IMG/VR virus record: IMGVR_UViG_3300029619_000014
Location: 1 to 42,979 of that record
Source of the DNA: a virus
DNA length: 42,979 nucleotides
Reading direction: 5' to 3' (one strand)
Shown: positions 1 through 42,979 of the stretch, piece after piece
How the letters are laid out: every line of letters starts with the position of its first letter
Numbering within the stretch: the stretch's first letter is position 1
Translations under genes and position numbers: made by a program
Notes under the pieces: model-generated
What the model saw: only the letters and a program-made list of their open reading frames with translations
What the model was told of the DNA's origin: nothing
Databases searched by the model: none

Positions 1-108
1 TCATGTCGTTCCACTTTTCCATGTAGCCCGCCGCGCGGTAGAACACGTTCGCCTGCCTTGCGATCTCGTTCTTTTCCTGCCGGGTCTCGGCGGCTTTGTA
101 CAGAGGCT
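1..108. repeat. Terminal direct repeat, identical to 42872-42979 (circular assembly overlap or terminal redundancy); unique genome length 42871 bp
   Basis: Both ends compared base by base (tcatgtcgttccacttttcc...ctttgtacagaggct): no mismatch over 108 nt. Confidence 0.95.
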
Positions 109-3100
109 TGAAGTATCTCGTGATCTGCGAGGATATGTCCCGCTTCTGCACGCCGTGGCTCAGATAGTATTGCACCGTCTCCTTCGCGTCCGTGTTCTGC
201 TCCATCGCGTCCGTCAGCTTGCCGTACTTGGAGTAGTCAGGTCCGCCCTTCCATTCCTCCAGCATCCAGTAGGTGTCGTCCTCGGATTCATTCAGATTCT
301 TGCTCAGAATGCGCGTTGCCAGCTTCTCGTCGATGCTGCCCGACTGGAATGCCTCTTTCACCTCCTCGATGACGCCCTTCTGTATCTCCTTCCGCGCGTC
401 GCTGTCCGAAAGCCCCTCCTGCTCCTTGAGCGCCTTGAGCTGCGACTTGTAGATCGGCTCGTACCCGTCCAGCTTCAGATCGCGTATCTTGCGATACATC
501 TGCGCGTAGTTTGCTTTGCTCGCCCGGTCGCGTTCCGCCCGCGCCTCCTTCGCCGCCTGCTCCTCTTCCGAAATGGCGGTCGCCTCCGCGTTGTTGATCG
601 CGCTCTGGACCTTCTCGTCCGCCAGCGCCTGATCTACGTCCATGTAGGCGTCCAACTGCTCGCGCTCGGTGTCGCTCGCGATCACGTTGTAGTAATACAG
701 CGCCTTTGCCTCGTCCGAAATGTCATAGTCCCGCAGCGCTTCGAGCTTTGCATCCTTCTTGCTTACGCCCTCCGGCACGTCCACGTCCTGCATCGCCTGA
801 ATGAGCTTCCACGCCTCGCGCTGCTTCACGTCTGCCGCGCTCATCGCGAGGTACGCGTTCGTCTCCTTCGTGCTGAGTTTCGAGAATCCGCTCTGTACCC
901 AATCGCGCGCCTCCTTCGTGGCGTTGCGTCCGAATACGCCTGCCTGCACGTCGCGCAGCACGGTCCACTTGCCCTCGTCGGTAAACACCGGGTACTGCAT
1001 CTGAAGCTCGCCCTTGTTGTTGCGGTAGAACTTTCCGCCCTTTGCCACAGCATAAATGCCCTGCGCCACCTTGCGTATCTGCCCGCCGCCGAACGGCAGC
1101 CCCAGATACAGCAGCGGGTCTCGGACCTCCTCCCACAGCTTCGCGTTCTTCGTCTCGCTGTCCAGCTCCTTATTGGTCGCCGCCTTCCAGATCGCAGACA
1201 CATCCGGCAGCGCCGAGGAAAACGGCACGCGTCCGCCGCCGAGCACCCCGCCTGCCAGCGGCAGCTCCTCGGCGGTGCTCGTCAGGAAATGCGTCACCGT
1301 GTTCCCAAAGCCCGCAGGCTTTCCCTCATGGATAAAGCCAGCCTCCGAGCCGAACGCCACGTCGAGGACGTTGTTGAGCTTGTAGCCCGTCGCGTCGCCC
1401 ACCAGCTCGTTTGTCATGTCGATCGGGTCAAGCGCCGCCCGTCTGCCCACGACCTTCTCGTAAAGCTCGTTGTATGCCCACGCCGAGAAGAACATCTTGA
1501 ACAGCGCCCACGCCAGCGCCTGCAAGCCCCGCTTGCGCATCTCGCGCGGCAGGTCCTTGAAGATGTTGGAGAACTGGTTGTTCACCTCCAACTGGAACTG
1601 TGTGAACAGCTTCGTAAACGGGTTTTTCGCCTGGAAGCGCGTCGGCGTCGCGCCCTTGCTTCTGTCCGCCATGATGTTTGCCGCAAAGCGGTCCGCCTCG
1701 CGCATCGCGTCCTCCTCCAGCATCCCGCGCCGGAGGTTTTGGTTGTACCGCGCCCGGACGATCGTGTCCGCCGTGAACGTGTCGATCCGCTCCATGGGCA
1801 TAGACAGCTTCGCACTCAGATTTCCCTGCCACGTCCGCACCAGCGGATCGCTGCCCCGGCGGTTCGTCAAAAACGCGCTGCGCTCCCAAAAGCCGTCGTC
1901 GTTCTTCATCGCCGCGAGCGCCTTACCCATCGCCTGCACCATATCGCCCGTGGAAATATAGCCATATGCCTGCGTCAGCGGAATAAAGTTCGTCAGCCAC
2001 GACCCCGGATTCATCGCCACCATGTTTGCCGCCGCGCGGCTCTCCAGCCAGTTCATCGCGTTGTAGAATTTGCGTCCCAGCACGCTCTCCACGCCCCGGT
2101 CAAGCTTGCTCTTCTTGTTCGCCAGCAGGTTTGTGTACTCATCCAGCCACGCCGCAAAGCCCGAAAGCTCAAACTTTGCGTTTTCGTATAGGTCTTTAAT
2201 GCGCAGCTCCTTGTCCTGCTCGCTGATGCTCTCATCCGCCCGGATCGCGTCCACCCGCTCGCGCACGCCCTCGTTCGATGTGCGGTATCTGACCTCCGAC
2301 GCAAATGCCCGCAGCCGCTGAATGTTGTCCGTCTGGAATACGATGTCCGCCGCGCCCTCGATGTACTTGTCAAAGCCCTCCACCGCGTCATACGCTGTGT
2401 TAAAGCCCAGGCGCTCCTTCGCGTTTCCAAACCACGTGATCCCCGGCTTAAAGGTGTGTGTCAGTCCGTTGATGGTCGTCGGCAGCGCCGTCACATCCGC
2501 TTTGATGCCCAGCGCCTTGCCCATCACCGCCAGCACGCCGTCCGTCTGCCCCGGCTGGAAGTGCGGAAAATATCCCCTGCGGTAGTCGATCGGCTCATAG
2601 CCGTTGCGCACGCGCACGTCGTTCATCTGCGTAAACAGCTCATCGTAGATCTTTCGGAACTCCCCAACGGCACGCTCGACCTTCTCTTTGCTGATACCGG
2701 GGTTCTTCTCCCACAGCTCGCGCACCACGGCTTCCCACTCGGCAAGCGTCTTGCCGTCCCGTTTCGCGTCCATTGGCTTCTTCGTGAGCTGCCGGATGTT
2801 GTCCATCGCCTCGCCGTAGAGCTGCACCGCGTGCGCCTCGCTCACCACGTCCCCGGCTTTGACCTTCCGGCTCAGATTCATTTTGCGCACGCGGGCGCGG
2901 TAGTCGTTCTTGAAGCGCGTGGACTTCGCCTGCTGCGTGTGTACCGGCTCAAAGATCGTCTCGTTGATCCTCTTCGCGTCCGCCGCCGGAAATACGTCCT
3001 CGATGTTCCGCTCCGCCGTCTCGCGGTCATACCGAAATCCCGGTGCAAGCCCCTTCTTGTCCTTCGCCTGCTCGGTGTTCTCCAGCAAAGGACGCACCTG

Positions 3101-6100
3101 CTCGCGGTAGCCCTCCTTCACGCCCCTGCGCCACCGGGCGATCTGCGCCGTGAGCGCGGCATAGTCCGCCTTTGCCTCGTACACGTTCAGAATGCTCCGC
3201 GCGTTCTTGCGGTCCTGAATGTCCTCCGGCGCAAGCTCTCCGCGCAGCAGCCGGTCCAGTATCCGCTCGTCCTCGTCCGTCAGCAGATTCTTGCTCTGCA
3301 CCCGCTCATAGGCGCGTCTGGCTTCCCTCTGCCGCTTGTAGAGTTCTTCTACCTCCGCCTGCGACTTCGGCGCTTCCTGCGCCAGCTTCGTCCGCTCGCG
3401 GCTCTCTGCCCACGCTCTGGCGGTGCGCAGCGAGGCTTTCATGTCCTCCACGGCAGCCTCAAAGTCATTCCTTGCCCACCGCTTATAGTCCCCGCCGTCG
3501 CCCTTGTGCGCCTCGTCCAGCGTCTGCTTCGTGATCTGGATCTTATCCGCCACCTCGATCATGCGCATGAGCTGATCCGCCGGGTTCATGATCGCCTCCG
3601 GGAACAGCCCCGGCGCTTCGTCGTGGAGTTCTCCGTACAGCGTGTCGATGCCGATGCCCTCGTTGTTGAGTAAGATCCTCCCGCGCACCGCCCGCCGGAA
3701 CTGCTCAAGGTCTGCGAACTCCGCCCGCACCTCCGGCGTCACTCGGATGCCCGTCTTGAGCAGCTTGACCTTGATATGCTTGAACGTGTCGTAGAACTCG
3801 CGGTCCTCCTCAATGCCGGCGTCGTAGGCGTCCTCAAAGCTCTTGTCGATCGTCTCCTGCGCGATCCTCCCGGTTTTCAGGAACTCGTTCATCATGCCCT
3901 GCACGGCAGGCTTCAGCACCTCGCGCTTTGCCTTGCCCGGAATGCTCATCGCGTTCGCCGCCTGCCGCACCGCGCTGTTCACCGCCTGATCCACAAACGC
4001 CCGCGCCTTCCCCGGCAGCTTGTCGTAGTCGTATGGCTGGAACGCTTCCTGCTCCGCCGCCTCTCTGGCAGCCTCTTCTTCCTCGCGGCGCTTCGCGTCC
4101 TCGCGGGCGGTCTCCTCCTCGCGCCGCAGCATTTCCTCCCGCGCCGCCGCCTGCTCCCGCTCATACGTCTGCGCATAGTCCCGCGCTTTGCGCATCTCCG
4201 GGAGCATTTCCTTCACGCCTGCCTTAAAGCTGTCCCATGCGTGTTCCTTGAACTCCGCCGTCTCCATCTTCTCGGACAGGACGGTTGCCTTCATGATCTG
4301 GCGGCTCACGGATGAAAGGCGCGTGATCTGCTCCCACGATTCCTTTGCCCACGACCCGAACAATTCAGGCGACATCTTGCGCACCTTTTCGTACATCCGG
4401 CTCACGTCATACAGCGGCTGCGCGCCCTTCGCAAAGTCCATCGCTTTCAAGTCTCGCAGTGACCGTGCGAGGACCTTTGCCTTTTCTGGCGTCGCGTTCT
4501 GTAGCTCCTGCTTCTGCTCGTCCGACAGCACGATCCGCCGCGACTTGATGACGTCCAGCACCTCGCTGTACCGTCGTGCAAACTCGTCGTTCATCTGCTT
4601 GGCTTCCCTGTAGGTCGTCTCGAATGCCTGCTCCACGGTGCTTTTCTGCACCTTGCCCGTCTCAATGTACTCGTCGATGATCTTGTTGATCTCAGGTCGG
4701 ACCTTTGTCTCCAAGTCCCAGCCCGCCGCGCTCATCGGATTCGTGAGTTTCTGGACGGTCTCATCCCGGACCTGCTTCATGTACTGCCTGCCGGTTCTTT
4801 GGAGATTCCGCAGTCGGTTTCGTTCCTCGTCGCTTTCCTCCAGCTCCCGCGCGATCTCTCTCTGCTGCTCCTCCTCACTCAGCACCGGCGCGTCCGCGTC
4901 CGTCAGCTCCGGCGCTCGCTCCTGCGTTTCTGGCGAATATTTCCTGTTGACATTTTTGCCCTCTGGTCGTAGACTATTTGTAAACGCAGAGTTGATGGTC
5001 GGAGCGACCTCTCCCGGAGCATTGGCAACTTCGGTGACGCCCCCGACGGACGTAAACTCTGCGTTTGCCTTATTTTCCAAGACAAGCAGCGTGCCGTCCG
5101 GCGCAAGCACTCTGTGCATTTTATAGAAATTCTTGCTGGTTTTTTTGACTACAACTGCCATATTCCCGCGGACGCCGTCAATTTCAATTGGTGCTGCAAT
5201 GGTCACTGTCGCATATCCGCGTCCCTTGTGATTCTCATGCCCGCTGATTTCAATTCCGCGCTTTAAAACACGAGCCAGTGCGGCATAAGCTCCCACCTCT
5301 GCGTCTCCCAGCTTCAAATAGTCCAGGCTGCTGTTCAAACGTTTTTCGTCAATTACGATCGTTCCAAATCCACTGCGTTCTACCTTGAAGCCGGTAGGAC
5401 GCAGTTTTTCTACGACCCACTGCCGCGTGCGGTTCATATCCCATTTTTCAATATCCGCTGGGCTTTGAATCGAGGCAACCGTTTCCATGTTCGCAAGCTC
5501 CTGCCTATGCTCTCGGATTTGTCCCTTTATGCTTTGACTTTCGACCATGTACTCCGCTGCGCTCATTTCGGCAAACACCGTATTCTCGTCCGCCATTTTC
5601 GGCATTGTCGCCCGCCTCTGCTCCGCCGTCATGTTCCGGCGTGCAGTTGCATCCCGCGCCTCGATCTCGCCCGCCGTGTTGTTGTACATTCTTCTGTACT
5701 CGCCCGGCGCATCAGTCATACGGCGATTCAGATCAAGCAGGCTTTGAAACCACTGCTTCGGATAAAGTTCTTCGTAAAGCGCATCCTGCTCTGCTTCGAG
5801 CTTTGTGTAGCGCCTTCCGTCCTCGCTGTTTTCGTCGGACAGGAAAAGTCTCTCCAGCTCTCTTTCCAGTTCGGTATAGCGTATATATTTGTTCTGCTTA
5901 TTCCTCGGTAGGCTGTTTAGGAGTTTATCGTATTCTCTTTGCAGCCGCTCCCCGACAAGATCGCCACTCTCAAATTCCCGCCGTGCCCAGTATTCCGGGC
6001 TTGCGCCGCCTGGGAAACCCTCAATGTCCTGTATGGCGTGTTGTATCTCGTGGATGAGCGTATTTTCCGGCGCGCTTCTCAGACTGCTGTCCAAAGTAAT

Positions 6101-9100
6101 CCTGTTTTCCTGCCTGTTATATACGCCTTGCTTCCCGGCGTCCAATTCTTTAAACCGCAGTTCAACGTTCCTCAGTCGTGGGTACACCTTGAACAGCTCG
6201 TCATGCTTTAGGAAGTCTCCCAGCCGCAGTCCGTCAGAAGTCTGTACACTGAACCTCCTTGCCCAATCAAGCGCCGCTACATAATCCGTGAACACATCGC
6301 CGTACTTTTCCGCGTTGCGCTCGTAAAGGCTGCGCATTTCCGCCTTGTCACCGCGAACCCTTGCAGAGTTGTACTTGCGCACGTCTTTCATTTCGTCGTC
6401 GCTCAGTGCCGCCGCCATATCAGCCTTTGCCGCGTCCAGATCTTCCAACGCCCATTTCCGGCTCGTTGCACCCTGTGCATCCCCGCTACTGTCATACTCT
6501 ATCCCGCTGTCGTCGATCTCGTATCGCCAGTCCTTGCCGTCCAGCGTCCGCGCTACGCCCAGCTCCATCCAAATCTCTTCCGGCGTTCTGCCCGCCGCCT
6601 CCATGCGCTCCGCTTCCGCTCGCACCTCGGCGTCCTTCAATTTTGCAAAGCTGTATCTCTCCGGCGGGCCTCTGGTCTGTGCCGGTTTTTTTGTGCGCTG
6701 GCTCGCGGTGCTGTCTGCGGCGGTGCGCACGGCATTCTGGAGCTTGTCCGCGCCCAAGCCCATGCGGTTGATCCCCGCGTAGGCGTCGCACACGATCTCG
6801 TCCAGATACGCGCTCAGGTCATCGCCTGTGTAGCAGCCCTCGTATGCCTCGCAGTATTTCCGTGCCAGCTTATCCCGCTGCTCCTGCGAAAGCCCCAGCG
6901 CGTCGATCAGGCGCTCCCGCAACCCCGATTCTGCTTCCAGCCGCAGGTGCATCGCCTCGTGCTCGGCGGTCTTGATAACGCCGTCCTTCGCGTCGATGGT
7001 GATCCATACGGTCGTTCCCTGTGTAACGCCCTGCACGCTCATCTCTCTGCCGCCTGCGGTCCTGATTCTGATCGACCCGCTCACAAGACGCACGTCGTCC
7101 GCGCCCGCATCGGTAAGGATTTGCTTCGCCTGCTTGAGTGCGGGATATTCCTGCACCATACCCTCCGGCACGCGGTAGAACATTTTCTGTTCCGAGCCGT
7201 TTTCGATCCCGTCCGCCTTTGGGCTTAACCGTTCCGCTTTCGCAGTGCCGAGGACACTTTGGATTCTAAGGCTTTCCTTGATGCCGAATCCGCCTGCGGA
7301 TTCTTTCTCTGCTCCTCCTGCGCCTCTGCCCACGCGTCCAGACGGCTCATCGGAATCCATACTTGCATCCCGTTCGCCGCCGTTACCAATACCCGCTGTT
7401 CCATTTTCTTCTCCTTTCCGCCTGCCTTCCTTGTAGGCTTCCTGCAATACCTCGTCCGCAATGCCCCTCTGAGAATCCTCACGCTTGAATTTCCAGCCGA
7501 ACCGTCCCTTCCCGTAGGCGACACGCACCGCCTCTGCATACGTCGGGATGTCCATCTGCACGCGGTCGTTTGCATCAAAATACCCGGAGATAAAGTATTG
7601 CGTCATCGCAAAGCCGTATTCGCGCTGCTTTGCGATCCGCTCCAGTTCCGCCGCGTCCTGCTCCTCTGCCGCTCTCCTTGCCGCAAGCTCGGCGGCGCTC
7701 TCCTGCGCCTGTGCGGACTGCTCTGTCTCGCGCAGCTCCTTGTCGGATAGGGTCTGCGTCTCGCGTCCCAACTCCTTCTGCTGCCGCTCGTTCTCCAGCC
7801 GCGCCCGCGCAACGTTCGCCACGTCCTGCATATCCCGCTCCTTCGCTTCCAGATATGCCTCGTCCTGCGCGAGCTGCTCCCGCAGCTCCCGTACCCGCGC
7901 ATTTATGGCTTCCCCTCGGGGGGAAGCTGTCGCCGTAGGCGACTGATGAGGGGAAGGCTCGTTATTTCTGACCTGCTGTGCGTTTGCTTCCAGCCCCCGC
8001 AGCTCCGCCGTCCGCGCATCGTACTGCTTTAGCCGCGCCTTATACTCGCGCAGCGTGTCCCCGACCTTGCCGAGCAGCTTGTCGCCCTTCACGCGCCCGC
8101 GTACATCCTCCTGCCCCGCCTGCCGTAAGACCGTCCGCACCTCCGGCTCGTTGTTTGCACGCTCCAAAGCCTCCCCTTGGTGACCAATGGGAGGTGGCGC
8201 GGAGCGCCGGAAGGGATCAGAACTACCCTCGTTCTGAGCTTCCGCCACGTCTGCCTCCAGCTCCATATTGTCCGGCAGCCCGTCCCCGTCCTCGTCGATC
8301 ACGTCCATATTGGACGGAATGTCGTCCTCCACGTCCATATTTTCCGGCACGTCACTCTCGCTTGCTTCCCGCTGTACCTCCTCCACGGTCCGCTCCGCCG
8401 CGTCGCTCTCTCCGGCTTTGTCCAGCGCGTCGATCAAGCGCCCGAAATCCTGCATATCCGGCGCGCGTCCGTATACCAGTTTGTCGCTGATCGTATCGCG
8501 CGCCGCCTGGACATCCGCGTTTGTGCTGCCGTCCGTCTCCCGGATCAGGATCTTCGCGTACTGCTTCATGTATCGGTCCTGCCGTGCCTGTGACAGCCCG
8601 CTCACCATCCCGGCAGCATCGCCCAGCACGCCGACGAATACGCCGCCGAGGAATGACAGCCCAAGGTCCTCCGCCGTCACTGACCCCTCCAGCGTCCCGT
8701 CCAGCACTAGGCTCTGGAACGTTGGCTCAAGCAGCTCCGCCACGACCTCCTCCAGACCCTCCGATACCAGCCCGAACGCCTTGCTGTCCAGCACCCGCAG
8801 GAGCGTCTTATTTTTCAGTTTCGCCGCCGCCCGGTTGATAAGACCCACGTCCTCGTCATACACCGGGTTTCCGCCGAACAGCTTTTCGGAGAATACTTCC
8901 ACGGCGGCGTTCTCCAAGCCGATCAAAATCGCCTCGCCGTCCGTCGCCCCTGCATTCTTCGCGTCCACCGCCGCGTTGCCGCCCGCTCTGGACGCCATGG
9001 ACGTCAGTGTGGATAGATTCGTCGTCTCTTTGATCGGATTCACGCCGCTCATCCCGGCAAGCCCCGCGTCCAAAAGCATCGACCCGACCGACGGCAGGTT

Positions 9101-10264
9101 CTCCACCACGAACTTCCCGACGTCGCTTCTGTCCTTCGTCGCCCGCTCCATAATGCGGCTGTACTCGTCCTGCCATGCCTGCGCGCCCGACCAGTCGATG
9201 TCTGTCGCCAGCTTGTCCGCCAGAGCGTTCAGGCTGTCCCGGTACGCCTGCCCGAAAATGCCGCCCAGCACCTTGCTCTTTGCAAGGTCACGCAGCGCCC
9301 ACGCCGCCGCCTTGTTGATTCCTGCTTCCGCGACCGCGTGCGTCGCCTCCTGACCGCCCAGCCACGACGCCGAGCTGCCGCTGATGAACGCATCCGCCGC
9401 CGCCTCGCCAAAGCCCACATAGTCCCCCGTGAGCTTTGGATTTTTCAGCAGTGCCCGGAAATCCGAAAGGTCCTTGCCGGTCACGCCCATCTCGTCGAAC
9501 CTCTGCCGCAGTGCGTCCTTTTCCTCCCGGTCCTCGTCAGCGTCCAGCTCAAAGTAGCGCGCCACGTCCTCCCGAATGCCCAGATTGTCCAGTCTGGCGT
9601 TCTGTGCCTGATAGCGCGTCTGCTCGTCTGTGGTGGTCGTTACGCCGTTCAGATAGTTTTGATACGTCCCGTATTTCTTCTGCATGGCAGTGGAGCGGTT
9701 GAACTCCTGCTCCGTTACCTTGCCTTCCCGCTGCGCCTGTTCCTGCTTCGCTCGGCGCGCATTTTCCATCGCCTCGTCGTACCCGGCGTACACGCCGCGC
9801 AAATAGTTCTGGTAGCTGCCGTATTTCTGCTGCATCGCCGTGGAGCGGTTAAATTCCTGTTCCGATACCTTGTCCGAGGAAAACCTGCCTCGCGGCGTTG
9901 CTTCCTGCTTCTGCCCCAGCTCTGCCCGGTACTGTTCCTCCGTCATCCCGCGCATCGCCCTGTACCGCTGCTGCGTGATGCTGTCCACCGCCGCCTTGTA
10001 CTGCTCAAACGTCACCCCGCCCTGCGCCTTGTACCGCTCCTGCGTCAGACTGTCCGAGCCTGCCTCCCCTTGGTGACCAAGGGGAGGTGGCGCGGAGCGC
10101 CGGAGGGGATCAGAACTATCCCCGCTCCGAGTTGTTGCCACATTCGCCGCCGGCGCGGCAGCCGCCCCGCTCTTGCGATAGCTGCCGCTCTGCTTATACT
10201 CCGTCCATTTGCCGGTCCTGCGCTCCTGCTCCTGCTGTTTTTTATACTCGCTCCATGCTCCCAT
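1..10264 (-). CDS. Giant virion-associated polyvalent protein: first 10264 nt of a 10290-nt ORF (3429 aa) that continues across the circular junction and stops at 42846-42848
   Basis: ATG at 10264-10262 preceded by GAAGGAGAA. Hand translation of the minus frame (codon first base = 1 mod 3) at several places gives clean protein (MGAWSEYKKQQEQERRTGKW..., GGVFVGVLGDAAGMVSGLSQAR, LIHEIQHAIQDIEGFPGG, ...YRAAGYMEKWND). The track lists no minus ORF in this frame between 1 and 10264, as expected if the frame is open to the window edge. The plus-strand ORFs here are L/R/V-rich antisense shadows. Confidence 0.85.
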   Translation of the reverse strand, partial: MGAWSEYKKQQEQERRTGKWTEYKQSGSYRKSGAAAAPAANVATTRSGDSSDPLRRSAPPPLGHQGEAGSDSLTQERYKAQGGVTFEQYKAAVDSITQQRYRAMRGMTEEQYRAELGQKQEATPRGRFSSDKVSEQEFNRSTAMQQKYGSYQNYLRGVYAGYDEAMENARRAKQEQAQREGKVTEQEFNRSTAMQKKYGTYQNYLNGVTTTTDEQTRYQAQNARLDNLGIREDVARYFELDADEDREEKDALRQRFDEMGVTGKDLSDFRALLKNPKLTGDYVGFGEAAADAFISGSSASWLGGQEATHAVAEAGINKAAAWALRDLAKSKVLGGIFGQAYRDSLNALADKLATDIDWSGAQAWQDEYSRIMERATKDRSDVGKFVVENLPSVGSMLLDAGLAGMSGVNPIKETTNLSTLTSMASRAGGNAAVDAKNAGATDGEAILIGLENAAVEVFSEKLFGGNPVYDEDVGLINRAAAKLKNKTLLRVLDSKAFGLVSEGLEEVVAELLEPTFQSLVLDGTLEGSVTAEDLGLSFLGGVFVGVLGDAAGMVSGLSQARQDRYMKQYAKILIRETDGSTNADVQAARDTISDKLVYGRAPDMQDFGRLIDALDKAGESDAAERTVEEVQREASESDVPENMDVEDDIPSNMDVIDEDGDGLPDNMELEADVAEAQNEGSSDPFRRSAPPPIGHQGEALERANNEPEVRTVLRQAGQEDVRGRVKGDKLLGKVGDTLREYKARLKQYDARTAELRGLEANAQQVRNNEPSPHQSPTATASPRGEAINARVRELREQLAQDEAYLEAKERDMQDVANVARARLENERQQKELGRETQTLSDKELRETEQSAQAQESAAELAARRAAEEQDAAELERIAKQREYGFAMTQYFISGYFDANDRVQMDIPTYAEAVRVAYGKGRFGWKFKREDSQRGIADEVLQEAYKEGRRKGEENGTAGIGNGGERDASMDSDEPSGRVGRGAGGAEKESAGGFGIKESLRIQSVLGTAKAERLSPKADGIENGSEQKMFYRVPEGMVQEYPALKQAKQILTDAGADDVRLVSGSIRIRTAGGREMSVQGVTQGTTVWITIDAKDGVIKTAEHEAMHLRLEAESGLRERLIDALGLSQEQRDKLARKYCEAYEGCYTGDDLSAYLDEIVCDAYAGINRMGLGADKLQNAVRTAADSTASQRTKKPAQTRGPPERYSFAKLKDAEVRAEAERMEAAGRTPEEIWMELGVARTLDGKDWRYEIDDSGIEYDSSGDAQGATSRKWALEDLDAAKADMAAALSDDEMKDVRKYNSARVRGDKAEMRSLYERNAEKYGDVFTDYVAALDWARRFSVQTSDGLRLGDFLKHDELFKVYPRLRNVELRFKELDAGKQGVYNRQENRITLDSSLRSAPENTLIHEIQHAIQDIEGFPGGASPEYWARREFESGDLVGERLQREYDKLLNSLPRNKQNKYIRYTELERELERLFLSDENSEDGRRYTKLEAEQDALYEELYPKQWFQSLLDLNRRMTDAPGEYRRMYNNTAGEIEARDATARRNMTAEQRRATMPKMADENTVFAEMSAAEYMVESQSIKGQIREHRQELANMETVASIQSPADIEKWDMNRTRQWVVEKLRPTGFKVERSGFGTIVIDEKRLNSSLDYLKLGDAEVGAYAALARVLKRGIEISGHENHKGRGYATVTIAAPIEIDGVRGNMAVVVKKTSKNFYKMHRVLAPDGTLLVLENKANAEFTSVGGVTEVANAPGEVAPTINSAFTNSLRPEGKNVNRKYSPETQERAPELTDADAPVLSEEEQQREIARELEESDEERNRLRNLQRTGRQYMKQVRDETVQKLTNPMSAAGWDLETKVRPEINKIIDEYIETGKVQKSTVEQAFETTYREAKQMNDEFARRYSEVLDVIKSRRIVLSDEQKQELQNATPEKAKVLARSLRDLKAMDFAKGAQPLYDVSRMYEKVRKMSPELFGSWAKESWEQITRLSSVSRQIMKATVLSEKMETAEFKEHAWDSFKAGVKEMLPEMRKARDYAQTYEREQAAAREEMLRREEETAREDAKRREEEEAAREAAEQEAFQPYDYDKLPGKARAFVDQAVNSAVRQAANAMSIPGKAKREVLKPAVQGMMNEFLKTGRIAQETIDKSFEDAYDAGIEEDREFYDTFKHIKVKLLKTGIRVTPEVRAEFADLEQFRRAVRGRILLNNEGIGIDTLYGELHDEAPGLFPEAIMNPADQLMRMIEVADKIQITKQTLDEAHKGDGGDYKRWARNDFEAAVEDMKASLRTARAWAESRERTKLAQEAPKSQAEVEELYKRQREARRAYERVQSKNLLTDEDERILDRLLRGELAPEDIQDRKNARSILNVYEAKADYAALTAQIARWRRGVKEGYREQVRPLLENTEQAKDKKGLAPGFRYDRETAERNIEDVFPAADAKRINETIFEPVHTQQAKSTRFKNDYRARVRKMNLSRKVKAGDVVSEAHAVQLYGEAMDNIRQLTKKPMDAKRDGKTLAEWEAVVRELWEKNPGISKEKVERAVGEFRKIYDELFTQMNDVRVRNGYEPIDYRRGYFPHFQPGQTDGVLAVMGKALGIKADVTALPTTINGLTHTFKPGITWFGNAKERLGFNTAYDAVEGFDKYIEGAADIVFQTDNIQRLRAFASEVRYRTSNEGVRERVDAIRADESISEQDKELRIKDLYENAKFELSGFAAWLDEYTNLLANKKSKLDRGVESVLGRKFYNAMNWLESRAAANMVAMNPGSWLTNFIPLTQAYGYISTGDMVQAMGKALAAMKNDDGFWERSAFLTNRRGSDPLVRTWQGNLSAKLSMPMERIDTFTADTIVRARYNQNLRRGMLEEDAMREADRFAANIMADRSKGATPTRFQAKNPFTKLFTQFQLEVNNQFSNIFKDLPREMRKRGLQALAWALFKMFFSAWAYNELYEKVVGRRAALDPIDMTNELVGDATGYKLNNVLDVAFGSEAGFIHEGKPAGFGNTVTHFLTSTAEELPLAGGVLGGGRVPFSSALPDVSAIWKAATNKELDSETKNAKLWEEVRDPLLYLGLPFGGGQIRKVAQGIYAVAKGGKFYRNNKGELQMQYPVFTDEGKWTVLRDVQAGVFGRNATKEARDWVQSGFSKLSTKETNAYLAMSAADVKQREAWKLIQAMQDVDVPEGVSKKDAKLEALRDYDISDEAKALYYYNVIASDTEREQLDAYMDVDQALADEKVQSAINNAEATAISEEEQAAKEARAERDRASKANYAQMYRKIRDLKLDGYEPIYKSQLKALKEQEGLSDSDARKEIQKGVIEEVKEAFQSGSIDEKLATRILSKNLNESEDDTYWMLEEWKGGPDYSKYGKLTDAMEQNTDAKETVQYYLSHGVQKRDISSQITRYFKPLYKAAETRQEKNEIARQANVFYRAAGYMEKWNDM
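7909..7970 (+). repeat. Two-hairpin element, copy D (inside giant ORF, in frame)
   Basis: CTTCCCC-TCGG-GGGGAAG (7909-7926), GTCGCC-GTA-GGCGAC (7929-7943), tail TGATGAGGGGAAGGCTCGTTATTTCTG; read on the minus strand as QVRNNEPSPHQSPTATASPRGEAIN. Confidence 0.85.
8170..8236 (+). repeat. Two-hairpin element, copy A (inside giant ORF, in frame)
   Basis: CCTCCCCTTGG-TGA-CCAATGGGAGG, GGCGC-GGA-GCGCC (8196-8208), tail GGAAGGGATCAGAACTACCCTCGTTCTG; encodes AQNEGSSDPFRRSAPPPIGHQGEALE. Confidence 0.85.
10063..10123 (+). repeat. Two-hairpin element, copy B (inside giant ORF, in frame)
   Basis: CCTCCCCTTGG-TGA-CCAAGGGGAGG, GGCGC-GGA-GCGCC (10089-10101), third hairpin GGGGAT-CAGAACT-ATCCCC; encodes SGDSSDPLRRSAPPPLGHQGEAGS. 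Confidence 0.85.
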
Positions 10265-10277
10265 GCTCTTCTCCTTC

Positions 10278-11363
10278 TCAGTACTTCGGCAGCGTGTACC
10301 CGTGGTTGTTCAGAATGCCCGCCACCGTGTTCCACTGCTTGCGCGATAGCCTGCTCTCGTACTTTGACATGATCTGGTCCACCGTCTGCGCATCACCCTT
10401 CGCCGCATTCTGCTTGACCGCATACAGCATATTGTCAAACATCGTCTTGCTCAGACCTGCGCCAAACTCCGTCCACGCCGAATCACTGCCGCTCCCGGAA
10501 CTCTTGCCGCCCCCCGATCCGCTCGCCGCCTTCTGCACGGCGGCATAATAGCTCTGCTCATCCTGCTGCTTTTGCAGCCAGTAGCTCCGCTCCGCCGCCC
10601 AGCGGTTGTAATCGTCCTGCGCCGCCGCCTGCGCCGCAGACTGTGCCAGCGACAGCTCGTTAAAGTAATCGCTCATCTGGTCGCGGTACTTGTTGTAATT
10701 CTGCTGCTCTCGGTCGTTGAGCATTCCCCACTGGTCAAGCATCCTTGCGCCCTCGTCGCTGTACTGCTGATACGCCTGCCCGTACAGCTCCGGCACAACG
10801 TCATTGAGGCTCTGGAGATACGCGTCATACGTCTGCTGCCCCACGCTCTGCCCGTAGCTTGATCCGTACCCGCCCGTCAGGGCGGCAGCCTGCCCCATCG
10901 TGTCCATCATCGCCGTCCTGCCGAGATTCTGATACTGCATCTTGTACTGCTGATACATCGGGTCATCGTACACGTCGTACTTGAATTTCTCGCGGTTTGT
11001 GATCTTGTCATACAGCGCGTCCAGCTCCGCGCCCCACTTCGATTCATACGCCCCCGGCTTGCTGCCCTGCACGCCCGCGAGATAGCTCTGCGCCGCCCGC
11101 ACCGCCGACGACGGCGTGTACCCGCTCTCCAATCTGGATAGCCTTTCCGTCGTCTGTGAGCTTGCGCCCGGAATGCCGCTTCTGGTGTCGTACCCGCCGC
11201 CGTAGTTGTGGATCGTCTGCTGCTTGTTCACGAGCCTCGACGTGTACCTCCCGTTCTCGCCCACGCCTGTGATCTCATAGGTGCCGCCCCCGGTCACAAC
11301 ACGGTCGCCCGTCGTCAGTCCCGCAGGCGCTTGCCCGCCCTTCTCAACTCTGTAAATGCCCAT
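10278..11363 (-). CDS. Virion structural protein of unknown function (361 aa, Q/Y/G-rich)
   Basis: ORF with AAAGGAGGAAG before the ATG; lies between the fibre gene and the giant ORF; the stop is 14 nt upstream of the giant ORF start. Confidence 0.8.
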   Translation of the reverse strand: MGIYRVEKGGQAPAGLTTGDRVVTGGGTYEITGVGENGRYTSRLVNKQQTIHNYGGGYDTRSGIPGASSQTTERLSRLESGYTPSSAVRAAQSYLAGVQGSKPGAYESKWGAELDALYDKITNREKFKYDVYDDPMYQQYKMQYQNLGRTAMMDTMGQAAALTGGYGSSYGQSVGQQTYDAYLQSLNDVVPELYGQAYQQYSDEGARMLDQWGMLNDREQQNYNKYRDQMSDYFNELSLAQSAAQAAAQDDYNRWAAERSYWLQKQQDEQSYYAAVQKAASGSGGGKSSGSGSDSAWTEFGAGLSKTMFDNMLYAVKQNAAKGDAQTVDQIMSKYESRLSRKQWNTVAGILNNHGYTLPKY

Positions 11364-11535
11364 CCGCTTCTTCCTCCTTTTCCGCTTCCTCCCGCAGCTC
11401 CCGCTCCATTGCCTGTAAGACCTGCCCGCGCACCTCGCGCAGCGCCGCGTCCGCCATCACCGGCGGCAGCTCCGCCCGGTTGATCGCTTCCACGATCTGA
11501 TTTTTCAGTTCAAAATACCGTCTCGTCGTATTCAT
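11344..11535 (-). CDS. Small hypothetical protein (63 aa, coiled/acidic)
   Basis: ORF translationally coupled to its neighbours (overlaps both). Confidence 0.5.
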   Translation of the reverse strand: MNTTRRYFELKNQIVEAINRAELPPVMADAALREVRGQVLQAMERELREEAEKEEEADGHLQS

Positions 11536-12995
11536 GTTGTCCCCTCCAATGCCGCAATTCTGGTTTTCAGTTTCTGTATCTGGTCGATGCAGAGCGCGAT
11601 AAATTCGCCGTACCGCAAAAAATAGCTGTAGCCGCCCTCGTCCTTCGCCGCCTTGCAGATGCCCGCGAACTCCTGCCCCGTCAGCCCTACGGCGGTCATC
11701 GCTTCCTCCACGTCCTGCGCGATCATCCCGACGTGTACGCGCCCGCTCGTTCCGGCGTTCAGCTTGTAGTGCGCCGGCTTCAATCGGTCAAACAGCGCCG
11801 CATACCGCTCCATGTCGTAGCTGATGCTGTTTTTCTCATTCAGGTCGGATGTCTGGATCACGTCGTCTACCGCCCACACGCTGTTCCATAGACGCTTTCC
11901 CGTTCCCAATCTCACATCTCCGCTTGAGCTTGGTCCAAAGTAGAGCACGCTCACTTGCGTTGAATCACCCTCGATTGAAACGTCTCTCGTTTCCCGCAAT
12001 TCCACGCCGCAATCTGTTGTGTATATCCGCGCGCTCGTTGGGGTGATTCGCATTCCTCCGCTCTCTGCATCCGCGCTTCCCTGTGCGAGAAACAGCACTC
12101 GACCGTTCGAAACGCTGACCATGGATTCGTTTGGCGAGCGCAAACTGATCTGCTTATTCGTTTCGCCGTCATACGTTTCCACATACACGCCCAAATACCC
12201 CACCAGCGTCTCCACACTGGACGCCTCATAGACCGGCAGATTGCCGCGCAGCTTGAACTTCTCCAGATACAGACCGCTGATCTCCGCGTTTTCCGAAATG
12301 GTCAGCTTCGTCGCTGTGATCTCGCCGCTGATCTTCGCGCCCCACGCCTCCAGCGTCCCGGACGGAAAATGCAGCACCTTGTCCGTTAGCCACGCCACCG
12401 GCACGCCCTGCTGCCAGAATTTGATCTCCCCCGGCGTCACGGTCACGACCTCTCCGGCGGACGTGTTGATGACCTCATTCCCGCTCTGGACCGTCGTGGA
12501 GATATTGCCCACGCCCACGCCGTAGCGCGGCGTCACGCCGTCGTAGTATAAAAGCCCGGTCTTGACGTACTGCTGGCTCTTCCCGGTATACTGGTTGTTG
12601 ATCCCGTCCGTATAGTCAAAGAGCTGTGTGATGCCCTCGCTGTTCGCCGTGAGGGTCAGGCTCGTTTGCTTTACATACTCGCCGAAGGTGGACTTCGCAA
12701 CAAACCCGCCCTTGAGCGTCTTGGAAAACTGCTCGGAGTTCTCCATCGAAAAGTCCGCCGTCTTGATGATGAGCTGCTTGAGCGATTCAAACCCCGTCAG
12801 CTTTTTCTCTTTTGCCGTCCGCAGCGCCGCGTCCTCATCGATGCCCTGCGCGATCTCCTGCAAGACCGCCTCCGCCGACCAATCCGACAGATTCAGCCAG
12901 TCGATGATCTCGCACTGCGACCTATACAGCGCGCTGATCTGCTCCTGCGCCGTGCCGCCCATCCGCTTCGGATACGCTAAATTCAGGCTTCCCAT
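11532..12995 (-). CDS. Tail fibre/spike with C-terminal intramolecular chaperone (peptidase S74-type) autoprocessing domain
   Basis: C-terminus ...VIQTSDLNEKNSISYDMERY...GRVHVGMIAQDVEEAM...FLRYGEFIALCIDQIQKLKTRIAALEG matches the S74 chaperone pattern (S-D-x3-K). The ATG at 12995 overlaps the upstream TGA (the track starts at GTG 12998). Confidence 0.85.
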   Translation of the reverse strand: MGSLNLAYPKRMGGTAQEQISALYRSQCEIIDWLNLSDWSAEAVLQEIAQGIDEDAALRTAKEKKLTGFESLKQLIIKTADFSMENSEQFSKTLKGGFVAKSTFGEYVKQTSLTLTANSEGITQLFDYTDGINNQYTGKSQQYVKTGLLYYDGVTPRYGVGVGNISTTVQSGNEVINTSAGEVVTVTPGEIKFWQQGVPVAWLTDKVLHFPSGTLEAWGAKISGEITATKLTISENAEISGLYLEKFKLRGNLPVYEASSVETLVGYLGVYVETYDGETNKQISLRSPNESMVSVSNGRVLFLAQGSADAESGGMRITPTSARIYTTDCGVELRETRDVSIEGDSTQVSVLYFGPSSSGDVRLGTGKRLWNSVWAVDDVIQTSDLNEKNSISYDMERYAALFDRLKPAHYKLNAGTSGRVHVGMIAQDVEEAMTAVGLTGQEFAGICKAAKDEGGYSYFLRYGEFIALCIDQIQKLKTRIAALEGTT

Positions 12996-14785
12996 CACAC
13001 ATCACTCCCCGCCTCCAGCACGCGCGACAGCGAAAGCAGCCGGAAGTCCCCCGTGCCGGATATTTTGAATTGCAGGTGGTCGCACCGCCGCGGGCGGATC
13101 GGAAGCAGGAACGACCGAATGCCCCGCCCCTCCATGTGCCCGCAGTGCCGCCACTGCTTGTCAGAATTATACTGCACCCAAAAATCGCACCGCGACCCCC
13201 GCGGAAGCTGCATCCGCAGATTCAGCCGCGAGATGTATTTCTTGCCCACCAAGCCGTAGGTCATGATGCCGGTCTCCGCCCACCACGAAACAGGCGCTTC
13301 CGGCGTACCCTCCTGCCCCATCAGGTCCAGAACCGTCACGCTCCCGCTCTGATCCTTCGCCGCGTAGAGCGTATCCCTGCCGCTCGTGAGCGCTGTGAGC
13401 GCTTCTGCGCCGCTTTCCGCGTGCCATAGCCCCCGCATCGTGTCGTACACAAAAAGCCGCTGTGCGCCGTCCGGCTCGCTCATGGCGATGTAATACTTGC
13501 CCCGTGCGGTCGCCGCCATTGCGTTTTTGTAGAGGATGCCGCCCAACGCGTCCGAAATTCTGCTCGGAGCGCCCCCGTCGTAGCGGTACACGCCCAGCCG
13601 CGACTTGTAGTACAAAACGTTATCGACCACGCACAGGCTCTTGCCCGACCCGTCCTGCACGCCTTCGCAGGTGAGCTGCACCACCTGATGCGCGCCCTTG
13701 CTGGACGGATACACCCTGTGGATAAAGTCCTCCTTGAAAAACATTGGGCTGTCGTTATACGTCGCCGCGCCCGTCCACTTCCCGTCCGTGCCGACGCTCG
13801 CCCGGTACGAATCGGTCGAAATGCCCATGTAGCACTCCCAATTGCGGAAGTCTCCCAGCTTGCAGCAGTAAATTTCGTTCAGCATATCGCCGTCCTGCCC
13901 CACGCCGTAATAGCAGCCCCAAAGCCGGTTGCCGCACTCCGTCACATAGTCCAGCTCCGGCAGGCGGCGGTTCGTGATAATTTCCCCGCTCGTCTGCTCT
14001 GCTGTGGTATCCAGAATGCCGGTGATGATGATGTAGTCGTCCGCCGCGCCGTATAAAACGTGCGACCCGTTCAGCGCCTTTGCCTGCTCCGTCCCTGTGA
14101 TGCCGCTCAAAATGATCCCGTCGTACTGCTTCATGCCCACGCCGATGCCGCCGAGCGATAATTTCACATACGTCGTCGCCACCTGCACCCACTGTGCCGA
14201 GCTTGCCGACCACTGCTTGAGCGCGTGCGGCTCAGAGCCTGTGTCCACCCAATACATCCCGTTCGTGCGGTCTGTCGGCTCTGTGTCCGTCGCCGAGGCT
14301 GTGATGCCCGCCCCATCCGGCGTGCAGAGCGTGATCGTCAGCTTCGCCGCGCTCGTCGGCGTCACGGTGTTCTTGCGCGCCATATACCCGGCGTCCGTGG
14401 GTTTCAGCGTGTTGTAGTAAATGCCGTCGGGGAATATGCAGAGGTAAGCGCCCATGCTCACGAGCTGCTTTTCCCCCGCCGTGAGCGTCACGCCCTGCGG
14501 CAGCTCCTGCAAAATGCCCCCGCAGTAAAGCCCCGGCAGCGTTGCTCCCTGCCACACATACCACAGCACGCCGTCCCGCGCCGTCCAGCCCAGGAGCGTC
14601 CCTTCGCCCAGCGCCTTCAGCGTGCTCCGCCGCATACGCGGCGCAAGCATCGGGAAGTAGTCTCCCGTTAAATTCTCAAGGTCGTAAAACGCCCCGTCCT
14701 GTATCTGGAGGTTGTGGTCGTAGCCGTAAAAGACCTCCGTCACCGCCTGCTCCTTGGCAGGCGTATTTTTCTGCACGAATAGCAT
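12995..14785 (-). CDS. Large tail/adaptor-associated structural protein (596 aa, beta-rich, propeller-like repeats)
   Basis: ORF with GAGGTGAGAAG RBS, positioned in the structural module; function not recognisable by eye. Confidence 0.8.
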   Translation of the reverse strand: MLFVQKNTPAKEQAVTEVFYGYDHNLQIQDGAFYDLENLTGDYFPMLAPRMRRSTLKALGEGTLLGWTARDGVLWYVWQGATLPGLYCGGILQELPQGVTLTAGEKQLVSMGAYLCIFPDGIYYNTLKPTDAGYMARKNTVTPTSAAKLTITLCTPDGAGITASATDTEPTDRTNGMYWVDTGSEPHALKQWSASSAQWVQVATTYVKLSLGGIGVGMKQYDGIILSGITGTEQAKALNGSHVLYGAADDYIIITGILDTTAEQTSGEIITNRRLPELDYVTECGNRLWGCYYGVGQDGDMLNEIYCCKLGDFRNWECYMGISTDSYRASVGTDGKWTGAATYNDSPMFFKEDFIHRVYPSSKGAHQVVQLTCEGVQDGSGKSLCVVDNVLYYKSRLGVYRYDGGAPSRISDALGGILYKNAMAATARGKYYIAMSEPDGAQRLFVYDTMRGLWHAESGAEALTALTSGRDTLYAAKDQSGSVTVLDLMGQEGTPEAPVSWWAETGIMTYGLVGKKYISRLNLRMQLPRGSRCDFWVQYNSDKQWRHCGHMEGRGIRSFLLPIRPRRCDHLQFKISGTGDFRLLSLSRVLEAGSDV

Positions 14786-14794
14786 CTTCTCACC

Positions 14795-15172
14795 TCACAG
14801 CCTGAAATGCGTCGCCCGCTCGCGGGGCATATAGCTGCGGTTGATGTAATTCTGCCACGCGGTAAAGTACTGATTGTAGCTGCCCGCAGCGGCGTTGTAA
14901 CGGTCGGTCTCGCCATTTGCCTCCGCGATCTTCATGTCCAAGTACCACCGATAAATTTCGTCATAAGGCGCTCCGATCAAAAGCACCGTCCTGTCCAGAT
15001 CCTGCTCCGGGCGGTACGGGTGAAATTCTTCCGGCACGTCCATCTCGTGCGTCCGCAGCACCTCTCTGTGCGCGATCCCGTCCAGCTCCGCCAGCCATCT
15101 GATCTTGTCCTCCATGTCGTACTGATTCGGCGTCAGCCGATCTACGATCTCCAAAGCCTGTGTAATGGTCAT
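14795..15172 (-). CDS. Putative head completion / head-tail adaptor protein (125 aa)
   Basis: ORF with AAAGGAGGGG RBS directly after the capsid-module terminator; function assigned by position only. Confidence 0.65.
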   Translation of the reverse strand: MTITQALEIVDRLTPNQYDMEDKIRWLAELDGIAHREVLRTHEMDVPEEFHPYRPEQDLDRTVLLIGAPYDEIYRWYLDMKIAEANGETDRYNAAAGSYNQYFTAWQNYINRSYMPRERATHFRL

Positions 15173-15189
15173 CCTGTCCCCTCCTTTGG

Positions 15190-15212
15190 AAAAAGGGGCG
15201 CTTGCGCGCCCC
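15190..15212 (-). terminator. Rho-independent terminator after the capsid operon
   Basis: Minus sense GGGGCGC-GCAA-GCGCCCC followed by TTTTT, 10 nt after the TAA at 15223. Confidence 0.65.
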
Positions 15213-15222
15213 CTCTGTCTTA

Positions 15223-15450
15223 TTAGGTCTGTGCGCGCACGCTGCGCTCATACGCTGCTGCGGCAGCTGTCGCTCTGCGCGCCTCCCGCAGCGCCTCGTA
15301 TACCGGCAGCGGCACGTCTACCTCCACGCCCTTCGGCACTTGGTATCGCTTGCCGTTCACGCACACAAACTGCATTTTCTCCTCATTCGACTGTGCCGGC
15401 GGGAGAAGTACCGTTCTGGTCTCTTTCCAGATGTCCACCGTCTTTGCCAT
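15223..15450 (-). CDS. Small head-associated protein (75 aa; MAKTVDIWKE...)
   Basis: The ATG at 15450 lies 1 nt after the capsid stop; the longer start in the track (15516) overlaps the capsid gene and looks spurious. Confidence 0.6.
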   Translation of the reverse strand: MAKTVDIWKETRTVLLPPAQSNEEKMQFVCVNGKRYQVPKGVEVDVPLPVYEALREARRATAAAAAYERSVRAQT

Positions 15451-15451
15451 C

Positions 15452-16732
15452 TCAGTTCTCCTCGTCCACGTCCGAGTACTCGCCGCAGCTCTCGATGCGG
15501 ACCATGCGATCCTCATACAGGATAAGGCTCGCGTTCTCGAACTTGTAGCCCAGCGTCGAGAACTGATCCAGCGGACCGCCTGCGGTGGCTTTGTCCTTGA
15601 TAATCATCTGGAGGTTGCCGCCCTCCGGGTCGATCATGCCGTAGGCGTCCTTGCCGAGCACCATCGTCGCATACACTGCAAGTCCTCCTGCGCCGCCCTC
15701 GCCCGGCGCGATCACAGCGCCCGCCTCGATGTTGTTGACGTTCTCCTTCACGGTGATGCTGGACGCGGTGTTGCTCGCCACCTCGCACAGCACGTCGCCC
15801 ACAAGGATCAGCCTGCCCTTGAGCGCGTCCGTCGCCACCGTGCCGCCCTCGAACGTGATGCTCTTGCCCGCCGAGGAAATGGCGGTCTTGACCTTGAGCG
15901 TCCGGCTGTCCGAGGCAAGGTCTGCGCCTGCGAAGATCTTCGCCTCGGTCGTCTCCACGAAGCGCACGCCGTGCAGCTCGCCGATCTCGCCGGTGAAAAT
16001 TTCCGTGGTCGCCGCGTACTTGTGCGCCTCGATCCACTCCGCACTGCTGCGCAGGTCATACGCGACGGACGGATGGATGATGGCGATGTACTTGCCATTG
16101 ATGGTCGGCGCTTTGAGCTTCTTGAGCGTGGTCACCGCCTTGTTGATCTCGTCCGGGGTCAGCCGGGCGGTCTTGTCAAGCCCCGCTCTGGTCGCGACCT
16201 TCGTGTGTACGCCGTTTACCACCTTGTCGCAGAGCTGCTTGTTCGTACCGGCGACCATGACGTTGCGCACGAGCTTGTCCTGCGTCGTGCCCGCCGACGC
16301 GCCCAGCTCCGTGGTCGCGCCCAGGATCACGTCGTCGATCGCGTGCAGCTCCAAAAGGTCGGTGACCGCCGTGTATGTGCCGTGCTGCGTCAGCGCCTTG
16401 GAAATGCTCGTAGAGCCGAGCTTCTGCGCCGCCGGGATCACGCCCTCCTGCAGCTCGCCCGCGTCCTCCAGCGTGTTCCACTTGCGGAACTCGATGTTCC
16501 TGCCTCGATTTTTCGGCAGCCCCTTCTTCTTGGCAAACTGGCTGTGCACCAGATTCGCCCGGGCATTTTCCAGCAGCTCCGTGTCGTAGTACTCCTTCAT
16601 CTGCACGCTCAGATCGTTCCTTCCGCTGAAGGATTCCTGCGCGCCGGTGTAGGCGTTCACATAGCCGTCAGTCGCGTTCACCAGCGTCCCGGCGTCCGCC
16701 AAGAGTTGGATGTTGAGTTTCAATGCTTCCAT
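15452..16732 (-). CDS. Major capsid protein (HK97-like fold family), with N-terminal Prp-type propeptide MEALKLNIQLLAD
   Basis: 426-aa ORF after the scaffold gene, very high third-position GC, typical capsid-like sequence, N-terminal motif shared with the scaffold. Confidence 0.88.
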   Translation of the reverse strand: MEALKLNIQLLADAGTLVNATDGYVNAYTGAQESFSGRNDLSVQMKEYYDTELLENARANLVHSQFAKKKGLPKNRGRNIEFRKWNTLEDAGELQEGVIPAAQKLGSTSISKALTQHGTYTAVTDLLELHAIDDVILGATTELGASAGTTQDKLVRNVMVAGTNKQLCDKVVNGVHTKVATRAGLDKTARLTPDEINKAVTTLKKLKAPTINGKYIAIIHPSVAYDLRSSAEWIEAHKYAATTEIFTGEIGELHGVRFVETTEAKIFAGADLASDSRTLKVKTAISSAGKSITFEGGTVATDALKGRLILVGDVLCEVASNTASSITVKENVNNIEAGAVIAPGEGGAGGLAVYATMVLGKDAYGMIDPEGGNLQMIIKDKATAGGPLDQFSTLGYKFENASLILYEDRMVRIESCGEYSDVDEEN

Positions 16733-16753
16733 ATTTGCTCCTTTCCGGGAGCG

Positions 16754-17605
16754 TCAGAATGTAATGCGCTCCCCTCGTGCGACCCGCTTTCTGATCTCCT
16801 CCCGCTGCTGCGGGGTGAGCTTGCGCGGGTCGATTTTTGTTACCTGTCCTGCCGGAGAGCCGAGCGCCCCCTCCTGGGGTCTCATGCCGTTTGCCTGCAC
16901 CTGCGCCACGGTGCGCTGCATCCCATACTGCATCGCCGCCTGCTGGAGGTCTCGGTAGTGCGCCGCCTCGTATGCCTGCATCGGGTCAAAGCCCGCCGTG
17001 AGCAGCGACATAAACGCGCGGTTTCCAAGCTCCGACGAAAGGTCTGCCTGCGGATACCGCTGCTGGACCTCTGCAAAGCTCTCCTGCAATGCCGCGAACC
17101 GCTGCCTCTGCTCCTCCTCGGCGCGCATCTGCGCGCTTTCCTGCTTGAGCCGCGCGTTCTCGCGTTCGGCGTTTTTGATCCGCCGCATCGCGTCCACCGG
17201 CAATCCTGCCTGCGCCGCCTCCTGCTCATACCAGCGGTTGTCCTGCGATAGCTTTTCGCCCAGCGCGTCCAGATCGACCTTGCTCATGTCCGAGGTGTCC
17301 ATGCCGTATATCTGTCCGATCCACGACACGATCGGCAGCAGCTTCTCCATCTGCTGCTTCTGCGCCTCCGCGCCTCTGAGCCTGCCGCGCACCGCCTTCT
17401 GCAAGGCTGCGTTGTACTCCTTCTCGTACCTGCCGCCCTTGCCGGTCAGTGCCTCAAACGTCTCTCCCTGCTGTACCTGTTCGGCGGGTACTTGTGCGCT
17501 CTGCCCCTGCGCCTGCGCGTCCGCAGTTGCCGGAGCTGCCGCACCGCCGGATGTGGCGGGCATCTCTACGCCGTCAGCCAAAAGCTGAATGTTGAGCCTT
17601 TCCAT
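16754..17605 (-). CDS. Scaffolding protein (283 aa, coiled-coil, E/Q/A-rich), N-terminus MERLNIQLLAD
   Basis: Position between portal/Prp and capsid, composition, GGGAGGG RBS. Confidence 0.8.
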   Translation of the reverse strand: MERLNIQLLADGVEMPATSGGAAAPATADAQAQGQSAQVPAEQVQQGETFEALTGKGGRYEKEYNAALQKAVRGRLRGAEAQKQQMEKLLPIVSWIGQIYGMDTSDMSKVDLDALGEKLSQDNRWYEQEAAQAGLPVDAMRRIKNAERENARLKQESAQMRAEEEQRQRFAALQESFAEVQQRYPQADLSSELGNRAFMSLLTAGFDPMQAYEAAHYRDLQQAAMQYGMQRTVAQVQANGMRPQEGALGSPAGQVTKIDPRKLTPQQREEIRKRVARGERITF

Positions 17606-17637
17606 AAAGCCCTCCCGTAAAAATCCTGTGTTGGTAA

Positions 17638-17689
17638 GGCGGTCTCGCGTCCGCCGCCTGTGTTTTTTCGGCGGTCTCGCGTCCGCCGC
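17638..17689. repeat. Direct duplication of a 20-nt hairpin unit GGCGGTCTCGCGTCCGCCGC (17638-17657 and 17670-17689)
   Basis: Exact 20-nt repeat, each copy self-complementary (GGCGG...CCGCC), in the Prp-scaffold intergenic region. Confidence 0.8.
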
Positions 17690-17729
17690 TATTTCACGGG
17701 GTCTCCCCCGTCAAAGCCAATTTCCAAAG

Positions 17730-17782
17730 CCTTCCCCTTGAGGGGAAGGTGGCGCGAAGCGCCGGATGAGGAGAAGCGTTGT
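17730..17782 (+). repeat. Two-hairpin element, copy F (intergenic, between Prp and scaffold)
   Basis: CCTTCCCC-TTGA-GGGGAAGG (17730-17749), GGCGC-GAA-GCGCC (17751-17763), tail GGATGAGGAGAAGCGTTG. Confidence 0.85.
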
Positions 17783-17804
17783 ACATTCCGCGCTGTCGCC
17801 ACGT

Positions 17805-18119
17805 TTACTGCTCCCTCTCGAATCGCACATTCTGCGGATACTCATGCGCCACCATCTGCATTCCCAGCAGTGCCGTGTCCCACATCGCCCGCACCACCCG
17901 CTCACGCTTCGGCGCGCACGCAATGGTGATGTCTCCTGGCTGCATATCCACCACCGGCTCTGCCCGCAGCAGCCCCTCGCTTTCCGCTCTTAGGAGCATC
18001 CCGCCCAGCGCGTAGGAGAGGATCGTCACCGCCGCGCAGACAATATCCTGCCCCGCCGGAGCGTATCCCGCGTGCCCTGTGATCCGCAGGCTGTAGCCTT
18101 TACACTGGATGCTTATCAT
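17805..18119 (-). CDS. prp: Prp-like cysteine protease (ribosomal-processing protease family) for capsid/scaffold propeptide removal
   Basis: ITGHAGYAPAGQDIVCAAVTILSYAL carries the His/Cys dyad pattern of Prp (DUF464). The ATG at 18119 is preceded by GGAGGGG (the track starts at GTG 18125). Confidence 0.8.
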   Translation of the reverse strand: MISIQCKGYSLRITGHAGYAPAGQDIVCAAVTILSYALGGMLLRAESEGLLRAEPVVDMQPGDITIACAPKRERVVRAMWDTALLGMQMVAHEYPQNVRFEREQ

Positions 18120-18121
18120 GC

Positions 18122-20047
18122 TCACCCCTCCGGCTGTGACGCCTGCTGCGCCCTCTGCCGCGCGTTCGCGGTCACACTGCTCTCCTTCTCCCCGGTCTCA
18201 AGGCTCACATCCGTGTTTCCCTGCGGCACAGTCTGCCCCGCCCCGGAGAGGATCGCCTGCGCCAGCCCGTCCGCCTTTTCCGGCGCGTACTGCTGTACGA
18301 GCTGCAAGGCAAACTGCTGCCACTGCGCGAGCTGCTGCTGTAGATCTCCGTTTGCCCGGATCTTCTGCATCACCTCGTACTTGTCCTCAAAATCCATCAT
18401 GTCCAGGCACGCCATCGCCTGCGGCGCGAGCTGCGGGTTGAAGAATCCGAGATTGTAAAACTGCAAAGCCAATTCGTTCTGCGCAAGCTTTGTGTATTCC
18501 GTCTGCTTCTGCGCCGAAACAATGATGTCGAATACCGGCTTCCGCCCGCCTGCCTTTAGCCCCTCGTTGGAATACGTCACATACTCGTCCGCCCCCAGCG
18601 CCCCTGTGATGCGGAATCTGCGCGGCAGGTCATAAAACTGCCGGATGCGCTCGATCACCATTCCGATCATCCGCCGGTACGCGCGGTACGCGCTCTTCGT
18701 CGCGTCCTTGCTGCTCCTGCCGGAGGCTTCCTGCAAGGCTGCGATCGCTGACGCAGCGGTCACGCCGCCGCCCGCCGAGCCGTTGTTGACGTCCGTGTTG
18801 CCCGTCACCCACTTGAGCTCCTCGATCTTGCTCGCCCGCATCTCCAGATAATTCCCGCTCAGAGGATTCACCACGATCTGCGCCAGCGAATCCTGCCCCA
18901 GATTGCCGTCGGTGTGTACAAACGGCTTTGTCCAGTCGGCAAATTCCTTCTCGTTGATCGCGGCGTCGCTTCGCGCGAACCATCGCGGGCTCGCCGCCAT
19001 GATCGTATTTTTGACGATTGCCTGATCCATGCGGTCGATCTGCTCCTGCGCGCTCTTGCCGATGTCGATATAGCCGTAGCCGCAGATGCTCCCTTTCACC
19101 GGGAACAGCGCGTCGAATACGAACGGATACTCGCCATCGGTGTAAAACCCGACCTCGGCAGGCGCTTGCGCAATGGGCACGTCCAGCACCGTCCCGTCCG
19201 CCTGCGGCATCTGCATCACGGGCGGCTGCGTGTCGTTTTCCGACGCATACAGCACCTCGTCGCCGCAAAACTTGCAGTAGTGCAAAAGCGTTTTTCCGCC
19301 CACGCGCTTTTTGTAATACCACTCCACCACCAGCGCCTGCTCGCCTCTCTGCTGGTCGTCGTCTGTTTTATACTGCGCCAGCGTCAGCGCGCTCCCCTTG
19401 AGCTTGCCCTCCAGCTGCGGATACCGGCTCACAAGGTCGCTCTTGTCATACGCCCGGACGAAAAAGACGTTTTGCGAATCCTGAATGTCTTTAATGCCCG
19501 GCTGCCAAAAGATGTTGAGCACGTCCACGCCGCAGATCGCCACGTCGCCCAAGCCACCTAGCTTGCTGCTGTCCCATAAAACGGACCAAATGAGCGTCCC
19601 CGACTGCACCTTGTCCCACAGCGTATCGCTGTATACCTGCTCAAAATCGTTGTGCTCCAAAATGCACGGCACGATCTGACTGAGCATCCGCGCCTCCAGC
19701 GCGTCCGTCTGCTCGCGCGGTCGTAGGTTTGCCTCCGGGTATGCCTGGATGCCGTCCGCGTGCTTACCCATCAGGACGTTAAACAGCCACCCGCTCGCAG
19801 GTCGGTCGTCGCGGGGATTGCCCTTTTCGTCAAACTGTCCCCACTGCCGCAGCTTCCACCACTCGTTGTTGGCGATCACGCGGTTTTCAAGCTGCGTCTT
19901 GCCGCTCTTGTACTGGATCAGCGTCTGCATCGCCGTGCGCACCTGCTCCGCCCCGATCGGCTGCACCTGCGCCTCCCGCAAAACTTCCTCCACCTGCGTT
20001 ACCTGTTCGTTCTCTCCCATTTCATCCTCCATGCTTTTCCGCCCCAT
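18122..20047 (-). CDS. Portal protein (641 aa)
   Basis: Large ORF immediately downstream of TerL, with portal-like size and sequence character. Confidence 0.88.
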   Translation of the reverse strand: MGRKSMEDEMGENEQVTQVEEVLREAQVQPIGAEQVRTAMQTLIQYKSGKTQLENRVIANNEWWKLRQWGQFDEKGNPRDDRPASGWLFNVLMGKHADGIQAYPEANLRPREQTDALEARMLSQIVPCILEHNDFEQVYSDTLWDKVQSGTLIWSVLWDSSKLGGLGDVAICGVDVLNIFWQPGIKDIQDSQNVFFVRAYDKSDLVSRYPQLEGKLKGSALTLAQYKTDDDQQRGEQALVVEWYYKKRVGGKTLLHYCKFCGDEVLYASENDTQPPVMQMPQADGTVLDVPIAQAPAEVGFYTDGEYPFVFDALFPVKGSICGYGYIDIGKSAQEQIDRMDQAIVKNTIMAASPRWFARSDAAINEKEFADWTKPFVHTDGNLGQDSLAQIVVNPLSGNYLEMRASKIEELKWVTGNTDVNNGSAGGGVTAASAIAALQEASGRSSKDATKSAYRAYRRMIGMVIERIRQFYDLPRRFRITGALGADEYVTYSNEGLKAGGRKPVFDIIVSAQKQTEYTKLAQNELALQFYNLGFFNPQLAPQAMACLDMMDFEDKYEVMQKIRANGDLQQQLAQWQQFALQLVQQYAPEKADGLAQAILSGAGQTVPQGNTDVSLETGEKESSVTANARQRAQQASQPEG

Positions 20048-20083
20048 ATCTCCCCGTGTTGGAAGCTATCGCCGCACCCCTTG

Positions 20084-20145
20084 CCTTCCCCTCGGGGGGG
20101 AAGGTGGCGCGAAGCGCCGGATGAGGGGAAGGGTCGTTGTTTCTG
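20084..20145 (+). repeat. Two-hairpin element, copy G (intergenic, between TerL and portal)
   Basis: CCTTCCCC-TCGGG-GGGGAAGG (20084-20104), GGCGC-GAA-GCGCC (20106-20118), tail GGATGAGGGGAAGGGTCGTTGTTTCTG. Confidence 0.85.
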
Positions 20146-20163
20146 GGCTGTTCCGCGTTTGCG

Positions 20164-21516
20164 CTATCCCCCAAACTGATCCAGCGGGTCGTTGAGCAGC
20201 ACCCGCCGCGCCACCGGGCGCATCGCCTTGATCGGTCGGCTCATGCAAAAATACCGTACCTCGTCGCACGCATGATCCTCCATCGTCGTATCCAGATCCT
20301 CGACGTGCGTCTTGGAGTACATCATCATCGGCATCGTGCGGATAATGGCGTCGCAGCCCTTGAAAAAATACATCCGCGCGTAGCCGCCCTCGTCAAATTG
20401 CAGCCGGTAATGCACTTGCATCCAGCCAGATATCCGGGCGTTGTCGCCCTTGGAAAAGTACACCCCGTACCGCGCCGCCGTCTGCGCGATGCTCTCGCCG
20501 TGCGACGCGTCCCAGATCGCGGGGTCTGCCACGCCCTGTATCTCCTTGCCCCGCAGCCACGGGTGTTCCCGCTCTGTCCTGCGTATCTCCTCAAACTGCC
20601 GGTCCGGCGACCACTTTACGCCCTCGTTCGGCTCGCCTGTCCAGCCGTAAAGCTCCAGAATGCGGTACAGCACGCCGTCGTAATCCACCGCCCACCACGC
20701 GCAGGAAAACGGCTTTCCGTAGCCGAAATCGTAGCTCCTGTAGATTCTCCATCCCGCGTCCGGCTCAAACGGCGCGATGACGTGCGTAAATCGCCTGTCC
20801 TCGTAGTGCGCCGGGTCGTCGCGGAACTCCTCGAAGAACTGCCCCTCGAATACGTCCCAGCGCCCTTCCAGCCACGCCGCCCGCTGCGCCGGCGGCAGGC
20901 TCTTGAGGTTGCTCAAATACTCCGGCTGCGCCTCCATCAGCGCCTTGTTGTCCGTCACCAGCGCCTGGATAAAGCTGTAGTCCTCCGGGTTTTCCCTGCC
21001 CTCAAAGCGCCGGTCAACGAAAAGCCGCTTGAAATACCCGTGGCTCGGACCGCCGGGGTTGAGCGTGTAATACGTCCGCTTCGGAAAAATGTTCACGCCG
21101 CGCACCGTGGCGTTGATAAGCCTGATCCACTGCTCCTGGAGCTGCCCCGCCTCGTCGAAGAAGATCACGTCGTATTCCTGCCCCTGATACTGCGCCACAT
21201 CGCCGTCATTGCGGCAGTACCCAAGCATTATTCGCGACCCATTGCCAAATGTGAACACTTTGCTCGTCTGGTTGTATTGCGCCACGCCGTGCAAAAGCTG
21301 CATCAGCGGCAGCACATGGTTGTTATACAGCTCCGGGTACGTCTTGCGCACAATGAGCACCTTGATTCCCGCCCATGCGCCGCAGAGTAAAAACGCCTTG
21401 ATGCGCACCGCCCAGCTCTTCCCACCGCCGCGCGCGCCGCCGTATGCCACATGGCGGTGCGTGTCCGTCAAAAACTGCCGCTGCTTGTCGCTGGGATTGA
21501 TCTTGATCGTCCTCAT
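20164..21516 (-). CDS. terL: Terminase large subunit
   Basis: Walker A-like VAYGGARGGGKSWA near the N-terminus; acidic nuclease-half motifs; overlaps the TerS stop. Confidence 0.92.
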   Translation of the reverse strand: MRTIKINPSDKQRQFLTDTHRHVAYGGARGGGKSWAVRIKAFLLCGAWAGIKVLIVRKTYPELYNNHVLPLMQLLHGVAQYNQTSKVFTFGNGSRIMLGYCRNDGDVAQYQGQEYDVIFFDEAGQLQEQWIRLINATVRGVNIFPKRTYYTLNPGGPSHGYFKRLFVDRRFEGRENPEDYSFIQALVTDNKALMEAQPEYLSNLKSLPPAQRAAWLEGRWDVFEGQFFEEFRDDPAHYEDRRFTHVIAPFEPDAGWRIYRSYDFGYGKPFSCAWWAVDYDGVLYRILELYGWTGEPNEGVKWSPDRQFEEIRRTEREHPWLRGKEIQGVADPAIWDASHGESIAQTAARYGVYFSKGDNARISGWMQVHYRLQFDEGGYARMYFFKGCDAIIRTMPMMMYSKTHVEDLDTTMEDHACDEVRYFCMSRPIKAMRPVARRVLLNDPLDQFGG

Positions 21517-22004
21517 CTCGCCATATCTTGCATCGCGTTCTCAAATTCCACTCGCGCCCCGCTCTCCTTCGGCGCGGCGTCGTTCCAGCCGAACTTGCAG
21601 CCCAGCGCGTACTTCGCGCCTGAAGCCCGGCTCGTTGCGAGCTGCCGGATGTGGAATGCCTCGATCCGCTGCTCTGCTCTCATGCAGATCAGCTCATAGC
21701 CCGCCTGCTGCCGCAGCTCCAGCCAGTCTGCATCGCTCATGCCCAGCGCCAGCAGCAGCCCCGGCAGGCTCGGCGGCTCGATCCACTGCGTCGCCATCGC
21801 CTGCCGCTTGCCGTGCATCACCGCCTCCAGCCTGTACAGGGGATGTCCGTAGCCGTCCAGCGCCTGCACGGTGATCGTCTCGCCGCCGATCACCTGCTCC
21901 TGCGTCACCGGCACGCGCCGGTATACCGGCTCGTCGTAGCTGATCTCGGCAAAGTATCGCCGCACCGCAGAGCCAAGCCTTGCAGGGCTGTCCAGCCGCT
22001 TCAT
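21513..22004 (-). CDS. terS: Terminase small subunit (163 aa)
   Basis: Position immediately upstream of and coupled to terL; size and sequence typical of small terminases. Confidence 0.72.
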   Translation of the reverse strand: MKRLDSPARLGSAVRRYFAEISYDEPVYRRVPVTQEQVIGGETITVQALDGYGHPLYRLEAVMHGKRQAMATQWIEPPSLPGLLLALGMSDADWLELRQQAGYELICMRAEQRIEAFHIRQLATSRASGAKYALGCKFGWNDAAPKESGARVEFENAMQDMAR

Positions 22005-22033
22005 CCGCGCACCCCCTTTTTCTTCCTGCTAAG

Positions 22034-22072
22034 AGTATATCAGAGCCGACGCGAAAATCTCTAGTGCACCTT
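22034..22072 (-). promoter_or_regulatory. Promoter-like site P-pack: AAGGTGCACTAGAGATTT - 18-nt spacer from TAGAGA - TGA-TATACT
   Basis: The 13-nt motif GGTGCACTAGAGA (22058-22070) is identical to those at 42829-41 and 24769-81. An extended -10 TGATATACT (22034-22042) lies ~30 nt upstream of the terS ATG. The motif sits in the loop of a 12-bp hairpin (22044-22082). Confidence 0.55.
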
Positions 22073-22189
22073 CGCGTCGGCTGAAACCGTTGGTATGACT
22101 GGCTTTGCGCCATTTCTTCCAAATTCCAGAAACGCAGATACGCCGACCGGCGGCGCTGAAGCTCTCAGCGTCGCTCCCTGTTTGCCCGC

Positions 22190-22405
22190 TCACTCCGCGT
22201 CGTACAGCATCGTCAGCATACGGTTTATCTCGCACTTTTCCCAATTTCGGCAGCAGTACTCCCGTATCTGCCGCTTCTTTTCCGCCATGCGCTCATAACG
22301 CAGGACGATCTTTGATCGGTTTTCCAGCCCCTCGCACTGGATCTCCCACTTGTTGTCCGCCTTGTAAAACGGGCAGCCCACGTCCGGGTTCTGCCATCCC
22401 TGCAT
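22190..22405 (-). CDS. Small Cys-containing protein (71 aa)
   Basis: GGAGGTGGAG RBS before the ATG at 22405; clean protein-like sequence MQGWQNPDVGCPFYKADNKWEIQCEG... Confidence 0.6.
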   Translation of the reverse strand: MQGWQNPDVGCPFYKADNKWEIQCEGLENRSKIVLRYERMAEKKRQIREYCCRNWEKCEINRMLTMLYDAE

Positions 22406-23186
22406 CCTGCGTCTCCACCTCCCATAGCTTCACATAGCGTATGTACTGCGGCTCGATGCGGCTGTTTTCCGCCCGCTCCAACAGCGAGCACCCCGCCGGC
22501 ACGCGCAGCTCGGCGTCGGAATGCACCGTGCGCTCATAGTCCGGCACGGGGTGGATAAGATTGCGGCTCGGCTTGTAGCGCTTTTCGTCCTTCCCCGCCC
22601 GCACCTGGCGCAGGAGATATGCCACTAGGTCGTTGTGATCCGGCTCATCCCATAGCCGCTTGGCTCGCACCTCTCCGCAGCGCCACTTGTCCGCGCACGC
22701 CTGCGCGCTGTCCGGGTCTACGATCACATGGTGGTGCAGGCGTGCAGGCTCGCCCGTCTTGCCGTTGCGGTCGGACGTGATCGCGAAATATCGCGCGCAC
22801 GCGCCCCCCTTCGCGCGCGCGCGACGAACTCGCCGCAGCCAAAGCTCCAGCTCCCGCTCCGCCTGATCGCGCAGTGTGTCCTCCGTCAGCTCCTGCCCAA
22901 GTGCGCGCACCCGGTCTGCGAGCTTGCCGATCGCCTCGTCCGTGTAGGTCAGCTCCAGCAGCACGCCGTCCGTGCGGTAAAAGCTCGCGTTTACCATCCG
23001 GCATACCGCCCGCATACCCTGTCCGGCTTTCCGCTCCTGCCGCGCGATCTCGCGCCTCGTTTTCTCGCGATTTGCGGCAATGGCATCCGGCACGCGGAAT
23101 TTGATCTTCTCCACCGTCTGTCCGACGGTGTAGCATCTCACCTTCCACGTCCCTTCCTGCCGCACCGGCAGCCACCGTCTTTCCAT
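22293..23186 (-). CDS. Putative HUH-type rolling-circle replication initiator (297 aa)
   Basis: Motif order LLELTYTDE ... ARLHHHVIV ... LVAYLLRQV/KRYKPS resembles RCR Rep motifs 1-3. The last ~37 codons overlap the next gene and look non-protein-like. Confidence 0.55.
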   Translation of the reverse strand: MERRWLPVRQEGTWKVRCYTVGQTVEKIKFRVPDAIAANREKTRREIARQERKAGQGMRAVCRMVNASFYRTDGVLLELTYTDEAIGKLADRVRALGQELTEDTLRDQAERELELWLRRVRRARAKGGACARYFAITSDRNGKTGEPARLHHHVIVDPDSAQACADKWRCGEVRAKRLWDEPDHNDLVAYLLRQVRAGKDEKRYKPSRNLIHPVPDYERTVHSDAELRVPAGCSLLERAENSRIEPQYIRYVKLWEVETQDAGMAEPGRGLPVLQGGQQVGDPVRGAGKPIKDRPAL

Positions 23187-23366
23187 CGCCCTGTCCCCTT
23201 TTTATATAAAAATGGTCGTAAACCTTCGCGCCTAGCAAGTTCCGCTACGCGCCCGCGCGCGTATATATAATGTATGTCCGCCAATCCCGGCGTCTCGATC
23301 CAGCGCGGCAAAACCGCGCTCGACCCAACCGCCCGAAAAAAATCTGATTTTTTTGTAAATTACCCC

Positions 23367-23395
23367 TTGACATTTGCGCTCATTGAGCGTATATT
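23367..23395 (+). promoter_or_regulatory. Sigma-70-type promoter TTGACA-17 nt-TATATT with a 13-bp palindromic operator CGCTCA-T-TGAGCG in the spacer
   Basis: TTGACA 23367-23372, TATATT 23390-23395, palindrome 23377-23389; 45 nt upstream of the 23441 ATG. Confidence 0.72.
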
Positions 23396-23440
23396 ATGAC
23401 CATAAGATAAATCACGCCGCAAGGCAAGGAGGAAAACAAA

Positions 23441-23728
23441 ATGAAAAAGACTTACATCCAGTTCAGATTCAATTCCGCTTTCGTTTCCCGCCACGATGGC
23501 AACGAGCAGTTCGCTCTGTACGCCGATGTTGATGCCGTCTACGGCGGCTGGCTTGCCGAGACATCCGGCGAGCCGATGTGCCTCAATGCGCTTGAGGATG
23601 CAGGCTGCGATGGGGTGATTGCAGAGATCTCCAGAATCATCTCTGATCCGGCAACTCCGTGGGAATCTCTGCGTGAGGAAGATACGGAGTACATCCGCGA
23701 CACCCTCGCAGCATGGGGGATTAAATAA
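23441..23728 (+). CDS. Small acidic protein (95 aa)
   Basis: AAGGAGG RBS; first gene of the plus-strand operon. Confidence 0.72.
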   Translation: MKKTYIQFRFNSAFVSRHDGNEQFALYADVDAVYGGWLAETSGEPMCLNALEDAGCDGVIAEISRIISDPATPWESLREEDTEYIRDTLAAWGIK

Positions 23729-23829
23729 TGGATCGGGTCTGCGCGCTTTGCGGCGCGCACTTTGACGGCAACAGCCGGAGCATCCATTGTCCGGCTTGCC
23801 GGAAAACCACGCTCGACCCAACTGCCTGA
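23728..23829 (+). CDS. 33-aa zinc-ribbon micro-protein (MDRVCALCGAHFDGNSRSIHCPACRKTTLDPTA)
   Basis: The ATG overlaps the upstream TAA (TAATG); two CxxC pairs; too short for the ORF track. Confidence 0.45.
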   Translation: MDRVCALCGAHFDGNSRSIHCPACRKTTLDPTA

Positions 23830-23848
23830 AAAGAAGGAGGAAAACTAT

Positions 23849-24181
23849 ATGATTTACAAGGAGTACCAAAAACGCTACATCGGTAGCAGCGACATCGCAG
23901 CGCTCACTCTTGCTGGGATGTGCCCCGCAGATGAGCCGGGTGACTGCACTGGCTTAAAAGCATTCTTTCTCCACTTCGGCGAGGACGGGAGCTACGACGC
24001 GTACATCTGCGACGAAGCCGCAGAAATTGGTGAGCATTACACCCTCGAAGCGACCTTCACGCGCTGGCTGCGCGTATACGACGATCACGAGCTTGTCCGC
24101 AAGTTTTACGCGGACATTATCAAGGTTTACCGCGCCGGCGAGTATGGCTGTATTATTCAGCTTTTCGGCAGAGGAGACTGA
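23849..24181 (+). CDS. Small acidic protein (110 aa)
   Basis: AAGGAGGAAAACTAT before the ATG at 23849; the upstream extension in the track (23762) is not supported. Confidence 0.7.
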   Translation: MIYKEYQKRYIGSSDIAALTLAGMCPADEPGDCTGLKAFFLHFGEDGSYDAYICDEAAEIGEHYTLEATFTRWLRVYDDHELVRKFYADIIKVYRAGEYGCIIQLFGRGD

Positions 24182-24187
24182 CGCATC

Positions 24188-24523
24188 ATGACAAGTCAAC
24201 TCCGCCACACGCTCTATTCCGAGGCTCGCAACTACACCGACCCCGACGCCTACGTCTCCGCTCTCGCCCTGTCCTCTATGTGGGGCGACGCCGAGGGCGC
24301 CGACATCCCCGCCGAGCGCATCGCGCTCCTGCGCCGCATCTGGGATGACACCCATTGTACCGTCCGGGAGCTGATCGAGCGCTGCGGTCTGACGCAGAGC
24401 GCCTTTGCCCGACACTTTAACATCCCGCTCCGTACTGTACAGGGCTGGTGTCTTGGCGAGCGTGACTGCCCTCCGTACCTCATCACGATGGCAGCCGAGC
24501 TCCTGGCGCTGTATAGCGCATAA
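24188..24523 (+). CDS. HTH DNA-binding protein (111 aa), candidate autoregulator of the operon
   Basis: C-terminal half VRELIERCGLTQSAFARHFNIPLRTVQGWCLGER is a helix-turn-helix pattern. Confidence 0.72.
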   Translation: MTSQLRHTLYSEARNYTDPDAYVSALALSSMWGDAEGADIPAERIALLRRIWDDTHCTVRELIERCGLTQSAFARHFNIPLRTVQGWCLGERDCPPYLITMAAELLALYSA

Positions 24524-24539
24524 TGCGTTCGGTTTTCCC

Positions 24540-24568
24540 GCCCGCCCCATAAGGGACGGGCATTTTTA
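24540..24568 (+). terminator. Rho-independent terminator of the plus-strand operon
   Basis: GCCCGCCCC-ATAA-GGGACGGGC (one mismatch) followed by ATTTTTA. Confidence 0.55.
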
Positions 24569-24751
24569 TGCCCCTCGGAAGCTCTCCCGGACCTCCCCGC
24601 CGCGCGTCCGAAACGCCACAACGTGGAATCTCCCCGCCGGGTGCACATACGTCACCCGGCATCTTTGCGGCTTGTTTTTGATATTCGGCTTCTTGTTGTC
24701 GTCCTCGATCGTCTCCGGCGCTCTGCTCACGATGTCCCCGACCTTTAGCAT
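24566..24751 (-). CDS. Hypothetical protein (61 aa)
   Basis: ORF with GGAGGAGGA RBS. Confidence 0.5.
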   Translation of the reverse strand: MLKVGDIVSRAPETIEDDNKKPNIKNKPQRCRVTYVHPAGRFHVVAFRTRGGEVRESFRGA

Positions 24752-24978
24752 ACACGTTCCTCCTCCGTTTTCTCTAGTGCACCACTGTCTGGGATTTTCT
24801 CCCTACCGACCCGCTTGCCGTGCAGCCCGTTCGGCAGCTCCTCCAGCGGCAGCTCCCGCCTGCGCTTAAATTCTCCCGCATCAAAGCCGCAGCGCCGGCA
24901 CTCCGCCCCGTTGGGCGATACATACGCGCACCCGCCCTTCAAGCAGTTCCCGCGTGCCCGCTCTTCAATGCCGCCCAT
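24745..24978 (-). CDS. Hypothetical Cys-containing protein (77 aa)
   Basis: ORF with AGGAGGA RBS. Confidence 0.5.
   Translation of the reverse strand: MGGIEERARGNCLKGGCAYVSPNGAECRRCGFDAGEFKRRRELPLEELPNGLHGKRVGREKIPDSGALEKTEEERVC
24769..24781 (-). promoter_or_regulatory. Third copy of the motif GGTGCACTAGAGA
   Basis: Exact 13-nt match to 22058-70 and 42829-41. Here it is followed by an RBS and ATG rather than a clear -10 (TATGCT lies at the same 18-nt spacing but contains the ATG). Confidence 0.4.
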
Positions 24979-25291
24979 CTCGTCCTCCTGTAAAAGGCTT
25001 TTTCAGCCCCGGCTCTGTCCATTCCGCCGTTTCCTTCCCGATGTACTCGCAGTACGCACGTTCGATCTGCGCGCCCGCGCTGTCTCCGGCGTCCGGCAGA
25101 AAGATCACGCGGTCCGCCGCGTCGATCATCGCCATACAAATGCGTATATAGTCCGCAGCCGTCATCCCCTCCGGCAGCTCCGCCGGATTCAGTACGATGT
25201 TCCCACACATCCGCAACCCCGCCGCCGCCCTGCGGAATTTCGCCTGATACCCCTGATCGCCGGTGATCTTCCCGGCAATGTACACTTTCAT
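24965..25291 (-). CDS. Nucleoside 2-deoxyribosyltransferase-like / DUF4406-like protein (108 aa)
   Basis: N-terminus MKVYIAGKITGD... and ...DRVIFLPD...GAQIE pattern are typical of that fold family. Confidence 0.6.
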   Translation of the reverse strand: MKVYIAGKITGDQGYQAKFRRAAAGLRMCGNIVLNPAELPEGMTAADYIRICMAMIDAADRVIFLPDAGDSAGAQIERAYCEYIGKETAEWTEPGLKKPFTGGRDGRH

Positions 25292-25512
25292 TCCAATTTC
25301 ATCCTTTCATATCGCTTGCACGGTCCATCGTTCACACGTTCTCGCAGCTCCTCCGCCGAAAGCCGCTCGCCCTTTTCCAGCAGGCAGCGCCACGGGTAAA
25401 CGTAATTCTCGCGGTGCTCAATGTGCCTGCACGATAAACAGCACGGCGGCATCCTGATCTGCCCGCGCCCCCGGAGCGAATACATCCAGTTCTTCATTCG
25501 ATCCCCTTGCAT
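25288..25512 (-). CDS. Hypothetical Cys-rich protein (74 aa)
   Basis: ORF with GAAGGAGGAAAA RBS. Confidence 0.55.
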   Translation of the reverse strand: MQGDRMKNWMYSLRGRGQIRMPPCCLSCRHIEHRENYVYPWRCLLEKGERLSAEELRERVNDGPCKRYERMKLE

Positions 25513-25904
25513 TTTTCCTCCTTCACGGGCAGCAGCACCCGCAAAAACGTCCTGTATTCCATCACATCCCGCAGCGGATCATAGGATTCCTTGATCTCAA
25601 TCAAATTGCGGATCTCCTCGGCATAAAACTGATACGCCGCCTGCCTTGATACCATCTGCCACGCCGCTGCGCCCTTTAAATTTGCAAGCTCCTCTCTTGT
25701 GAGGTGGAAATCTCTGTTCAGCGTGACTACTTCTCTGTGCTCTGTGCTGCGCTTTGTGCAGGCATTGTTCCACTGCTCCCGTATCTCCTCGTTTTCCTTT
25801 TCCGCTTCTCTCCTTCGCCTGTCGCAACCCCCGCGCACCACCCATCCGATCACACCGCACACCAGCAGCGTGAGCATAAAAATCACCCAATGCATTTCAA
25901 TCAT
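25494..25904 (-). CDS. Membrane-anchored hypothetical protein (136 aa from MIEMHWVIF...)
   Basis: GGAGGG 8 nt before the ATG at 25904; N-terminal TM segment. Confidence 0.55.
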   Translation of the reverse strand: MIEMHWVIFMLTLLVCGVIGWVVRGGCDRRRREAEKENEEIREQWNNACTKRSTEHREVVTLNRDFHLTREELANLKGAAAWQMVSRQAAYQFYAEEIRNLIEIKESYDPLRDVMEYRTFLRVLLPVKEEKCKGIE

Positions 25905-25906
25905 GC

Positions 25907-26032
25907 TTATGTCCCTCCATCGCCCGCTCTCCAACAGGTAGTACATATCCCATCACATTCATTTTCCCTCAGCTCTACGCAAGCCAGATAAGCCTCGCCG
26001 TCATCAATTCGCTTTTTTGTCAGTCGTTCCAT
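25907..26032 (-). CDS. 41-aa Cys-containing micro-protein ([41 protein letters not shown])
   Basis: Hand-translated; fills the gap between neighbouring genes; below the track's length cut-off. Confidence 0.35.
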   Translation of the reverse strand: MERLTKKRIDDGEAYLACVELRENECDGICTTCWRAGDGGT

Positions 26033-26388
26033 TCGTCATCCTCCTCCGGCAAGGGCGGTAGCTCCGCCCAAAACGTGCCCAGCAAGTCCTTCGGGCGTAT
26101 AACCTCCGCCTTCGTATGCGCTTCGTTCGGCACAACCCAGACGCCGTCCGTCGCATAAAACGCCTTGTAAATGCGCCCGTCTGCCAAAAGTGCCACACAC
26201 CGCCCGTCCTGCGGTACTCCCTCGCTGTCGGGTGTCCAGTGCTTTTCCTGCAATTTCTTTTGCAGCTTTCCGATCATCGCCCGCATCGTTTCATTGCCGA
26301 CTGCCAGGTGTTCGATCAAATTCGCCGCCGCGAAAAATTCCTCGCTCCCGCTGCTCCGCAGTGCCTTTACAATCTCTTTTTCAGTCAT
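26020..26388 (-). CDS. Hypothetical protein (122 aa, [14 protein letters not shown]...)
   Basis: The ATG at 26388 overlaps the dcm stop (ATGA). Confidence 0.62.
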
Positions 26389-27335
26389 AGGGTTTCTTCC
26401 TCCATTTCTTCCCGCAGCGCCCGGAATATCGGATACGCCTGCTGCGGCACTACCGCATTTCCGAGGCATTTAAGTCTGTCCACCCGATAGGGAATCCCAT
26501 GAGCCACTCGACCCACGTCGGGTTCAGTTGCCCAGCAACGTCCGTCCGCAAGCTCCTGTGATTGTTCCCGCCGTGCGACCCCTGTGCATCTTCCGCGCAC
26601 GGTGTCGTAAACAATTTTTTCATCGCCACGGCCTGCGTCAGATTGCATTTCCCCGGATTTTTCATTCTGCTCGGCGGCACAGACTGCAGCCTGTCCTTGT
26701 ACTCGTTCGCCCGCGGTGTCTGCCATAGTCCACTCCGAATCAGTACCTGCGCCCCAAGATGCGTGCTTTTCTCCGGCGGTCTTCCGCGCGTCACCGCAGT
26801 CATGCCGCACTGCCCCGCCGTCGGCGTCGGCCACATCCGCGATTCCGACGAAGAATACTCTCGATCTACGGTGCCAAGCTCCGACAGCCGCAGCTTCAAA
26901 ATTAAACACGACGACGTGATAGCCAGCACGCTCCAGATCCTTGACCACCTGCCCGGCGGCAATCTTGATGATTCCAGGTACGTTCTCACCAACAACGAAA
27001 TGCGGGCGCAGTTCGTCGATAACTCGCAGCATCTCCGGCCAGAGGTAACGAGCGTCTTCTTTTCCCTTTTGCTTTCCAGCCACGGAAAAGGGCTGGCAGG
27101 GGAATCCGCCGGAAATAACGTCAACTGTTCGTAGTCCTGTCCGCTCATAAAAACTCTCCTTCGTCAGCGTCTGGACGTCGCGCCAGCGCGGCACGTCCGG
27201 CCAGTGCTTCTCCAGCACCTTTGTAGGGTAGTCGGCAAACTCGCACTGCCCGACGGTCGTAAAGCCCGCCCACTCGGCAGCCAGATCAAGCCCGCCGATC
27301 CCGGAAAACAGGCTCAGATGGGTAAGCTCCCTCAC
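26385..27335 (-). CDS. dcm: DNA (cytosine-5) methyltransferase, frame A (316 aa; GTG start)
   Basis: Motif I LFSGIGG, motif [11 protein letters not shown], motif VI VGENV, motif [15 protein letters not shown]-terminal motif X LGNAVVPQ. The central ~130 codons are A/D/G/R-rich and lack a recognisable TRD or motif IX. Confidence 0.85.
26450..27148 (-). CDS. Nested ORF in a second frame of dcm (232 aa) carrying WPTP/WQTP repeats and a motif-IX-like [11 protein letters not shown]
   Basis: AAGGAGAGTTTTT-ATG (own SD) at 27148. Product ...MWPTPTAGQ...LWQTPRANE...[14 protein letters not shown]...[21 protein letters not shown] looks like the missing TRD/motif IX region of the methyltransferase. Confidence 0.5.
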
Positions 27336-27535
27336 CGTATCTGCCCCTCCTTCCGCATTTTATCCCGCTCCCGCACCCGCCGCTCCTGCGCGGGCGTCGT
27401 GCCGGTGTTGTTGCTGTGCACCGCATTGCGCGCATATTCCGCCATCTTCTGCTCCGCGTATTCCAGATACGGCTTGCAGTCAAGCCGGCACGTCTCGCTG
27501 CGCCTCTCGCAGCTCTTCTTGCATGGGCATTTCAT
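27332..27535 (-). CDS. Small Cys-rich protein (67 aa, [23 protein letters not shown]...)
   Basis: GGGAGGGA RBS before the ATG at 27535. Confidence 0.55.
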
Positions 27536-27680
27536 CGTCCGTTCCCTCCCAATATAGGCACACCGGGATGCTCTCCCGGTGCTCCGCCGCCAGATGGCAG
27601 AATGCCCCGACGCCGCGCTGCGCGCAGTTGCGGCAGCCGTCATACCCGTCCGGCACGAGCCACCCGTTCACGTCCTTCAT
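27480..27680 (-). CDS. Hypothetical protein (66 aa, MKDVNGWLVPDGYDGCRNC...)
   Basis: The ATG overlaps the upstream TGA. Confidence 0.45.
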   Translation of the reverse strand: MKDVNGWLVPDGYDGCRNCAQRGVGAFCHLAAEHRESIPVCLYWEGTDDEMPMQEELREAQRDVPA

Positions 27681-27916
27681 GCTCTGCACCGCCTCGCCGT
27701 GCACGCGCCGTAGCTGTCTACCCTGCGCCAGTCCAGTCCCCAGTGCTCCAGCGCCGCCTTGATCGCCGCCTGCGGGCTGGGGGCGCGAACGCGCAGGACT
27801 GTGCTCCCGCGCGTCACCCACCATTCTGCCTTGCCCTTGTACTCCCCGGCACAAACAGTGTTCTCCTGCCGGCGGAAGCCGCCCGCCTGATACCCGACGA
27901 TCATTCTGTCCACCAT
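27677..27916 (-). CDS. Hypothetical protein (79 aa)
   Basis: GGGAGG RBS before the ATG at 27916; the longer form in the track (to 28195) overlaps the 3D gene and looks spurious. Confidence 0.5.
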   Translation of the reverse strand: MVDRMIVGYQAGGFRRQENTVCAGEYKGKAEWWVTRGSTVLRVRAPSPQAAIKAALEHWGLDWRRVDSYGACTARRCRA

Positions 27917-28536
27917 ACCGTCGCCTCCCGCACGCCCAGCTTCAGAGCCTCCTCGTGCGTCTGCACGGCAAGGTCGATGTGCCCGCCCAGCACGGCGCTG
28001 CCCGTGTCCTCTGCAATGTAGCTGTGCAGCACGCCGTCGCCGTAGTCCACAAAAATCTCCGCCCCCAGCGGGATCACGTTGGGATCGACTGCCGCCGACC
28101 GCCCCGCCGTCACGTCTGTGCCCGTCGCGGTCTTGCCCGTCCCGCCGCCGCAGATGTGCGGACGCTTTTCGCAGCAGTAGTATGTAACCGTGCACTCCCG
28201 GAGCACGCCATCGAACCCGCGCAGCTCGTCCAGATCGTTCCGCCCCGTCTCCGGGTATTCATTTTCCAGCAGCACGATCTCATACTCCAGCTCCCGCGCG
28301 CCCCTGCCCGCTCCTGTAGGGGCGGACGCCTCTGTCCGCCCGTCGGCTTCCCCCTTGAGGGGGAAGCTGTCAGCCGTAGGCTGACTGATGAGGGTGGAGT
28401 TCTCTTCTCTGATCTGCTTCGCGTTTGCCGCCGCCCGCGCCGTCCCCAGCACCAGCAGCTCAAGCACCGCCAGCGCCAGCACCACCATCAGCACAAACTC
28501 GCCGACCACCCGCAGCGTCTCACGTCTCTTTCCCAT
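27901..28536 (-). CDS. Membrane-anchored 3D-domain (MltA/RlpA-like double-psi beta-barrel) cell-wall protein (211 aa)
   Basis: N-terminal TM VVGEFVLMVVLALAVLELLVLG; C-terminal ...TATGTDVTAGRSAAVDPNVIPLGAEIFVDYGDGVLHSYIAEDTGSAVLGGHIDL is the 3D-domain pattern; AAGGAGA RBS. Confidence 0.75.
   Translation of the reverse strand: MGKRRETLRVVGEFVLMVVLALAVLELLVLGTARAAANAKQIREENSTLISQPTADSFPLKGEADGRTEASAPTGAGRGARELEYEIVLLENEYPETGRNDLDELRGFDGVLRECTVTYYCCEKRPHICGGGTGKTATGTDVTAGRSAAVDPNVIPLGAEIFVDYGDGVLHSYIAEDTGSAVLGGHIDLAVQTHEEALKLGVREATVWWTE
28347..28399 (+). repeat. Two-hairpin element, copy E (in frame in the linker of the 3D-domain protein)
   Basis: CTTCCCCC-TTGA-GGGGGAAG (28347-28366), GTCAGCC-GTA-GGCTGAC (28369-28385), tail TGATGAGGGTGGAG; encodes LISQPTADSFPLKGEADG. 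Confidence 0.85.
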
Positions 28537-28547
28537 CGTTCTCTCCT

Positions 28548-29075
28548 TTACTCCACGATCGCCAGCAGCAGCCTCCGCAGCTTGTCTGTCCCCGTCTCCG
28601 GCGCGATCAGCCCCACCAGCATAAACCCCGCCTTCGCCGCGATCAGCTCCCGGCATCCCGCCGGAGCGCGCAGCGTCAGCTCCACGTTTTCATATTCCGC
28701 AAGGATCGGCGCGAGCAGCGCCCTGTCTGCCCAGCGTACCCCGACGCCCGGCACGACCAGCGGCATCAGCTCCCGACCCATGTAGTTCACGCTCACGCTC
28801 TTCCGCACAGCAGCTTTTTCTCCGTCTGCCGTGTCCAAAAAGCAGATAGAGGGCGGCGCTTCCCGCTCCCGAATGCGCATGGCGTCCTTCTGCTTGTCGT
28901 TCAGCTCCAGCAGGCTCGGCAGATTCTCCGCCCGCAAATGCGGCAGCCCCTCCACCGGGTACAGTGCCCGCCCGTCCGTGATCCACTGCTGCACGCACCC
29001 GGCGCGATCCGTGTAGTTCACCAGCTCTGCCCAGCCCTCCTGCTTGCAGAGCTGCGCGATCTTCTTGATCTTCAT
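28548..29075 (-). CDS. Hypothetical protein (175 aa, MKIKKIAQLCKQEGW...)
   Basis: The ATG at 29075 overlaps the upstream stop (ATGA); the 320-aa form in the track has a non-protein-like N-terminus. Confidence 0.62.
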   Translation of the reverse strand: MKIKKIAQLCKQEGWAELVNYTDRAGCVQQWITDGRALYPVEGLPHLRAENLPSLLELNDKQKDAMRIREREAPPSICFLDTADGEKAAVRKSVSVNYMGRELMPLVVPGVGVRWADRALLAPILAEYENVELTLRAPAGCRELIAAKAGFMLVGLIAPETGTDKLRRLLLAIVE

Positions 29076-29353
29076 TCCTCTCCGCGCTCCTTCCGCAGTG
29101 CCCCGATGTCGATCGCCACCGCCTGCGAAGCCCCCACGATCCGATCCGCGATCTCGCACCCCTTCTCCCCGATCACCGGGCGCATCGCCTGCGCGATCAT
29201 CTGCATCGCCGCCACAAGGATCGGCAGATCGTCCCACATCGTCGCGTTGACCATCGCATTCAAAAATACTCCATAGTGCGCAAGCCCCGCCTGCATCGCT
29301 TTGGTGGCTGCTTCGCGATCCTGCGCCTTGCAAATTCTCTCCGCGTAACTCAT
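29072..29353 (-). CDS. Hypothetical protein (93 aa, MSYAERICKAQ...)
   Basis: AAAGGAGAAATCAAG before the ATG at 29353. Confidence 0.58.
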   Translation of the reverse strand: MSYAERICKAQDREAATKAMQAGLAHYGVFLNAMVNATMWDDLPILVAAMQMIAQAMRPVIGEKGCEIADRIVGASQAVAIDIGALRKERGEE

Positions 29354-29367
29354 CTTGATTTCTCCTT

Positions 29368-29607
29368 TCACCACGGGTAGCTGATCGCATCCCGTACACT
29401 TTCAATGGGTACAGACAGATTCCGCAGCAGCCGCAGCGCCTTGTCCATGTACGCCGTCGGCTTGTCGAATACGCGGTAAAGCGTCTGCTGGCAGCACCCG
29501 GCGTATTCACACGCCTTGCTGATCGGCACGTTCTGCGCCGCGATCTCCCCGCGTATCATGCACCGCAGCTTGTAGTCCGTCCCGCGCTCCACGCGCTGCT
29601 TCGGCAT
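29368..29607 (-). CDS. Small putative DNA-binding protein (79 aa)
   Basis: ORF with GGGGGGAGAG RBS; HTH-like ISKACEYAGCCQQTLYRV. Confidence 0.55.
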   Translation of the reverse strand: MPKQRVERGTDYKLRCMIRGEIAAQNVPISKACEYAGCCQQTLYRVFDKPTAYMDKALRLLRNLSVPIESVRDAISYPW

Positions 29608-29623
29608 TTCCGTCTCTCCCCCC

Positions 29624-30061
29624 TCACCAATTCACACACAATTCAAAGTCCGTGACCTCGAACCCATCCGCACCATCCCCGGCTTCCCGCCCATAGGCTC
29701 CCCTTGGTGACCAAGTGGAGCTGGCGCTGGAAGCGCCTGATGGGATCAGAGCCTCCCCGCTTGCAGCCGCTTCCGCGTTCGCACCCTCGTCCAGATAGTT
29801 CCTCCCGAACTCCCGCACAAAGTCCGCAGTGCTCCATCCCATCCTCTCCATCGCCATCCGCTGCCCGTATTCGTGCAGCGCCTGCGCCGTTTCGCGGCAG
29901 CGGTGTGCCGCCCGCTTACCGCTGATGTGGCAGCTCCCGTGGCAAAGATCCACCACCAGCCCGAGCTGCTCGCTCTTTCGCCGGTTCGCCCCGCCGAAAA
30001 TGTGGTGACGGTCCAAAGGCTCATCCGCCCCGTTCTTCCCGCATAGCCAGCACGTCCGCAT
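29624..30061 (-). CDS. HNH-like zinc-finger nuclease-type protein (145 aa)
   Basis: CWLCGK...LDRHHIFGGANRRKSE...LCHGSCH pattern. Confidence 0.6.
   Translation of the reverse strand: MRTCWLCGKNGADEPLDRHHIFGGANRRKSEQLGLVVDLCHGSCHISGKRAAHRCRETAQALHEYGQRMAMERMGWSTADFVREFGRNYLDEGANAEAAASGEALIPSGASSASSTWSPRGAYGREAGDGADGFEVTDFELCVNW
29698..29758 (+). repeat. Two-hairpin element, copy C (in frame near the C-terminus of the HNH-like protein)
   Basis: CTCCCCTTGG-TGA-CCAAGTGGAG (29698-29720), GGCGC-TGGAA-GCGCC (29723-29737), tail TGATGGGATCAGAGCCTCCCC; encodes EALIPSGASSASSTWSPRGAYG. Confidence 0.85.
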
Positions 30062-30066
30062 TCATC

Positions 30067-30198
30067 TCACTCCTTCTTCTCGCCCGCCATGGCGACCATG
30101 CCCTGCGCAAAGATCAAAACCTTCTCCCGCGCGTCCTTCGGCAGCTTCTCCAGCTCCCGCGTCAGGCTCTCCGCCTGCTTCTTCTGTTCCTCCGACAT
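30067..30198 (-). CDS. 43-aa first gene of the early leftward operon (MSEEQKKQAESLTRELEKLPKDAREKVLIFAQGMVAMAGEKKE)
   Basis: GAGGTGAAAGAA RBS, hand-translated, stop adjacent to the next ATG; below the track cut-off. Confidence 0.45.
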   Translation of the reverse strand: MSEEQKKQAESLTRELEKLPKDAREKVLIFAQGMVAMAGEKKE

Positions 30199-30272
30199 TT
30201 CTTTCACCTCGCTTGTTTCGTTCCCCGCTTTGTGCTATTCTGTAAATATCAATCTCGAAAGGAGTTTCCCCC

Positions 30273-30647
30273 ATGCCCGTTTGGATCACGCCCGCCCTGA
30301 ACGTGCTCGGCGTTCTCGTGTCCGCTTTCTTGTCCTATCGCATTGCTAGAAATACCGCATCCGCAGAACTCAAAAAGCTGGAGCTTACCTGGCAGCACGA
30401 AAAAGAAGCCCTTCTGGATTCCACCTACGATAAGATGGTTTCCGCCGTCACGGTTTATATCGCGCGCCCGTTTCTTGAGTTTCTAGAGACTGCCTGTAAC
30501 GCCGTCGGCGCTTACCGGGCGCACGCCCCCGCCGAAATGGCGGATTCTGTAGACGCTCTGAGTGAGTGCCTGACGCGCCGGGACGTACCGGCAGTTTCAG
30601 CCGCCCTTTCGCATCTACTGGAAATACGCCGTAAATGCAACCGTTGA
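30273..30647 (+). CDS. Membrane-anchored hypothetical protein (124 aa)
   Basis: AAAGGAG RBS; N-terminal TM; divergent from the early operon. Confidence 0.6.
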   Translation: MPVWITPALNVLGVLVSAFLSYRIARNTASAELKKLELTWQHEKEALLDSTYDKMVSAVTVYIARPFLEFLETACNAVGAYRAHAPAEMADSVDALSECLTRRDVPAVSAALSHLLEIRRKCNR

Positions 30648-30809
30648 GAGCGCCCCAGCCAGCAGCATCAAAAGATTCCCGCTCTGGCATTTGACCCGCT
30701 CCCAGATGTTCCCCTCGCCGTGCAGGATCGACGTTATGATGACCACCGCTCCGTTCGCCAGCACAGCCATCGCGCCGCCTGCAAGAACGCTCGTTATTTT
30801 GATCGTCAC
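30615..30809 (-). CDS. Small two-TM hydrophobic protein (64 aa, GTG start)
   Basis: GGAGAGG RBS; two hydrophobic segments. Confidence 0.42.
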   Translation of the reverse strand: MTIKITSVLAGGAMAVLANGAVVIITSILHGEGNIWERVKCQSGNLLMLLAGALSTVAFTAYFQ

Positions 30810-30993
30810 CCTCTCCTCACCCCCTCGTTTACCTTTCGTAGCTCAGAACTTTTTTGTTATTCATTTCATTCCCTGTGCATACGTTATCATGTCCTATGTA
30901 TTTTGTCAAGCACATTTTTATGCCTACGGAATATTTTTTATTGACTTTTTCCGTCTTGCGTGGTAACGTAGTGCCAGAAAGGTGGTGATCCCG

Positions 30994-31374
30994 ATGGGCA
31001 CGATCAGTGAGCGCATCGCGTTTCTTATTAAAAATCAAGACCTGACACAGGCAAAATTCGCTGACCTTTTGCATCTTACGCAGGCTTATGTGTCTCGTAT
31101 TTGTTCCGGCGCGAAGCAGCCCAGCGACCGCACGATCTCGGACATCTGCCGGGTGTTCAGCGTCTCGGAGGCGTGGCTGCGCGATGGCGTCGGCGAGATG
31201 TATGTCCGCCGCAGCGCCAATGAAGAGCTGGCGATCCTCGTCAACGATCTCATGTCCGACGCCGACGAATCCTTCCGCAAGCGGTTCGTCTCCCTCCTCC
31301 TGGCGCTCCCGCCGGAAAGCTGGGCAGCAATCGAGGATTTTGCAAAAAAACTGCAAAAAAACACCGAGGACTGA
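30994..31374 (+). CDS. XRE-family HTH repressor (CI-like, 126 aa)
   Basis: ISERIAFLIKNQDLTQAKFADLLHLTQAYVSRICSG is an HTH_3 pattern; the ATG at 30994 follows GAAAGGTGGTG. Confidence 0.8.
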   Translation: MGTISERIAFLIKNQDLTQAKFADLLHLTQAYVSRICSGAKQPSDRTISDICRVFSVSEAWLRDGVGEMYVRRSANEELAILVNDLMSDADESFRKRFVSLLLALPPESWAAIEDFAKKLQKNTED

Positions 31375-31480
31375 CCCGTCCCCGGTGCTTTTTCTATTTT
31401 CACCAAATCTCAGCATCAAGATTTGTCTATTATTCCCGCTGTATCTATACACCGCCATGTTGTAATATTTTATTAAGTCC

Positions 31481-31777
31481 ATGCGCAAAGGCGGTATCCA
31501 TATGAAGAACAGCCCGACCGTTCTAACTATCTGTATCGTTATCATCGTGATTCTATTGCGTTTGCTGTTTATGACCCCGCAGCTTCGTTCCGAATCCTAT
31601 AATGACGGTCACGAGACCGGCTATGATTCAGGCTATTCCGACGGCTATAACGACGGCTATAACGACGGCTATAGCGACGGCTATGCCAGCGGCTATGATC
31701 GCGGTTACGATGACGGGTACACAGATGGATACGGCGATGCGTATGACGAATTTTATGATGGCAGTTCCGAAGAGTAG
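31481..31777 (+). CDS. Membrane-anchored D-G-Y tetrapeptide-repeat protein (98 aa; alternative start 31502)
   Basis: TM segment then GYDSGYSDGYNDGYNDGYSDGYASGYDRGYDDGYTDGYGDAYDEFYDG. Confidence 0.65.
   Translation: MRKGGIHMKNSPTVLTICIVIIVILLRLLFMTPQLRSESYNDGHETGYDSGYSDGYNDGYNDGYSDGYASGYDRGYDDGYTDGYGDAYDEFYDGSSEE
31619..31746 (+). repeat. About 10 tandem 12-nt units (GGCTAT NNN GAC-like) encoding the GY-x-x repeats
   Basis: Visible periodicity ggctatgattca ggctattccgac ggctataacgac ggctataacgac ggctatagcgac ggctatgccagc ggctatgatcgc ggttacgatgac gggtacacagat ggatacggcgat. Confidence 0.85.
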
Positions 31778-31832
31778 CCCGATACGCCCCACGCACAGTC
31801 GGAATCGCCACTATAGAGAGGTGTCTTTCAAT

Positions 31833-32564
31833 ATGCGCCGCGTCGTTTCTTGGTTTTCCCTCCTGCCTGTTGGGTGCATCCTGCGCACGCTAGGTTTGTT
31901 GATTATTGTTCTGACCTCTTTTCTGGCTAATCTCATTTGCTCTTATGTCCCTTCGCCTTTTTCCCGCATTTTGTATTATGCTATAAGGTTCATAATGTTT
32001 GCCCCGCTCGTAACTGCCGCGTATTATGCCATAACCCTCACGATCTCTGTTTCCGAATCATTTTCCCCTTCTCCAAAGGGTTTGAGGTACTACATATATG
32101 GCGGCATTGGACTTGCAATTGCTGTCATTACGCTTATCCTCTGTCTGCTCCATGTAGTTGAACGCACTTTTAGTGATACCTATCTTTTCTTTTACTACCT
32201 CGGCTTTCTCTTTGCCGTTCGCAGAAGACCAGAACACGACTTGAAGCGTACTTCCGCTATCATTATCCTTGTAGCCTCCATCCTGATTTTTTCCGTTCTC
32301 TTGGGGCTTTCACGTCGCTTCCCGGCTGTTTTCCAGTATCCCACATCATTTGATTCTGACGATACGTCTTACACCTCTTCCGCCGTCGATTCGTCCTACT
32401 CTGCCGCAGAGAGCGGTGATGTATATACCGTCTATGTCACGCAGAGTGGCGCAAAATACCACCGCAAAAATTGTCCTGCAATCAGAGATCGAAATGTTAC
32501 CGCGCTCTCGCTTGAGGACGCCATCGCAAACGACTACGAACCCTGCAAAAAATGTAATCCCTGA
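31833..32564 (+). CDS. Multi-pass membrane protein with C-terminal H/C3 zinc-ribbon-like tail (243 aa)
   Basis: Start at ATG 31833 (the upstream part of the track ORF overlaps the previous gene); several TM segments; C-terminus GAKYHRKNCPAIRDRN...DYEPCKKCNP. Confidence 0.68.
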   Translation: MRRVVSWFSLLPVGCILRTLGLLIIVLTSFLANLICSYVPSPFSRILYYAIRFIMFAPLVTAAYYAITLTISVSESFSPSPKGLRYYIYGGIGLAIAVITLILCLLHVVERTFSDTYLFFYYLGFLFAVRRRPEHDLKRTSAIIILVASILIFSVLLGLSRRFPAVFQYPTSFDSDDTSYTSSAVDSSYSAAESGDVYTVYVTQSGAKYHRKNCPAIRDRNVTALSLEDAIANDYEPCKKCNP

Positions 32565-32580
32565 TTCGCGCAAAGAAAAC

Positions 32581-32614
32581 CGCCGGAGCGCTGACCCGCT
32601 CCGGCGTTTCCTTT
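32581..32614 (+). terminator. Rho-independent terminator
   Basis: CGCCGGAGCG-CTGACC-CGCTCCGGCG followed by TTTCCTTT, preceded by AAAA (could act in both directions). Confidence 0.68.
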
Positions 32615-32711
32615 ACTTCGTCAGATTCTGTATGAACCTCCACACGATCCATACCGTATCTGCCCGCATTGCCTCCACCAGCTCCACGATCTCACGCTTC
32701 TTCTGCTCCAT
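32613..32711 (-). CDS. Possible 32-aa micro-ORF (MEQKKREIVELVEAMRADTVWIVWRFIQNLTK)
   Basis: GGAGGG 9 nt upstream of the ATG; ends at the terminator; hand-translated. Confidence 0.3.
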   Translation of the reverse strand: MEQKKREIVELVEAMRADTVWIVWRFIQNLTK

Positions 32712-32876
32712 TGTTTTCTACCCTCCGTATGACCCGCACCTATATGTTAGAACATACGTTCTGCATTTGCAATTGTGAATCTCTCCAAATCTCTGCGGCG
32801 GATTTTTACCCCTCCAAAAATCCGACGCGTTTTTTGTGCATCCTGCCACTTTCGCGCTTCCAGATATTGTGTTACC

Positions 32877-33053
32877 CTAGGATAAAGGGGCTTCCTTGCG
32901 CTTCGTCTGTGCGCCCATCGCGCACGCAACGCTCACCCAAACTGGCGAGCCGGAGATGTATTCGATCTTAAAGCCCTGCACATTCTGTATCTCCTGCCCG
33001 TCCAGCATCACGCGCACCCGCTCGCCCTCTGCTTCCACCGTGATCCTTCTCAT
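32877..33053 (-). CDS. Small hypothetical protein (58 aa, MRRITVEAEGERVRVMLDGQEIQNVQGFKIEY...)
   Basis: GGGGAGGA 8 nt before the ATG at 33053. Confidence 0.4.
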   Translation of the reverse strand: MRRITVEAEGERVRVMLDGQEIQNVQGFKIEYISGSPVWVSVACAMGAQTKRKEAPLS

Positions 33054-33248
33054 CTGCATATCCTCCCCGTCAGCCCGGTCTCCCGCGGCTGTTTTTTGTT
33101 CTCGTTTCCTGTACCTATATCGTACCATCATCTTCCTGCAAATGTCCATACTCCAGATTGCGAATCGCTACCCTGATTTTGAAATACCGTAACCTGAATT
33201 GCAAATTTCTTATCCTGTTTTTGAAAACCTGTTTTGGAGGCGTATATC

Positions 33249-33815
33249 TTGACATCCACGGAGAAATTGCAGCCCTATTTTGAATCGTACTCGCAGAAGA
33301 TCAAGCAGCGGCGAAATGAACTTGGTATGTCTTCGAAAGCGCTCGCCGCAAAGTCCGGCGTCCCGTACTCAAACATCTGCCGCGTCGATACCGGCGCGCA
33401 GGCGAACCCGCTGCTCTATAACGCCGCCGCCACGGCGGACGTTCTCGGTCTCTCTCTGGACGAGCTGTGCGGTCTTACCGTCCCTGAGAAAAATACCGAT
33501 GAGCTGAAAGCCCGCTGCCGGAAGCTGGAGCTTGAAAACGCCCGTCTTGCAGCCACAAGAGCCGCGCAGCACGAGCAGATCAAGGCTGTGCATTCCATCT
33601 GCTACGTTCTGGTCTTTTTCTGCGTGCTGCTCGCGCTGTCTCTGGTCTCCTATCTGCTCATCGATTCGCAGGTCACCGACGCCGGGATCATACGCGGCGG
33701 CAAGCTTTCCGTCGCTGCATGGCTTTTTATTTCTCTGATCGCCGCCTCCGTCATTTCCGTCGGCATCGCGATCCTGCTCATCATCCGTAAAGAACGCAGA
33801 AATTCCCCATCGTAA
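33249..33815 (+). CDS. Membrane-tethered XRE-type HTH protein (HTH, coiled coil, two C-terminal TM segments)
   Basis: QKIKQRRNELGMSSKALAAKSGVPYSNICRVDTG is an HTH pattern; C-terminal ICYVLVFFCVLLALSLVSYLLI and AAWLFISLIAASVISVGIAILLII; TTG start 8 nt after GGAGG. Confidence 0.68.
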   Translation: MTSTEKLQPYFESYSQKIKQRRNELGMSSKALAAKSGVPYSNICRVDTGAQANPLLYNAAATADVLGLSLDELCGLTVPEKNTDELKARCRKLELENARLAATRAAQHEQIKAVHSICYVLVFFCVLLALSLVSYLLIDSQVTDAGIIRGGKLSVAAWLFISLIAASVISVGIAILLIIRKERRNSPS

Positions 33816-33843
33816 TTCTGTTATCAATTCCCGGAGGTATCCC

Positions 33844-34998
33844 ATGAAAGTCCCCGAACCCCGTAAGCTCCCCAGCGGTACATACTTCATCCAGCTCCGC
33901 CTCGGCGGCCAGAGCGTCCCCATCTCCGCCCCCACCCGCCGTGAGTGCATCCAGCAGGCGCAGCTCAAAAAAGCAGAGTACCGCGCCGGTCTCCGCACCG
34001 CCGCGCCTAAAACTGACCAGACGCTTCGTCAGATCATGCAGGCATACATTGATGTGCTTCCGCCCGATACATCCCCTTCGACGGTGCGCGGCTACTACAT
34101 CATTATGGACAATCGTTTCCCATCTGTGATCGATACGCCCGTCTCACGCATTGACTGGTCGTCTGTGATGGAGGCGCTGACCGCCAAATATTCGCACAAA
34201 ACTCTCAAAAACACATGGGGTTTTCTCACCTCCTGCCTTCGTTCCGCCGGTGTCCCTACCCCAGATGCCAACGTCCCCAAGCAGAAAAAGCAATCCCCTA
34301 TGCCGCACTTTCTTGAACCCGAACAGATTTTGCAAGTGCTTTCGCTCCTGCGCGGAAAAAAATACGAGATTCCCGCGCTGCTTGCCCTGCACTCTCTCCG
34401 TCGGTCCGAGATCATGGCGCTCGACTATTCCGACATTGATCTCAAAAAGAATACGATAACCGTCCATGGCGCGCTCGTACCTGATAAAAACAATGACCTC
34501 GTATACCGGGACGAAAACAAGACGCTGTCCAGCCAGCGCGTCATTCCCATCATGATCCCACGTCTCGCAGAGCTGATCCGCGAATCCGGGCAGACCTCCG
34601 GGCGTATTTGGTCTAAAACGCCGCATGGTCTATATCATACCATGGAAAAGATTTGTAAAACGCTAGGCGTCCCCAACGTCGGCGCTCACGGTCTGCGGCA
34701 CAGCTTTGCTTCCCTTGCCTATCACCTTCGTTTTTCCGAGATGGAGACAATGGAGATCGGCGGTTGGTCGGATCATAACACCATGCGCAAAATCTACACG
34801 CACCTTGCGCGGATGGATCGGCTGAAAGCGCAAAACAGTATGGCTCAGTTTTACCGCGCAGCCGACGCCCGCCAGCCGGATGGTCAGACATCCGCACGGG
34901 TCGATCTTTCAGCATTCTGGACTTCATCGTGGTATGCAGCAGCAAACGTTGTCTACTCAGATTGCTATAATGCTAACGAAAATGCTAACGAAAAATAA
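33844..34998 (+). CDS. int: Tyrosine integrase (384 aa, with an unusual ~45-aa C-terminal extension)
   Basis: ...AHGLRHSFASLAY...GGWSDHNTMRKIYTHL catalytic pattern; GGAGGT RBS; adjacent attP. Confidence 0.9.
   Translation: MKVPEPRKLPSGTYFIQLRLGGQSVPISAPTRRECIQQAQLKKAEYRAGLRTAAPKTDQTLRQIMQAYIDVLPPDTSPSTVRGYYIIMDNRFPSVIDTPVSRIDWSSVMEALTAKYSHKTLKNTWGFLTSCLRSAGVPTPDANVPKQKKQSPMPHFLEPEQILQVLSLLRGKKYEIPALLALHSLRRSEIMALDYSDIDLKKNTITVHGALVPDKNNDLVYRDENKTLSSQRVIPIMIPRLAELIRESGQTSGRIWSKTPHGLYHTMEKICKTLGVPNVGAHGLRHSFASLAYHLRFSEMETMEIGGWSDHNTMRKIYTHLARMDRLKAQNSMAQFYRAADARQPDGQTSARVDLSAFWTSSWYAAANVVYSDCYNANENANEK
34969..34990 (+). repeat. Two direct copies of AATGCTAACG (candidate integrase arm-type sites, P arm)
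   Basis: 34969-34978 and 34981-34990; the same 10-mer recurs three times at 35180-35221. Confidence 0.7.
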
Positions 34999-35036
34999 AT
35001 TCCCTGTATTTTCAATGTGTTTACGGCTGCTCAATC

Positions 35037-35063
35037 AGGGTTCGAATCCCTCATCCCCTGCCA
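35037..35063 (+). other. attP core: 3' fragment of a tRNA gene (T-arm, acceptor 3' strand, CCA)
   Basis: AGGGTTCGAATCCCTCATCCCCTGCCA has a GTTCGAATC T-loop flanked by AGGG/CCCT, then a 7-nt acceptor strand, a discriminator G and CCA. There is no matching 5' half upstream. Confidence 0.75.
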
Positions 35064-35070
35064 TAGCGCG

Positions 35071-35104
35071 AAAAACCAGCAATCCGTTGCGATTGCTGGT
35101 TTTT
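35071..35104. terminator. Bidirectional Rho-independent terminator next to the attP core
   Basis: AAAAACCAGCAATC-CGTTGC-GATTGCTGGTTTTT. Confidence 0.7.
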
Positions 35105-35179
35105 CCTTATATGTCAATGTTTTCCCAGCTTTTTAGCATTATGTTTTCTCATAAAATACTCTGCATTCGCACCCGCAAA

Positions 35180-35221
35180 AATGCTAACGCAGAATACAAA
35201 ATGCTAACGAAAATGCTAACG
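35180..35221 (+). repeat. Three direct copies of AATGCTAACG (P' arm), plus an inverted partial copy TTAGCATT at 35133-35140
   Basis: 35180-35189, 35200-35209, 35212-35221. Confidence 0.7.
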
Positions 35222-35683
35222 CCCAGCAGCCACGCACCGATAATACGCCGCGATTTTCTTCTCCGCACCGCCGCCGTCGCGGTCCATCAAAAACGCCTTT
35301 GCCATCTTTGCGTAATAGTCCGGGCGATCCACGCCGTACTCGCGCGCGACCGCGCAATAGTCCGAGTAGATCATGTTCATTGCCGCGTACCACGCCGACG
35401 TGCCCAGCGCCTGCGCATCCACGCCGATGCTCCGCGCCGCCGCTGTCGTCTGCTCCTGTGTCCAGTGCTCGCCCGTGCTGCCGTCCTCGTTTTCCATTTC
35501 GGACACCCACGCCCGCGCGTCCGCCTCCGTAAAGGTCTCCGAGTGCTCGCTGTGCAGCGCGTCCAGACTGCACAGCAGCCCTGCAATAATGCCCGCCTCC
35601 TCGATATGTCCGAGCGTCATCGGCTCGTCGATGAGCTTGTGCAGCCGCTCATGGAGCTTGCGTTTGTATTCGCACTTTTCCAT
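35216..35683 (-). CDS. Hypothetical protein (155 aa)
   Basis: The ATG at 35683 overlaps the upstream TGA. Confidence 0.62.
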   Translation of the reverse strand: MEKCEYKRKLHERLHKLIDEPMTLGHIEEAGIIAGLLCSLDALHSEHSETFTEADARAWVSEMENEDGSTGEHWTQEQTTAAARSIGVDAQALGTSAWYAAMNMIYSDYCAVAREYGVDRPDYYAKMAKAFLMDRDGGGAEKKIAAYYRCVAAGR

Positions 35684-36024
35684 CACAATTCCTCCTGCAC
35701 CATGCTGTACAGCCTGTCCAAATCGTTCACGTCAAATCGCAACTCCCCAATAATGGGGATGTTGACCGGCAGCTTCTTGCCGTCCAGCTTCGGACGTGCG
35801 ACACTGTACAGCTTTTCCACGTCCACGTTGCCGCTCTCATCCATCACGCCCATCATCTGCACCACAGGATGCTCCCGCAGCGCAAGGAGCTTGTCCCTGC
35901 CGCCCTGCATCACAAGTGCCAGCATGATTCCCGCGCCGATGCCCTTGCCGGTCGGCAGGCGGGGCAAAACCTCATTGTCCGCAAAGCGCGTCACCGCTCG
36001 CATGATCTGGTCAATCGTCGCCAT
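35683..36024 (-). CDS. Hypothetical protein (113 aa)
   Basis: GGAGGT RBS. Confidence 0.62.
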   Translation of the reverse strand: MATIDQIMRAVTRFADNEVLPRLPTGKGIGAGIMLALVMQGGRDKLLALREHPVVQMMGVMDESGNVDVEKLYSVARPKLDGKKLPVNIPIIGELRFDVNDLDRLYSMVQEEL

Positions 36025-36073
36025 GCTTTACCTCCGTTTCGTGCGGGGCGGCTTTCGCCGCCCCTTTTGTGTG

Positions 36074-36619
36074 TCAGTTGCCGCAGCACTCGCCGCACTT
36101 CGGCAGCGGATTGTAGAGGGACTGCGGCGTTGTGCCCGTGCCGGTGGTAACGTCTGCGACCATCTTCGGGTAAAACGTCGCGTTTGCATAGGTGACAATG
36201 CTGTTGTCAGCGCAGCAGCGGCGCTCTGCCTCCATCTTGATCTTCTCGTTCAGACGCTCCTCCACGCAGGCGATGTCCTGCCGCGCCAGCGTGAAGCTGT
36301 CCTCGGTTTTCTGGTTGTGCACCGCCTGTGCCGCCAGCCCATTACGCACGTCCTTGAGCTGCCCGTCGATGTACGCGTACACCTCCAACATCTTCTGATC
36401 GTTGTAGGTGTTGGCTTTCAGCAGCGCGATCTCGCTGTCCTTCGCCGCGAGCTTCGTCTCGCGATCCAGCTCATACCGGGATACCGGCGTGTTCTCGCTG
36501 CACGCGCCGCCCCAGCCGCCGAAAAGACTGCCAAGACCCCCATTCAGAACACCCAGCCCCGTGCCGATCGCGCCCAGCGTGACGCCCAGGTTGCCCTTGC
36601 CATTGCTTGCATACTCCAT
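36074..36619 (-). CDS. Gly-zipper N-terminus / coiled-coil / Cys-rich C-terminus protein (181 aa)
   Basis: AAAAGGAGGT RBS; GVTLGAIGTGLGVLNGGLGSLFGGWGG...; C-terminus PLPKCGECCGN. Confidence 0.68.
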   Translation of the reverse strand: MEYASNGKGNLGVTLGAIGTGLGVLNGGLGSLFGGWGGACSENTPVSRYELDRETKLAAKDSEIALLKANTYNDQKMLEVYAYIDGQLKDVRNGLAAQAVHNQKTEDSFTLARQDIACVEERLNEKIKMEAERRCCADNSIVTYANATFYPKMVADVTTGTGTTPQSLYNPLPKCGECCGN

Positions 36620-36692
36620 TGCTCATACCTCCTTTTGTGTAGTAAGCCGTTCGGCTTCTACCGTCAGTATGCGCTTTTCCTTTTTTCGATGT

Positions 36693-36714
36693 GCCTCAGT
36701 TTTGCCTCAGTTTT
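36693..36714. repeat. Perfect tandem 11-mer GCCTCAGTTTT x2
   Basis: 36693-36703 and 36704-36714, spanning the stop of the RHH-like gene, upstream of the 36619 gene. Confidence 0.8.
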
Positions 36715-36895
36715 GATTCTTTTTTCGAATATACGCATCGATCCATCCGCGGATCAGTTCGTTCGGGGTCGTTCCGTTTGCTTTCGCCGCAGCCTTAAAT
36801 GTTTCCGCTATCTCCCGTTTTAGTTTACATGAGAGCACAGCCATGTTTTCTGCATCCCACTTGTTGCGAGCGCGCTTCTGTGCAGAAGTTGTCAT
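36707..36895 (-). CDS. Small ribbon-helix-helix-like protein (62 aa, MTTSAQKRARNKWDAENMAVLSCKLKREIAETFKAAAK...)
   Basis: The ATG at 36895 overlaps the upstream stop; pattern typical of RHH (beta strand, then two helices). Confidence 0.55.
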   Translation of the reverse strand: MTTSAQKRARNKWDAENMAVLSCKLKREIAETFKAAAKANGTTPNELIRGWIDAYIRKKNQN

Positions 36896-37536
36896 ATTTG
36901 ATTTTTCCTTTCCTTCTTCTTGTTCTTCTTTTTTTCGAGATAACTTTGCTTGTTTTCGCTGTACCACTTTTCCCATTTTTCCGCGTAAACCTTCGGATTA
37001 TCGTCCCGATACTGGGCGCAAAGCTGCTTCTTTCGTATTTGCATGCATTCTTCCGAGCAGCACTTTTTCCTCTTTCCATCAAGCAAAAACGGCTTGCCGC
37101 AGACAATGCAGGTCGCTGTTGCGATCACTCTTGAATTTATCCTTGCCTCTCGCTTTTCTTTTCCGAAATTGTTGTAAAAATCGTCAAGGGCTGCTTCGCT
37201 GCGTCGCTCTTTCGCGCAATCCTGACAAAAACGTTGCAGACCTCCACAAACGATATACTCCATTCCGCACCGTTCGCAGGTATCGATCGAACCAAGCTCG
37301 CGCGTTTTACCTTGCCGCTTGCGGCGCTGATACTCTGCGCAGTTTGCTTTCCTGCGTTCGGCGGCGCAGGATTCGCAGTAAAGCGAGCGTGTTCCGTATG
37401 TTTCGTAGGTCTTTCCGCATATTTTACAAATCTTCTTCCGAAGAACTTTAGTTGGGATAAGCCTGCACTTTGGGCATCGCGTGTCTTGGGATTGCCCTTC
37501 AAAATGCGCACCGCAGGTAGAGCAAATTCTGTCCAT
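36892..37536 (-). CDS. Multi-CxxC zinc-ribbon protein (214 aa)
   Basis: GGAGGAAACAAAA before the ATG at 37536; at least five CxxC...CxxC units; K-rich C-terminus. Confidence 0.65.
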   Translation of the reverse strand: MDRICSTCGAHFEGQSQDTRCPKCRLIPTKVLRKKICKICGKTYETYGTRSLYCESCAAERRKANCAEYQRRKRQGKTRELGSIDTCERCGMEYIVCGGLQRFCQDCAKERRSEAALDDFYNNFGKEKREARINSRVIATATCIVCGKPFLLDGKRKKCCSEECMQIRKKQLCAQYRDDNPKVYAEKWEKWYSENKQSYLEKKKNKKKERKNQI

Positions 37537-37567
37537 TTTTGTTTCCTCCACGCCCCGCGTCAAGAGA

Positions 37568-37840
37568 TTAAAGCGCGTATTCGCGGAGGGTCTTTCCATC
37601 AATGAGCACGGAGCGGAGCGTTTCCTCCTCCGCGCTGAACGCGGAAGGCTCATCGGCGTCCTCGATAGAATCGAGATCGGAAAGCGCGTAATTAAACAGC
37701 ACGGCATCAGCATCAAACTCGCTATCATTGTCGTGCACGAGGATTGCCGGCTGGCGCTCTGTGTTGCCAGATTCAAAGGCAATCGCAGTGCAGGTGTAGA
37801 GATCGTATCGCCCGTTGTTGATCGTTTTCTTTTCCATCAT
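37568..37840 (-). CDS. Acidic hypothetical protein (90 aa)
   Basis: GGAAGGAGATATT RBS. Confidence 0.58.
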   Translation of the reverse strand: MMEKKTINNGRYDLYTCTAIAFESGNTERQPAILVHDNDSEFDADAVLFNYALSDLDSIEDADEPSAFSAEEETLRSVLIDGKTLREYAL

Positions 37841-37967
37841 AATATCTCCTTCCGGCTTTCGCCTTGCTTTATCTTATGGCTACATAATATACTGTACTGC
37901 CGTATATGTCAATGGGCTTTTCGGAAATTTCTATAAAAAAATAAGCACCGATTTCTCGGCGCTTATC

Positions 37968-38216
37968 TCAATTATACAATTTGCTAGATGTCCGCTGCAT
38001 CTTCCGCATGATCTCCGGCAGCCGCCTTTGCACCGTCGCGCGCCCTAGATACAGCTCCGTCGCCACATCCACCTGCGGCAGCTTGTCCACATAATAGAGC
38101 CTTGCGATCTGCGTATCCTCTCTGCCAAGATTTGCCTCGCGGATCAAGGTCTCCATGCCCTGCCGCGTCATGCACTCCAACTCCGGCGGCAGCGTCATTC
38201 TGGCGCGTGGCGACAT
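37968..38216 (-). CDS. Sigma-70 region-4-like HTH protein (82 aa), candidate late transcription factor
   Basis: ...EDTQIARLYYVDKLPQVDVATELYLGRATVQRRLPEIMRKM resembles sigma region 4 / RinA-like activators. Confidence 0.6.
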   Translation of the reverse strand: MSPRARMTLPPELECMTRQGMETLIREANLGREDTQIARLYYVDKLPQVDVATELYLGRATVQRRLPEIMRKMQRTSSKLYN

Positions 38217-38220
38217 CTCA

Positions 38221-38877
38221 TCACTTCCTTTTCAGCGTCGCAATATTCCCCTGAAATCCTACCTCCAGATCCAGCGCCTTTGCGATGTCTCGCACCTTGA
38301 CGTAATTCGTTCCGCCCTTGAGGATGCGGTTGACCTCGACCTTCTTTCCATCGACGATCATATAGCTCTTTTCGACCACCTCGCCCACCTCCTCGACCTG
38401 TTTTCTGAATTTCTGCAAGCCGTCGCCCTTGACCCAATACGCCGGGCACTGTTTCCCGGTCACGTCATAGTGCCGGATAATGTGGTCATAGGGGATGCCG
38501 TACTGCTTGCAAAGCTGGTACACCAGCTCCGCCGCGTTGGCGATGGTCTTGTCGGTCGCCATCACGCGCCCGTCCCGCTTCGCGTCGCACAGCTCCACGC
38601 CGATAGAATTTGCATTCCGGCAATAGGGATGCCGGTACGTCCGCGCCCCGCAGTGATACGCCACATAATCATCTGGCACGGACCGTGTGATCGAATCGTC
38701 GTCCACAAAATAGTGCGCCGATGCGACGGGATTGAGCGGCTGCTGGAAGTACCGCCCGTTTGATTCGTCCGAATCGCCGTCGTTCGCTGTGTAGTGCATC
38801 ACGATCCACTCGATCTTTTGTGTGCGTTTGCCGCCGTAATTGGAGCGGTGCGCGAGCTGCGTTTTGATCTGCACCAT
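38221..38877 (-). CDS. Endolysin: N-acetylmuramoyl-L-alanine amidase (Amidase_2/PGRP type) with a C-terminal wall-binding domain
   Basis: IVMHYTAN...AHYFVDD...YHCG...NSIGVELC...HYDVTGKQCP pattern; C-terminal Cu-amine-oxidase-N-like KVEVNRILKGGTNYVKVRDIAKALDLEV. Confidence 0.9.
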   Translation of the reverse strand: MVQIKTQLAHRSNYGGKRTQKIEWIVMHYTANDGDSDESNGRYFQQPLNPVASAHYFVDDDSITRSVPDDYVAYHCGARTYRHPYCRNANSIGVELCDAKRDGRVMATDKTIANAAELVYQLCKQYGIPYDHIIRHYDVTGKQCPAYWVKGDGLQKFRKQVEEVGEVVEKSYMIVDGKKVEVNRILKGGTNYVKVRDIAKALDLEVGFQGNIATLKRK

Positions 38878-38881
38878 AGCC

Positions 38882-38950
38882 TCACCCCCGCATCAGGAGA
38901 AACAGCATCGCACAGGCTGCCGCAAAGCACGCGATCCCCAGCCACATCAT
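38882..38950 (-). CDS. Possible 22-aa hydrophobic micro-ORF (MMWLGIACFAAACAMLFLLMRG) between holin and endolysin
   Basis: The ATG overlaps the holin stop (ATGA); hand-translated. Confidence 0.25.
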   Translation of the reverse strand: MMWLGIACFAAACAMLFLLMRG

Positions 38951-39159
38951 GCCTGCGTCCCTCCGTCCTTGTCCACGGCGTCCTGCATTTTCTGGCTCTG
39001 CGTGCCGAAGTAGAACGCGATGATGACCGCATAGATGGTCATGAAGTCTTGCGAGATCTTCCCGACGATTGCCATGTACGCGAACACCGCCGTCAGCACC
39101 AGCGTCACCAGCGACTTGACGCTCAGAAGATTCCCCAGCCGTTTCTTGATGACTTCCAT
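38947..39159 (-). CDS. Holin (70 aa, two TM segments)
   Basis: LVTLVLTAVFAYMAIVG and FMTIYAVIIAFYFG, charged C-terminus, immediately upstream of the endolysin. Confidence 0.7.
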   Translation of the reverse strand: MEVIKKRLGNLLSVKSLVTLVLTAVFAYMAIVGKISQDFMTIYAVIIAFYFGTQSQKMQDAVDKDGGTQA

Positions 39160-39408
39160 TTAATTTTCCTCCTCTACATCCTGTTTTTTTGCAAAAATGC
39201 GCTTAAACGCCAGCGAGATCAGCTCCACGCCAAACGCGCCGCCTGCGTAGACGAGCACGTCGCTGACATCCGTCGCGCCCCATTTGATGATTGCATACGT
39301 TTTTGCGGCGACCGCCCAGATGAGCACCAGCGTCAGCACCCGCAGGCAGTACAGCACGATCGTGCGCGCCATCTCCCCCTTGCGCCAGCGGCGCTTGTTG
39401 CGGATCAT
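39160..39408 (-). CDS. Second holin-like two-TM protein (82 aa)
   Basis: TIVLYCLRVLTLVLIWAVAA and VLVYAGGAFGVELISLAF. Confidence 0.6.
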   Translation of the reverse strand: MIRNKRRWRKGEMARTIVLYCLRVLTLVLIWAVAAKTYAIIKWGATDVSDVLVYAGGAFGVELISLAFKRIFAKKQDVEEEN

Positions 39409-39710
39409 GTGACGACCTCCCAGCCGTCCACCTCCTGCTTGATGTGGTCGATGAAGCTGTTGCCGCCCAGCGCCTTATATGCATTATACAGGTGCATGAA
39501 ATTCTCCAGCTCGTACTGCCGGATTTTATCCTCATCCTTGTGCTTGTAGTATGTGTGCAGCATATCCGATCGTAGCAGACACCGCACGCCTGCCTTGGAA
39601 GCCGTCACACCAAGCACTCGCTCTCGCAGCGGCTTGATGAGCGCCACCAGCAGCGCCACCACCGCCATCACGCGCGTGCAAATGTCGGCGATCACCTTCA
39701 GCGTTTCCAT
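39405..39710 (-). CDS. Membrane-anchored hypothetical protein (101 aa)
   Basis: N-terminal TM VMAVVALLVALI; coupled to the lysis genes. Confidence 0.58.
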   Translation of the reverse strand: METLKVIADICTRVMAVVALLVALIKPLRERVLGVTASKAGVRCLLRSDMLHTYYKHKDEDKIRQYELENFMHLYNAYKALGGNSFIDHIKQEVDGWEVVT

Positions 39711-39725
39711 CCCATATCTCCTCTC

Positions 39726-40079
39726 TTACTCAATCAATGTAAAATACAGACCCGCCATCTCATGCGGCAGATATTCCAGCGTGATCGTCCCTGTGCTCTC
39801 CTGTCCCGGCACGCCGCAGAGGTACAGCCCGCCGTCCTCCGGGTCGGTGTAGTACCGTCCGTAAACATACTCCATGCCGCGCTCGGCGGGTATCTGCTCA
39901 ACGCTGCTCACATCCGGCTTGTCCGTCTCCGCGTAGGTATACGGCGCGTCCGCAACGTCGATCGCCTCGGAGTATTCCGCGCCGGTCTCCACTTGCCGGA
40001 TGAGATACCCCGCATCTGAATACGTCCTATACAGCTCCACGCCGTCACTGCGCGTTTTATAGTGCTCTCTTACGATCAT
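39726..40079 (-). CDS. Hypothetical tail-fibre-associated protein (117 aa)
   Basis: ORF coupled (ATGA) to the LRR fibre gene. Confidence 0.6.
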   Translation of the reverse strand: MIVREHYKTRSDGVELYRTYSDAGYLIRQVETGAEYSEAIDVADAPYTYAETDKPDVSSVEQIPAERGMEYVYGRYYTDPEDGGLYLCGVPGQESTGTITLEYLPHEMAGLYFTLIE

Positions 40080-41473
40080 GCCGTCACCCCCTCAATGTGG
40101 TCTGCGTATGTCGCCCAGTTAGTCGCTGCTTTCCATTCGTCCACAAGCGCAGCCGGGACTTGGATTTTACAATTTGCGTTGATGTTTGTGAACGCGTTGG
40201 CGTTCGCCAATGTCGGCACAGCGGTACAGTAGGTAAAGTTGTACCAAAGAACGCCTTGACAGTTTGCAAAGGCGCTTGCACCAATGCTCGTGATGCCTGC
40301 CGGAAAGTCTATCCTGATGAGGGAATAGCAGGTCGAAGCGAAGTTGTTCGGAATTGTCGTGATGCCGCTGCCGATGACAAGCTTCTGTGCCGTCAGGCAG
40401 GTATCGAAGGTATAACCGCTTAGGCTCGTCACCGTATCGGGGATGATGATCTCGTCGATGCTCTGGCAGTTTGCCATCACATATCCTAAGATTTCGGTGA
40501 CACTGTTCGGGAAGGTGATATGCGGCAGTGAGTTGCTGTTACGGAGCAAATATCTGCCGATTTTTTTCACGCCGCTAGGAATGGAGATCATCTGCAAACT
40601 ATAATTTGCGTAAAAAGATGATACCTCGCTGATCGTGCAGTCCTTCGGCACGACAAATGCCTTGAGCGAACCACATGCTTCAAACGTATTTGCGCCTACA
40701 CTGGTCACGCTAGTCGGAACGGTGATCGTTCTAAGCTGCCCGCACTGGGTGAAGCCATATGAGCCGAGACTGCTGACGTTCTTTCCGATCTCCACTCGTT
40801 TGAGTACGCTTATGACGGCGCGCTTTGCCGGACCGTACGGACCGAGCACATTACGCACGGTCGCGTTTCTGCCGAGCGTCAGCGTGCATCCGTCTGCCAC
40901 CGCAAGCGTGATGATGTGATCGCCTGCCGTAAACTGGTGCGTGGTCTGAATCTCGCCCGTACCGGCAAAGGTCTGTGCCGCGCTGCCGTCCCCCCAATCC
41001 ACGGTCACGCCGTTTGCAACAGTCTGCAAAAAGCAAAGCGGGATAGTCCCTGTGCTCACCACGTCCGGGATGGTGATGTACAGCCTTGTTTTGCCATCGT
41101 CCGTGATGTAGTTCGCTCCAACTTGCACCTTGCGACCCAACGCCTTAATTTCCGGCAGCGTCCAATTCCATCCCTGACAGGTCAGCCCCGCGCGTGTCGG
41201 CAGGTCTGGCAGTGCCGTCTTGCCCGCCAGCTCGGCGAGCGTCCACGCGTAAAGCAGCGTGCCGTCATAGTCATAAAAGTTGATGTCGGACTCCATAGGC
41301 GGCTCAGAGGGCGTGCCGCCAGTTTGTATGTTGCCGATAGCCGTTACAAAGCCGTCCGGGTAGATAAGCTGCTCGGTTGTGCCGCCCTTCGCGCGAATGG
41401 CATTTGCGACCTTTGTCAGGTCAGTGTTGTCGGTCAGATATTCAATGATGGGGGAAGGTTCAGGTGCTGCCAT
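40076..41473 (-). CDS. BspA-type leucine-rich-repeat receptor-binding protein (465 aa)
   Basis: Repeats of the form IP.sVTsIG..aF..C.sL..i.iP (e.g. ITVPTSVTSVGANTFEACGSLKAFVVP, IIIPDTVTSLSGYTFDTCLTAQKLVIG, IDFPAGITSIGASAFANCQGV). Confidence 0.85.
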   Translation of the reverse strand: MAAPEPSPIIEYLTDNTDLTKVANAIRAKGGTTEQLIYPDGFVTAIGNIQTGGTPSEPPMESDINFYDYDGTLLYAWTLAELAGKTALPDLPTRAGLTCQGWNWTLPEIKALGRKVQVGANYITDDGKTRLYITIPDVVSTGTIPLCFLQTVANGVTVDWGDGSAAQTFAGTGEIQTTHQFTAGDHIITLAVADGCTLTLGRNATVRNVLGPYGPAKRAVISVLKRVEIGKNVSSLGSYGFTQCGQLRTITVPTSVTSVGANTFEACGSLKAFVVPKDCTISEVSSFYANYSLQMISIPSGVKKIGRYLLRNSNSLPHITFPNSVTEILGYVMANCQSIDEIIIPDTVTSLSGYTFDTCLTAQKLVIGSGITTIPNNFASTCYSLIRIDFPAGITSIGASAFANCQGVLWYNFTYCTAVPTLANANAFTNINANCKIQVPAALVDEWKAATNWATYADHIEGVTA

Positions 41474-42414
41474 CAGAATGCACCTCCATTCGCATTATCG
41501 ACCGTAGCCGCTGCCCACGCGCCATTGACTACCCGCAGGAATTTCCCGTTGTCAGCGGCGGTCACATCCGGCAGCAGCGGCACATCTGCCGCAAGGTCCT
41601 CTTTTTCGACAGACGCCTTAAAAGCGAGCGCCTTGAGATCGGCGAAGTACCGATAAATTTTGCCAAACATGGAGGACAGCTTTTCACCTGCCACAAGGTT
41701 TCTTCTCTGGCTGTAGACTGAGATGTCGCAGACCAGGCTTCTTGCGTTTCCAGTCGAGGACAGCTTGCTTTCTGCCACGGTCTGTGCTCTTAACGCGGCT
41801 GACTGTGCGCTGCTTGCGGCTGACTGTGCGCCTCTCGCCGCCGACGCCGCAGCAGTCGCCTCGTCCATCGCCTCGCCCGCCTGTGCGTCCGCATACGAAA
41901 AAATGTCCTGCGCCTTGCCCTGCGGGTCGTACACCGCAGCGGTCATATCGCCGCCGCTTCCAGCGCCGCCATCCTCACCGTCCAGAATCTCAAAGCTGTG
42001 CTCGCCTGTCGCGTCCGTCACCGTCACGGTCGTCACCTTGCCGCTCTTGGACGTCGTGATCGTCGGGGACACGCCGTTTGCTCCGGGCGCACCGTCCGCG
42101 CCGGGGTCGCCTTTATCACCCTTCGCGCCGGGGTCACCCTTTGCGCCTGTCGCGCCCGGGTCTCCCTTGTCTCCCTTTTCTCCCGGCGGTCCTACCACTC
42201 TTCCAGGATCCAGCACGGTATTGTCCGTCATCGTCAGCAGCAGATGCCCGTTCTCGTCGATCTCCGCCGCCTTCACCCCGCGCGAAACATACCCGTTGAG
42301 CAGCGGCTTGAGCGCCCCGTTTTCCACCTGCCCCGCGAGCGTCGGCGTCAGCTCTCCGTTCTGGATATACCCGTTGAGCTTCAGCACCACCTCCGGCGGA
42401 AATTCATATCTCAC
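41473..42414 (-). CDS. Collagen-like tail fibre protein (313 aa, GTG start)
   Basis: GPPGEKGDKGDPGATGAKGDPGAKGDKGDPGADGAPGANG G-X-Y run. Confidence 0.82.
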   Translation of the reverse strand: MRYEFPPEVVLKLNGYIQNGELTPTLAGQVENGALKPLLNGYVSRGVKAAEIDENGHLLLTMTDNTVLDPGRVVGPPGEKGDKGDPGATGAKGDPGAKGDKGDPGADGAPGANGVSPTITTSKSGKVTTVTVTDATGEHSFEILDGEDGGAGSGGDMTAAVYDPQGKAQDIFSYADAQAGEAMDEATAAASAARGAQSAASSAQSAALRAQTVAESKLSSTGNARSLVCDISVYSQRRNLVAGEKLSSMFGKIYRYFADLKALAFKASVEKEDLAADVPLLPDVTAADNGKFLRVVNGAWAAATVDNANGGAF

Positions 42415-42429
42415 ACCCCATCACTCCCC

Positions 42430-42795
42430 TCACTGGACCAGGCACTTATTCCCCTTTGCCAGCGTCGTTTTCCTCGCGCCAGCCTCGTCCGTGTATTCGT
42501 ATTCCACGTCGTAGGTATAGTCCCCCTCCGGGAACAGCGCCGTTGTCGCCTTGTCAAACGCCAGCGTGATTGTGTCCCCGCTGATCGTCGGGGAAAACTC
42601 CTTCACAAGCACCGTCTTTGCATCATAAAACCGTACCGTCACTGCATCGCCGGTTTTCAAATGCACCTGCTCGCCGTCCTGATCCATCAGCCCGATCTCC
42701 AAGACAATGCGAAATACATTTCCCTCATACCAGCACAGCGTCCCAAACTCAAATCGGGGCGACGGCTTTGCCGCCGGAATATCCATACTCATCAC
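42430..42795 (-). CDS. Small beta-rich structural protein (about 119-121 aa)
   Basis: GGGAGGAGGTG RBS; first gene after the promoter-like site. Confidence 0.68.
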   Translation of the reverse strand: MMSMDIPAAKPSPRFEFGTLCWYEGNVFRIVLEIGLMDQDGEQVHLKTGDAVTVRFYDAKTVLVKEFSPTISGDTITLAFDKATTALFPEGDYTYDVEYEYTDEAGARKTTLAKGNKCLVQ

Positions 42796-42804
42796 CTCCT
42801 CCCT

Positions 42805-42843
42805 ATTGTATCAGCCTCCGGCGGCAAATCTCTAGTGCACCTT
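42805..42843 (-). promoter_or_regulatory. Promoter-like site P-fibre: AAGGTGCACTAGAGATTT - 18-nt spacer from TAGAGA - TGA-TACAAT
   Basis: Motif at 42829-42841; extended -10 TGATACAAT at 42805-42813; same spacing as the 22034-22072 site; starts 3 nt after the giant ORF stop. Confidence 0.55.
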
Positions 42844-42845
42844 TG

Positions 42846-42979
42846 TCACGAATCTTCCTTGTCCCATTTCATCATGTCGTTCCACTTTTCCATGTAGCCC
42901 GCCGCGCGGTAGAACACGTTCGCCTGCCTTGCGATCTCGTTCTTTTCCTGCCGGGTCTCGGCGGCTTTGTACAGAGGCT
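42846..42979 (-). CDS. 3' end of the giant ORF (…YRAAGYMEKWNDMMKWDKEDS*); 42872-42979 duplicates 1-108
   Basis: The frame continues from position 1 across the junction; TGA at 42848-42846. Confidence 0.8.
   Translation of the reverse strand, partial: PLYKAAETRQEKNEIARQANVFYRAAGYMEKWNDMMKWDKEDS
42872..42979. repeat. Terminal direct repeat, identical to 1-108
   Basis: Exact match. Confidence 0.95.

Follow-up and report, generated by a model that had tools for sequence, protein, structure and literature searches.

The giant gene and its neighbourhood

The window analysed here, the whole 42,979-nucleotide stretch of the viral record IMGVR_UViG_3300029619_000014, assembles as a circle whose ends overlap by 108 bp: the last positions, 42872-42979, repeat 1-108 exactly, so that the unique circle measures 42871 bp. 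Its minus strand carries an exceptionally long gene, which runs from an ATG at 10264-10262 down to position 1 (aa 1-3421) and, as 42872-42979 duplicates 1-108, continues across the junction for its last 26 nt at 42846-42871 (aa 3422-3429 and a TGA at 42846-42848, reading TCA on the plus strand). The frame comprises 10290 nt and 3429 aa, or 24.0% of the genome, with no internal stops. The initial annotation had claimed a genuine frame of this length, missed by the ORF list on account of the junction, and this explanation holds, since the frame runs off the window end. The ribosome-binding site claimed for it can likewise be read from the sequence as a Shine-Dalgarno-like GAAGGAGAA (10269-10277, minus strand), 4 nt upstream of the ATG and starting directly behind the stop codon of the preceding gene. 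Database searches recovered 447 matching proteins at E<=1e-5, and the best 120 of these are every one 2580-3376 aa long and encoded on contigs of mostly ~40-42 kb. A phmmer search with aa 2380-3200 recovered 2666 representatives of 50%-identity clusters (E<=1e-3), nearly all of 2000-3900 aa. As the proteins in both sets are nearly all similarly long, the single long frame is conserved, and to a degree which, judged by these comparisons, far exceeds chance.

The late genes are arranged in the order terS, terL, portal, Prp-like peptidase, scaffold-like protein, major capsid protein, phrog_511 protein, tail fibre (with a C-terminal tail-fibre/spike domain), a 361-aa protein and the giant gene, which is followed across the junction by four further genes (42795 down to 39726), one of them fibre-like with weak matches to tail-fibre families. 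The prophage carrying P0051 shows an identical gene order. The giant gene had been described as following the tail and fibre genes; it does lie among the tail genes, but not at their end, as four late genes succeed it. It shares the strand of the late structural operon, with tight spacing and a strong ribosome-binding site. The portal is P22/SU10-like, and no tail tube, sheath, tape measure, chaperone-frameshift pair or baseplate families are recognisable among the genes of the window, in agreement with what had been noted at first for the tube, sheath and a separate tape measure. The presence of an integrase and a repressor points to a temperate phage. On the whole, this is a temperate, short-tailed phage (P22/SU10-portal type) infecting gut Firmicutes, with a probably Gram-positive host that is probably a member of the Oscillospiraceae/Ruminococcaceae group.

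Conserved blocks and exchanged modules

The giant protein can be divided into seven parts, namely an N-terminal repeat region, a hydrophobic block, an HExxH block, a cassette, a duplicated helical domain, an all-α core and a C-terminal tail. A coverage map of the best 120 of the 447 relatives yielded the module boundaries which the initial annotation had proposed to seek by such comparison, with swap positions separating three conserved stretches, namely the hydrophobic block A, block B with its HExxH motif and a D2-plus-core region of ~1100 aa. Pfam has no model for about 85% of the chain, the 1100-aa C-terminal region included. Confidence in the AlphaFold2 (AF2) models is low overall (mean pLDDT 60-61), and a PDB fold search with both models gave no match at E<0.5, solved ejectosome proteins included. 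All features described below lie on the minus strand.

The N-terminal variable region (aa 1-290; 9395-10264), delineated by the coverage map and its repeats, belongs to no Pfam family and contains a protein-level repeat, EQEFNRSTAMQ.KYG.YQNYL, at 9642-9722 and 9792-9872. It is followed by the Gly/Ala-rich block A (aa 290-640; 8345-9397), with many invariant residues and a hydropathy peak formed by a strongly hydrophobic 19-mer (aa 536-554); it has no family match in profile searches and is essentially unmodelled by AF2 (pLDDT about 30). The hydrophobic stretches pointed out earlier are genuine, being retained in 92 of the 120 relatives and replaced by a different module in the others. An acidic, coiled-coil-like linker (aa 641-879; 7628-8344), apparent from the coverage map and AF2, leads to block B (aa 880-1205; 6650-7627), which is universally conserved (119/120). 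In this block H1102, E1103 and H1106 (HEAMH, 6947-6961) are invariant, and E1139, E1156 and D1160 are conserved downstream. AF2 models it with a pLDDT of mostly 85-95 over aa ~870-1190, save for a low-confidence stretch at aa ~957-992, and places a β-sheet ahead of the HExxH-bearing helix. HMM and Foldseek searches with the block returned no match; judged by its invariant HExxH, the acidic residues behind it and the succession of secondary structure elements in the model, it is probably a zincin-like metallopeptidase.

The variable cassette that follows (aa 1206-1800; 4865-6649) is covered in only ~10 of the 120 relatives. It contains an LPD23 domain (aa 1210-1255; 6500-6637; E=2.6e-9, 37.2 bits against a Pfam gathering cut-off of 27), a second HExxH domain (HEIQH at aa 1405-1409; 6038-6052) with a weak DUF6782/SprT-like metallopeptidase match, and a weakly matched Pfam LPD3 domain (aa 1614-1711; 5132-5425). 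Its GC3 is 0.617, as against 0.71-0.87 elsewhere in the gene, and its best relatives are stand-alone LPD23-DUF6782-LPD3 proteins of 550-1000 aa from prophage late regions. Relatives more than 90% identical in the flanks carry Pfam-verified ART-PolyVal, PBECR3, PBECR5, MuF_C (~33 of the 120 closest) or LPD3 domains at this position, and the insert between block B and the core ranges from 255 to 900 aa with the flanks above 90% identity throughout. In nr, one of the relatives bears the name "PolyVal ADP-Ribosyltransferase [Caudoviricetes sp.]". These sequence patterns indicate that the relatives swap modules between conserved blocks, the alternatives being an ADP-ribosyltransferase, PBECR RNases, MuF_C or the LPD23-metallopeptidase-LPD3 set. 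The comparison with polyvalent proteins made at the outset is borne out by the LPD23 match above the cut-off and by the domains seen in these relatives.

Beyond the cassette lies D1 (aa 1828-2038; 4151-4783), an additional, diverged copy of D2, the first domain of the core (profile comparison with hhalign: probability 98.6%, E=4.9e-16, 21% identity). The helical D2 (aa 2090-2293; 3386-3997) opens the universally conserved C-terminal region and, like the succeeding all-α core (aa 2294-3200; 665-3385), is present in all 120 relatives. The core is modelled by AF2 as wholly helical (pLDDT 60) and has no Pfam match and no fold match in the PDB; in BFVD it has 33 fold matches (E<1e-3), all of them to later, never N-terminal, chunks of giant viral proteins, many of which are annotated as polyvalent. 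The C-terminal tail (aa 3201-3421 at 1-664, continuing at 42846-42871) is covered by only 42-62 of the 120 relatives, and alternative tail lengths of 170, 222, 239 and 271 aa occur.

At two module junctions of the gene the sequence is an in-frame copy of a 56-nt repeat with two hairpins. The first copy (aa 50-68, SSDPLRRSAPPPLGHQGEA; 10062-10117) comprises the hairpin GGCGC-TCC-GCGCC and a perfect 11-bp hairpin, CCTCCCCTTGG-TCA-CCAAGGGGAGG; the second (aa 681-699; 8169-8224) differs from it at 3 of 56 nt. Within the acidic linker, at ~7905-7950, lies another two-hairpin linker of a second type, SPHQSPTATASPRGEA. A third, diverged copy of the hairpin repeat is found outside the giant gene (29680-29760, with hairpin 2 at 29697-29721), in another reading frame, in a C-terminal extension of the ORF at 29624-30061, whose PHROG match stops at aa 90, upstream of the hairpin element. 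In the three loci that extend across both ends of the cassette (L005, L006 and L002) nucleotide homology stops at gene nt 3614-3615 and restarts in the core region at nt 6237 (aa 2080); in the L005 comparison a breakpoint falls inside the second repeat copy. Copies of the 56-nt repeat in bacterial contigs are mostly intergenic and show compensatory changes in one stem. The in-frame repeats at two to three junctions plausibly provide portable homology for module recombination.

Probable role and alternatives

Sequence comparisons identify the giant protein as a phage-type large polyvalent protein, the product of one late gene, with modules that appear to be reshuffled by recombination among related phages. 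The best overall explanation, to which we assign a probability of roughly 0.6, is a polyvalent protein that is packaged in the capsid, ejected, equipped with an effector cassette and diversified by such recombination. Packaging and ejection, as proposed for gp47 of phage phi24B, is by this analogy the most likely role, although neither a MuF domain nor any other domain known to target portal or capsid is detectable in the protein. A few copies would be packaged inside the capsid and, upon infection, expelled via the short tail, ahead of the DNA or along with it. Packaging, ejection and envelope crossing would be the task of the all-helical C-terminal core and possibly also of the hydrophobic block near the N-terminus; as the host is probably Gram-positive, the trans-periplasmic channel model of T7 and P22 is not directly transferable. 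Within the first minutes, the central cassette would act in the cytoplasm of the host, either countering its defences or aiding takeover, and the invariant HExxH domain might cleave the polyprotein into working pieces or strike a host target. Related phages would exchange modules by recombination, with the hairpin repeats at the junctions supplying homology.

The strongest competitor, though distinctly improbable beside this, is that the chain is translated whole and its products act independently, either because a polyprotein is cleaved ahead of assembly or in its course, only some fragments entering the virion, or through internal starts. Two HExxH domains within one chain, the conserved junction linkers and the processing of P1 DdrB before packaging (Iyer et al., PMC5512222) favour this; however, N4 vRNAP, ArdC and TraC1 are transferred unprocessed despite their metallopeptidase domains (PMC5512222), and no promoter or terminator signals above chance were found inside the giant gene. 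It is, moreover, largely compatible with ejection of a polyvalent protein rather than opposed to it.

Slightly less probable still is that the protein sits on the outside of the particle as part of the tail, be it a central fibre, tail tip or wall-penetrating protein, and that its modules act on the cell surface, as might be expected from the position between tail-fibre-like genes and the requirement of Gram-positive podoviruses for a wall-penetrating device. Against it, zincins with an HExxH motif are proteases rather than typical muramidases or peptidases of the LAS family, and the protein is predicted to be almost all helical, with no β-helix, collagen-like or receptor-binding fold in the models. 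The authors of the phi24B study speculate that the gp47 metallopeptidase digests peptidoglycan, but gp47 is not visible on the particle surface (bioRxiv 10.64898/2026.04.10.717836), and the ADP-ribosyltransferase and BECR-type RNases of the relatives have cytoplasmic targets (PMC5512222).

We consider it unlikely that the protein is a non-virion, polymorphic-toxin-like effector expressed from the prophage or at lysis and merely encoded near tail genes, as its swappable toxin-like modules and a similar 8-kb ORF of Clostridium clostridioforme prophages filed under accessory genes (PMC11318856) might suggest. The late-operon strand, the tight spacing and the strong ribosome-binding site right behind the preceding stop speak against this, and conservation of the 1100-aa core over 2666 clusters speaks for an essential function in the structure. 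Nor does a secretion signal or an immunity gene stand out.

The initial annotation also raised a tape-measure role, which would call for a long-tailed phage with tube genes diverged beyond recognition; this is very improbable despite the Gly/Ala-rich stretches in the N-terminal third and the very long gene in a tail module: the portal is of the P22/SU10 type, too few genes for a long tail lie between capsid and fibre (only four between the capsid gene and the giant gene, one a fibre), and no tube, sheath, chaperone-frameshift or baseplate families were found. At ~1.5 Angstrom of tail length per residue, 3429 aa would imply a tail of about 500 nm, and to our knowledge tape measures carry no swappable ART or RNase cassettes. 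An N4-like virion RNA polymerase, likewise raised earlier, is even less probable, for while the size (about 3400-3500 aa) and podovirus-like context are similar and N4 gp50 (~3500 aa) also carries an HExxH domain (PMC5512222), no polymerase domain was detected by Pfam, PHROGs, NCBIfam, PDB sequence search or Foldseek, this temperate phage with its integrase and repressor is unlike schitoviruses, and tblastn with aa 423-3421 against a phage collection recovered only three records, none a schitovirus.

Comparison with known systems

Phage polyvalent proteins were predicted to be capsid-packaged, injected and autoprocessed through the metallopeptidase domains that they contain (Iyer, Burroughs, Anand, de Souza & Aravind 2017, J Bacteriol; PMC5512222), and, like the giant protein, combine unrelated modules in a very long chain encoded among virion genes (PMC5512222). 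LPD23, LPD3 and HExxH metallopeptidase-like domains are shared with them, as are ART-PolyVal, PBECR and MuF_C in the relatives; however, the present family does not mix domains freely but exchanges them at set positions within a fixed, conserved framework, and is defined by its 1100-aa C-terminal region without a Pfam model. Gp47 of Escherichia phage phi24B, an Stx2 podovirus, is reported as a 2811-aa protein (2807 aa as translated from HM208303) with LPD5, LPD1, LPD38 and MuF-C domains, and is proposed to be an encapsidated ejection protein, being found in virions by proteomics and invisible by cryo-EM (bioRxiv 10.64898/2026.04.10.717836). It resembles the giant protein in its size, its polyvalent make-up and its coding position with the tail genes of a temperate podovirus, but differs in its LPD set and Gram-negative host, and no block shows BLAST or profile similarity to it.

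The ejection proteins of podoviruses (T7 gp14/15/16, P22 gp7/16/20 and N4 gp50-52) are stored in the capsid, expelled via the short tail and largely α-helical, a mode of action proposed here as well. The giant protein has no sequence or fold match to solved ejectosome components; it is one giant chain rather than three proteins, has interchangeable effector modules and contains neither a transglycosylase nor a polymerase. MuF-type polymorphic toxins of temperate phages, reportedly described by Jamet et al. in 2017 as head-associated carriers with variable C-terminal toxin modules, share MuF_C with about 33 of the 120 closest relatives. The giant protein is three to five times larger, has no detectable MuF N-terminal domain and bears its variable module internally.

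Prophages phi1 and phi4 of C. clostridioforme LM41 have 8-kb ORFs similar to LPD3 of "Podoviridae sp." (PMC11318856); as single ORFs of ~20% of the genome in prophages of gut Clostridia, these resemble the giant gene by their description, and they are listed only as hypothetical (PMC11318856). The repeats recall Rickettsia palindromic elements and REP or SPRITE-type terminator-like repeats (review PMC10969869) in being short, hairpin-forming and mostly intergenic, yet able to sit in-frame within genes and be translated into a conserved peptide. They differ in measuring only about 56-100 nt, in residing in phage virion genes and, within the giant gene, in occurring at module junctions in direct orientation and the same frame. 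Giant polyvalent proteins as such are known already; the unexpected part is that the modules are joined by hairpin repeats also found between bacterial genes.

The reading frame and its gene neighbourhood

The sequence is a circular assembly in which bases 1-108 recur at 42872-42979, leaving a unique genome of 42871 bp. A minus-strand frame opens at an ATG at 10264, runs to position 1 without a stop codon and ends 26 nt further on, at a TGA at 42846-42848, giving an ORF of 10290 nt (3429 aa) that takes up 24% of the genome; it is missing from the ORF listing because it runs off the end of the window. The start codon is preceded at a distance of 4 nt by GAAGGAGAA, directly past the stop codon of the preceding gene. 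By our own reading of the sequence, the coordinates, length and start signal in the initial annotation are all correct. At E<=1e-5 the giant protein matches 447 database proteins, the best 120 of which are all 2580-3376 aa long and come mostly from contigs of about 40-42 kb; with matches of this number and length, the frame is no chance opening in GC-rich DNA. A division of the gene by internal promoters or terminators was set aside, since such signals occur within it at chance level. Searched with megablast, 50,697 phage records contained no match to the region, and tblastn against phage records returned only one unannotated faecal contig and two short matches to the region of the second HExxH motif.

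A scan of 33 ORFs of the window with PHROGs identifies the virus as a temperate phage, with an integrase (33844-34998, plus strand), a repressor-like regulator (33234-33815, plus) and, at the head of one long minus-strand operon, a replication initiator and a methyltransferase. On the minus strand lie terS (21513-22004) with terL next to it, the portal gene (18122-20047), a small Prp-like ORF (17805-18125) that sits where a relative has a Peptidase_Prp gene, and downstream of it the genes for a scaffold-like protein (16754-17605) and the major capsid protein (15452-16732). Between the capsid and fibre genes are a 125-aa protein and then a 596-aa phrog_511 protein, and these are followed by a 488-aa protein (11532-12998) whose C-terminal 150 aa match tail fibre/spike families (E=3e-23) and by a 361-aa protein that separates it from the giant gene. 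Four more minus-strand genes follow past the giant gene and across the junction, from 42795 down to 39726, so that the gene lies within the tail module and not, as first described, after it. One of the four, a fibre-like gene at 41473-42414 (minus), has weak PHROG tail/tail-fibre matches (best E=5e-11), and collagen-like GxP/GDxG repeats were seen by eye in its translation; the two fibre-like genes, 11532-12998 and 41473-42414, thus stand one on each side of the giant gene.

PHROGs detected no family for a tail tube, sheath, tape measure, chaperone pair or baseplate in the 33 ORFs, in agreement with the earlier remark that no tail tube, sheath or tape measure is recognisable; this makes a short-tailed particle the most likely. 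The gene encoding one homologue (P0051) belongs to a prophage that adjoins smpB in a 114-kb contig and has the gene order of the window; the portal of this prophage has matches to P22_portal and SU10_portal. In a relative (L002, 26155-27174) the prophage adjoins smpB and a peptidyl-prolyl isomerase gene, a position that suggests integration near the tmRNA locus. The window carries no tRNA or tmRNA gene. Its segment at 30000-40000 has a GC content of 0.52-0.55 versus about 0.61 and carries plus-strand genes including those for the integrase and the repressor-like regulator; ORFs of 647, 202, 202 and 251 aa in this segment have no PHROG match, and it is possibly an accessory or moron region. A host scan of genome contigs gave one match, a 4.4-kb MAG contig of an 'uncultured Firmicutes bacterium', which does not pin down the host.

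The scaffold-like and major capsid proteins both start with ...LNIQLLAD..., which we take to resemble the Prp cleavage motif of the capsid and scaffold proteins of staphylococcal phage 80alpha. By analogy, this shared start suggests N-terminal processing of the two proteins. The common motif LNIQLLA was sought in the giant protein and is absent from it.

Fixed blocks and exchangeable modules

Segment borders within the giant protein were drawn from BLAST coverage by 120 relatives, anchor mapping and a 28-sequence alignment. The N-terminal region (aa 1-290) is variable and has many repeats. It is followed by block A (aa 290-640), a Gly/Ala-rich, hydrophobic segment with a strongly hydrophobic 19-mer at aa 536, which is present in 92 of the 120 relatives; the others have a different N-terminal module in its place, with PBECR3 in both of those checked with Pfam (P0018 and P0048). 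An AF2 model of aa 280-1210 leaves block A unmodelled (pLDDT ~30). An acidic, coiled-coil-like linker (aa 640-880) leads to block B (aa 880-1205), found in 119/120 relatives, and to a cassette (aa 1206-1800) that only about 10/120 cover. Beyond it lie D1 (aa 1828-2038; 4151-4783, minus), a diverged duplicate of D2 (21% identity; hhalign probability 98.6%, E=5e-16), and D2 itself (aa 2090-2293; 3386-3997, minus), with which the conserved region opens. A single copy of this pair is apparently all that many relatives have. D2 and the core together (aa 2090-3200) are densely invariant and present in all 120 relatives, and the C-terminal tail (aa 3200-3429) is variable, with alternative lengths.

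About 85% of the protein is without a Pfam model. Pfam recognises only LPD23 at aa 1210-1255 (E=2.6e-9; 37.2 bits versus a curated cut-off of 27), a DUF6782/SprT-like metallopeptidase match, weak and below the cut-off, around the second of two HExxH motifs (HEIQH, aa 1405), and an LPD3 match at aa 1614-1711 that is under the threshold. NCBIfam gave no matches to the whole protein searched in four pieces, and PHROGs only two families of unknown function, each over a short stretch. The relatives hold other modules: Pfam scans found PBECR3, MuF_C and ART-PolyVal in P0048, LPD3 and PBECR5 in P0078, and PBECR3, LPD23 and LPD3 in P0018, and a hand count of precomputed Pfam annotation among the 120 best homologues gave ART-PolyVal in about 30, MuF_C in about 33 and PBECR3 in about 12. 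One relative is named 'PolyVal ADP-Ribosyltransferase' in nr. LPDs, ART-PolyVal, PBECR and polyvalent-type metallopeptidases are hallmarks of the large polyvalent proteins (Iyer et al. 2017, PMC5512222), a class that combines at least two disparate activity domains, including class-specific ones, and is encoded next to virion genes in phages with portal-terminase packaging. The giant protein has such a combination, and its gene has such a setting, with terS, terL, portal, capsid and fibre genes upstream on the same strand and late genes downstream, as in the prophage relative. The likening to phage polyvalent proteins in the initial annotation is thus upheld by LPD23 above its cut-off and by relatives with ART-PolyVal, PBECR3/5 and MuF_C. 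The giant gene is a further member of this already described kind, from a very large, uncharacterised and mostly gut-derived family.

The insert between block B and the core ranges from 255 to 900 aa across relatives and is longest in the window. Nucleotide homology to three related loci stops at nt 3614-3615 of the gene and resumes at nt 6237 in each case, and relatives more than 90% identical in the flanks hold other modules at the same position. The cassette (4865-6649, minus) has a GC3 of 0.617 versus 0.71-0.87 in all other segments of the gene, consistent with recent acquisition from a source of lower GC. With the cassette alone as query, the best relatives align over 95-98% of its length at 43-48% identity; they are free-standing proteins, 550-1000 aa long, that keep the order LPD23-DUF6782-LPD3, some with ART-PolyVal or MuF_C in addition. 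Several are named from Oscillospiraceae or Ruminococcaceae MAGs, and one is encoded at the end of a prophage late-gene cluster. By these comparisons, the cassette is a swapped-in unit.

A phmmer search with aa 2380-3200 of the core against 1.84 billion cluster representatives (50% identity) recovered 2666 proteins at E<=1e-3, of which 1634 also pass E<=1e-30; among the matches listed nearly all are 2000-3900 aa long, and the 2666 clusters are mostly of gut-metagenome origin. Some carriers (P0177, P0179, P0211, P0213, P0223 and P0248) are only 970-1430 aa long and start near D2; such short forms could be either free-standing cores, comparable in size to T7 gp16, or genes called too short. The AF2 model of the core, built from 55 sequences, is all-helical with a mean pLDDT of 60, the first ~490 residues being mostly at 70-90. 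Foldseek with this model found nothing significant in the PDB and 33 matches at E<1e-3 in BFVD, all of them to giant viral proteins and always to one of their later chunks, never the N-terminal one. Annotation with polyvalent domains (PolyVal ART, LPD3, LPD38, MuF_C, nuclease, methylase) is frequent among the matched proteins, and examples come from Ralstonia phage Alix and from a Flavobacterium podovirus (a 'structural protein'). Since the BFVD matches are giant and often polyvalent-annotated, the core looks to be a framework common to phage polyvalent proteins and not yet described as a domain; no domain or structure database holds a description of the 1100-aa helical region formed by D2 and the core.

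Residues H1102, E1103 and H1106 of block B never vary in the 28-sequence alignment, and E1139, E1156 and D1160 are conserved there. The AF2 model of aa 280-1210 places most of aa ~870-1190, including the HExxH domain, at pLDDT 85-95 and predicts a β-sheet (pLDDT ~90), then the HExxH helix, then helices with the conserved acidic residues. This order agrees with the zincin core as described by Iyer et al. (PMC5512222), namely a β-sheet, the HExxH helix and a following helix with a conserved Glu. Pfam, PDB-profile and Foldseek searches gave no match to block B, the Foldseek run being dominated by the long helices of the multi-domain model, which masked the well-modelled HExxH domain and made that model ill-suited to the search. 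By its motif, conservation and predicted topology, block B is a putative peptidase.

A two-hairpin repeat at the module junctions

The most surprising element of the giant gene is a repeat of about 56-100 nt at its module junctions. The peptide SSDP[LF]RRSAPPP[LI]GHQGEA occurs twice in the giant protein, at aa 50 and aa 681, and the 56-nt stretches that encode it (copy 1, 10062-10117; copy 2, 8169-8224; both minus) are identical at all but 3 positions; the EQEFNRSTAMQ protein repeat next to them, by contrast, shows many synonymous-site differences. Each stretch comprises a perfect 11-bp hairpin, CCTCCCCTTGG-TCA-CCAAGGGGAGG, with a 5-bp hairpin, GGCGC-TCC-GCGCC, before it. The peptide is found one to three times each in 42 of 268 homologues at recurrent positions, namely near aa 53, in the gap between the N-terminal module and block B, and 47 aa before the core, the last spacing being kept in every relative in which both positions were compared. 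The homology breakpoint between the window and the related locus L006 coincides with the 3' edge of copy 1, and one breakpoint with L005 falls within copy 2; others lie up to ~120 nt from a repeat.

Exact matches to the 25-nt hairpin were sought in metagenome contigs and found in 62 stretches; in all, 69 distinct copies were collected across 70 sequences, 61 of them with full flanks. Most are intergenic in bacterial metagenome contigs, outside long open frames. Five of nine adjoining bacterial ORFs tested match housekeeping families (Na:Ala symporter, peptidase M3, ATP synthase gamma/beta, acyl-CoA synthetase-type, and a weak match to a PLP-dependent enzyme), and four have no Pfam match. The consensus that these copies have in common is longer and stops sharply on its 3' side, where a T-run frequently comes next. 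The first hairpin occurs in 24 sequence variants, 19 of which form perfect stems of 5-8 bp, nearly all with a 3-nt loop, and five of which keep only 2-4 bp; the stems include CACGGC/GCCGTG, CAGGCC/GGCCTG, GGCGC/GCGCC, GGCAC/GTGCC, GGTAC/GTACC and GGTATGC/GCATACC. RNAalifold recovered only the invariant hairpin, because gaps in the alignment split the first one, and the stems were tabulated directly instead. Judged from these variants, the first hairpin shows compensatory covariation that alters the encoded peptide. With many dispersed copies and a structure backed by compensatory changes, the element resembles REP/MITE-like palindromic repeats in these respects; Rfam searches of the window and seven repeat-bearing loci found no family for it.

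The repeat also lies in-frame in further phage genes: near the N-terminus of a P22-like portal (L007 7175-9244, minus), in a 91-aa ORF just upstream of a giant-gene neighbourhood (L002 8619-8894) and in a 253-aa ORF (L008 6979-7740, minus). A third, diverged copy in the window, at ~29680-29760 (minus), falls within the C-terminal extension of an ORF (29624-30061), where its translation uses a different frame; its outer hairpin pair is altered on both sides. Three tandem copies with 279-nt spacing were seen in a 55.8-kb metagenome contig (L018 8236-8818). A second, related two-hairpin linker, SPHQSPTATASPRGEA (SPHQS..TASPRGEA), lies at ~7905-7950 (minus; aa ~770), with hairpins GTCGCC-TAC-GGCGAC and GCTTCCCC-CCGA-GGGGAAGC; relatives' giant proteins contain it as well, in their N-terminal regions, and it is found at L005 5149-5168 and L007 441-598.

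A peptide signal, that is a cleavage or capsid-targeting site, is disfavoured as the role of the repeat, because most copies are non-coding, one copy in the window is in another frame, and the first hairpin covaries in ways that change the peptide. The repeat is primarily a nucleic-acid element. Its copies in the giant gene are in-frame and in direct orientation, and it is also scattered between genes of the presumed host bacteria. It is conceivable, if rather unlikely, that such repeats act as portable, frame-preserving recombination sites at which co-infecting phages and prophages exchange, delete or duplicate modules; the alternative is that they merely tolerate translation within disordered linkers. 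Clean empty sites were absent from the N-terminal comparison, in which whole segments differ. If the repeats did act as recombination sites, cassettes would be exchanged at the level of protein domains and the repeat would be the device that makes the gene modular. The closest known phenomena are the palindromic elements inserted in-frame in Rickettsia genes and terminator-like repeats such as SPRITE (PMC10969869). The junction repeats offer a testable lead on the assembly of mosaic genes and may help to tie phages to their hosts.

Proposed action and precedents

The giant gene is one conserved frame in a virion-gene context, with polyvalent domains and fixed blocks interspersed with swappable modules. 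A phage is believed to deliver its giant polyvalent protein into the cell before any other, yet to our knowledge almost none of these proteins has been studied so far. By analogy, we favour, at a probability of roughly 60%, that the protein is packaged in the capsid and ejected at infection. It would be stored in the capsid and leave through the short tail; the helical core, and possibly block A, would serve packaging, exit and envelope crossing; the cassette would work in the host cytoplasm, and the HExxH domain may cut either its own chain or a host protein.

Other identities were considered. Kinship with ejectosome proteins (T7 gp15/16, P22 gp7/16/20, N4 gp51/52) was not borne out, as PDB sequence and profile searches and Foldseek with two models gave nothing below E=0.5, a weak negative given the low-confidence models; PDB searches with the protein and with the 28-sequence profile returned nothing but low-complexity matches, to designed PPR proteins and to apolipoprotein A-I. 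A MuF/SPP1 gp7-type head protein with toxin modules is not supported: MuF_C occurs only in relatives, and the N-terminal MuF domain (Phage_Mu_F) has no match in the window protein at E<=10. The tape-measure function proposed at first fares no better, since PHROGs found no tube, frameshift chaperone pair, distal tail or baseplate families among the 33 ORFs and the portal is P22/SU10-like in the prophage relative. An N4-type virion RNA polymerase (gp50 family) is dismissed, as Pfam, PHROGs, NCBIfam, PDB sequence and Foldseek searches matched no polymerase family or structure and no single-subunit T7-like polymerase domain. What stands of the first interpretation is a polyvalent and, by analogy, probably internal-virion, injected protein.

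Since near-identical phages differ in the module at the same position, the fixed and variable parts can be separated, and such phages with different effector modules constitute a natural experiment. Should packaging and injection be confirmed, the family would amount to an inventory of the early-acting effectors that gut Clostridia phages turn against their hosts.

Similar 8-kb ORFs, occupying ~20% of the genome, were noted without analysis in prophages of Clostridium clostridioforme (PMC11318856). The best precedent for a packaged and ejected giant polyvalent protein is gp47 of podovirus phi24B (2811 aa in the preprint; 2807 aa in the GenBank record). Proteomics showed it to be abundant in virions, cryo-EM maps did not reveal it, and the proposal is that it is an ejection protein held inside the capsid (bioRxiv 10.64898/2026.04.10.717836). 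It has no BLAST or profile similarity to any block of the giant protein, and the resemblance is therefore one of kind and not of ancestry. If packaging and injection hold, the family would supply a second case of one giant protein being injected by a temperate podovirus, after gp47 of phi24B.

Follow-up and report, generated by a model that had tools for sequence, protein, structure and literature searches.

A putative hairpin-bridged intrastrand DNA triplex repeat present in seven same-orientation copies in a phage genome

The BoxC/PIT elements of E. coli and other Proteobacteria are reportedly class II intrastrand triplex repeats, an account attributed to Hoyne et al. in 2000. Rickettsia palindromic elements (RPEs) are selfish DNA lying in frame within protein-coding genes; they are longer than the repeat described here and Rickettsia-restricted, and we know of no description of them as triplex motifs. 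Single strands of TMECO form stable triplexes in vitro, as judged by CD and NMR (Holder 2015, PMC4666352), and folding of the classical motif in vivo was not detected by Holder et al. (PMC4666352). RNA does not form purine-motif triplexes, and pyrimidine-type intrastrand triplexes can form in RNA (PMC4666352). TMECO has been reported from Proteobacteria alone and not from mobile elements (phages, plasmids), and it is always intergenic and without strand bias; TM loci are unusually rearranged, and PIT elements showed no promoter or terminator activity (PMC4666352). The class is limited to stems of 6-15 nt with at most one mismatch and to third arms with at most one mismatch at stems of at least 7 nt, and the published searches restricted loops to 1-6 nt (ITxF) or 0-10 nt (Hoyne) (PMC4666352).

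We analyzed a 42,979-nt stretch of viral DNA (IMG/VR record IMGVR_UViG_3300029619_000014), referred to in full as the window, whose + strand carries all seven copies (c1-c7) of a repeat. A covariance model of the seven copies, run on both strands of the window with no filters, returned exactly seven matches (63.9-88.2 bits, E 1e-17 to 1e-24), all on the + strand; the best non-member in the same search scored 10.4 bits (E 0.11). The seven-copy repeat is far above chance. The first-pass annotation had likewise reported seven copies in one orientation, and its left ends agreed with our alignment to within 1-2 nt. Its length of ~50-65 nt had to be revised, as the conserved unit is ~95 nt and runs on the + strand ~40 nt past the end given there, through ...TTCTG.GCTG...CGCGTTTGC. 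The copies and their surroundings are given below, with Y and R denoting the pyrimidine and purine arms of hairpin 1, T the linker, scores in bits from the covariance model, and the fit of the mirror arm as triplet-compatible positions.

7904..8000, + strand: c1, type 1 (82.2 bits), inside the giant ORF at ~aa 756-787; Y 7908-7915 GCTTCCCC, loop 7916-7919, R 7920-7927 GGGGAAGC, T 7928, hairpin 2 7929-7943 (GTCGCC gta GGCGAC), mirror (reverse-Hoogsteen) arm 7944-7953 TGATGAGGGG, 7/8 ungapped and 8/8 with a TG bulge; the extension to ~8000 is lineage-specific
8165..8267, + strand: c2, type 2, slightly decayed (86.7 bits), inside the giant ORF at ~aa 667-700; Y 8170-8179 CCTCCCCTTG, R 8185-8194 CAATGGGAGG (one hairpin mismatch), T 8195, hairpin 2 8196-8208 (GGCGC gga GCGCC), mirror arm 8209-8218 GGAAGGGATC, 7/10
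10058..10160, + strand: c3, type 2 (80.9 bits), inside the giant ORF at ~aa 36-69; Y 10063-10072, R 10078-10087 CAAGGGGAGG, T 10088, hairpin 2 10089-10101, mirror arm 10102-10111 GGAGGGGATC, 9/10
17726..17821, + strand: c4, type 1 (87.4 bits), intergenic, between the Prp protease gene (17805-18125), whose stop codon its extension overlaps, and the next gene (start 17605); Y 17730-17737 CCTTCCCC, R 17742-17749 GGGGAAGG, T 17750, hairpin 2 17751-17763, mirror arm 17764-17771 GGATGAGG, 7/8
20080..20175, + strand: c5, type 1 (88.2 bits), intergenic, with the large terminase gene (stop 20164) on one side and the portal gene (start 20047) on the other; Y 20084-20091, R 20097-20104 GGGGAAGG, T 20105, hairpin 2 20106-20118, mirror arm 20119-20128 GGATGAGGGG, 7/8 ungapped and 8/8 with a TG bulge
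28344..28441, + strand: c6, type 1 (63.9 bits), in the 251-aa 3D-domain ORF at ~aa 73-105, within the linker that follows the membrane anchor; Y 28346-28354 GCTTCCCCC, R 28359-28367 GGGGGAAGC, T 28368, hairpin 2 28369-28385 (GTCAGCC gta GGCTGAC), mirror arm 28386-28394 TGATGAGGG, 8/9
29692..29795, + strand: c7, type 2, slightly decayed (78.4 bits), in the 145-aa ORF at ~aa 90-124; Y 29697-29705 GCTCCCCTT, R 29713-29721 AAGTGGAGC, T 29722, hairpin 2 29723-29737, mirror arm 29738-29746 TGATGGGAT, 7/9
1..10264, - strand: giant polyvalent-type ORF of 3,429 aa with an LPD23 domain, holding c1-c3
27901..28656, - strand: 3D-domain protein (Pfam 3D domain, E 2e-13), host of c6
29624..30061, - strand: small Cys/His-rich protein (ORF and alignment with homologues), host of c7
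28301..28345, + strand: separate REP-like unit adjoining c6, GTAGGGG C GGACG cctc TGTCC GCCC (GTAG head, then hairpin)

All seven copies share one order on a single strand: a 5' pyrimidine arm, a purine arm, hairpin 2 and a 3' purine tail. Alignment bore out the hairpin sequences and the purine tail described in the first-pass annotation. Hairpin 1 is CTTCCCC/GGGGAAG or CCTCCCCTTG/CAAGGGGAGG, with stems of 8-10 bp and one mismatch each in c2 and c7, and hairpin 2 is GGCGC/GCGCC, GTCGCC/GGCGAC or GTCAGCC/GGCTGAC. Loop 1 of the window copies measures 4-7 nt and loop 2, itself a hairpin, 14-18 nt. The tail is a mirror repeat (reversed, uncomplemented) of the 3' purine arm of hairpin 1. An extra direct GGGGAAGG repeat is confined to some type 1 copies, and the tail of c2 has an alternative pairing partner in the downstream ACCCTCGTTC. 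When each core was folded as single-stranded DNA with ViennaRNA, which does not model triplets, the minimum-energy fold consisted of two adjacent hairpins and a free tail (z -3.1 to -6.0).

The mirror relation between arm and tail was also found across the wider family. A scan blind to the tail yielded 581 candidates. In 51 of them the mirror tail was triplet-compatible throughout; 2,000 permutations gave 4.3 such cases on average and 11 at most, and these controls leave relatedness among copies in place. Perfect direct repeats numbered 13, most of them self-mirror sequences; the switch that had been read from a tail repeating the 3' arm gave way to a mirror. Over dozens of variants, in phages and in at least five bacterial phyla or classes, the tail co-varies with the purine arm, and different R arms each carry their own mirror tail (GGGGGAGA/AGAGGGGG, GAGGGGGC/TGGGGGAG, GGAGGAGC/TGAGGTGG, AAGGGAGC/TGAGGGAT and CAAGGGGAGG/GGAGGGGATC). 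An R-arm C corresponds to a tail T, and an R-arm A to a tail A or T, which are triplets permitted in the purine motif. The c7 orthologue at L040:8770, AAGGGGAGC with tail TGAGGGGAT, can be read as 9/9 triplet-compatible and as a perfect mirror. Class II intrastrand triplexes of the purine motif are marked by just such a mirror tail, co-varying with the purine arm.

Hairpin 2 was examined in 107 family members, where 97.7% of cells were paired and every pair showed changes on both sides (0 of 500 shuffles reached the observed values), so that the covariation proposed in the first-pass annotation was upheld; hairpin 2 is a pure scaffold of free sequence. Wobble counts in the family were 37 G·T to 1 A·C, and this ratio places the folding constraint on the G-rich strand. 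In the phage the G-rich (+) strand of the repeat is antisense to every gene, and the constraint on that strand therefore argues for DNA, not mRNA. Linker lengths were bimodal, falling at 2-3 nt (the classical type) and at 11-27 nt, and this distribution ties the hairpin type to the classical one.

Like BoxC/PIT/TMECO, the family has the one-strand order pyrimidine arm, loop, purine arm, turn and mirror purine arm, the triplets G•GC, A•AT and T•AT, G/C-rich arms of 8-10 nt, and multiple copies, at times as inverted doublets, tied to locally rearranged DNA; the TMECO arms CCCTCTCCC/GGGAGAGGG/GGGTGAGGG occur in some family members. The window copies do not match the consensus of TMECO proper, CCCTCNCCC N3-6 GGGNGAGGG N3 GGGNGAGGG; their arms are CCTTCCCC/GGGGAAGG/GGATGAGG or CCTCCCCTTG/CAAGGGGAGG/GGAGGGGATC, and a hairpin occupies the N3 position. 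The family is also phage- and plasmid-borne with a wider host range than that reported for TMECO, and in the window five of seven copies fall within genes and all point the same way. As for class II membership, the arm order was found in 7/7 copies, the hairpin 1 arms are Watson-Crick paired, and third arms had at most one mismatch in c1 and c3-c6 and more in c2 and c7. Loop 1 fits the short-loop limit; the second loop does not, being in the family a covarying hairpin of 13-27 nt instead of 3 nt and beyond both published loop limits. That limit is an operational one for searching, not a physical definition, and the element is filed as a class II variant. H-DNA shares the purine-tract mirror symmetry, the possible reverse-Hoogsteen purine-motif pairing and a repute for replication stalling and recombination, but it arises from duplex DNA bearing a mirror repeat and leaves half of one strand unpaired, whereas in the present repeat all three arms, and the extra hairpin that connects them, belong to one strand.

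The seven copies are probably DNA-level repeats of the class II (purine-motif) intrastrand triplex type, with a putative fold in which a hairpin replaces the second loop. On the G-rich (+) strand the pyrimidine and purine arms would pair as hairpin 1, and the linker T with a second hairpin of arbitrary sequence, standing in for the 3-nt second loop of the BoxC/PIT/TMECO motif, would turn the chain round. Running antiparallel, the mirror purine arm could then occupy the hairpin 1 major groove and form G•G-C, A•A-T, T•A-T and T•C-G triplets. Such a triplex would presumably be transient, arising on unwinding of the G-rich strand, and might block replication or draw repair, creating polar hot spots of template switching, gene conversion and illegitimate recombination. 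Recombination at the copies could in turn spread and homogenize the element and make module boundaries in the phage genome. Against the triplex, a fit in type 1 copies requires either one mismatch or a bulge of 2 nt, and c2 (7/10) and c7 (7/9) are decayed.

We also examined the location of the copies. Five of the seven (c1-c3, c6 and c7) lie in frame within minus-strand ORFs and two (c4 and c5) are intergenic; the in-frame position and the tie to the known intrastrand-triplex class had both escaped the first-pass annotation. The minus frame of the giant ORF is free of stops from 10309 to 1, crosses the contig end and resumes at 42871, with a stop codon at 42846-42848; a 108-nt terminal repeat shows that the contig ends join, and the ORF reads through circularly. 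Alignment with relatives placed c6 in a variable linker of the 3D-domain protein. Most of a C-terminal extension of the 145-aa ORF consists of c7, and homologues of this Cys/His-rich protein stop after ~90-120 aa, without the element. Orientation was single in 7/7 window copies and in 12/12 distinct sites of the lineage; a constraint on RNA or on coding could also produce such uniformity. The G-rich strand is always the transcription template in this phage lineage, and the element persists in ORFs only where the C-rich sense strand is open and the ~30 extra residues land in linkers or tails. RPEs behave alike, as small palindromic repeats kept in frame in ORFs that add peptide in permissive protein regions, and here too homologues free of the insert exist at the c6 (L166) and c7 (L169-L172) sites; the two share no sequence relationship, and the likeness is one of behavior, not homology.

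Family members were identified on phages and plasmids and in Clostridia, Rhizobiales, Caulobacterales, Xanthomonadales, Planctomycetes and Acidobacteria, in agreement with the suggestion of a widespread miniature element of hosts and phages. In bacteria and in other phages the element takes either orientation and also forms inverted pairs, and bacterial copies are mostly intergenic, with 24/70 in long open frames versus ~80% of random positions. At the c6 site the relative L165 carries a type 2 element and L166 none; at the c7 site L167 carries a type 1 element; and the relative L042 lacks c3, with homology stopping 5 nt left of c3. The GTAG REP-like unit adjoining c6 is also inserted beside the element in L003 (near its c2 copy) and in L168 (c7 site), and GTAG-plus-hairpin units of similar kind flank family members in Clostridia genomes. 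Variable segments began <100 nt from an element in 7/13 cases against 0.8 expected (0/5,000 placements reached 7) and ended near one in only 1/13, a polar association with mosaic breakpoints in statistics drawn from partial sequences of two related contigs (three stretches), one event being common to both contigs. The phage copies occupy gene interiors and the borders of exchanged modules, a placement suggestive of a three-stranded DNA fold that promotes the shuffling of phage genomes.

Several of these observations bear on readings at the RNA level. A structured RNA in polycistronic mRNAs, serving as a two-hairpin processing, stability or translation signal or as an alternative-pairing switch, would account for the single orientation of all copies relative to transcription, the presence of both hairpins in the mRNA sense, the covariation of hairpin 2 and the alternative Watson-Crick partners that types 1 and 2 give the tail or 5' arm. 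We consider it unlikely, because the G·T to A·C ratio indicates that the complementary, non-mRNA strand is kept foldable, a Watson-Crick switch has no use for mirror, as opposed to direct, repetition of the arm, the five copies inside ORFs (three in a single ORF) are placed where cleavage or termination would do harm, and elsewhere the element occurs in both orientations and inverted pairs. The cmsearch against Rfam that the first-pass annotation had suggested, run with Rfam 15 and covering Clostridiales-1 among the rest, gave no gathering-level match either in the window or in the 12 bacterial loci searched, none of the promoter-like or terminator-like sites in the window coincided with a copy, and the inactivity of PIT elements as promoters or terminators (PMC4666352) points the same way; no sign of gene regulation by the element was seen. 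With the constrained strand antisense to all genes, the initial leaning towards a riboswitch, ribozyme or mRNA signal lost ground. The best sub-threshold Rfam match was RF01762 whalefall-1 (19.1 bits against a gathering threshold of 37, same strand, at c1), whose consensus shares the layout, with a CUCUCC/GGAGAG hairpin, a 23-nt spacer and an AGGGUGAGG tail that by our own reading is a near-mirror of its stem arm; at that score the element is not a member, and the family is filed as an RNA of one metagenome. A small self-cleaving ribozyme, for example hammerhead-like, might be seen in the C(U/G)GAUGAG after hairpin 2 on the + strand, given CUGAUGA after a helix, yet hammerhead, twister, pistol, hatchet and HDV-like families did not match even at E up to 10, and a GAAA, stem III and cleavage-site layout could not be drawn. 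The 'GAUGA' shifts to GAGGGG, GAAGGG or GAGAGG along with hairpin 1, as suits a mirror arm and not a catalytic core; this co-change and the lack of an Rfam ribozyme match contradict the reading, which we regard as extremely improbable. A pyrimidine-motif (class IV) triplex of the C-rich strand, as mRNA or DNA, would set the 5' CCCCTCATCC arm alongside the hairpin 1 purine arm in parallel orientation, held by C+•G-C and U/T•A-T triplets. A G/C-rich class II motif entails class III or IV on the other strand, and the C-rich strand is here the mRNA sense, in which a pyrimidine-type triplex can form; nevertheless 6-8 of 8-10 triplets would need protonated cytosines, unfavorable at cellular pH, and the wobbles are G·T on the opposite strand. 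By the triplet rules, the recurrent A-to-T and C-to-T matches would be legitimate in the purine motif only, amounting on the C-rich strand to an A opposite A-T or an inverted pair, and we judge class IV very unlikely.

Mobilization by a protein is a rather unlikely primary explanation, although it and the triplex are compatible and not exclusive. A REP/REPIN- or MITE-like miniature element, with its hairpins and flanking bases recognized by a host or phage transposase (HUH-type or other) and its mirror arm serving protein recognition in place of a triplex, would fit the multiple copies, the presence/absence and subtype polymorphism at fixed sites, the GTAG-plus-hairpin REP-like units adjoining several copies, and the inverted doublets in bacteria, as in REPINs; the one-strand folding constraint would also suit transposases acting on single-stranded DNA. 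REP, BIME and REPIN elements are likewise short, palindromic, multi-copy, mostly intergenic in bacteria and found in mosaics with small repeats. REP/REPIN elements are defined by a conserved head tetranucleotide, a palindrome of conserved sequence and an associated RAYT gene. Hairpin 2 here is free in sequence even within one genome, unlike transposase-bound hairpins, and the mirror arm that defines the family is absent from REPs. No target-site duplication was visible at swapped or empty sites, and no transposase, RAYT or Y1/HUH gene was found among the 20 window ORFs scanned. One architecture built from many arm sequences across phyla suggests a physical fold, not the specificity of one protein. 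Selection at the protein level for a repeated peptide module (linker or protease site), with the DNA likeness as a by-product, is hardly credible: five copies are translated in frame and the extension encodes Ala-Asn-Ala/Val in 5/5, but the core is read in differing frames (...PSPHQSPTATASPRGEA, ...DPLRRSAPPPLGHQGEA, ...LIPSGASSASSTWSPRGAY), which practically refutes this reading, two copies and most bacterial ones are intergenic, and the stems covary through non-synonymous changes.

Taken together, the hairpin-bridged triplex reading describes the element as probably a selfish, recombinogenic non-B DNA repeat and not a riboswitch or ribozyme, and the evidence favors two of the roles first put forward, a recombination hotspot and a REP/MITE-like selfish element. 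We raise as a tentative possibility that hairpin-bridged triplex repeats form an unrecognized cross-phylum class of non-B DNA whose three-stranded fold is itself selected, and that in phages they act as polar, structure-triggered hot spots of template switching or gene conversion setting module boundaries. If this were true, evolution would for the first time have proved, through the mirror covariation, the in vivo importance of such a fold, and the hot spots would provide a physical mechanism of phage mosaicism, acting even within genes.

An exact 108-nt terminal direct repeat (1-108 = 42872-42979) identifies the window as a complete phage contig that can be closed into a circle and holds 42,871 nt of unique sequence. 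Its G+C content is ~60%, its GC skew is negative throughout, and its minus-strand genes include those for the small and large terminase, portal (P22-like), Prp protease, capsid, tail fibre, C5 methylase, amidase and a 3D-domain protein. A stop-free minus-strand frame runs from 10309 to 1, passes the contig junction and ends at the stop codon at 42846-42848; the giant ORF in this frame (10264 down to 1, then 42871 down to 42846) was missed by ordinary ORF listing because it runs off the contig end. Its 3,429-aa product carries an LPD23 domain and HExxH motifs and is thus a polyvalent-type giant phage protein. The same ORF contains an 81-nt direct repeat (9642-9722 and 9792-9872, 81% identity), unrelated to the element studied here, which encodes the duplicated peptide motif (E)QEFNRSTAMQ(Q/K)KYG(S/T)YQNYL.

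Alignment of the seven segments reported in the first-pass annotation revealed a common architecture, which reads 5' to 3' on the plus strand as a pyrimidine arm, loop and purine arm (hairpin 1), a linker, hairpin 2 and a purine tail. The two-hairpin description was essentially right; the proposed length of ~50-65 nt was too short, as the conserved unit spans ~95 nt. An unfiltered search of the 42,979-nt window, covering both strands, with a covariance model built from the seven copies recovered exactly these seven, all on the plus strand, with scores of 63.9-88.2 bits (runner-up in the window, 10.4 bits), confirming that the copies are real and lie on one strand. Only two of the seven are intergenic.

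Table. Copies of the element in the window (c1-c7, left to right). The bulge that gives c1 and c5 8/8 is the TG of GGA-TG-AGGGG looped out.
c1: 7904-8000, plus strand, type 1; post-mirror extension 7955-8000; triplet-compatible 7/8 ungapped, 8/8 with bulge; in frame within the giant ORF
c2: 8165-8267, plus strand, type 2; post-mirror extension 8220-8267; triplet-compatible 7/10, decayed; in frame within the giant ORF
c3: 10058-10160, plus strand, type 2; post-mirror extension 10113-10160; triplet-compatible 9/10; in frame within the giant ORF
c4: 17726-17821, plus strand, type 1; post-mirror extension 17773-17821; triplet-compatible 7/8 ungapped; intergenic, between Prp and the next gene
c5: 20080-20175, plus strand, type 1; post-mirror extension 20130-20175; triplet-compatible 7/8 ungapped, 8/8 with bulge; intergenic, between terminase and portal
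c6: 28344-28441, plus strand, type 1; post-mirror extension 28396-28441; triplet-compatible 8/9; in frame within the 3D-domain ORF
c7: 29692-29795, plus strand, type 2; post-mirror extension 29748-29795; triplet-compatible 7/9, decayed; in frame near the end of a 145-aa ORF

Hairpin 1 is CCTTCCCC/GGGGAAGG in type 1 and CCTCCCCTTG/CAAGGGGAGG in type 2, and hairpin 2 keeps its pairing while its sequence varies among the seven copies. Single-stranded DNA folding of each core gave two neighbouring hairpins and an unpaired purine tail (z -3.1 to -6.0). For type 2, an alternative pairing of the tail with a downstream ATCCCCGCTCC-like stretch is possible. The ~40-nt extension 3' of the mirror arm reads ...TTCTG.GCTG...CGCGTTTGC on the plus strand and GCAAACGCGG... 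in the gene sense, where each of the five intragenic copies translates it as Ala-Asn-Ala/Val. Its conservation is confined to this phage lineage, in which extension and core are exchanged jointly.

Comparison of subfamilies revealed that the conserved 3' tail is the hairpin 1 purine arm reversed, not complemented, and that the tail changes whenever the arm changes. The arm/tail pairs include GGGGGAGA/AGAGGGGG, GAGGGGGC/TGGGGGAG, GGAGGAGC/TGAGGTGG, AAGGGAGC/TGAGGGAT, GGGAGAAGG/GGATGAGGG and CAAGGGGAGG/GGAGGGGATC. The alphaproteobacterial form, GGGAGAAGG/GGATGAGGG, is a perfect mirror with nine triplets, and type 1 of Clostridia and phages looks like this form minus one hairpin 1 step. The c7 orthologue in L040, a stretch from a relative of the phage, has AAGGGGAGC with the tail TGAGGGGAT, which we read as a perfect mirror. 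The mirror was also measured in a structural scan blind to the tail (hairpin 1, a 1-3-nt linker and a perfect hairpin 2), which yielded 581 distinct candidates with G-rich arms, none picked by a tail-containing pattern. Allowing G opposite G, A opposite A, T opposite A and T opposite C, a complete mirror tail was present in 51 of the 581, compared with 4.3 on average and at most 11 when tails were permuted among candidates (2,000 permutations). The first-pass annotation had taken the tail for a direct repeat of the hairpin 1 3' arm, forming a switch; perfect direct repeats occurred in only 13 candidates, most of which have self-mirror arms. A mirror repeat cannot be obtained by duplication or by inversion; among known structures, it is a requirement of an antiparallel purine-motif triple helix.

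We also examined which strand is under constraint. Over 107 cross-phylum members hairpin 2 was 97.7% paired, with two-sided changes at all five modelled pairs, and none of 500 shuffles reached the observed values, the alignment of the 107 being model-fitted; the covariation noted for hairpin 2 in the first-pass annotation is thus borne out. On the purine-tail strand, 702 of the hairpin 2 pairs counted are Watson-Crick, 37 are G·T and 1 is A·C (binomial P = 3e-10), some G·T pairs being recurrent at one position, so that the 37 do not equal 37 independent events. The balance of G·T versus A·C nevertheless points unambiguously to the G-rich strand as the one whose folding is preserved. Apparent U·G cells in hairpin 1 (alignment A5, columns 7/34 and 16/27; 43/107 and 40/107) are probably not true wobbles and reflect a register shift between the 9-bp alphaproteobacterial and 8-bp Clostridia stems. 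In the window the G-rich strand is the plus strand, antisense to every gene. The same orientation was found for all seven copies and for five further non-orthologous sites in relatives (L003:3144, 5791, 8805 and 8864; L040:1199), and by our arithmetic 12 of 12 sites in one orientation has a two-sided probability of ~5e-4. Purine-motif triplexes are not formed by RNA (PMC4666352). Taken together, strand constraint, orientation and this property of RNA point to a DNA-level structure.

Readings at the level of RNA or protein fared poorly. The switch-like arrangement of the first-pass annotation and an RNA-level role are not supported, since the foldable strand is antisense to the genes and the tail is a mirror. 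Among Rfam families, nothing reached the gathering threshold in the window or at 12 bacterial loci, and with E up to 10 the only match was sub-threshold, to the whalefall-1 'sRNA' RF01762 (window 7906-7959, plus strand). Hammerhead (types I-III) and K-turn folds were drawn by hand around C(U/G)GAUGA and dropped because 'GAUGA' covaries with hairpin 1 and required parts are absent, namely the GAAA / stem III / cleavage-site arrangement and an opposite-strand GA. Sequestration of a Shine-Dalgarno sequence was rejected, since the true one of the portal gene is located ~30 nt further downstream than c5 and the copies are mostly intragenic. Neither translational bypass nor a tiny intron is called for, as the frames are open through the element and leave nothing to skip, and a peptide repeat is rejected since the core is read in frames that differ from copy to copy. 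Promoter and terminator scans of the window remained at chance level, with no promoter-like or terminator-like site coinciding with a copy, and no evidence for a regulatory role of the element was found. A literature search by literal element sequence returned primer noise only.

Intrastrand triplex repeats have been known since 2000 and have no assigned function. Class II motifs have the order 5' pyrimidine arm, purine arm and reverse-Hoogsteen arm 3' (PMC4666352), which is exactly the arm order of the element here. The Escherichia coli representative is BoxC, also described as the PIT element (Hoyne/Maher 2000) and TMECO, with the pattern CCCTCNCCC N3-6 GGGNGAGGG N3 GGGNGAGGG; its single strand folds in vitro into a stable triplex, folding in vivo was undetectable, promoter and terminator activity were absent, and its loci show an unusual degree of rearrangement between strains (PMC4666352). 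TMECO is always intergenic, lacks strand bias and was absent from the phages, plasmids and transposons examined (PMC4666352); in contrast, the element here is phage-borne, intragenic, uniformly oriented and tied to mosaic boundaries. Published searches for intrastrand triplexes used loop ceilings of 6 nt and 10 nt, and Holder et al. 2015 mention neither Rhizobiales, Clostridia nor hairpin loops, and phages only in a negative statement (PMC4666352). Among 196 distinct elements with hairpin 1 and a perfect mirror arm, connector length was bimodal (2-3 nt and 11-27 nt), and 124 of 169 long connectors form a hairpin with at least four Watson-Crick pairs. The bimodality and the hairpins of the long connectors argue that the element very probably belongs to the class II intrastrand triplex DNA repeats, as a new variant bridged by a hairpin, the triplex itself being predicted. 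Whalefall-1 shares this layout, with its CUCUCC/GGAGAG hairpin, spacer of 23 nt and AGGGUGAGG tail, and RF01762 may be a hairpin-bridged DNA triplex repeat and not an RNA gene.

Further copies, sought in related genomes, were found in close relatives and beyond. Two close IMG/VR contigs (3300029231_000022 and 3300045988_041287) share the element sites of the window and have additional ones, in remoter gut viral contigs the copies are diverged and some of them form adjacent inverted pairs, and in GenBank phages the element occurred only in fragments from human faecal viromes. A core-pattern scan of one genome per species returned at least 120 stretches, the matches listed including Rhizobiales, Caulobacterales, Xanthomonadales, Planctomycetes, Acidobacteria and Clostridia (Oscillospiraceae, Gemmiger, Pseudoflavonifractor and Ruminococcus). 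On plasmids and secondary replicons the element is multi-copy and almost never lies under an annotated gene; BLAST detected as many as 26 places in a single Shinella replicon, and the PLSDB annotation of a rhizobial match was empty. Bacterial copies are mainly intergenic, with 24 of 70 in open frames of at least 150 codons versus ~80% of random positions, a coarse contrast because open-frame classification is noisy in high-GC DNA, where both strands are often open. Many alphaproteobacterial copies form convergent or divergent inverted doublets (e.g. L148, L088, L161 and L043) in which the GGATGAGGGG arm can pair with the partner's CCCCTCATCC to give a palindrome of ~150 nt, resembling the inverted TMECO pairs of E. 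coli.

Within the phage lineage, sites were found both empty and swapped. Remoter homologues of the two small ORFs that host c6 and c7 lack the element: it is absent from L166 at the c6 site, while at the c7 site L172 ends at ...GKNYL and L169-171 have an unrelated short tail. Among close relatives, the c6 site holds type 1 in the window and L164 and type 2 in L165, and the c7 site holds type 2 in the window and L168 and type 1 in L167. The swap comprises exactly the ~95-nt unit with conserved flanks, and no target-site duplication was visible at swapped or empty sites. Comparison of the window with three stretches of relatives on two contigs (L003, L040 and L042) showed collinear homology interrupted by 13 variable segments, seven of which start with an element in either genome, 5-98 nt right of the left breakpoint; one event is common to L003 and L042, giving 6 of 12 independent events. 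Random placement gave 0.8 such segments, and none of 5,000 placements reached seven. An element lay near the right breakpoint in only one of the 13. In the gene direction the element marks the downstream end of exchangeable modules. Relatives swap whole internal modules of the giant ORF, e.g. window 4028-6650 for ~0.7 kb.

Other small repeats were observed beside the element. The c2 orthologue in L003 (~5515-5590) has a nested palindromic insertion of ~75 nt (...CAGACAGCCCGGTGGGCTGTCTG...) within the hairpin 1 3' arm, which destroys hairpin 1 of that copy. A second, REP-like repeat (GTAGGGGCGGACGCCTCTGTCCGCCC), in which a GTAG head precedes a GC-rich hairpin, adjoins triplex elements and also lies within ORFs; it was found beside the element at window 28301-28345, at L003 ~5420-5450 and just past the c7-site element of L168, and in the flanks of the Clostridia matches L063, L078, L083 and L092.

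A mechanism can be proposed in which the G-rich strand, once unwound, would fold into the triplex and stall replication or recruit repair, as has been proposed for H-DNA and TMECO (PMC4666352). Template switching or gene conversion between copies would then spread the element and make junctions on one side. With uniform orientation, the strand able to form the triplex would never be the non-template strand and probably not the lagging-strand template either; a polar copying process could also be all that the orientation reflects. We give this recombinogenic, selfish mechanism about an even chance; class assignment and mechanism combined make a likely account. The phage also encodes a C-5 cytosine DNA methylase (26385-27335, minus strand), and cytosine methylation could alter the stability of structures in C/G-rich repeats.

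The covariation of arm and mirror arm across phyla provides evolutionary evidence for a maintained triplex geometry, where earlier in vivo folding could not be demonstrated. A large hairpin-connector family was missed by published searches because only short loops were allowed, and many spurious small ORFs of high-GC genomes probably derive from it. If the element is merely a tolerated selfish repeat, its value would be for annotation, as a sequence to be masked and not taken for riboswitches or peptide repeats. Phage mosaicism has otherwise been explained by random illegitimate recombination or by conserved linker sequences; in this lineage, elements that lie within genes and mark exchanged modules at their polar edge would offer a concrete, testable cause.

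What the first reader, a model, noticed from the sequence alone, without database searches (positions are those of the whole stretch)
26385..27335. Cytosine methyltransferase motifs are split between two overlapping reading frames; a 232-aa ORF with its own SD is nested inside dcm
Frame A (26385-27335) carries motifs I (FSGIGG), IV (GFPCQPFS), VI (ENV) and VIII ([10 protein letters not shown]), and at its very end motif X ([12 protein letters not shown]). Its central ~130 codons are A/D/G/R-rich (…[20 protein letters not shown]…[10 protein letters not shown]…) with no TRD or motif IX.

A second frame (26450-27148) starts at an ATG preceded by AAGGAGAGTTTTT. It encodes …MWPTPTAGQ…LWQTPRANE…[47 protein letters not shown]. 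This is a protein-like TRD region ending in a motif-IX-like (E)WLMGFPxxW.

The VADA/MADT strings of frame A are simply WPTP/WQTP read one base off.

Hand-counted third-position G+C:

| Region | Frame A | Nested frame |
|---|---|---|
| dcm-only 5' part | about 80 percent (50/62 codons) | not applicable |
| 26840-27148 | 58 percent (54/93) | 68 percent (41/60) |
| First ~50 codons after 26836 | 64 percent (29/45) | 76 percent (38/50) |

One active enzyme would need a +1 shift near 26840 and a -1 shift near 26465. Otherwise the enzyme is made as two polypeptides from fully overlapping genes (a split C5 methyltransferase exists in M.AquI), or the gene is decaying. Yet frame A stays open through ~130 out-of-frame codons.

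I also recall both kinds of peptide strings from database entries of other phages. That would mean the dual-frame arrangement is conserved (unverified recollection).
Basis: partly seen in the sequence, partly recalled or inferred. Interest (0 to 1): 0.8.

Follow-up and report, generated by a model that had tools for sequence, protein, structure and literature searches.

The report
Two-subunit cytosine methyltransferase from nested genes
One stretch of phage DNA is read in two frames to make two proteins that most likely assemble into one DNA cytosine methyltransferase; this layout was shown experimentally in 1995 for an E. coli enzyme and here proves to be the rule in a very large group of phage and prophage genes.

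Summary
On the minus strand, a 316-aa ORF ("alpha", 27335-26385) carries motifs I, IV, VI, VIII and X. A 232-aa ORF ("beta", 27148-26450) lies inside it in the +1 frame. Beta has its own AAGGAG-ATG and carries the WPTP-type target-recognition modules and motif IX.

It is not an assembly error, a decaying gene or chance.
- Of 186 related loci from phages and many bacterial phyla, 159 share the layout.
- Alpha is open from motif I to X in 159/159 and beta in 156/159. The third frame is open in 0/159.
- Among 64 non-redundant loci, the alpha linker is open in 64 where 2.6 are expected.
- Among close relatives, purifying selection switches from the alpha frame (aa 1-166) to the beta frame (167-265) and back to alpha.
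- Synonymous variation in alpha is suppressed where beta overlaps.

The best explanation is a heterodimeric C5 methyltransferase of the M.EcoHK31I type. Alpha is the catalytic domain with a hydrophilic tether in place of the small domain. Beta is the small domain, translated separately. A double frameshift is unlikely: both "passenger" segments stay open, beta has its own start, and no slippery sites were found.

The architecture is known, so this is a new member. Its prevalence, the placement of the recognition modules on beta, and its frequent mis-annotation seem little appreciated.

The parts
26385..27335 (-). alpha ORF (316 aa, GTG start): catalytic (large-domain) subunit carrying motifs I, IV, VI, VIII, then a tether, then pre-X and X
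   Evidence: Pfam PF00145 E 8.6e-37 over aa 5-169. TIGR00675 E 4.9e-34. PHROG 363 E 3e-80 over the full length. Aligns to M.HaeIII residues 4-161, plus a weak match to its motif X.
26450..27148 (-). beta ORF (232 aa, ATG start), +1 frame, wholly inside alpha: N-terminal extension, TRD modules and motif IX
   Evidence: PHROG 1008 E 5.5e-27. 5175 homologues. 17,755 50%-identity clusters. No Pfam or NCBIfam family.
27156..27161 (-). Shine-Dalgarno AAGGAG, 7 nt upstream of the beta ATG (27146-27148); it lies inside alpha codons T-K-E-S-F-Y
   Evidence: An SD 5-mer precedes the first beta ATG in 39% of 64 non-redundant loci, against 6.5% background.
27291..27308 (-). alpha motif I, FSGIGG (AdoMet binding)
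27084..27107 (-). alpha motif [10 protein letters not shown] (catalytic Cys); the same DNA encodes beta residues ~15-22
26979..26987 (-). alpha motif VI, ENV
26844..26873 (-). alpha motif [14 protein letters not shown]
26837..27148 (-). beta N-terminal extension (aa 1-104, [19 protein letters not shown]...), overlapping alpha motifs IV-VIII. Its sequence is weakly constrained but the frame is kept open.
   Evidence: Open in 59/64 non-redundant loci against 8.8 expected. Alpha synonymous-codon identity rises from 0.34 to 0.46 here. Single-nt changes are 81% synonymous in alpha and 17% in beta.
26535..26843 (-). alpha tether (aa 165-267): hydrophilic, non-conserved, the -1 reading of the beta TRD. 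The frame is kept open but the amino-acid sequence is unconstrained.
   Evidence: Open in 64/64 against 2.6 expected, and in 159/159. Only 5% of single-nt changes are synonymous in alpha. Hydrophobic fraction is 0.17 against 0.34 in the catalytic part.
26528..26836 (-). beta TRD region with three W/F-x-T-P-x-A-x-D/E modules: MWPTPTAGQ at 26810-26836, LWQTPRANE at 26702-26728, [11 protein letters not shown] at 26579-26611
   Evidence: 81% of single-nt codon changes are synonymous in the beta frame. The modules are conserved across phyla.
26471..26527 (-). beta motif [21 protein letters not shown]; it overlaps alpha pre-[20 protein letters not shown] (26478-26534)
   Evidence: hhalign to the in-frame motif IX of Mycobacterium phage Tweety gp72, E 3.5e-6. 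Alpha synonymous-codon identity is 0.68-0.83 here.
26442..26477 (-). alpha motif [13 protein letters not shown]; the beta stop codon (26450-26452) lies inside it

Best explanation
This locus encodes a heterodimeric DNA (cytosine-5) methyltransferase made from two fully overlapping genes on the same strand.

**The two products**
- Alpha is the long frame. It is the complete catalytic large domain: motifs I-VIII at the N-terminus and motif X at the C-terminus. A roughly 100-residue hydrophilic tether joins them where a single-chain enzyme has its small domain.
- Beta is the +1 frame. It starts at its own SD-ATG just upstream of motif IV. It is the small domain, made of the WPTP-type target-recognition modules and motif IX. 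A roughly 100-residue N-terminal extension precedes them and probably docks beta onto alpha.
- The two polypeptides assemble on DNA into an active enzyme, which methylates the phage and/or host DNA.

**What is shown here**
- The two-frame anatomy.
- Its conservation.
- Selective maintenance of both open frames.
- The alpha to beta to alpha switch in the frame under purifying selection.
- An SD signal at the beta start.

**What is inferred**
- That both proteins are made and associate. This rests on analogy with M.EcoHK31I, where it was shown experimentally.
- That the tether is disordered.
- That the beta N-terminus mediates association.
- The biological role, presumably anti-restriction.
For: 1. 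**Anatomy.** The layout in the window is as described.

2. **Conservation.** HMM-based frame assignment over 186 related loci gives 159 with motif X in the alpha frame and the TRD/IX in +1.
 - Alpha is open from motif I to X in 159/159.
 - Beta is open from its N-extension to IX in 156/159.
 - The third frame is open in 0/159, with a median of 16 stops.
 - Locus GC content ranges from 0.32 to 0.66 in the 89 regex-classified loci.
 - Hosts include Bacillota, Bacteroidota, Pseudomonadota, Planctomycetota and Patescibacteria.

3. **Open frames against a conservative null.** The null permutes synonymous codons. Among 64 loci below 80% identity, the alpha tether is open in 64 against 2.6 expected. 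The beta N-extension is open in 59 against 8.8 expected.

4. **Selection among close relatives.** The fraction of single-nucleotide codon differences that are synonymous changes by region:

 | alpha residues | alpha frame | beta frame |
 |---|---|---|
 | 1-62 | 94% | 3% |
 | 63-166 | 81% | 17% |
 | 167-265 | 5% | 81% |
 | 266-294 | 75% | 26% |
 | 295-316 | 74% | 11% |

5. **Suppressed synonymous variation in alpha where beta overlaps.** P(same codon | same aa) by region:

 | Region | Value |
 |---|---|
 | alpha-only N-terminal | 0.34 |
 | alpha-only C-terminal | 0.36 |
 | IV-VIII overlap | 0.46 |
 | pre-X / IX overlap | 0.68 |

6. **Beta start signal.** The window has AAGGAG 7 nt before the ATG. 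An SD 5-mer occurs upstream of the first beta ATG in 39% of loci against 6.5% background. The ATG most often sits 47 nt before motif IV.

7. **Independent assemblies.** Assemblies from different samples carry the same two frames, including versions with different TRD module sets.

[quoted passage not shown] - Removing the beta start codons with changes silent in alpha abolishes methylation, and beta supplied in trans restores it.
 - The beta N-terminal 41-50 residues are needed for alpha-beta association (PMC2836561; PMC3404938).

9. **Controls.** The single-frame relatives Tweety gp72 and Papez gp46 have IX and X in frame, and their +1 frame is closed by stops.
Against: - No direct evidence was available for translation of either product or for activity.
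- The alpha to beta to alpha pattern of selection is also what a single frameshift-fused polypeptide would leave.
- The beta N-extension is only weakly constrained at the amino-acid level (17% synonymous).
- Part of the beta N-extension's apparent conservation is a shadow of alpha. The beta-N profile also hits the +1 frame of single-frame relatives. The untranslated +2 frame also exceeds the permutation null.
- AlphaFold models of alpha and beta were uninformative (pLDDT 30 and 34), so the domain assignment rests on motifs alone.
Confidence: 0.8

Rival explanations
1. One polypeptide is made by two programmed ribosomal frameshifts. A +1 shift just after motif VIII (near 26840) and a -1 shift between motifs IX and X (near 26470) would rebuild a canonical single-chain I-VIII/TRD/IX/X enzyme.
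For: - The frame under purifying selection switches alpha to beta to alpha exactly at these points.
- Single-chain relatives with everything in one frame exist: Tweety gp72 and Papez gp46.
Against: - This model needs neither the alpha tether nor the beta N-extension to be open. Yet they are open in 159/159 and 156/159 loci, against 2.6/64 and 8.8/64 expected.
- Beta has its own ATG and an enriched SD about 100 codons upstream of the supposed shift site.
- No canonical X_XXY_YYZ heptamer lies between IX and X in 0/64 loci.
- The first junction can be as short as 10 nt with no obvious conserved slippery sequence by eye in the junctions printed.
- There is no 0-frame stop after the supposed shift site.
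- M.EcoHK31I works with alpha and beta supplied from separate plasmids.
- In the variants L108 and L076, alpha simply ends after motif VIII.
Confidence: 0.07
2. Only alpha is a real protein, a short Dcm with an unusual low-complexity recognition region. The nested ORF is an untranslated by-product of composition.
For: - Many database records annotate only alpha as the methyltransferase.
- GC-rich DNA often has long open alternative frames.
- The +1 shadow of conserved alpha motifs looks conserved by itself.
Against: - In aa 167-265, 81% of changes are synonymous in beta and only 5% in alpha.
- Amino-acid identity of alpha in this region is 0.13 across the family.
- Beta carries a bona fide motif IX that aligns to the in-frame motif IX of a single-chain relative.
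- The layout holds at 32-39% GC.
- The third frame is never open.
Confidence: 0.05
3. The split is an artefact or a decaying gene. Either two compensating single-base assembly errors are present, or the gene is a pseudogene on its way out.
For: A minority of relatives do carry extra frameshifts or in-frame stops: L023, L025, L089, L097, L103, L162 and L178.
Against: - The same two-frame layout appears in independent assemblies from different samples and in isolate phage and bacterial genomes.
- Both frames are kept open far beyond expectation.
- Both frames show purifying selection in their own segments.
Confidence: 0.02

Closest known systems
M.EcoHK31I (E. coli HK31; recognises YGGCCR), a natural alpha/beta C5 methyltransferase (Lee, Kam and Shaw 1995, as described in PMC2836561 and PMC3404938)
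   Same: - Beta is encoded entirely inside alpha, on the same strand, in another reading frame.
[quoted passage not shown]
- Beta has its own initiation codon or codons.
- The beta N-terminal segment matters for association with alpha. Here that segment is kept open and mildly constrained.
   Different: - The literature places the (predicted) TRD on alpha and only motif IX on beta. Here the conserved, selected region between VIII and IX is in the beta frame, and the alpha middle is an unconstrained tether.
- M.EcoHK31I is part of a restriction-modification system. The window gene sits among phage genes with no endonuclease seen nearby.
- E. coli prophages do carry dual-frame members of this family.
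M.AquI (CYCGRG), a two-subunit C5 methyltransferase
   Same: It is a naturally split C5 methyltransferase. The break lies in the variable region and the two polypeptides must associate (PMC3404938).
   Different: - In M.AquI the small subunit carries IX and X, and the large one carries I-VIII.
- In the window, motif X returns to the large subunit and the small gene is completely nested.
- The relatives L108 and L076 do have the AquI-like partition, with alpha ending after VIII and TRD+IX+X in the +1 frame.
Single-chain phage Dcm enzymes of the same superfamily, for example Mycobacterium phage Tweety gp72 and Papez gp46
   Same: - Motifs I-VIII are homologous.
- The motif IX type is the same (EW[LM]MG.P.GW).
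- Motif X is the same (GN[AG]VVPQ).
   Different: - All motifs lie in one frame.
- The +1 frame is interrupted by stops.
- There is no nested gene.
Paenibacillus larvae phage Diva gp49/gp50 and relatives (Fernvirus)
   Same: The two-frame layout is the same. GenBank annotates both genes, with gp50 noted as 'g49 internal gene'.
   Different: - IX (beta) and pre-X (alpha) are sequential rather than overlapping, with 116 nt from IX to X instead of 29 nt.
- The three P. larvae phage papers checked do not discuss the arrangement.
Artificial fragment complementation of monomeric C5 methyltransferases (M.HhaI, M.BspRI, M.BsuRI, M.SssI)
   Same: It shows that the C5 methyltransferase fold tolerates being delivered as two chains split in the variable region (PMC3404938).
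   Different: These are engineered fragments, not natural overlapping genes.

Membership tests
C5 DNA cytosine methyltransferase (Pfam PF00145 / TIGR00675) | Motif I (FxGxGG) and motif IV (PCQ catalytic Cys), with a significant profile match | tested here: met
   FSGIGG and GFPCQPFS are in alpha. PF00145 E 8.6e-37. TIGR00675 118 bits against a cut-off of 100.65.
C5 DNA cytosine methyltransferase (Pfam PF00145 / TIGR00675) | Motifs VI (ENV), VIII (QxRxR-like) and X (GNAV) in the catalytic domain | tested here: met
   [11 protein letters not shown] and LGNAVVPQ are all in the alpha frame. The N-terminal half aligns to M.HaeIII residues 4-161, and the C-terminus aligns weakly to its motif X.
C5 DNA cytosine methyltransferase (Pfam PF00145 / TIGR00675) | TRD and motif IX between VIII and X on the same polypeptide | tested here: not met
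   The alpha middle (aa 165-267) has no TRD or IX. Both are in the +1 frame. The enzyme is therefore a C5 methyltransferase only as an alpha+beta pair.
M.EcoHK31I-type heterodimeric C5 methyltransferase | Small-subunit gene lies wholly within the large-subunit gene, same strand, different frame | tested here: met
   Beta 27148-26450 lies inside alpha 27335-26385, in the +1 frame.
M.EcoHK31I-type heterodimeric C5 methyltransferase | Large subunit has motifs I-VIII and X; small subunit has motif IX | tested here: met
M.EcoHK31I-type heterodimeric C5 methyltransferase | Both polypeptides are synthesised and both are required for methylation | not testable with these tools
   Indirect support only: both ORFs are maintained, each shows purifying selection in its own segment, and an SD precedes the beta ATG.
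M.EcoHK31I-type heterodimeric C5 methyltransferase | TRD located on the large subunit (stated in the literature as predicted, not as a defining property) | tested here: not met
   The region between VIII and IX is selected in the beta frame (81% synonymous) and not in alpha (5%). The alpha tether has 0.13 amino-acid identity.
M.EcoHK31I-type heterodimeric C5 methyltransferase | Sequence homology to M.EcoHK31I alpha and beta | not tested
   The M.EcoHK31I sequence and the 1995 paper were not available.
M.AquI-type split C5 methyltransferase | Small subunit carries motifs IX and X; large subunit ends in the variable region | tested here: not met
   In the window, motif X is in the alpha frame and alpha continues to it. 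The feature is met in the relatives L108 and L076.
Programmed ribosomal frameshift gene | Slippery site at the junction, no independent start for the second frame, and the 0 frame closed soon after the shift | tested here: not met
   0/64 loci have an X_XXY_YYZ heptamer between IX and X. Beta has an SD-ATG about 100 codons upstream. The alpha frame stays open in 159/159.

The most novel reading that the evidence does not exclude
The nested alpha/beta layout is not a curiosity of one E. coli enzyme. It is the default architecture of a very large clade of phage and prophage cytosine methyltransferases, with a beta profile hitting 17,755 protein clusters. In this clade the whole target-recognition domain sits on the separately translated beta subunit, not only motif IX. 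Beta is modular, with 1-5 WPTP-type units. Specificity could then evolve by exchanging modules in beta, while the only demand on alpha is that the other reading of the same DNA stays free of stops. Standard annotation systematically loses one of the two genes or calls the locus a pseudogene.
Probability: 0.7. Interest if true: 0.7.

Novelty: new member of a known kind. Interest (0 to 1): 0.6.

Why it matters
1. **A clean case of dual coding.** About 700 nt of same-strand DNA is read in two frames, and the two products are parts of one enzyme. The frame under selection visibly changes hands along the gene. This makes it a useful test case for overlapping-gene detection methods.

2. **Annotation.**
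   - Gene callers pick either alpha or beta.
   - PGAP in one E. coli genome splits alpha into two 'incomplete' pseudogene pieces.
   - NCBIfam and Pfam have no family for beta.
   - Phage methylomes may therefore be attributed to incomplete enzymes. Cloning alpha alone to determine specificity would probably fail.

3. **Engineering.** M.EcoHK31I has been used as a natural split methyltransferase for targeted methylation. This family offers thousands of natural alpha/beta pairs with varied recognition modules.

4. **Evolution.** Relatives show a series of architectures from which the origin of the overlap can be reconstructed.
   - Single-chain.
   - AquI-like split.
   - EcoHK31I-like split.
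   - Only the TRD in the second frame.

Tried and rejected
- **AlphaFold2.** Beta was modelled with a 34-sequence alignment and alpha with 28 sequences. Mean pLDDT was 34 and 30, low even over the certain methyltransferase core. The models were discarded and no fold search was run.
- **Family searches for beta.** Sequence and profile searches against the PDB found nothing. Pfam and NCBIfam also found nothing.
- **Pfam on a hand-made chimera.** I joined alpha 1-166, the beta TRD/IX and alpha X. The PF00145 match did not extend past motif VIII. It does not extend for the true single-chain relatives either, so the test is uninformative.
- **GC3 as a frame discriminator.** Rejected. It prefers the beta frame even over motifs IV-VIII, where alpha is certainly coding.
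- **Permutation test on beta-frame amino-acid identity across IV-VIII.** It gave z = 55, but the untranslated +2 frame gave z = 41. The test mostly measures relatedness and was not used as evidence. It was replaced by region-to-region comparisons of synonymous identity and codon-position diversity.
- **First regex classification of motif frames.** It missed variant motif IX and X spellings, leaving 70 loci unclassified. It was replaced by HMM-based frame assignment.
- **Obtaining the M.EcoHK31I sequence or the 1995 paper.** Not held.
- **Paenibacillus phage genomics papers.** They do not discuss the internal gene.
- **Literature searches.** Searches for overlapping genes in phage methyltransferases found nothing beyond the M.EcoHK31I papers.
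Full report
**What is in the window**

The feature lies on the minus strand.
- The long frame, here called alpha, runs 27335 to 26385. It is 316 aa with a GTG start preceded by AAGGAGG.
- Alpha carries motif I (FSGIGG), IV (GFPCQPFS), VI (ENV) and VIII ([10 protein letters not shown]).
- A G/A/D/R/E-rich stretch follows at residues 165-267. After it come [19 protein letters not shown] and motif X ([12 protein letters not shown]).
- Pfam PF00145 matches only residues 5-169.
- Alpha aligns to M.HaeIII residues 4-161, and its C-terminus aligns weakly to M.HaeIII motif X.

The nested frame, here called beta, runs 27148 to 26450.
- It is 232 aa, in the +1 frame relative to alpha, and starts at an ATG 7 nt after AAGGAG.
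- It reads [19 protein letters not shown]...MWPTPTAGQ...LWQTPRANE...[11 protein letters not shown]...[19 protein letters not shown].
- The last string is a typical motif IX. A profile of beta sequences aligns it to the in-frame motif IX of Mycobacterium phage Tweety gp72 (E 3.5e-6).

Their GC3 counts are approximately right. GC3 is not informative, however, because it prefers the beta frame even over motifs IV-VIII.

**Not an artefact, and conserved**

tblastn of each frame against phage genomes hit the same places in two frames. The hits included very distant phages. Translating those loci showed the same anatomy in all of the following:
- two gut phage scaffolds;
- Lacticaseibacillus phage R23.9;
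- Acinetobacter phage ABMM1;
- a 64% GC podovirus;
- Paenibacillus phage Diva;
- Xanthomonas phage phiXaf18;
- Escherichia phage ZCEC5;
- a Cylindrospermopsis phage.

Diva's GenBank record even lists gp50 as 'g49 internal gene'.

Beta has 5175 homologues in the large protein collection. Most are 195-279 aa with no Pfam domain. A beta profile hits 17,755 50%-identity clusters. Alpha has at least 8000 homologues, the tool's scoring cap.

In independent metagenome assemblies the gene caller chose beta and skipped alpha. Alpha is nevertheless open end to end there, including in relatives with a different and longer set of TRD modules.

**How general, and how far from chance**

I fetched 160 related loci from viral contigs and from one-genome-per-species bacterial contigs. 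I then assigned frames with four HMMs: alpha-N, alpha-C, beta-N and beta-C.
- Of 186 loci held, 159 have motif X in the frame of motifs I-VIII and both beta parts in +1.
- In these 159, alpha is open from motif I to X in all 159.
- Beta is open from its N-extension to motif IX in 156.
- The third frame is never open and has a median of 16 stops.
- In the genome set, which was retrieved with a motif IV pattern only, 63 of 80 loci are canonical and all 63 are open in both frames.
- In the 89 loci classified by regex, locus GC runs from 0.32 to 0.66.

I also applied a conservative null that permutes synonymous codons within each region. It was run on 64 loci below 80% identity.

| Segment | Observed open | Expected open |
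|---|---|---|
| alpha tether | 64 | 2.6 |
| beta N-extension | 59 | 8.8 |

For the window alone the probabilities are 0.004 and 0.012.

The two single-frame relatives examined, Tweety gp72 and Papez gp46, have a +1 frame full of stops.

**Which frame is selected where**

Among eight close relatives, nucleotide diversity peaks at different codon positions along the gene.
- In residues 1-62 and 63-166 it peaks at alpha codon position 3.
- In residues 167-265 it peaks at beta position 3, which is alpha position 1.
- In residues 266-316 it peaks again at alpha position 3.

The share of single-nucleotide codon differences that are synonymous follows the same pattern.

| alpha residues | alpha frame | beta frame |
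|---|---|---|
| 1-62 | 94% | 3% |
| 63-166 | 81% | 17% |
| 167-265 | 5% | 81% |
| 266-294 | 75% | 26% |
| 295-316 | 74% | 11% |

Across the deep alignment of 56 loci I measured the probability that two sequences with the same alpha residue use the same codon.

| Region | P(same codon, given same aa) |
|---|---|
| alpha-only N-terminus | 0.34 |
| alpha-only C-terminus | 0.36 |
| motifs IV-VIII, overlapped by beta | 0.46 |
| pre-X, overlapping motif IX | 0.68 (up to 0.83 locally) |

The conclusions from these data are:
- The TRD region is coded by beta.
- The alpha reading of that DNA is a free-running tether that must only avoid stops. It is hydrophilic, with a hydrophobic fraction of 0.17 against 0.34 in the catalytic part.
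- The beta N-extension is a weakly constrained passenger on motifs IV-VIII.
- The IX/pre-X segment is truly constrained in both frames.

**Mechanism**

In C5 methyltransferases the large domain is built from motifs I-VIII plus X. The small domain is built from the TRD plus IX. This is established knowledge of the family (M.HhaI and M.HaeIII structures).

Alpha is therefore a complete large domain with a tether where the small domain would be inserted. Beta is the small domain with an N-terminal extension.

This is the architecture reported for M.EcoHK31I (PMC2836561; PMC3404938).
- Beta is encoded entirely in another frame of alpha.
- Silent removal of the beta start codons abolishes methylation, and beta supplied in trans restores it.
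- The beta N-terminal 41-50 residues are needed for association.

Independent initiation of beta in the present family is supported by two observations. The window has its own SD. SD 5-mers are six-fold enriched before the first beta ATG, 39% against 6.5%. That ATG most often lies 47 nt before motif IV.

**Rivals**

A double programmed frameshift would leave the same alpha to beta to alpha selection pattern. That is the main caveat. It does not explain the following points:
- Both passenger segments are kept open.
- Beta has its own start about 100 codons upstream of the supposed shift site.
- No X_XXY_YYZ heptamer lies between IX and X in any of 64 loci.
- The first junction can be only 10 nt long, and no conserved slippery sequence was evident by eye in the junctions printed.

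The alpha-only reading fails on the selection data. Assembly error and decay fail on the independent assemblies, although a few relatives are truly frameshifted.

**Variants**

Relatives show several partitions of the enzyme.
- Alpha ends right after motif VIII, and the +1 frame carries TRD, IX and X. This is AquI-like and is seen in L108 and L076.
- IX and pre-X are sequential rather than overlapping. This is seen in Diva, L113, L126 and L107.
- Only the TRD modules are in +1, while IX and X return to alpha. This is seen in L144.
- Everything is in one frame, as in Tweety and Papez.

The constant feature of the split forms is that the WPTP-type modules lie in the +1 frame.

**Comparison and novelty**

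The architecture is known from M.EcoHK31I, so this is a new member of a known kind.

Three things appear not to be in the literature I could search:
- the scale of the family;
- the placement of the recognition modules on beta, where the literature assigns a 'predicted' TRD to alpha;
- the consequences for annotation.

Sequence homology to M.EcoHK31I itself could not be tested. E. coli prophages do carry dual-frame members.

Noticed in passing
L108:1501-2780 and L076:1501-2600 (relatives): An alternative partition of the same enzyme. The alpha frame stops a few codons after motif VIII. The +1 frame carries the N-extension, TRD, motif IX, a separate pre-X peptide and motif X. This resembles M.AquI but with a roughly 100-codon overlap.
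   Followed up: partly
L144:1512-2715 (Rickettsiaceae MAG): A third partition. Motifs IX and X are both in the alpha frame after a roughly 200-residue tether. Only the WPTP-type TRD modules lie in the +1 frame.
   Followed up: no
window 26528-26836 (-) and beta homologues P0001-P0115: The beta TRD is built from repeated W/F-x-T-P-x-A-x-D/E modules. Close relatives differ by whole modules, giving beta lengths of 195-279 aa. This is reminiscent of the tandem TRDs of multispecific Bacillus phage methyltransferases. Whether module number changes specificity is unknown.
   Followed up: partly
L186:1378-2547 (E. coli XYEH3314 prophage); L019:596-1333 (Cylindrospermopsis phage Cr-LKS3); L007-L014, L180-L185: The locus is annotated inconsistently. 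PGAP splits an intact alpha into two 'incomplete' pseudogene pieces. One phage record annotates only beta as 'methyltransferase'. Metagenome gene callers call beta and leave the alpha N-terminus as an apparent 190-nt gap.
   Followed up: partly
window 26836-26846 (-) and 30 of 64 non-redundant loci: The first WxTP of beta often begins exactly 10 nt after the R.R of motif VIII. It is then the +1 reading of the conserved alpha strand I-V-A/G (ATT GTG GCC read as TTG TGG CC.). Even single-frame Tweety shows 'LLPTPRA' in its +1 frame at this spot. This may hint at how the overlap arose.
   Followed up: no
window 27332-27335 and 26385-26388 (-): The alpha GTG start overlaps the stop of the upstream 103-aa Cys-rich ORF (GTGA). 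The alpha stop overlaps the ATG of the downstream ORF (ATGA). This suggests translational coupling within a phage early or replication operon. Neither neighbour has a Pfam match. In relatives the downstream gene is DUF551.
   Followed up: partly
window 27901-28656 (-): A 251-aa ORF with a C-terminal 3D domain (PF06725, E 2e-13). This domain is typical of cell-wall-binding or lytic proteins. It lies just upstream of the methyltransferase module.
   Followed up: no
L023, L025, L089, L097, L103, L162, L178: A minority of relatives carry an extra frameshift or an in-frame stop inside the locus. These may be decayed prophage copies or assembly errors. P0031 (291 aa) is a called protein that fuses the alpha N-terminus to the beta frame in this way.
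   Followed up: partly
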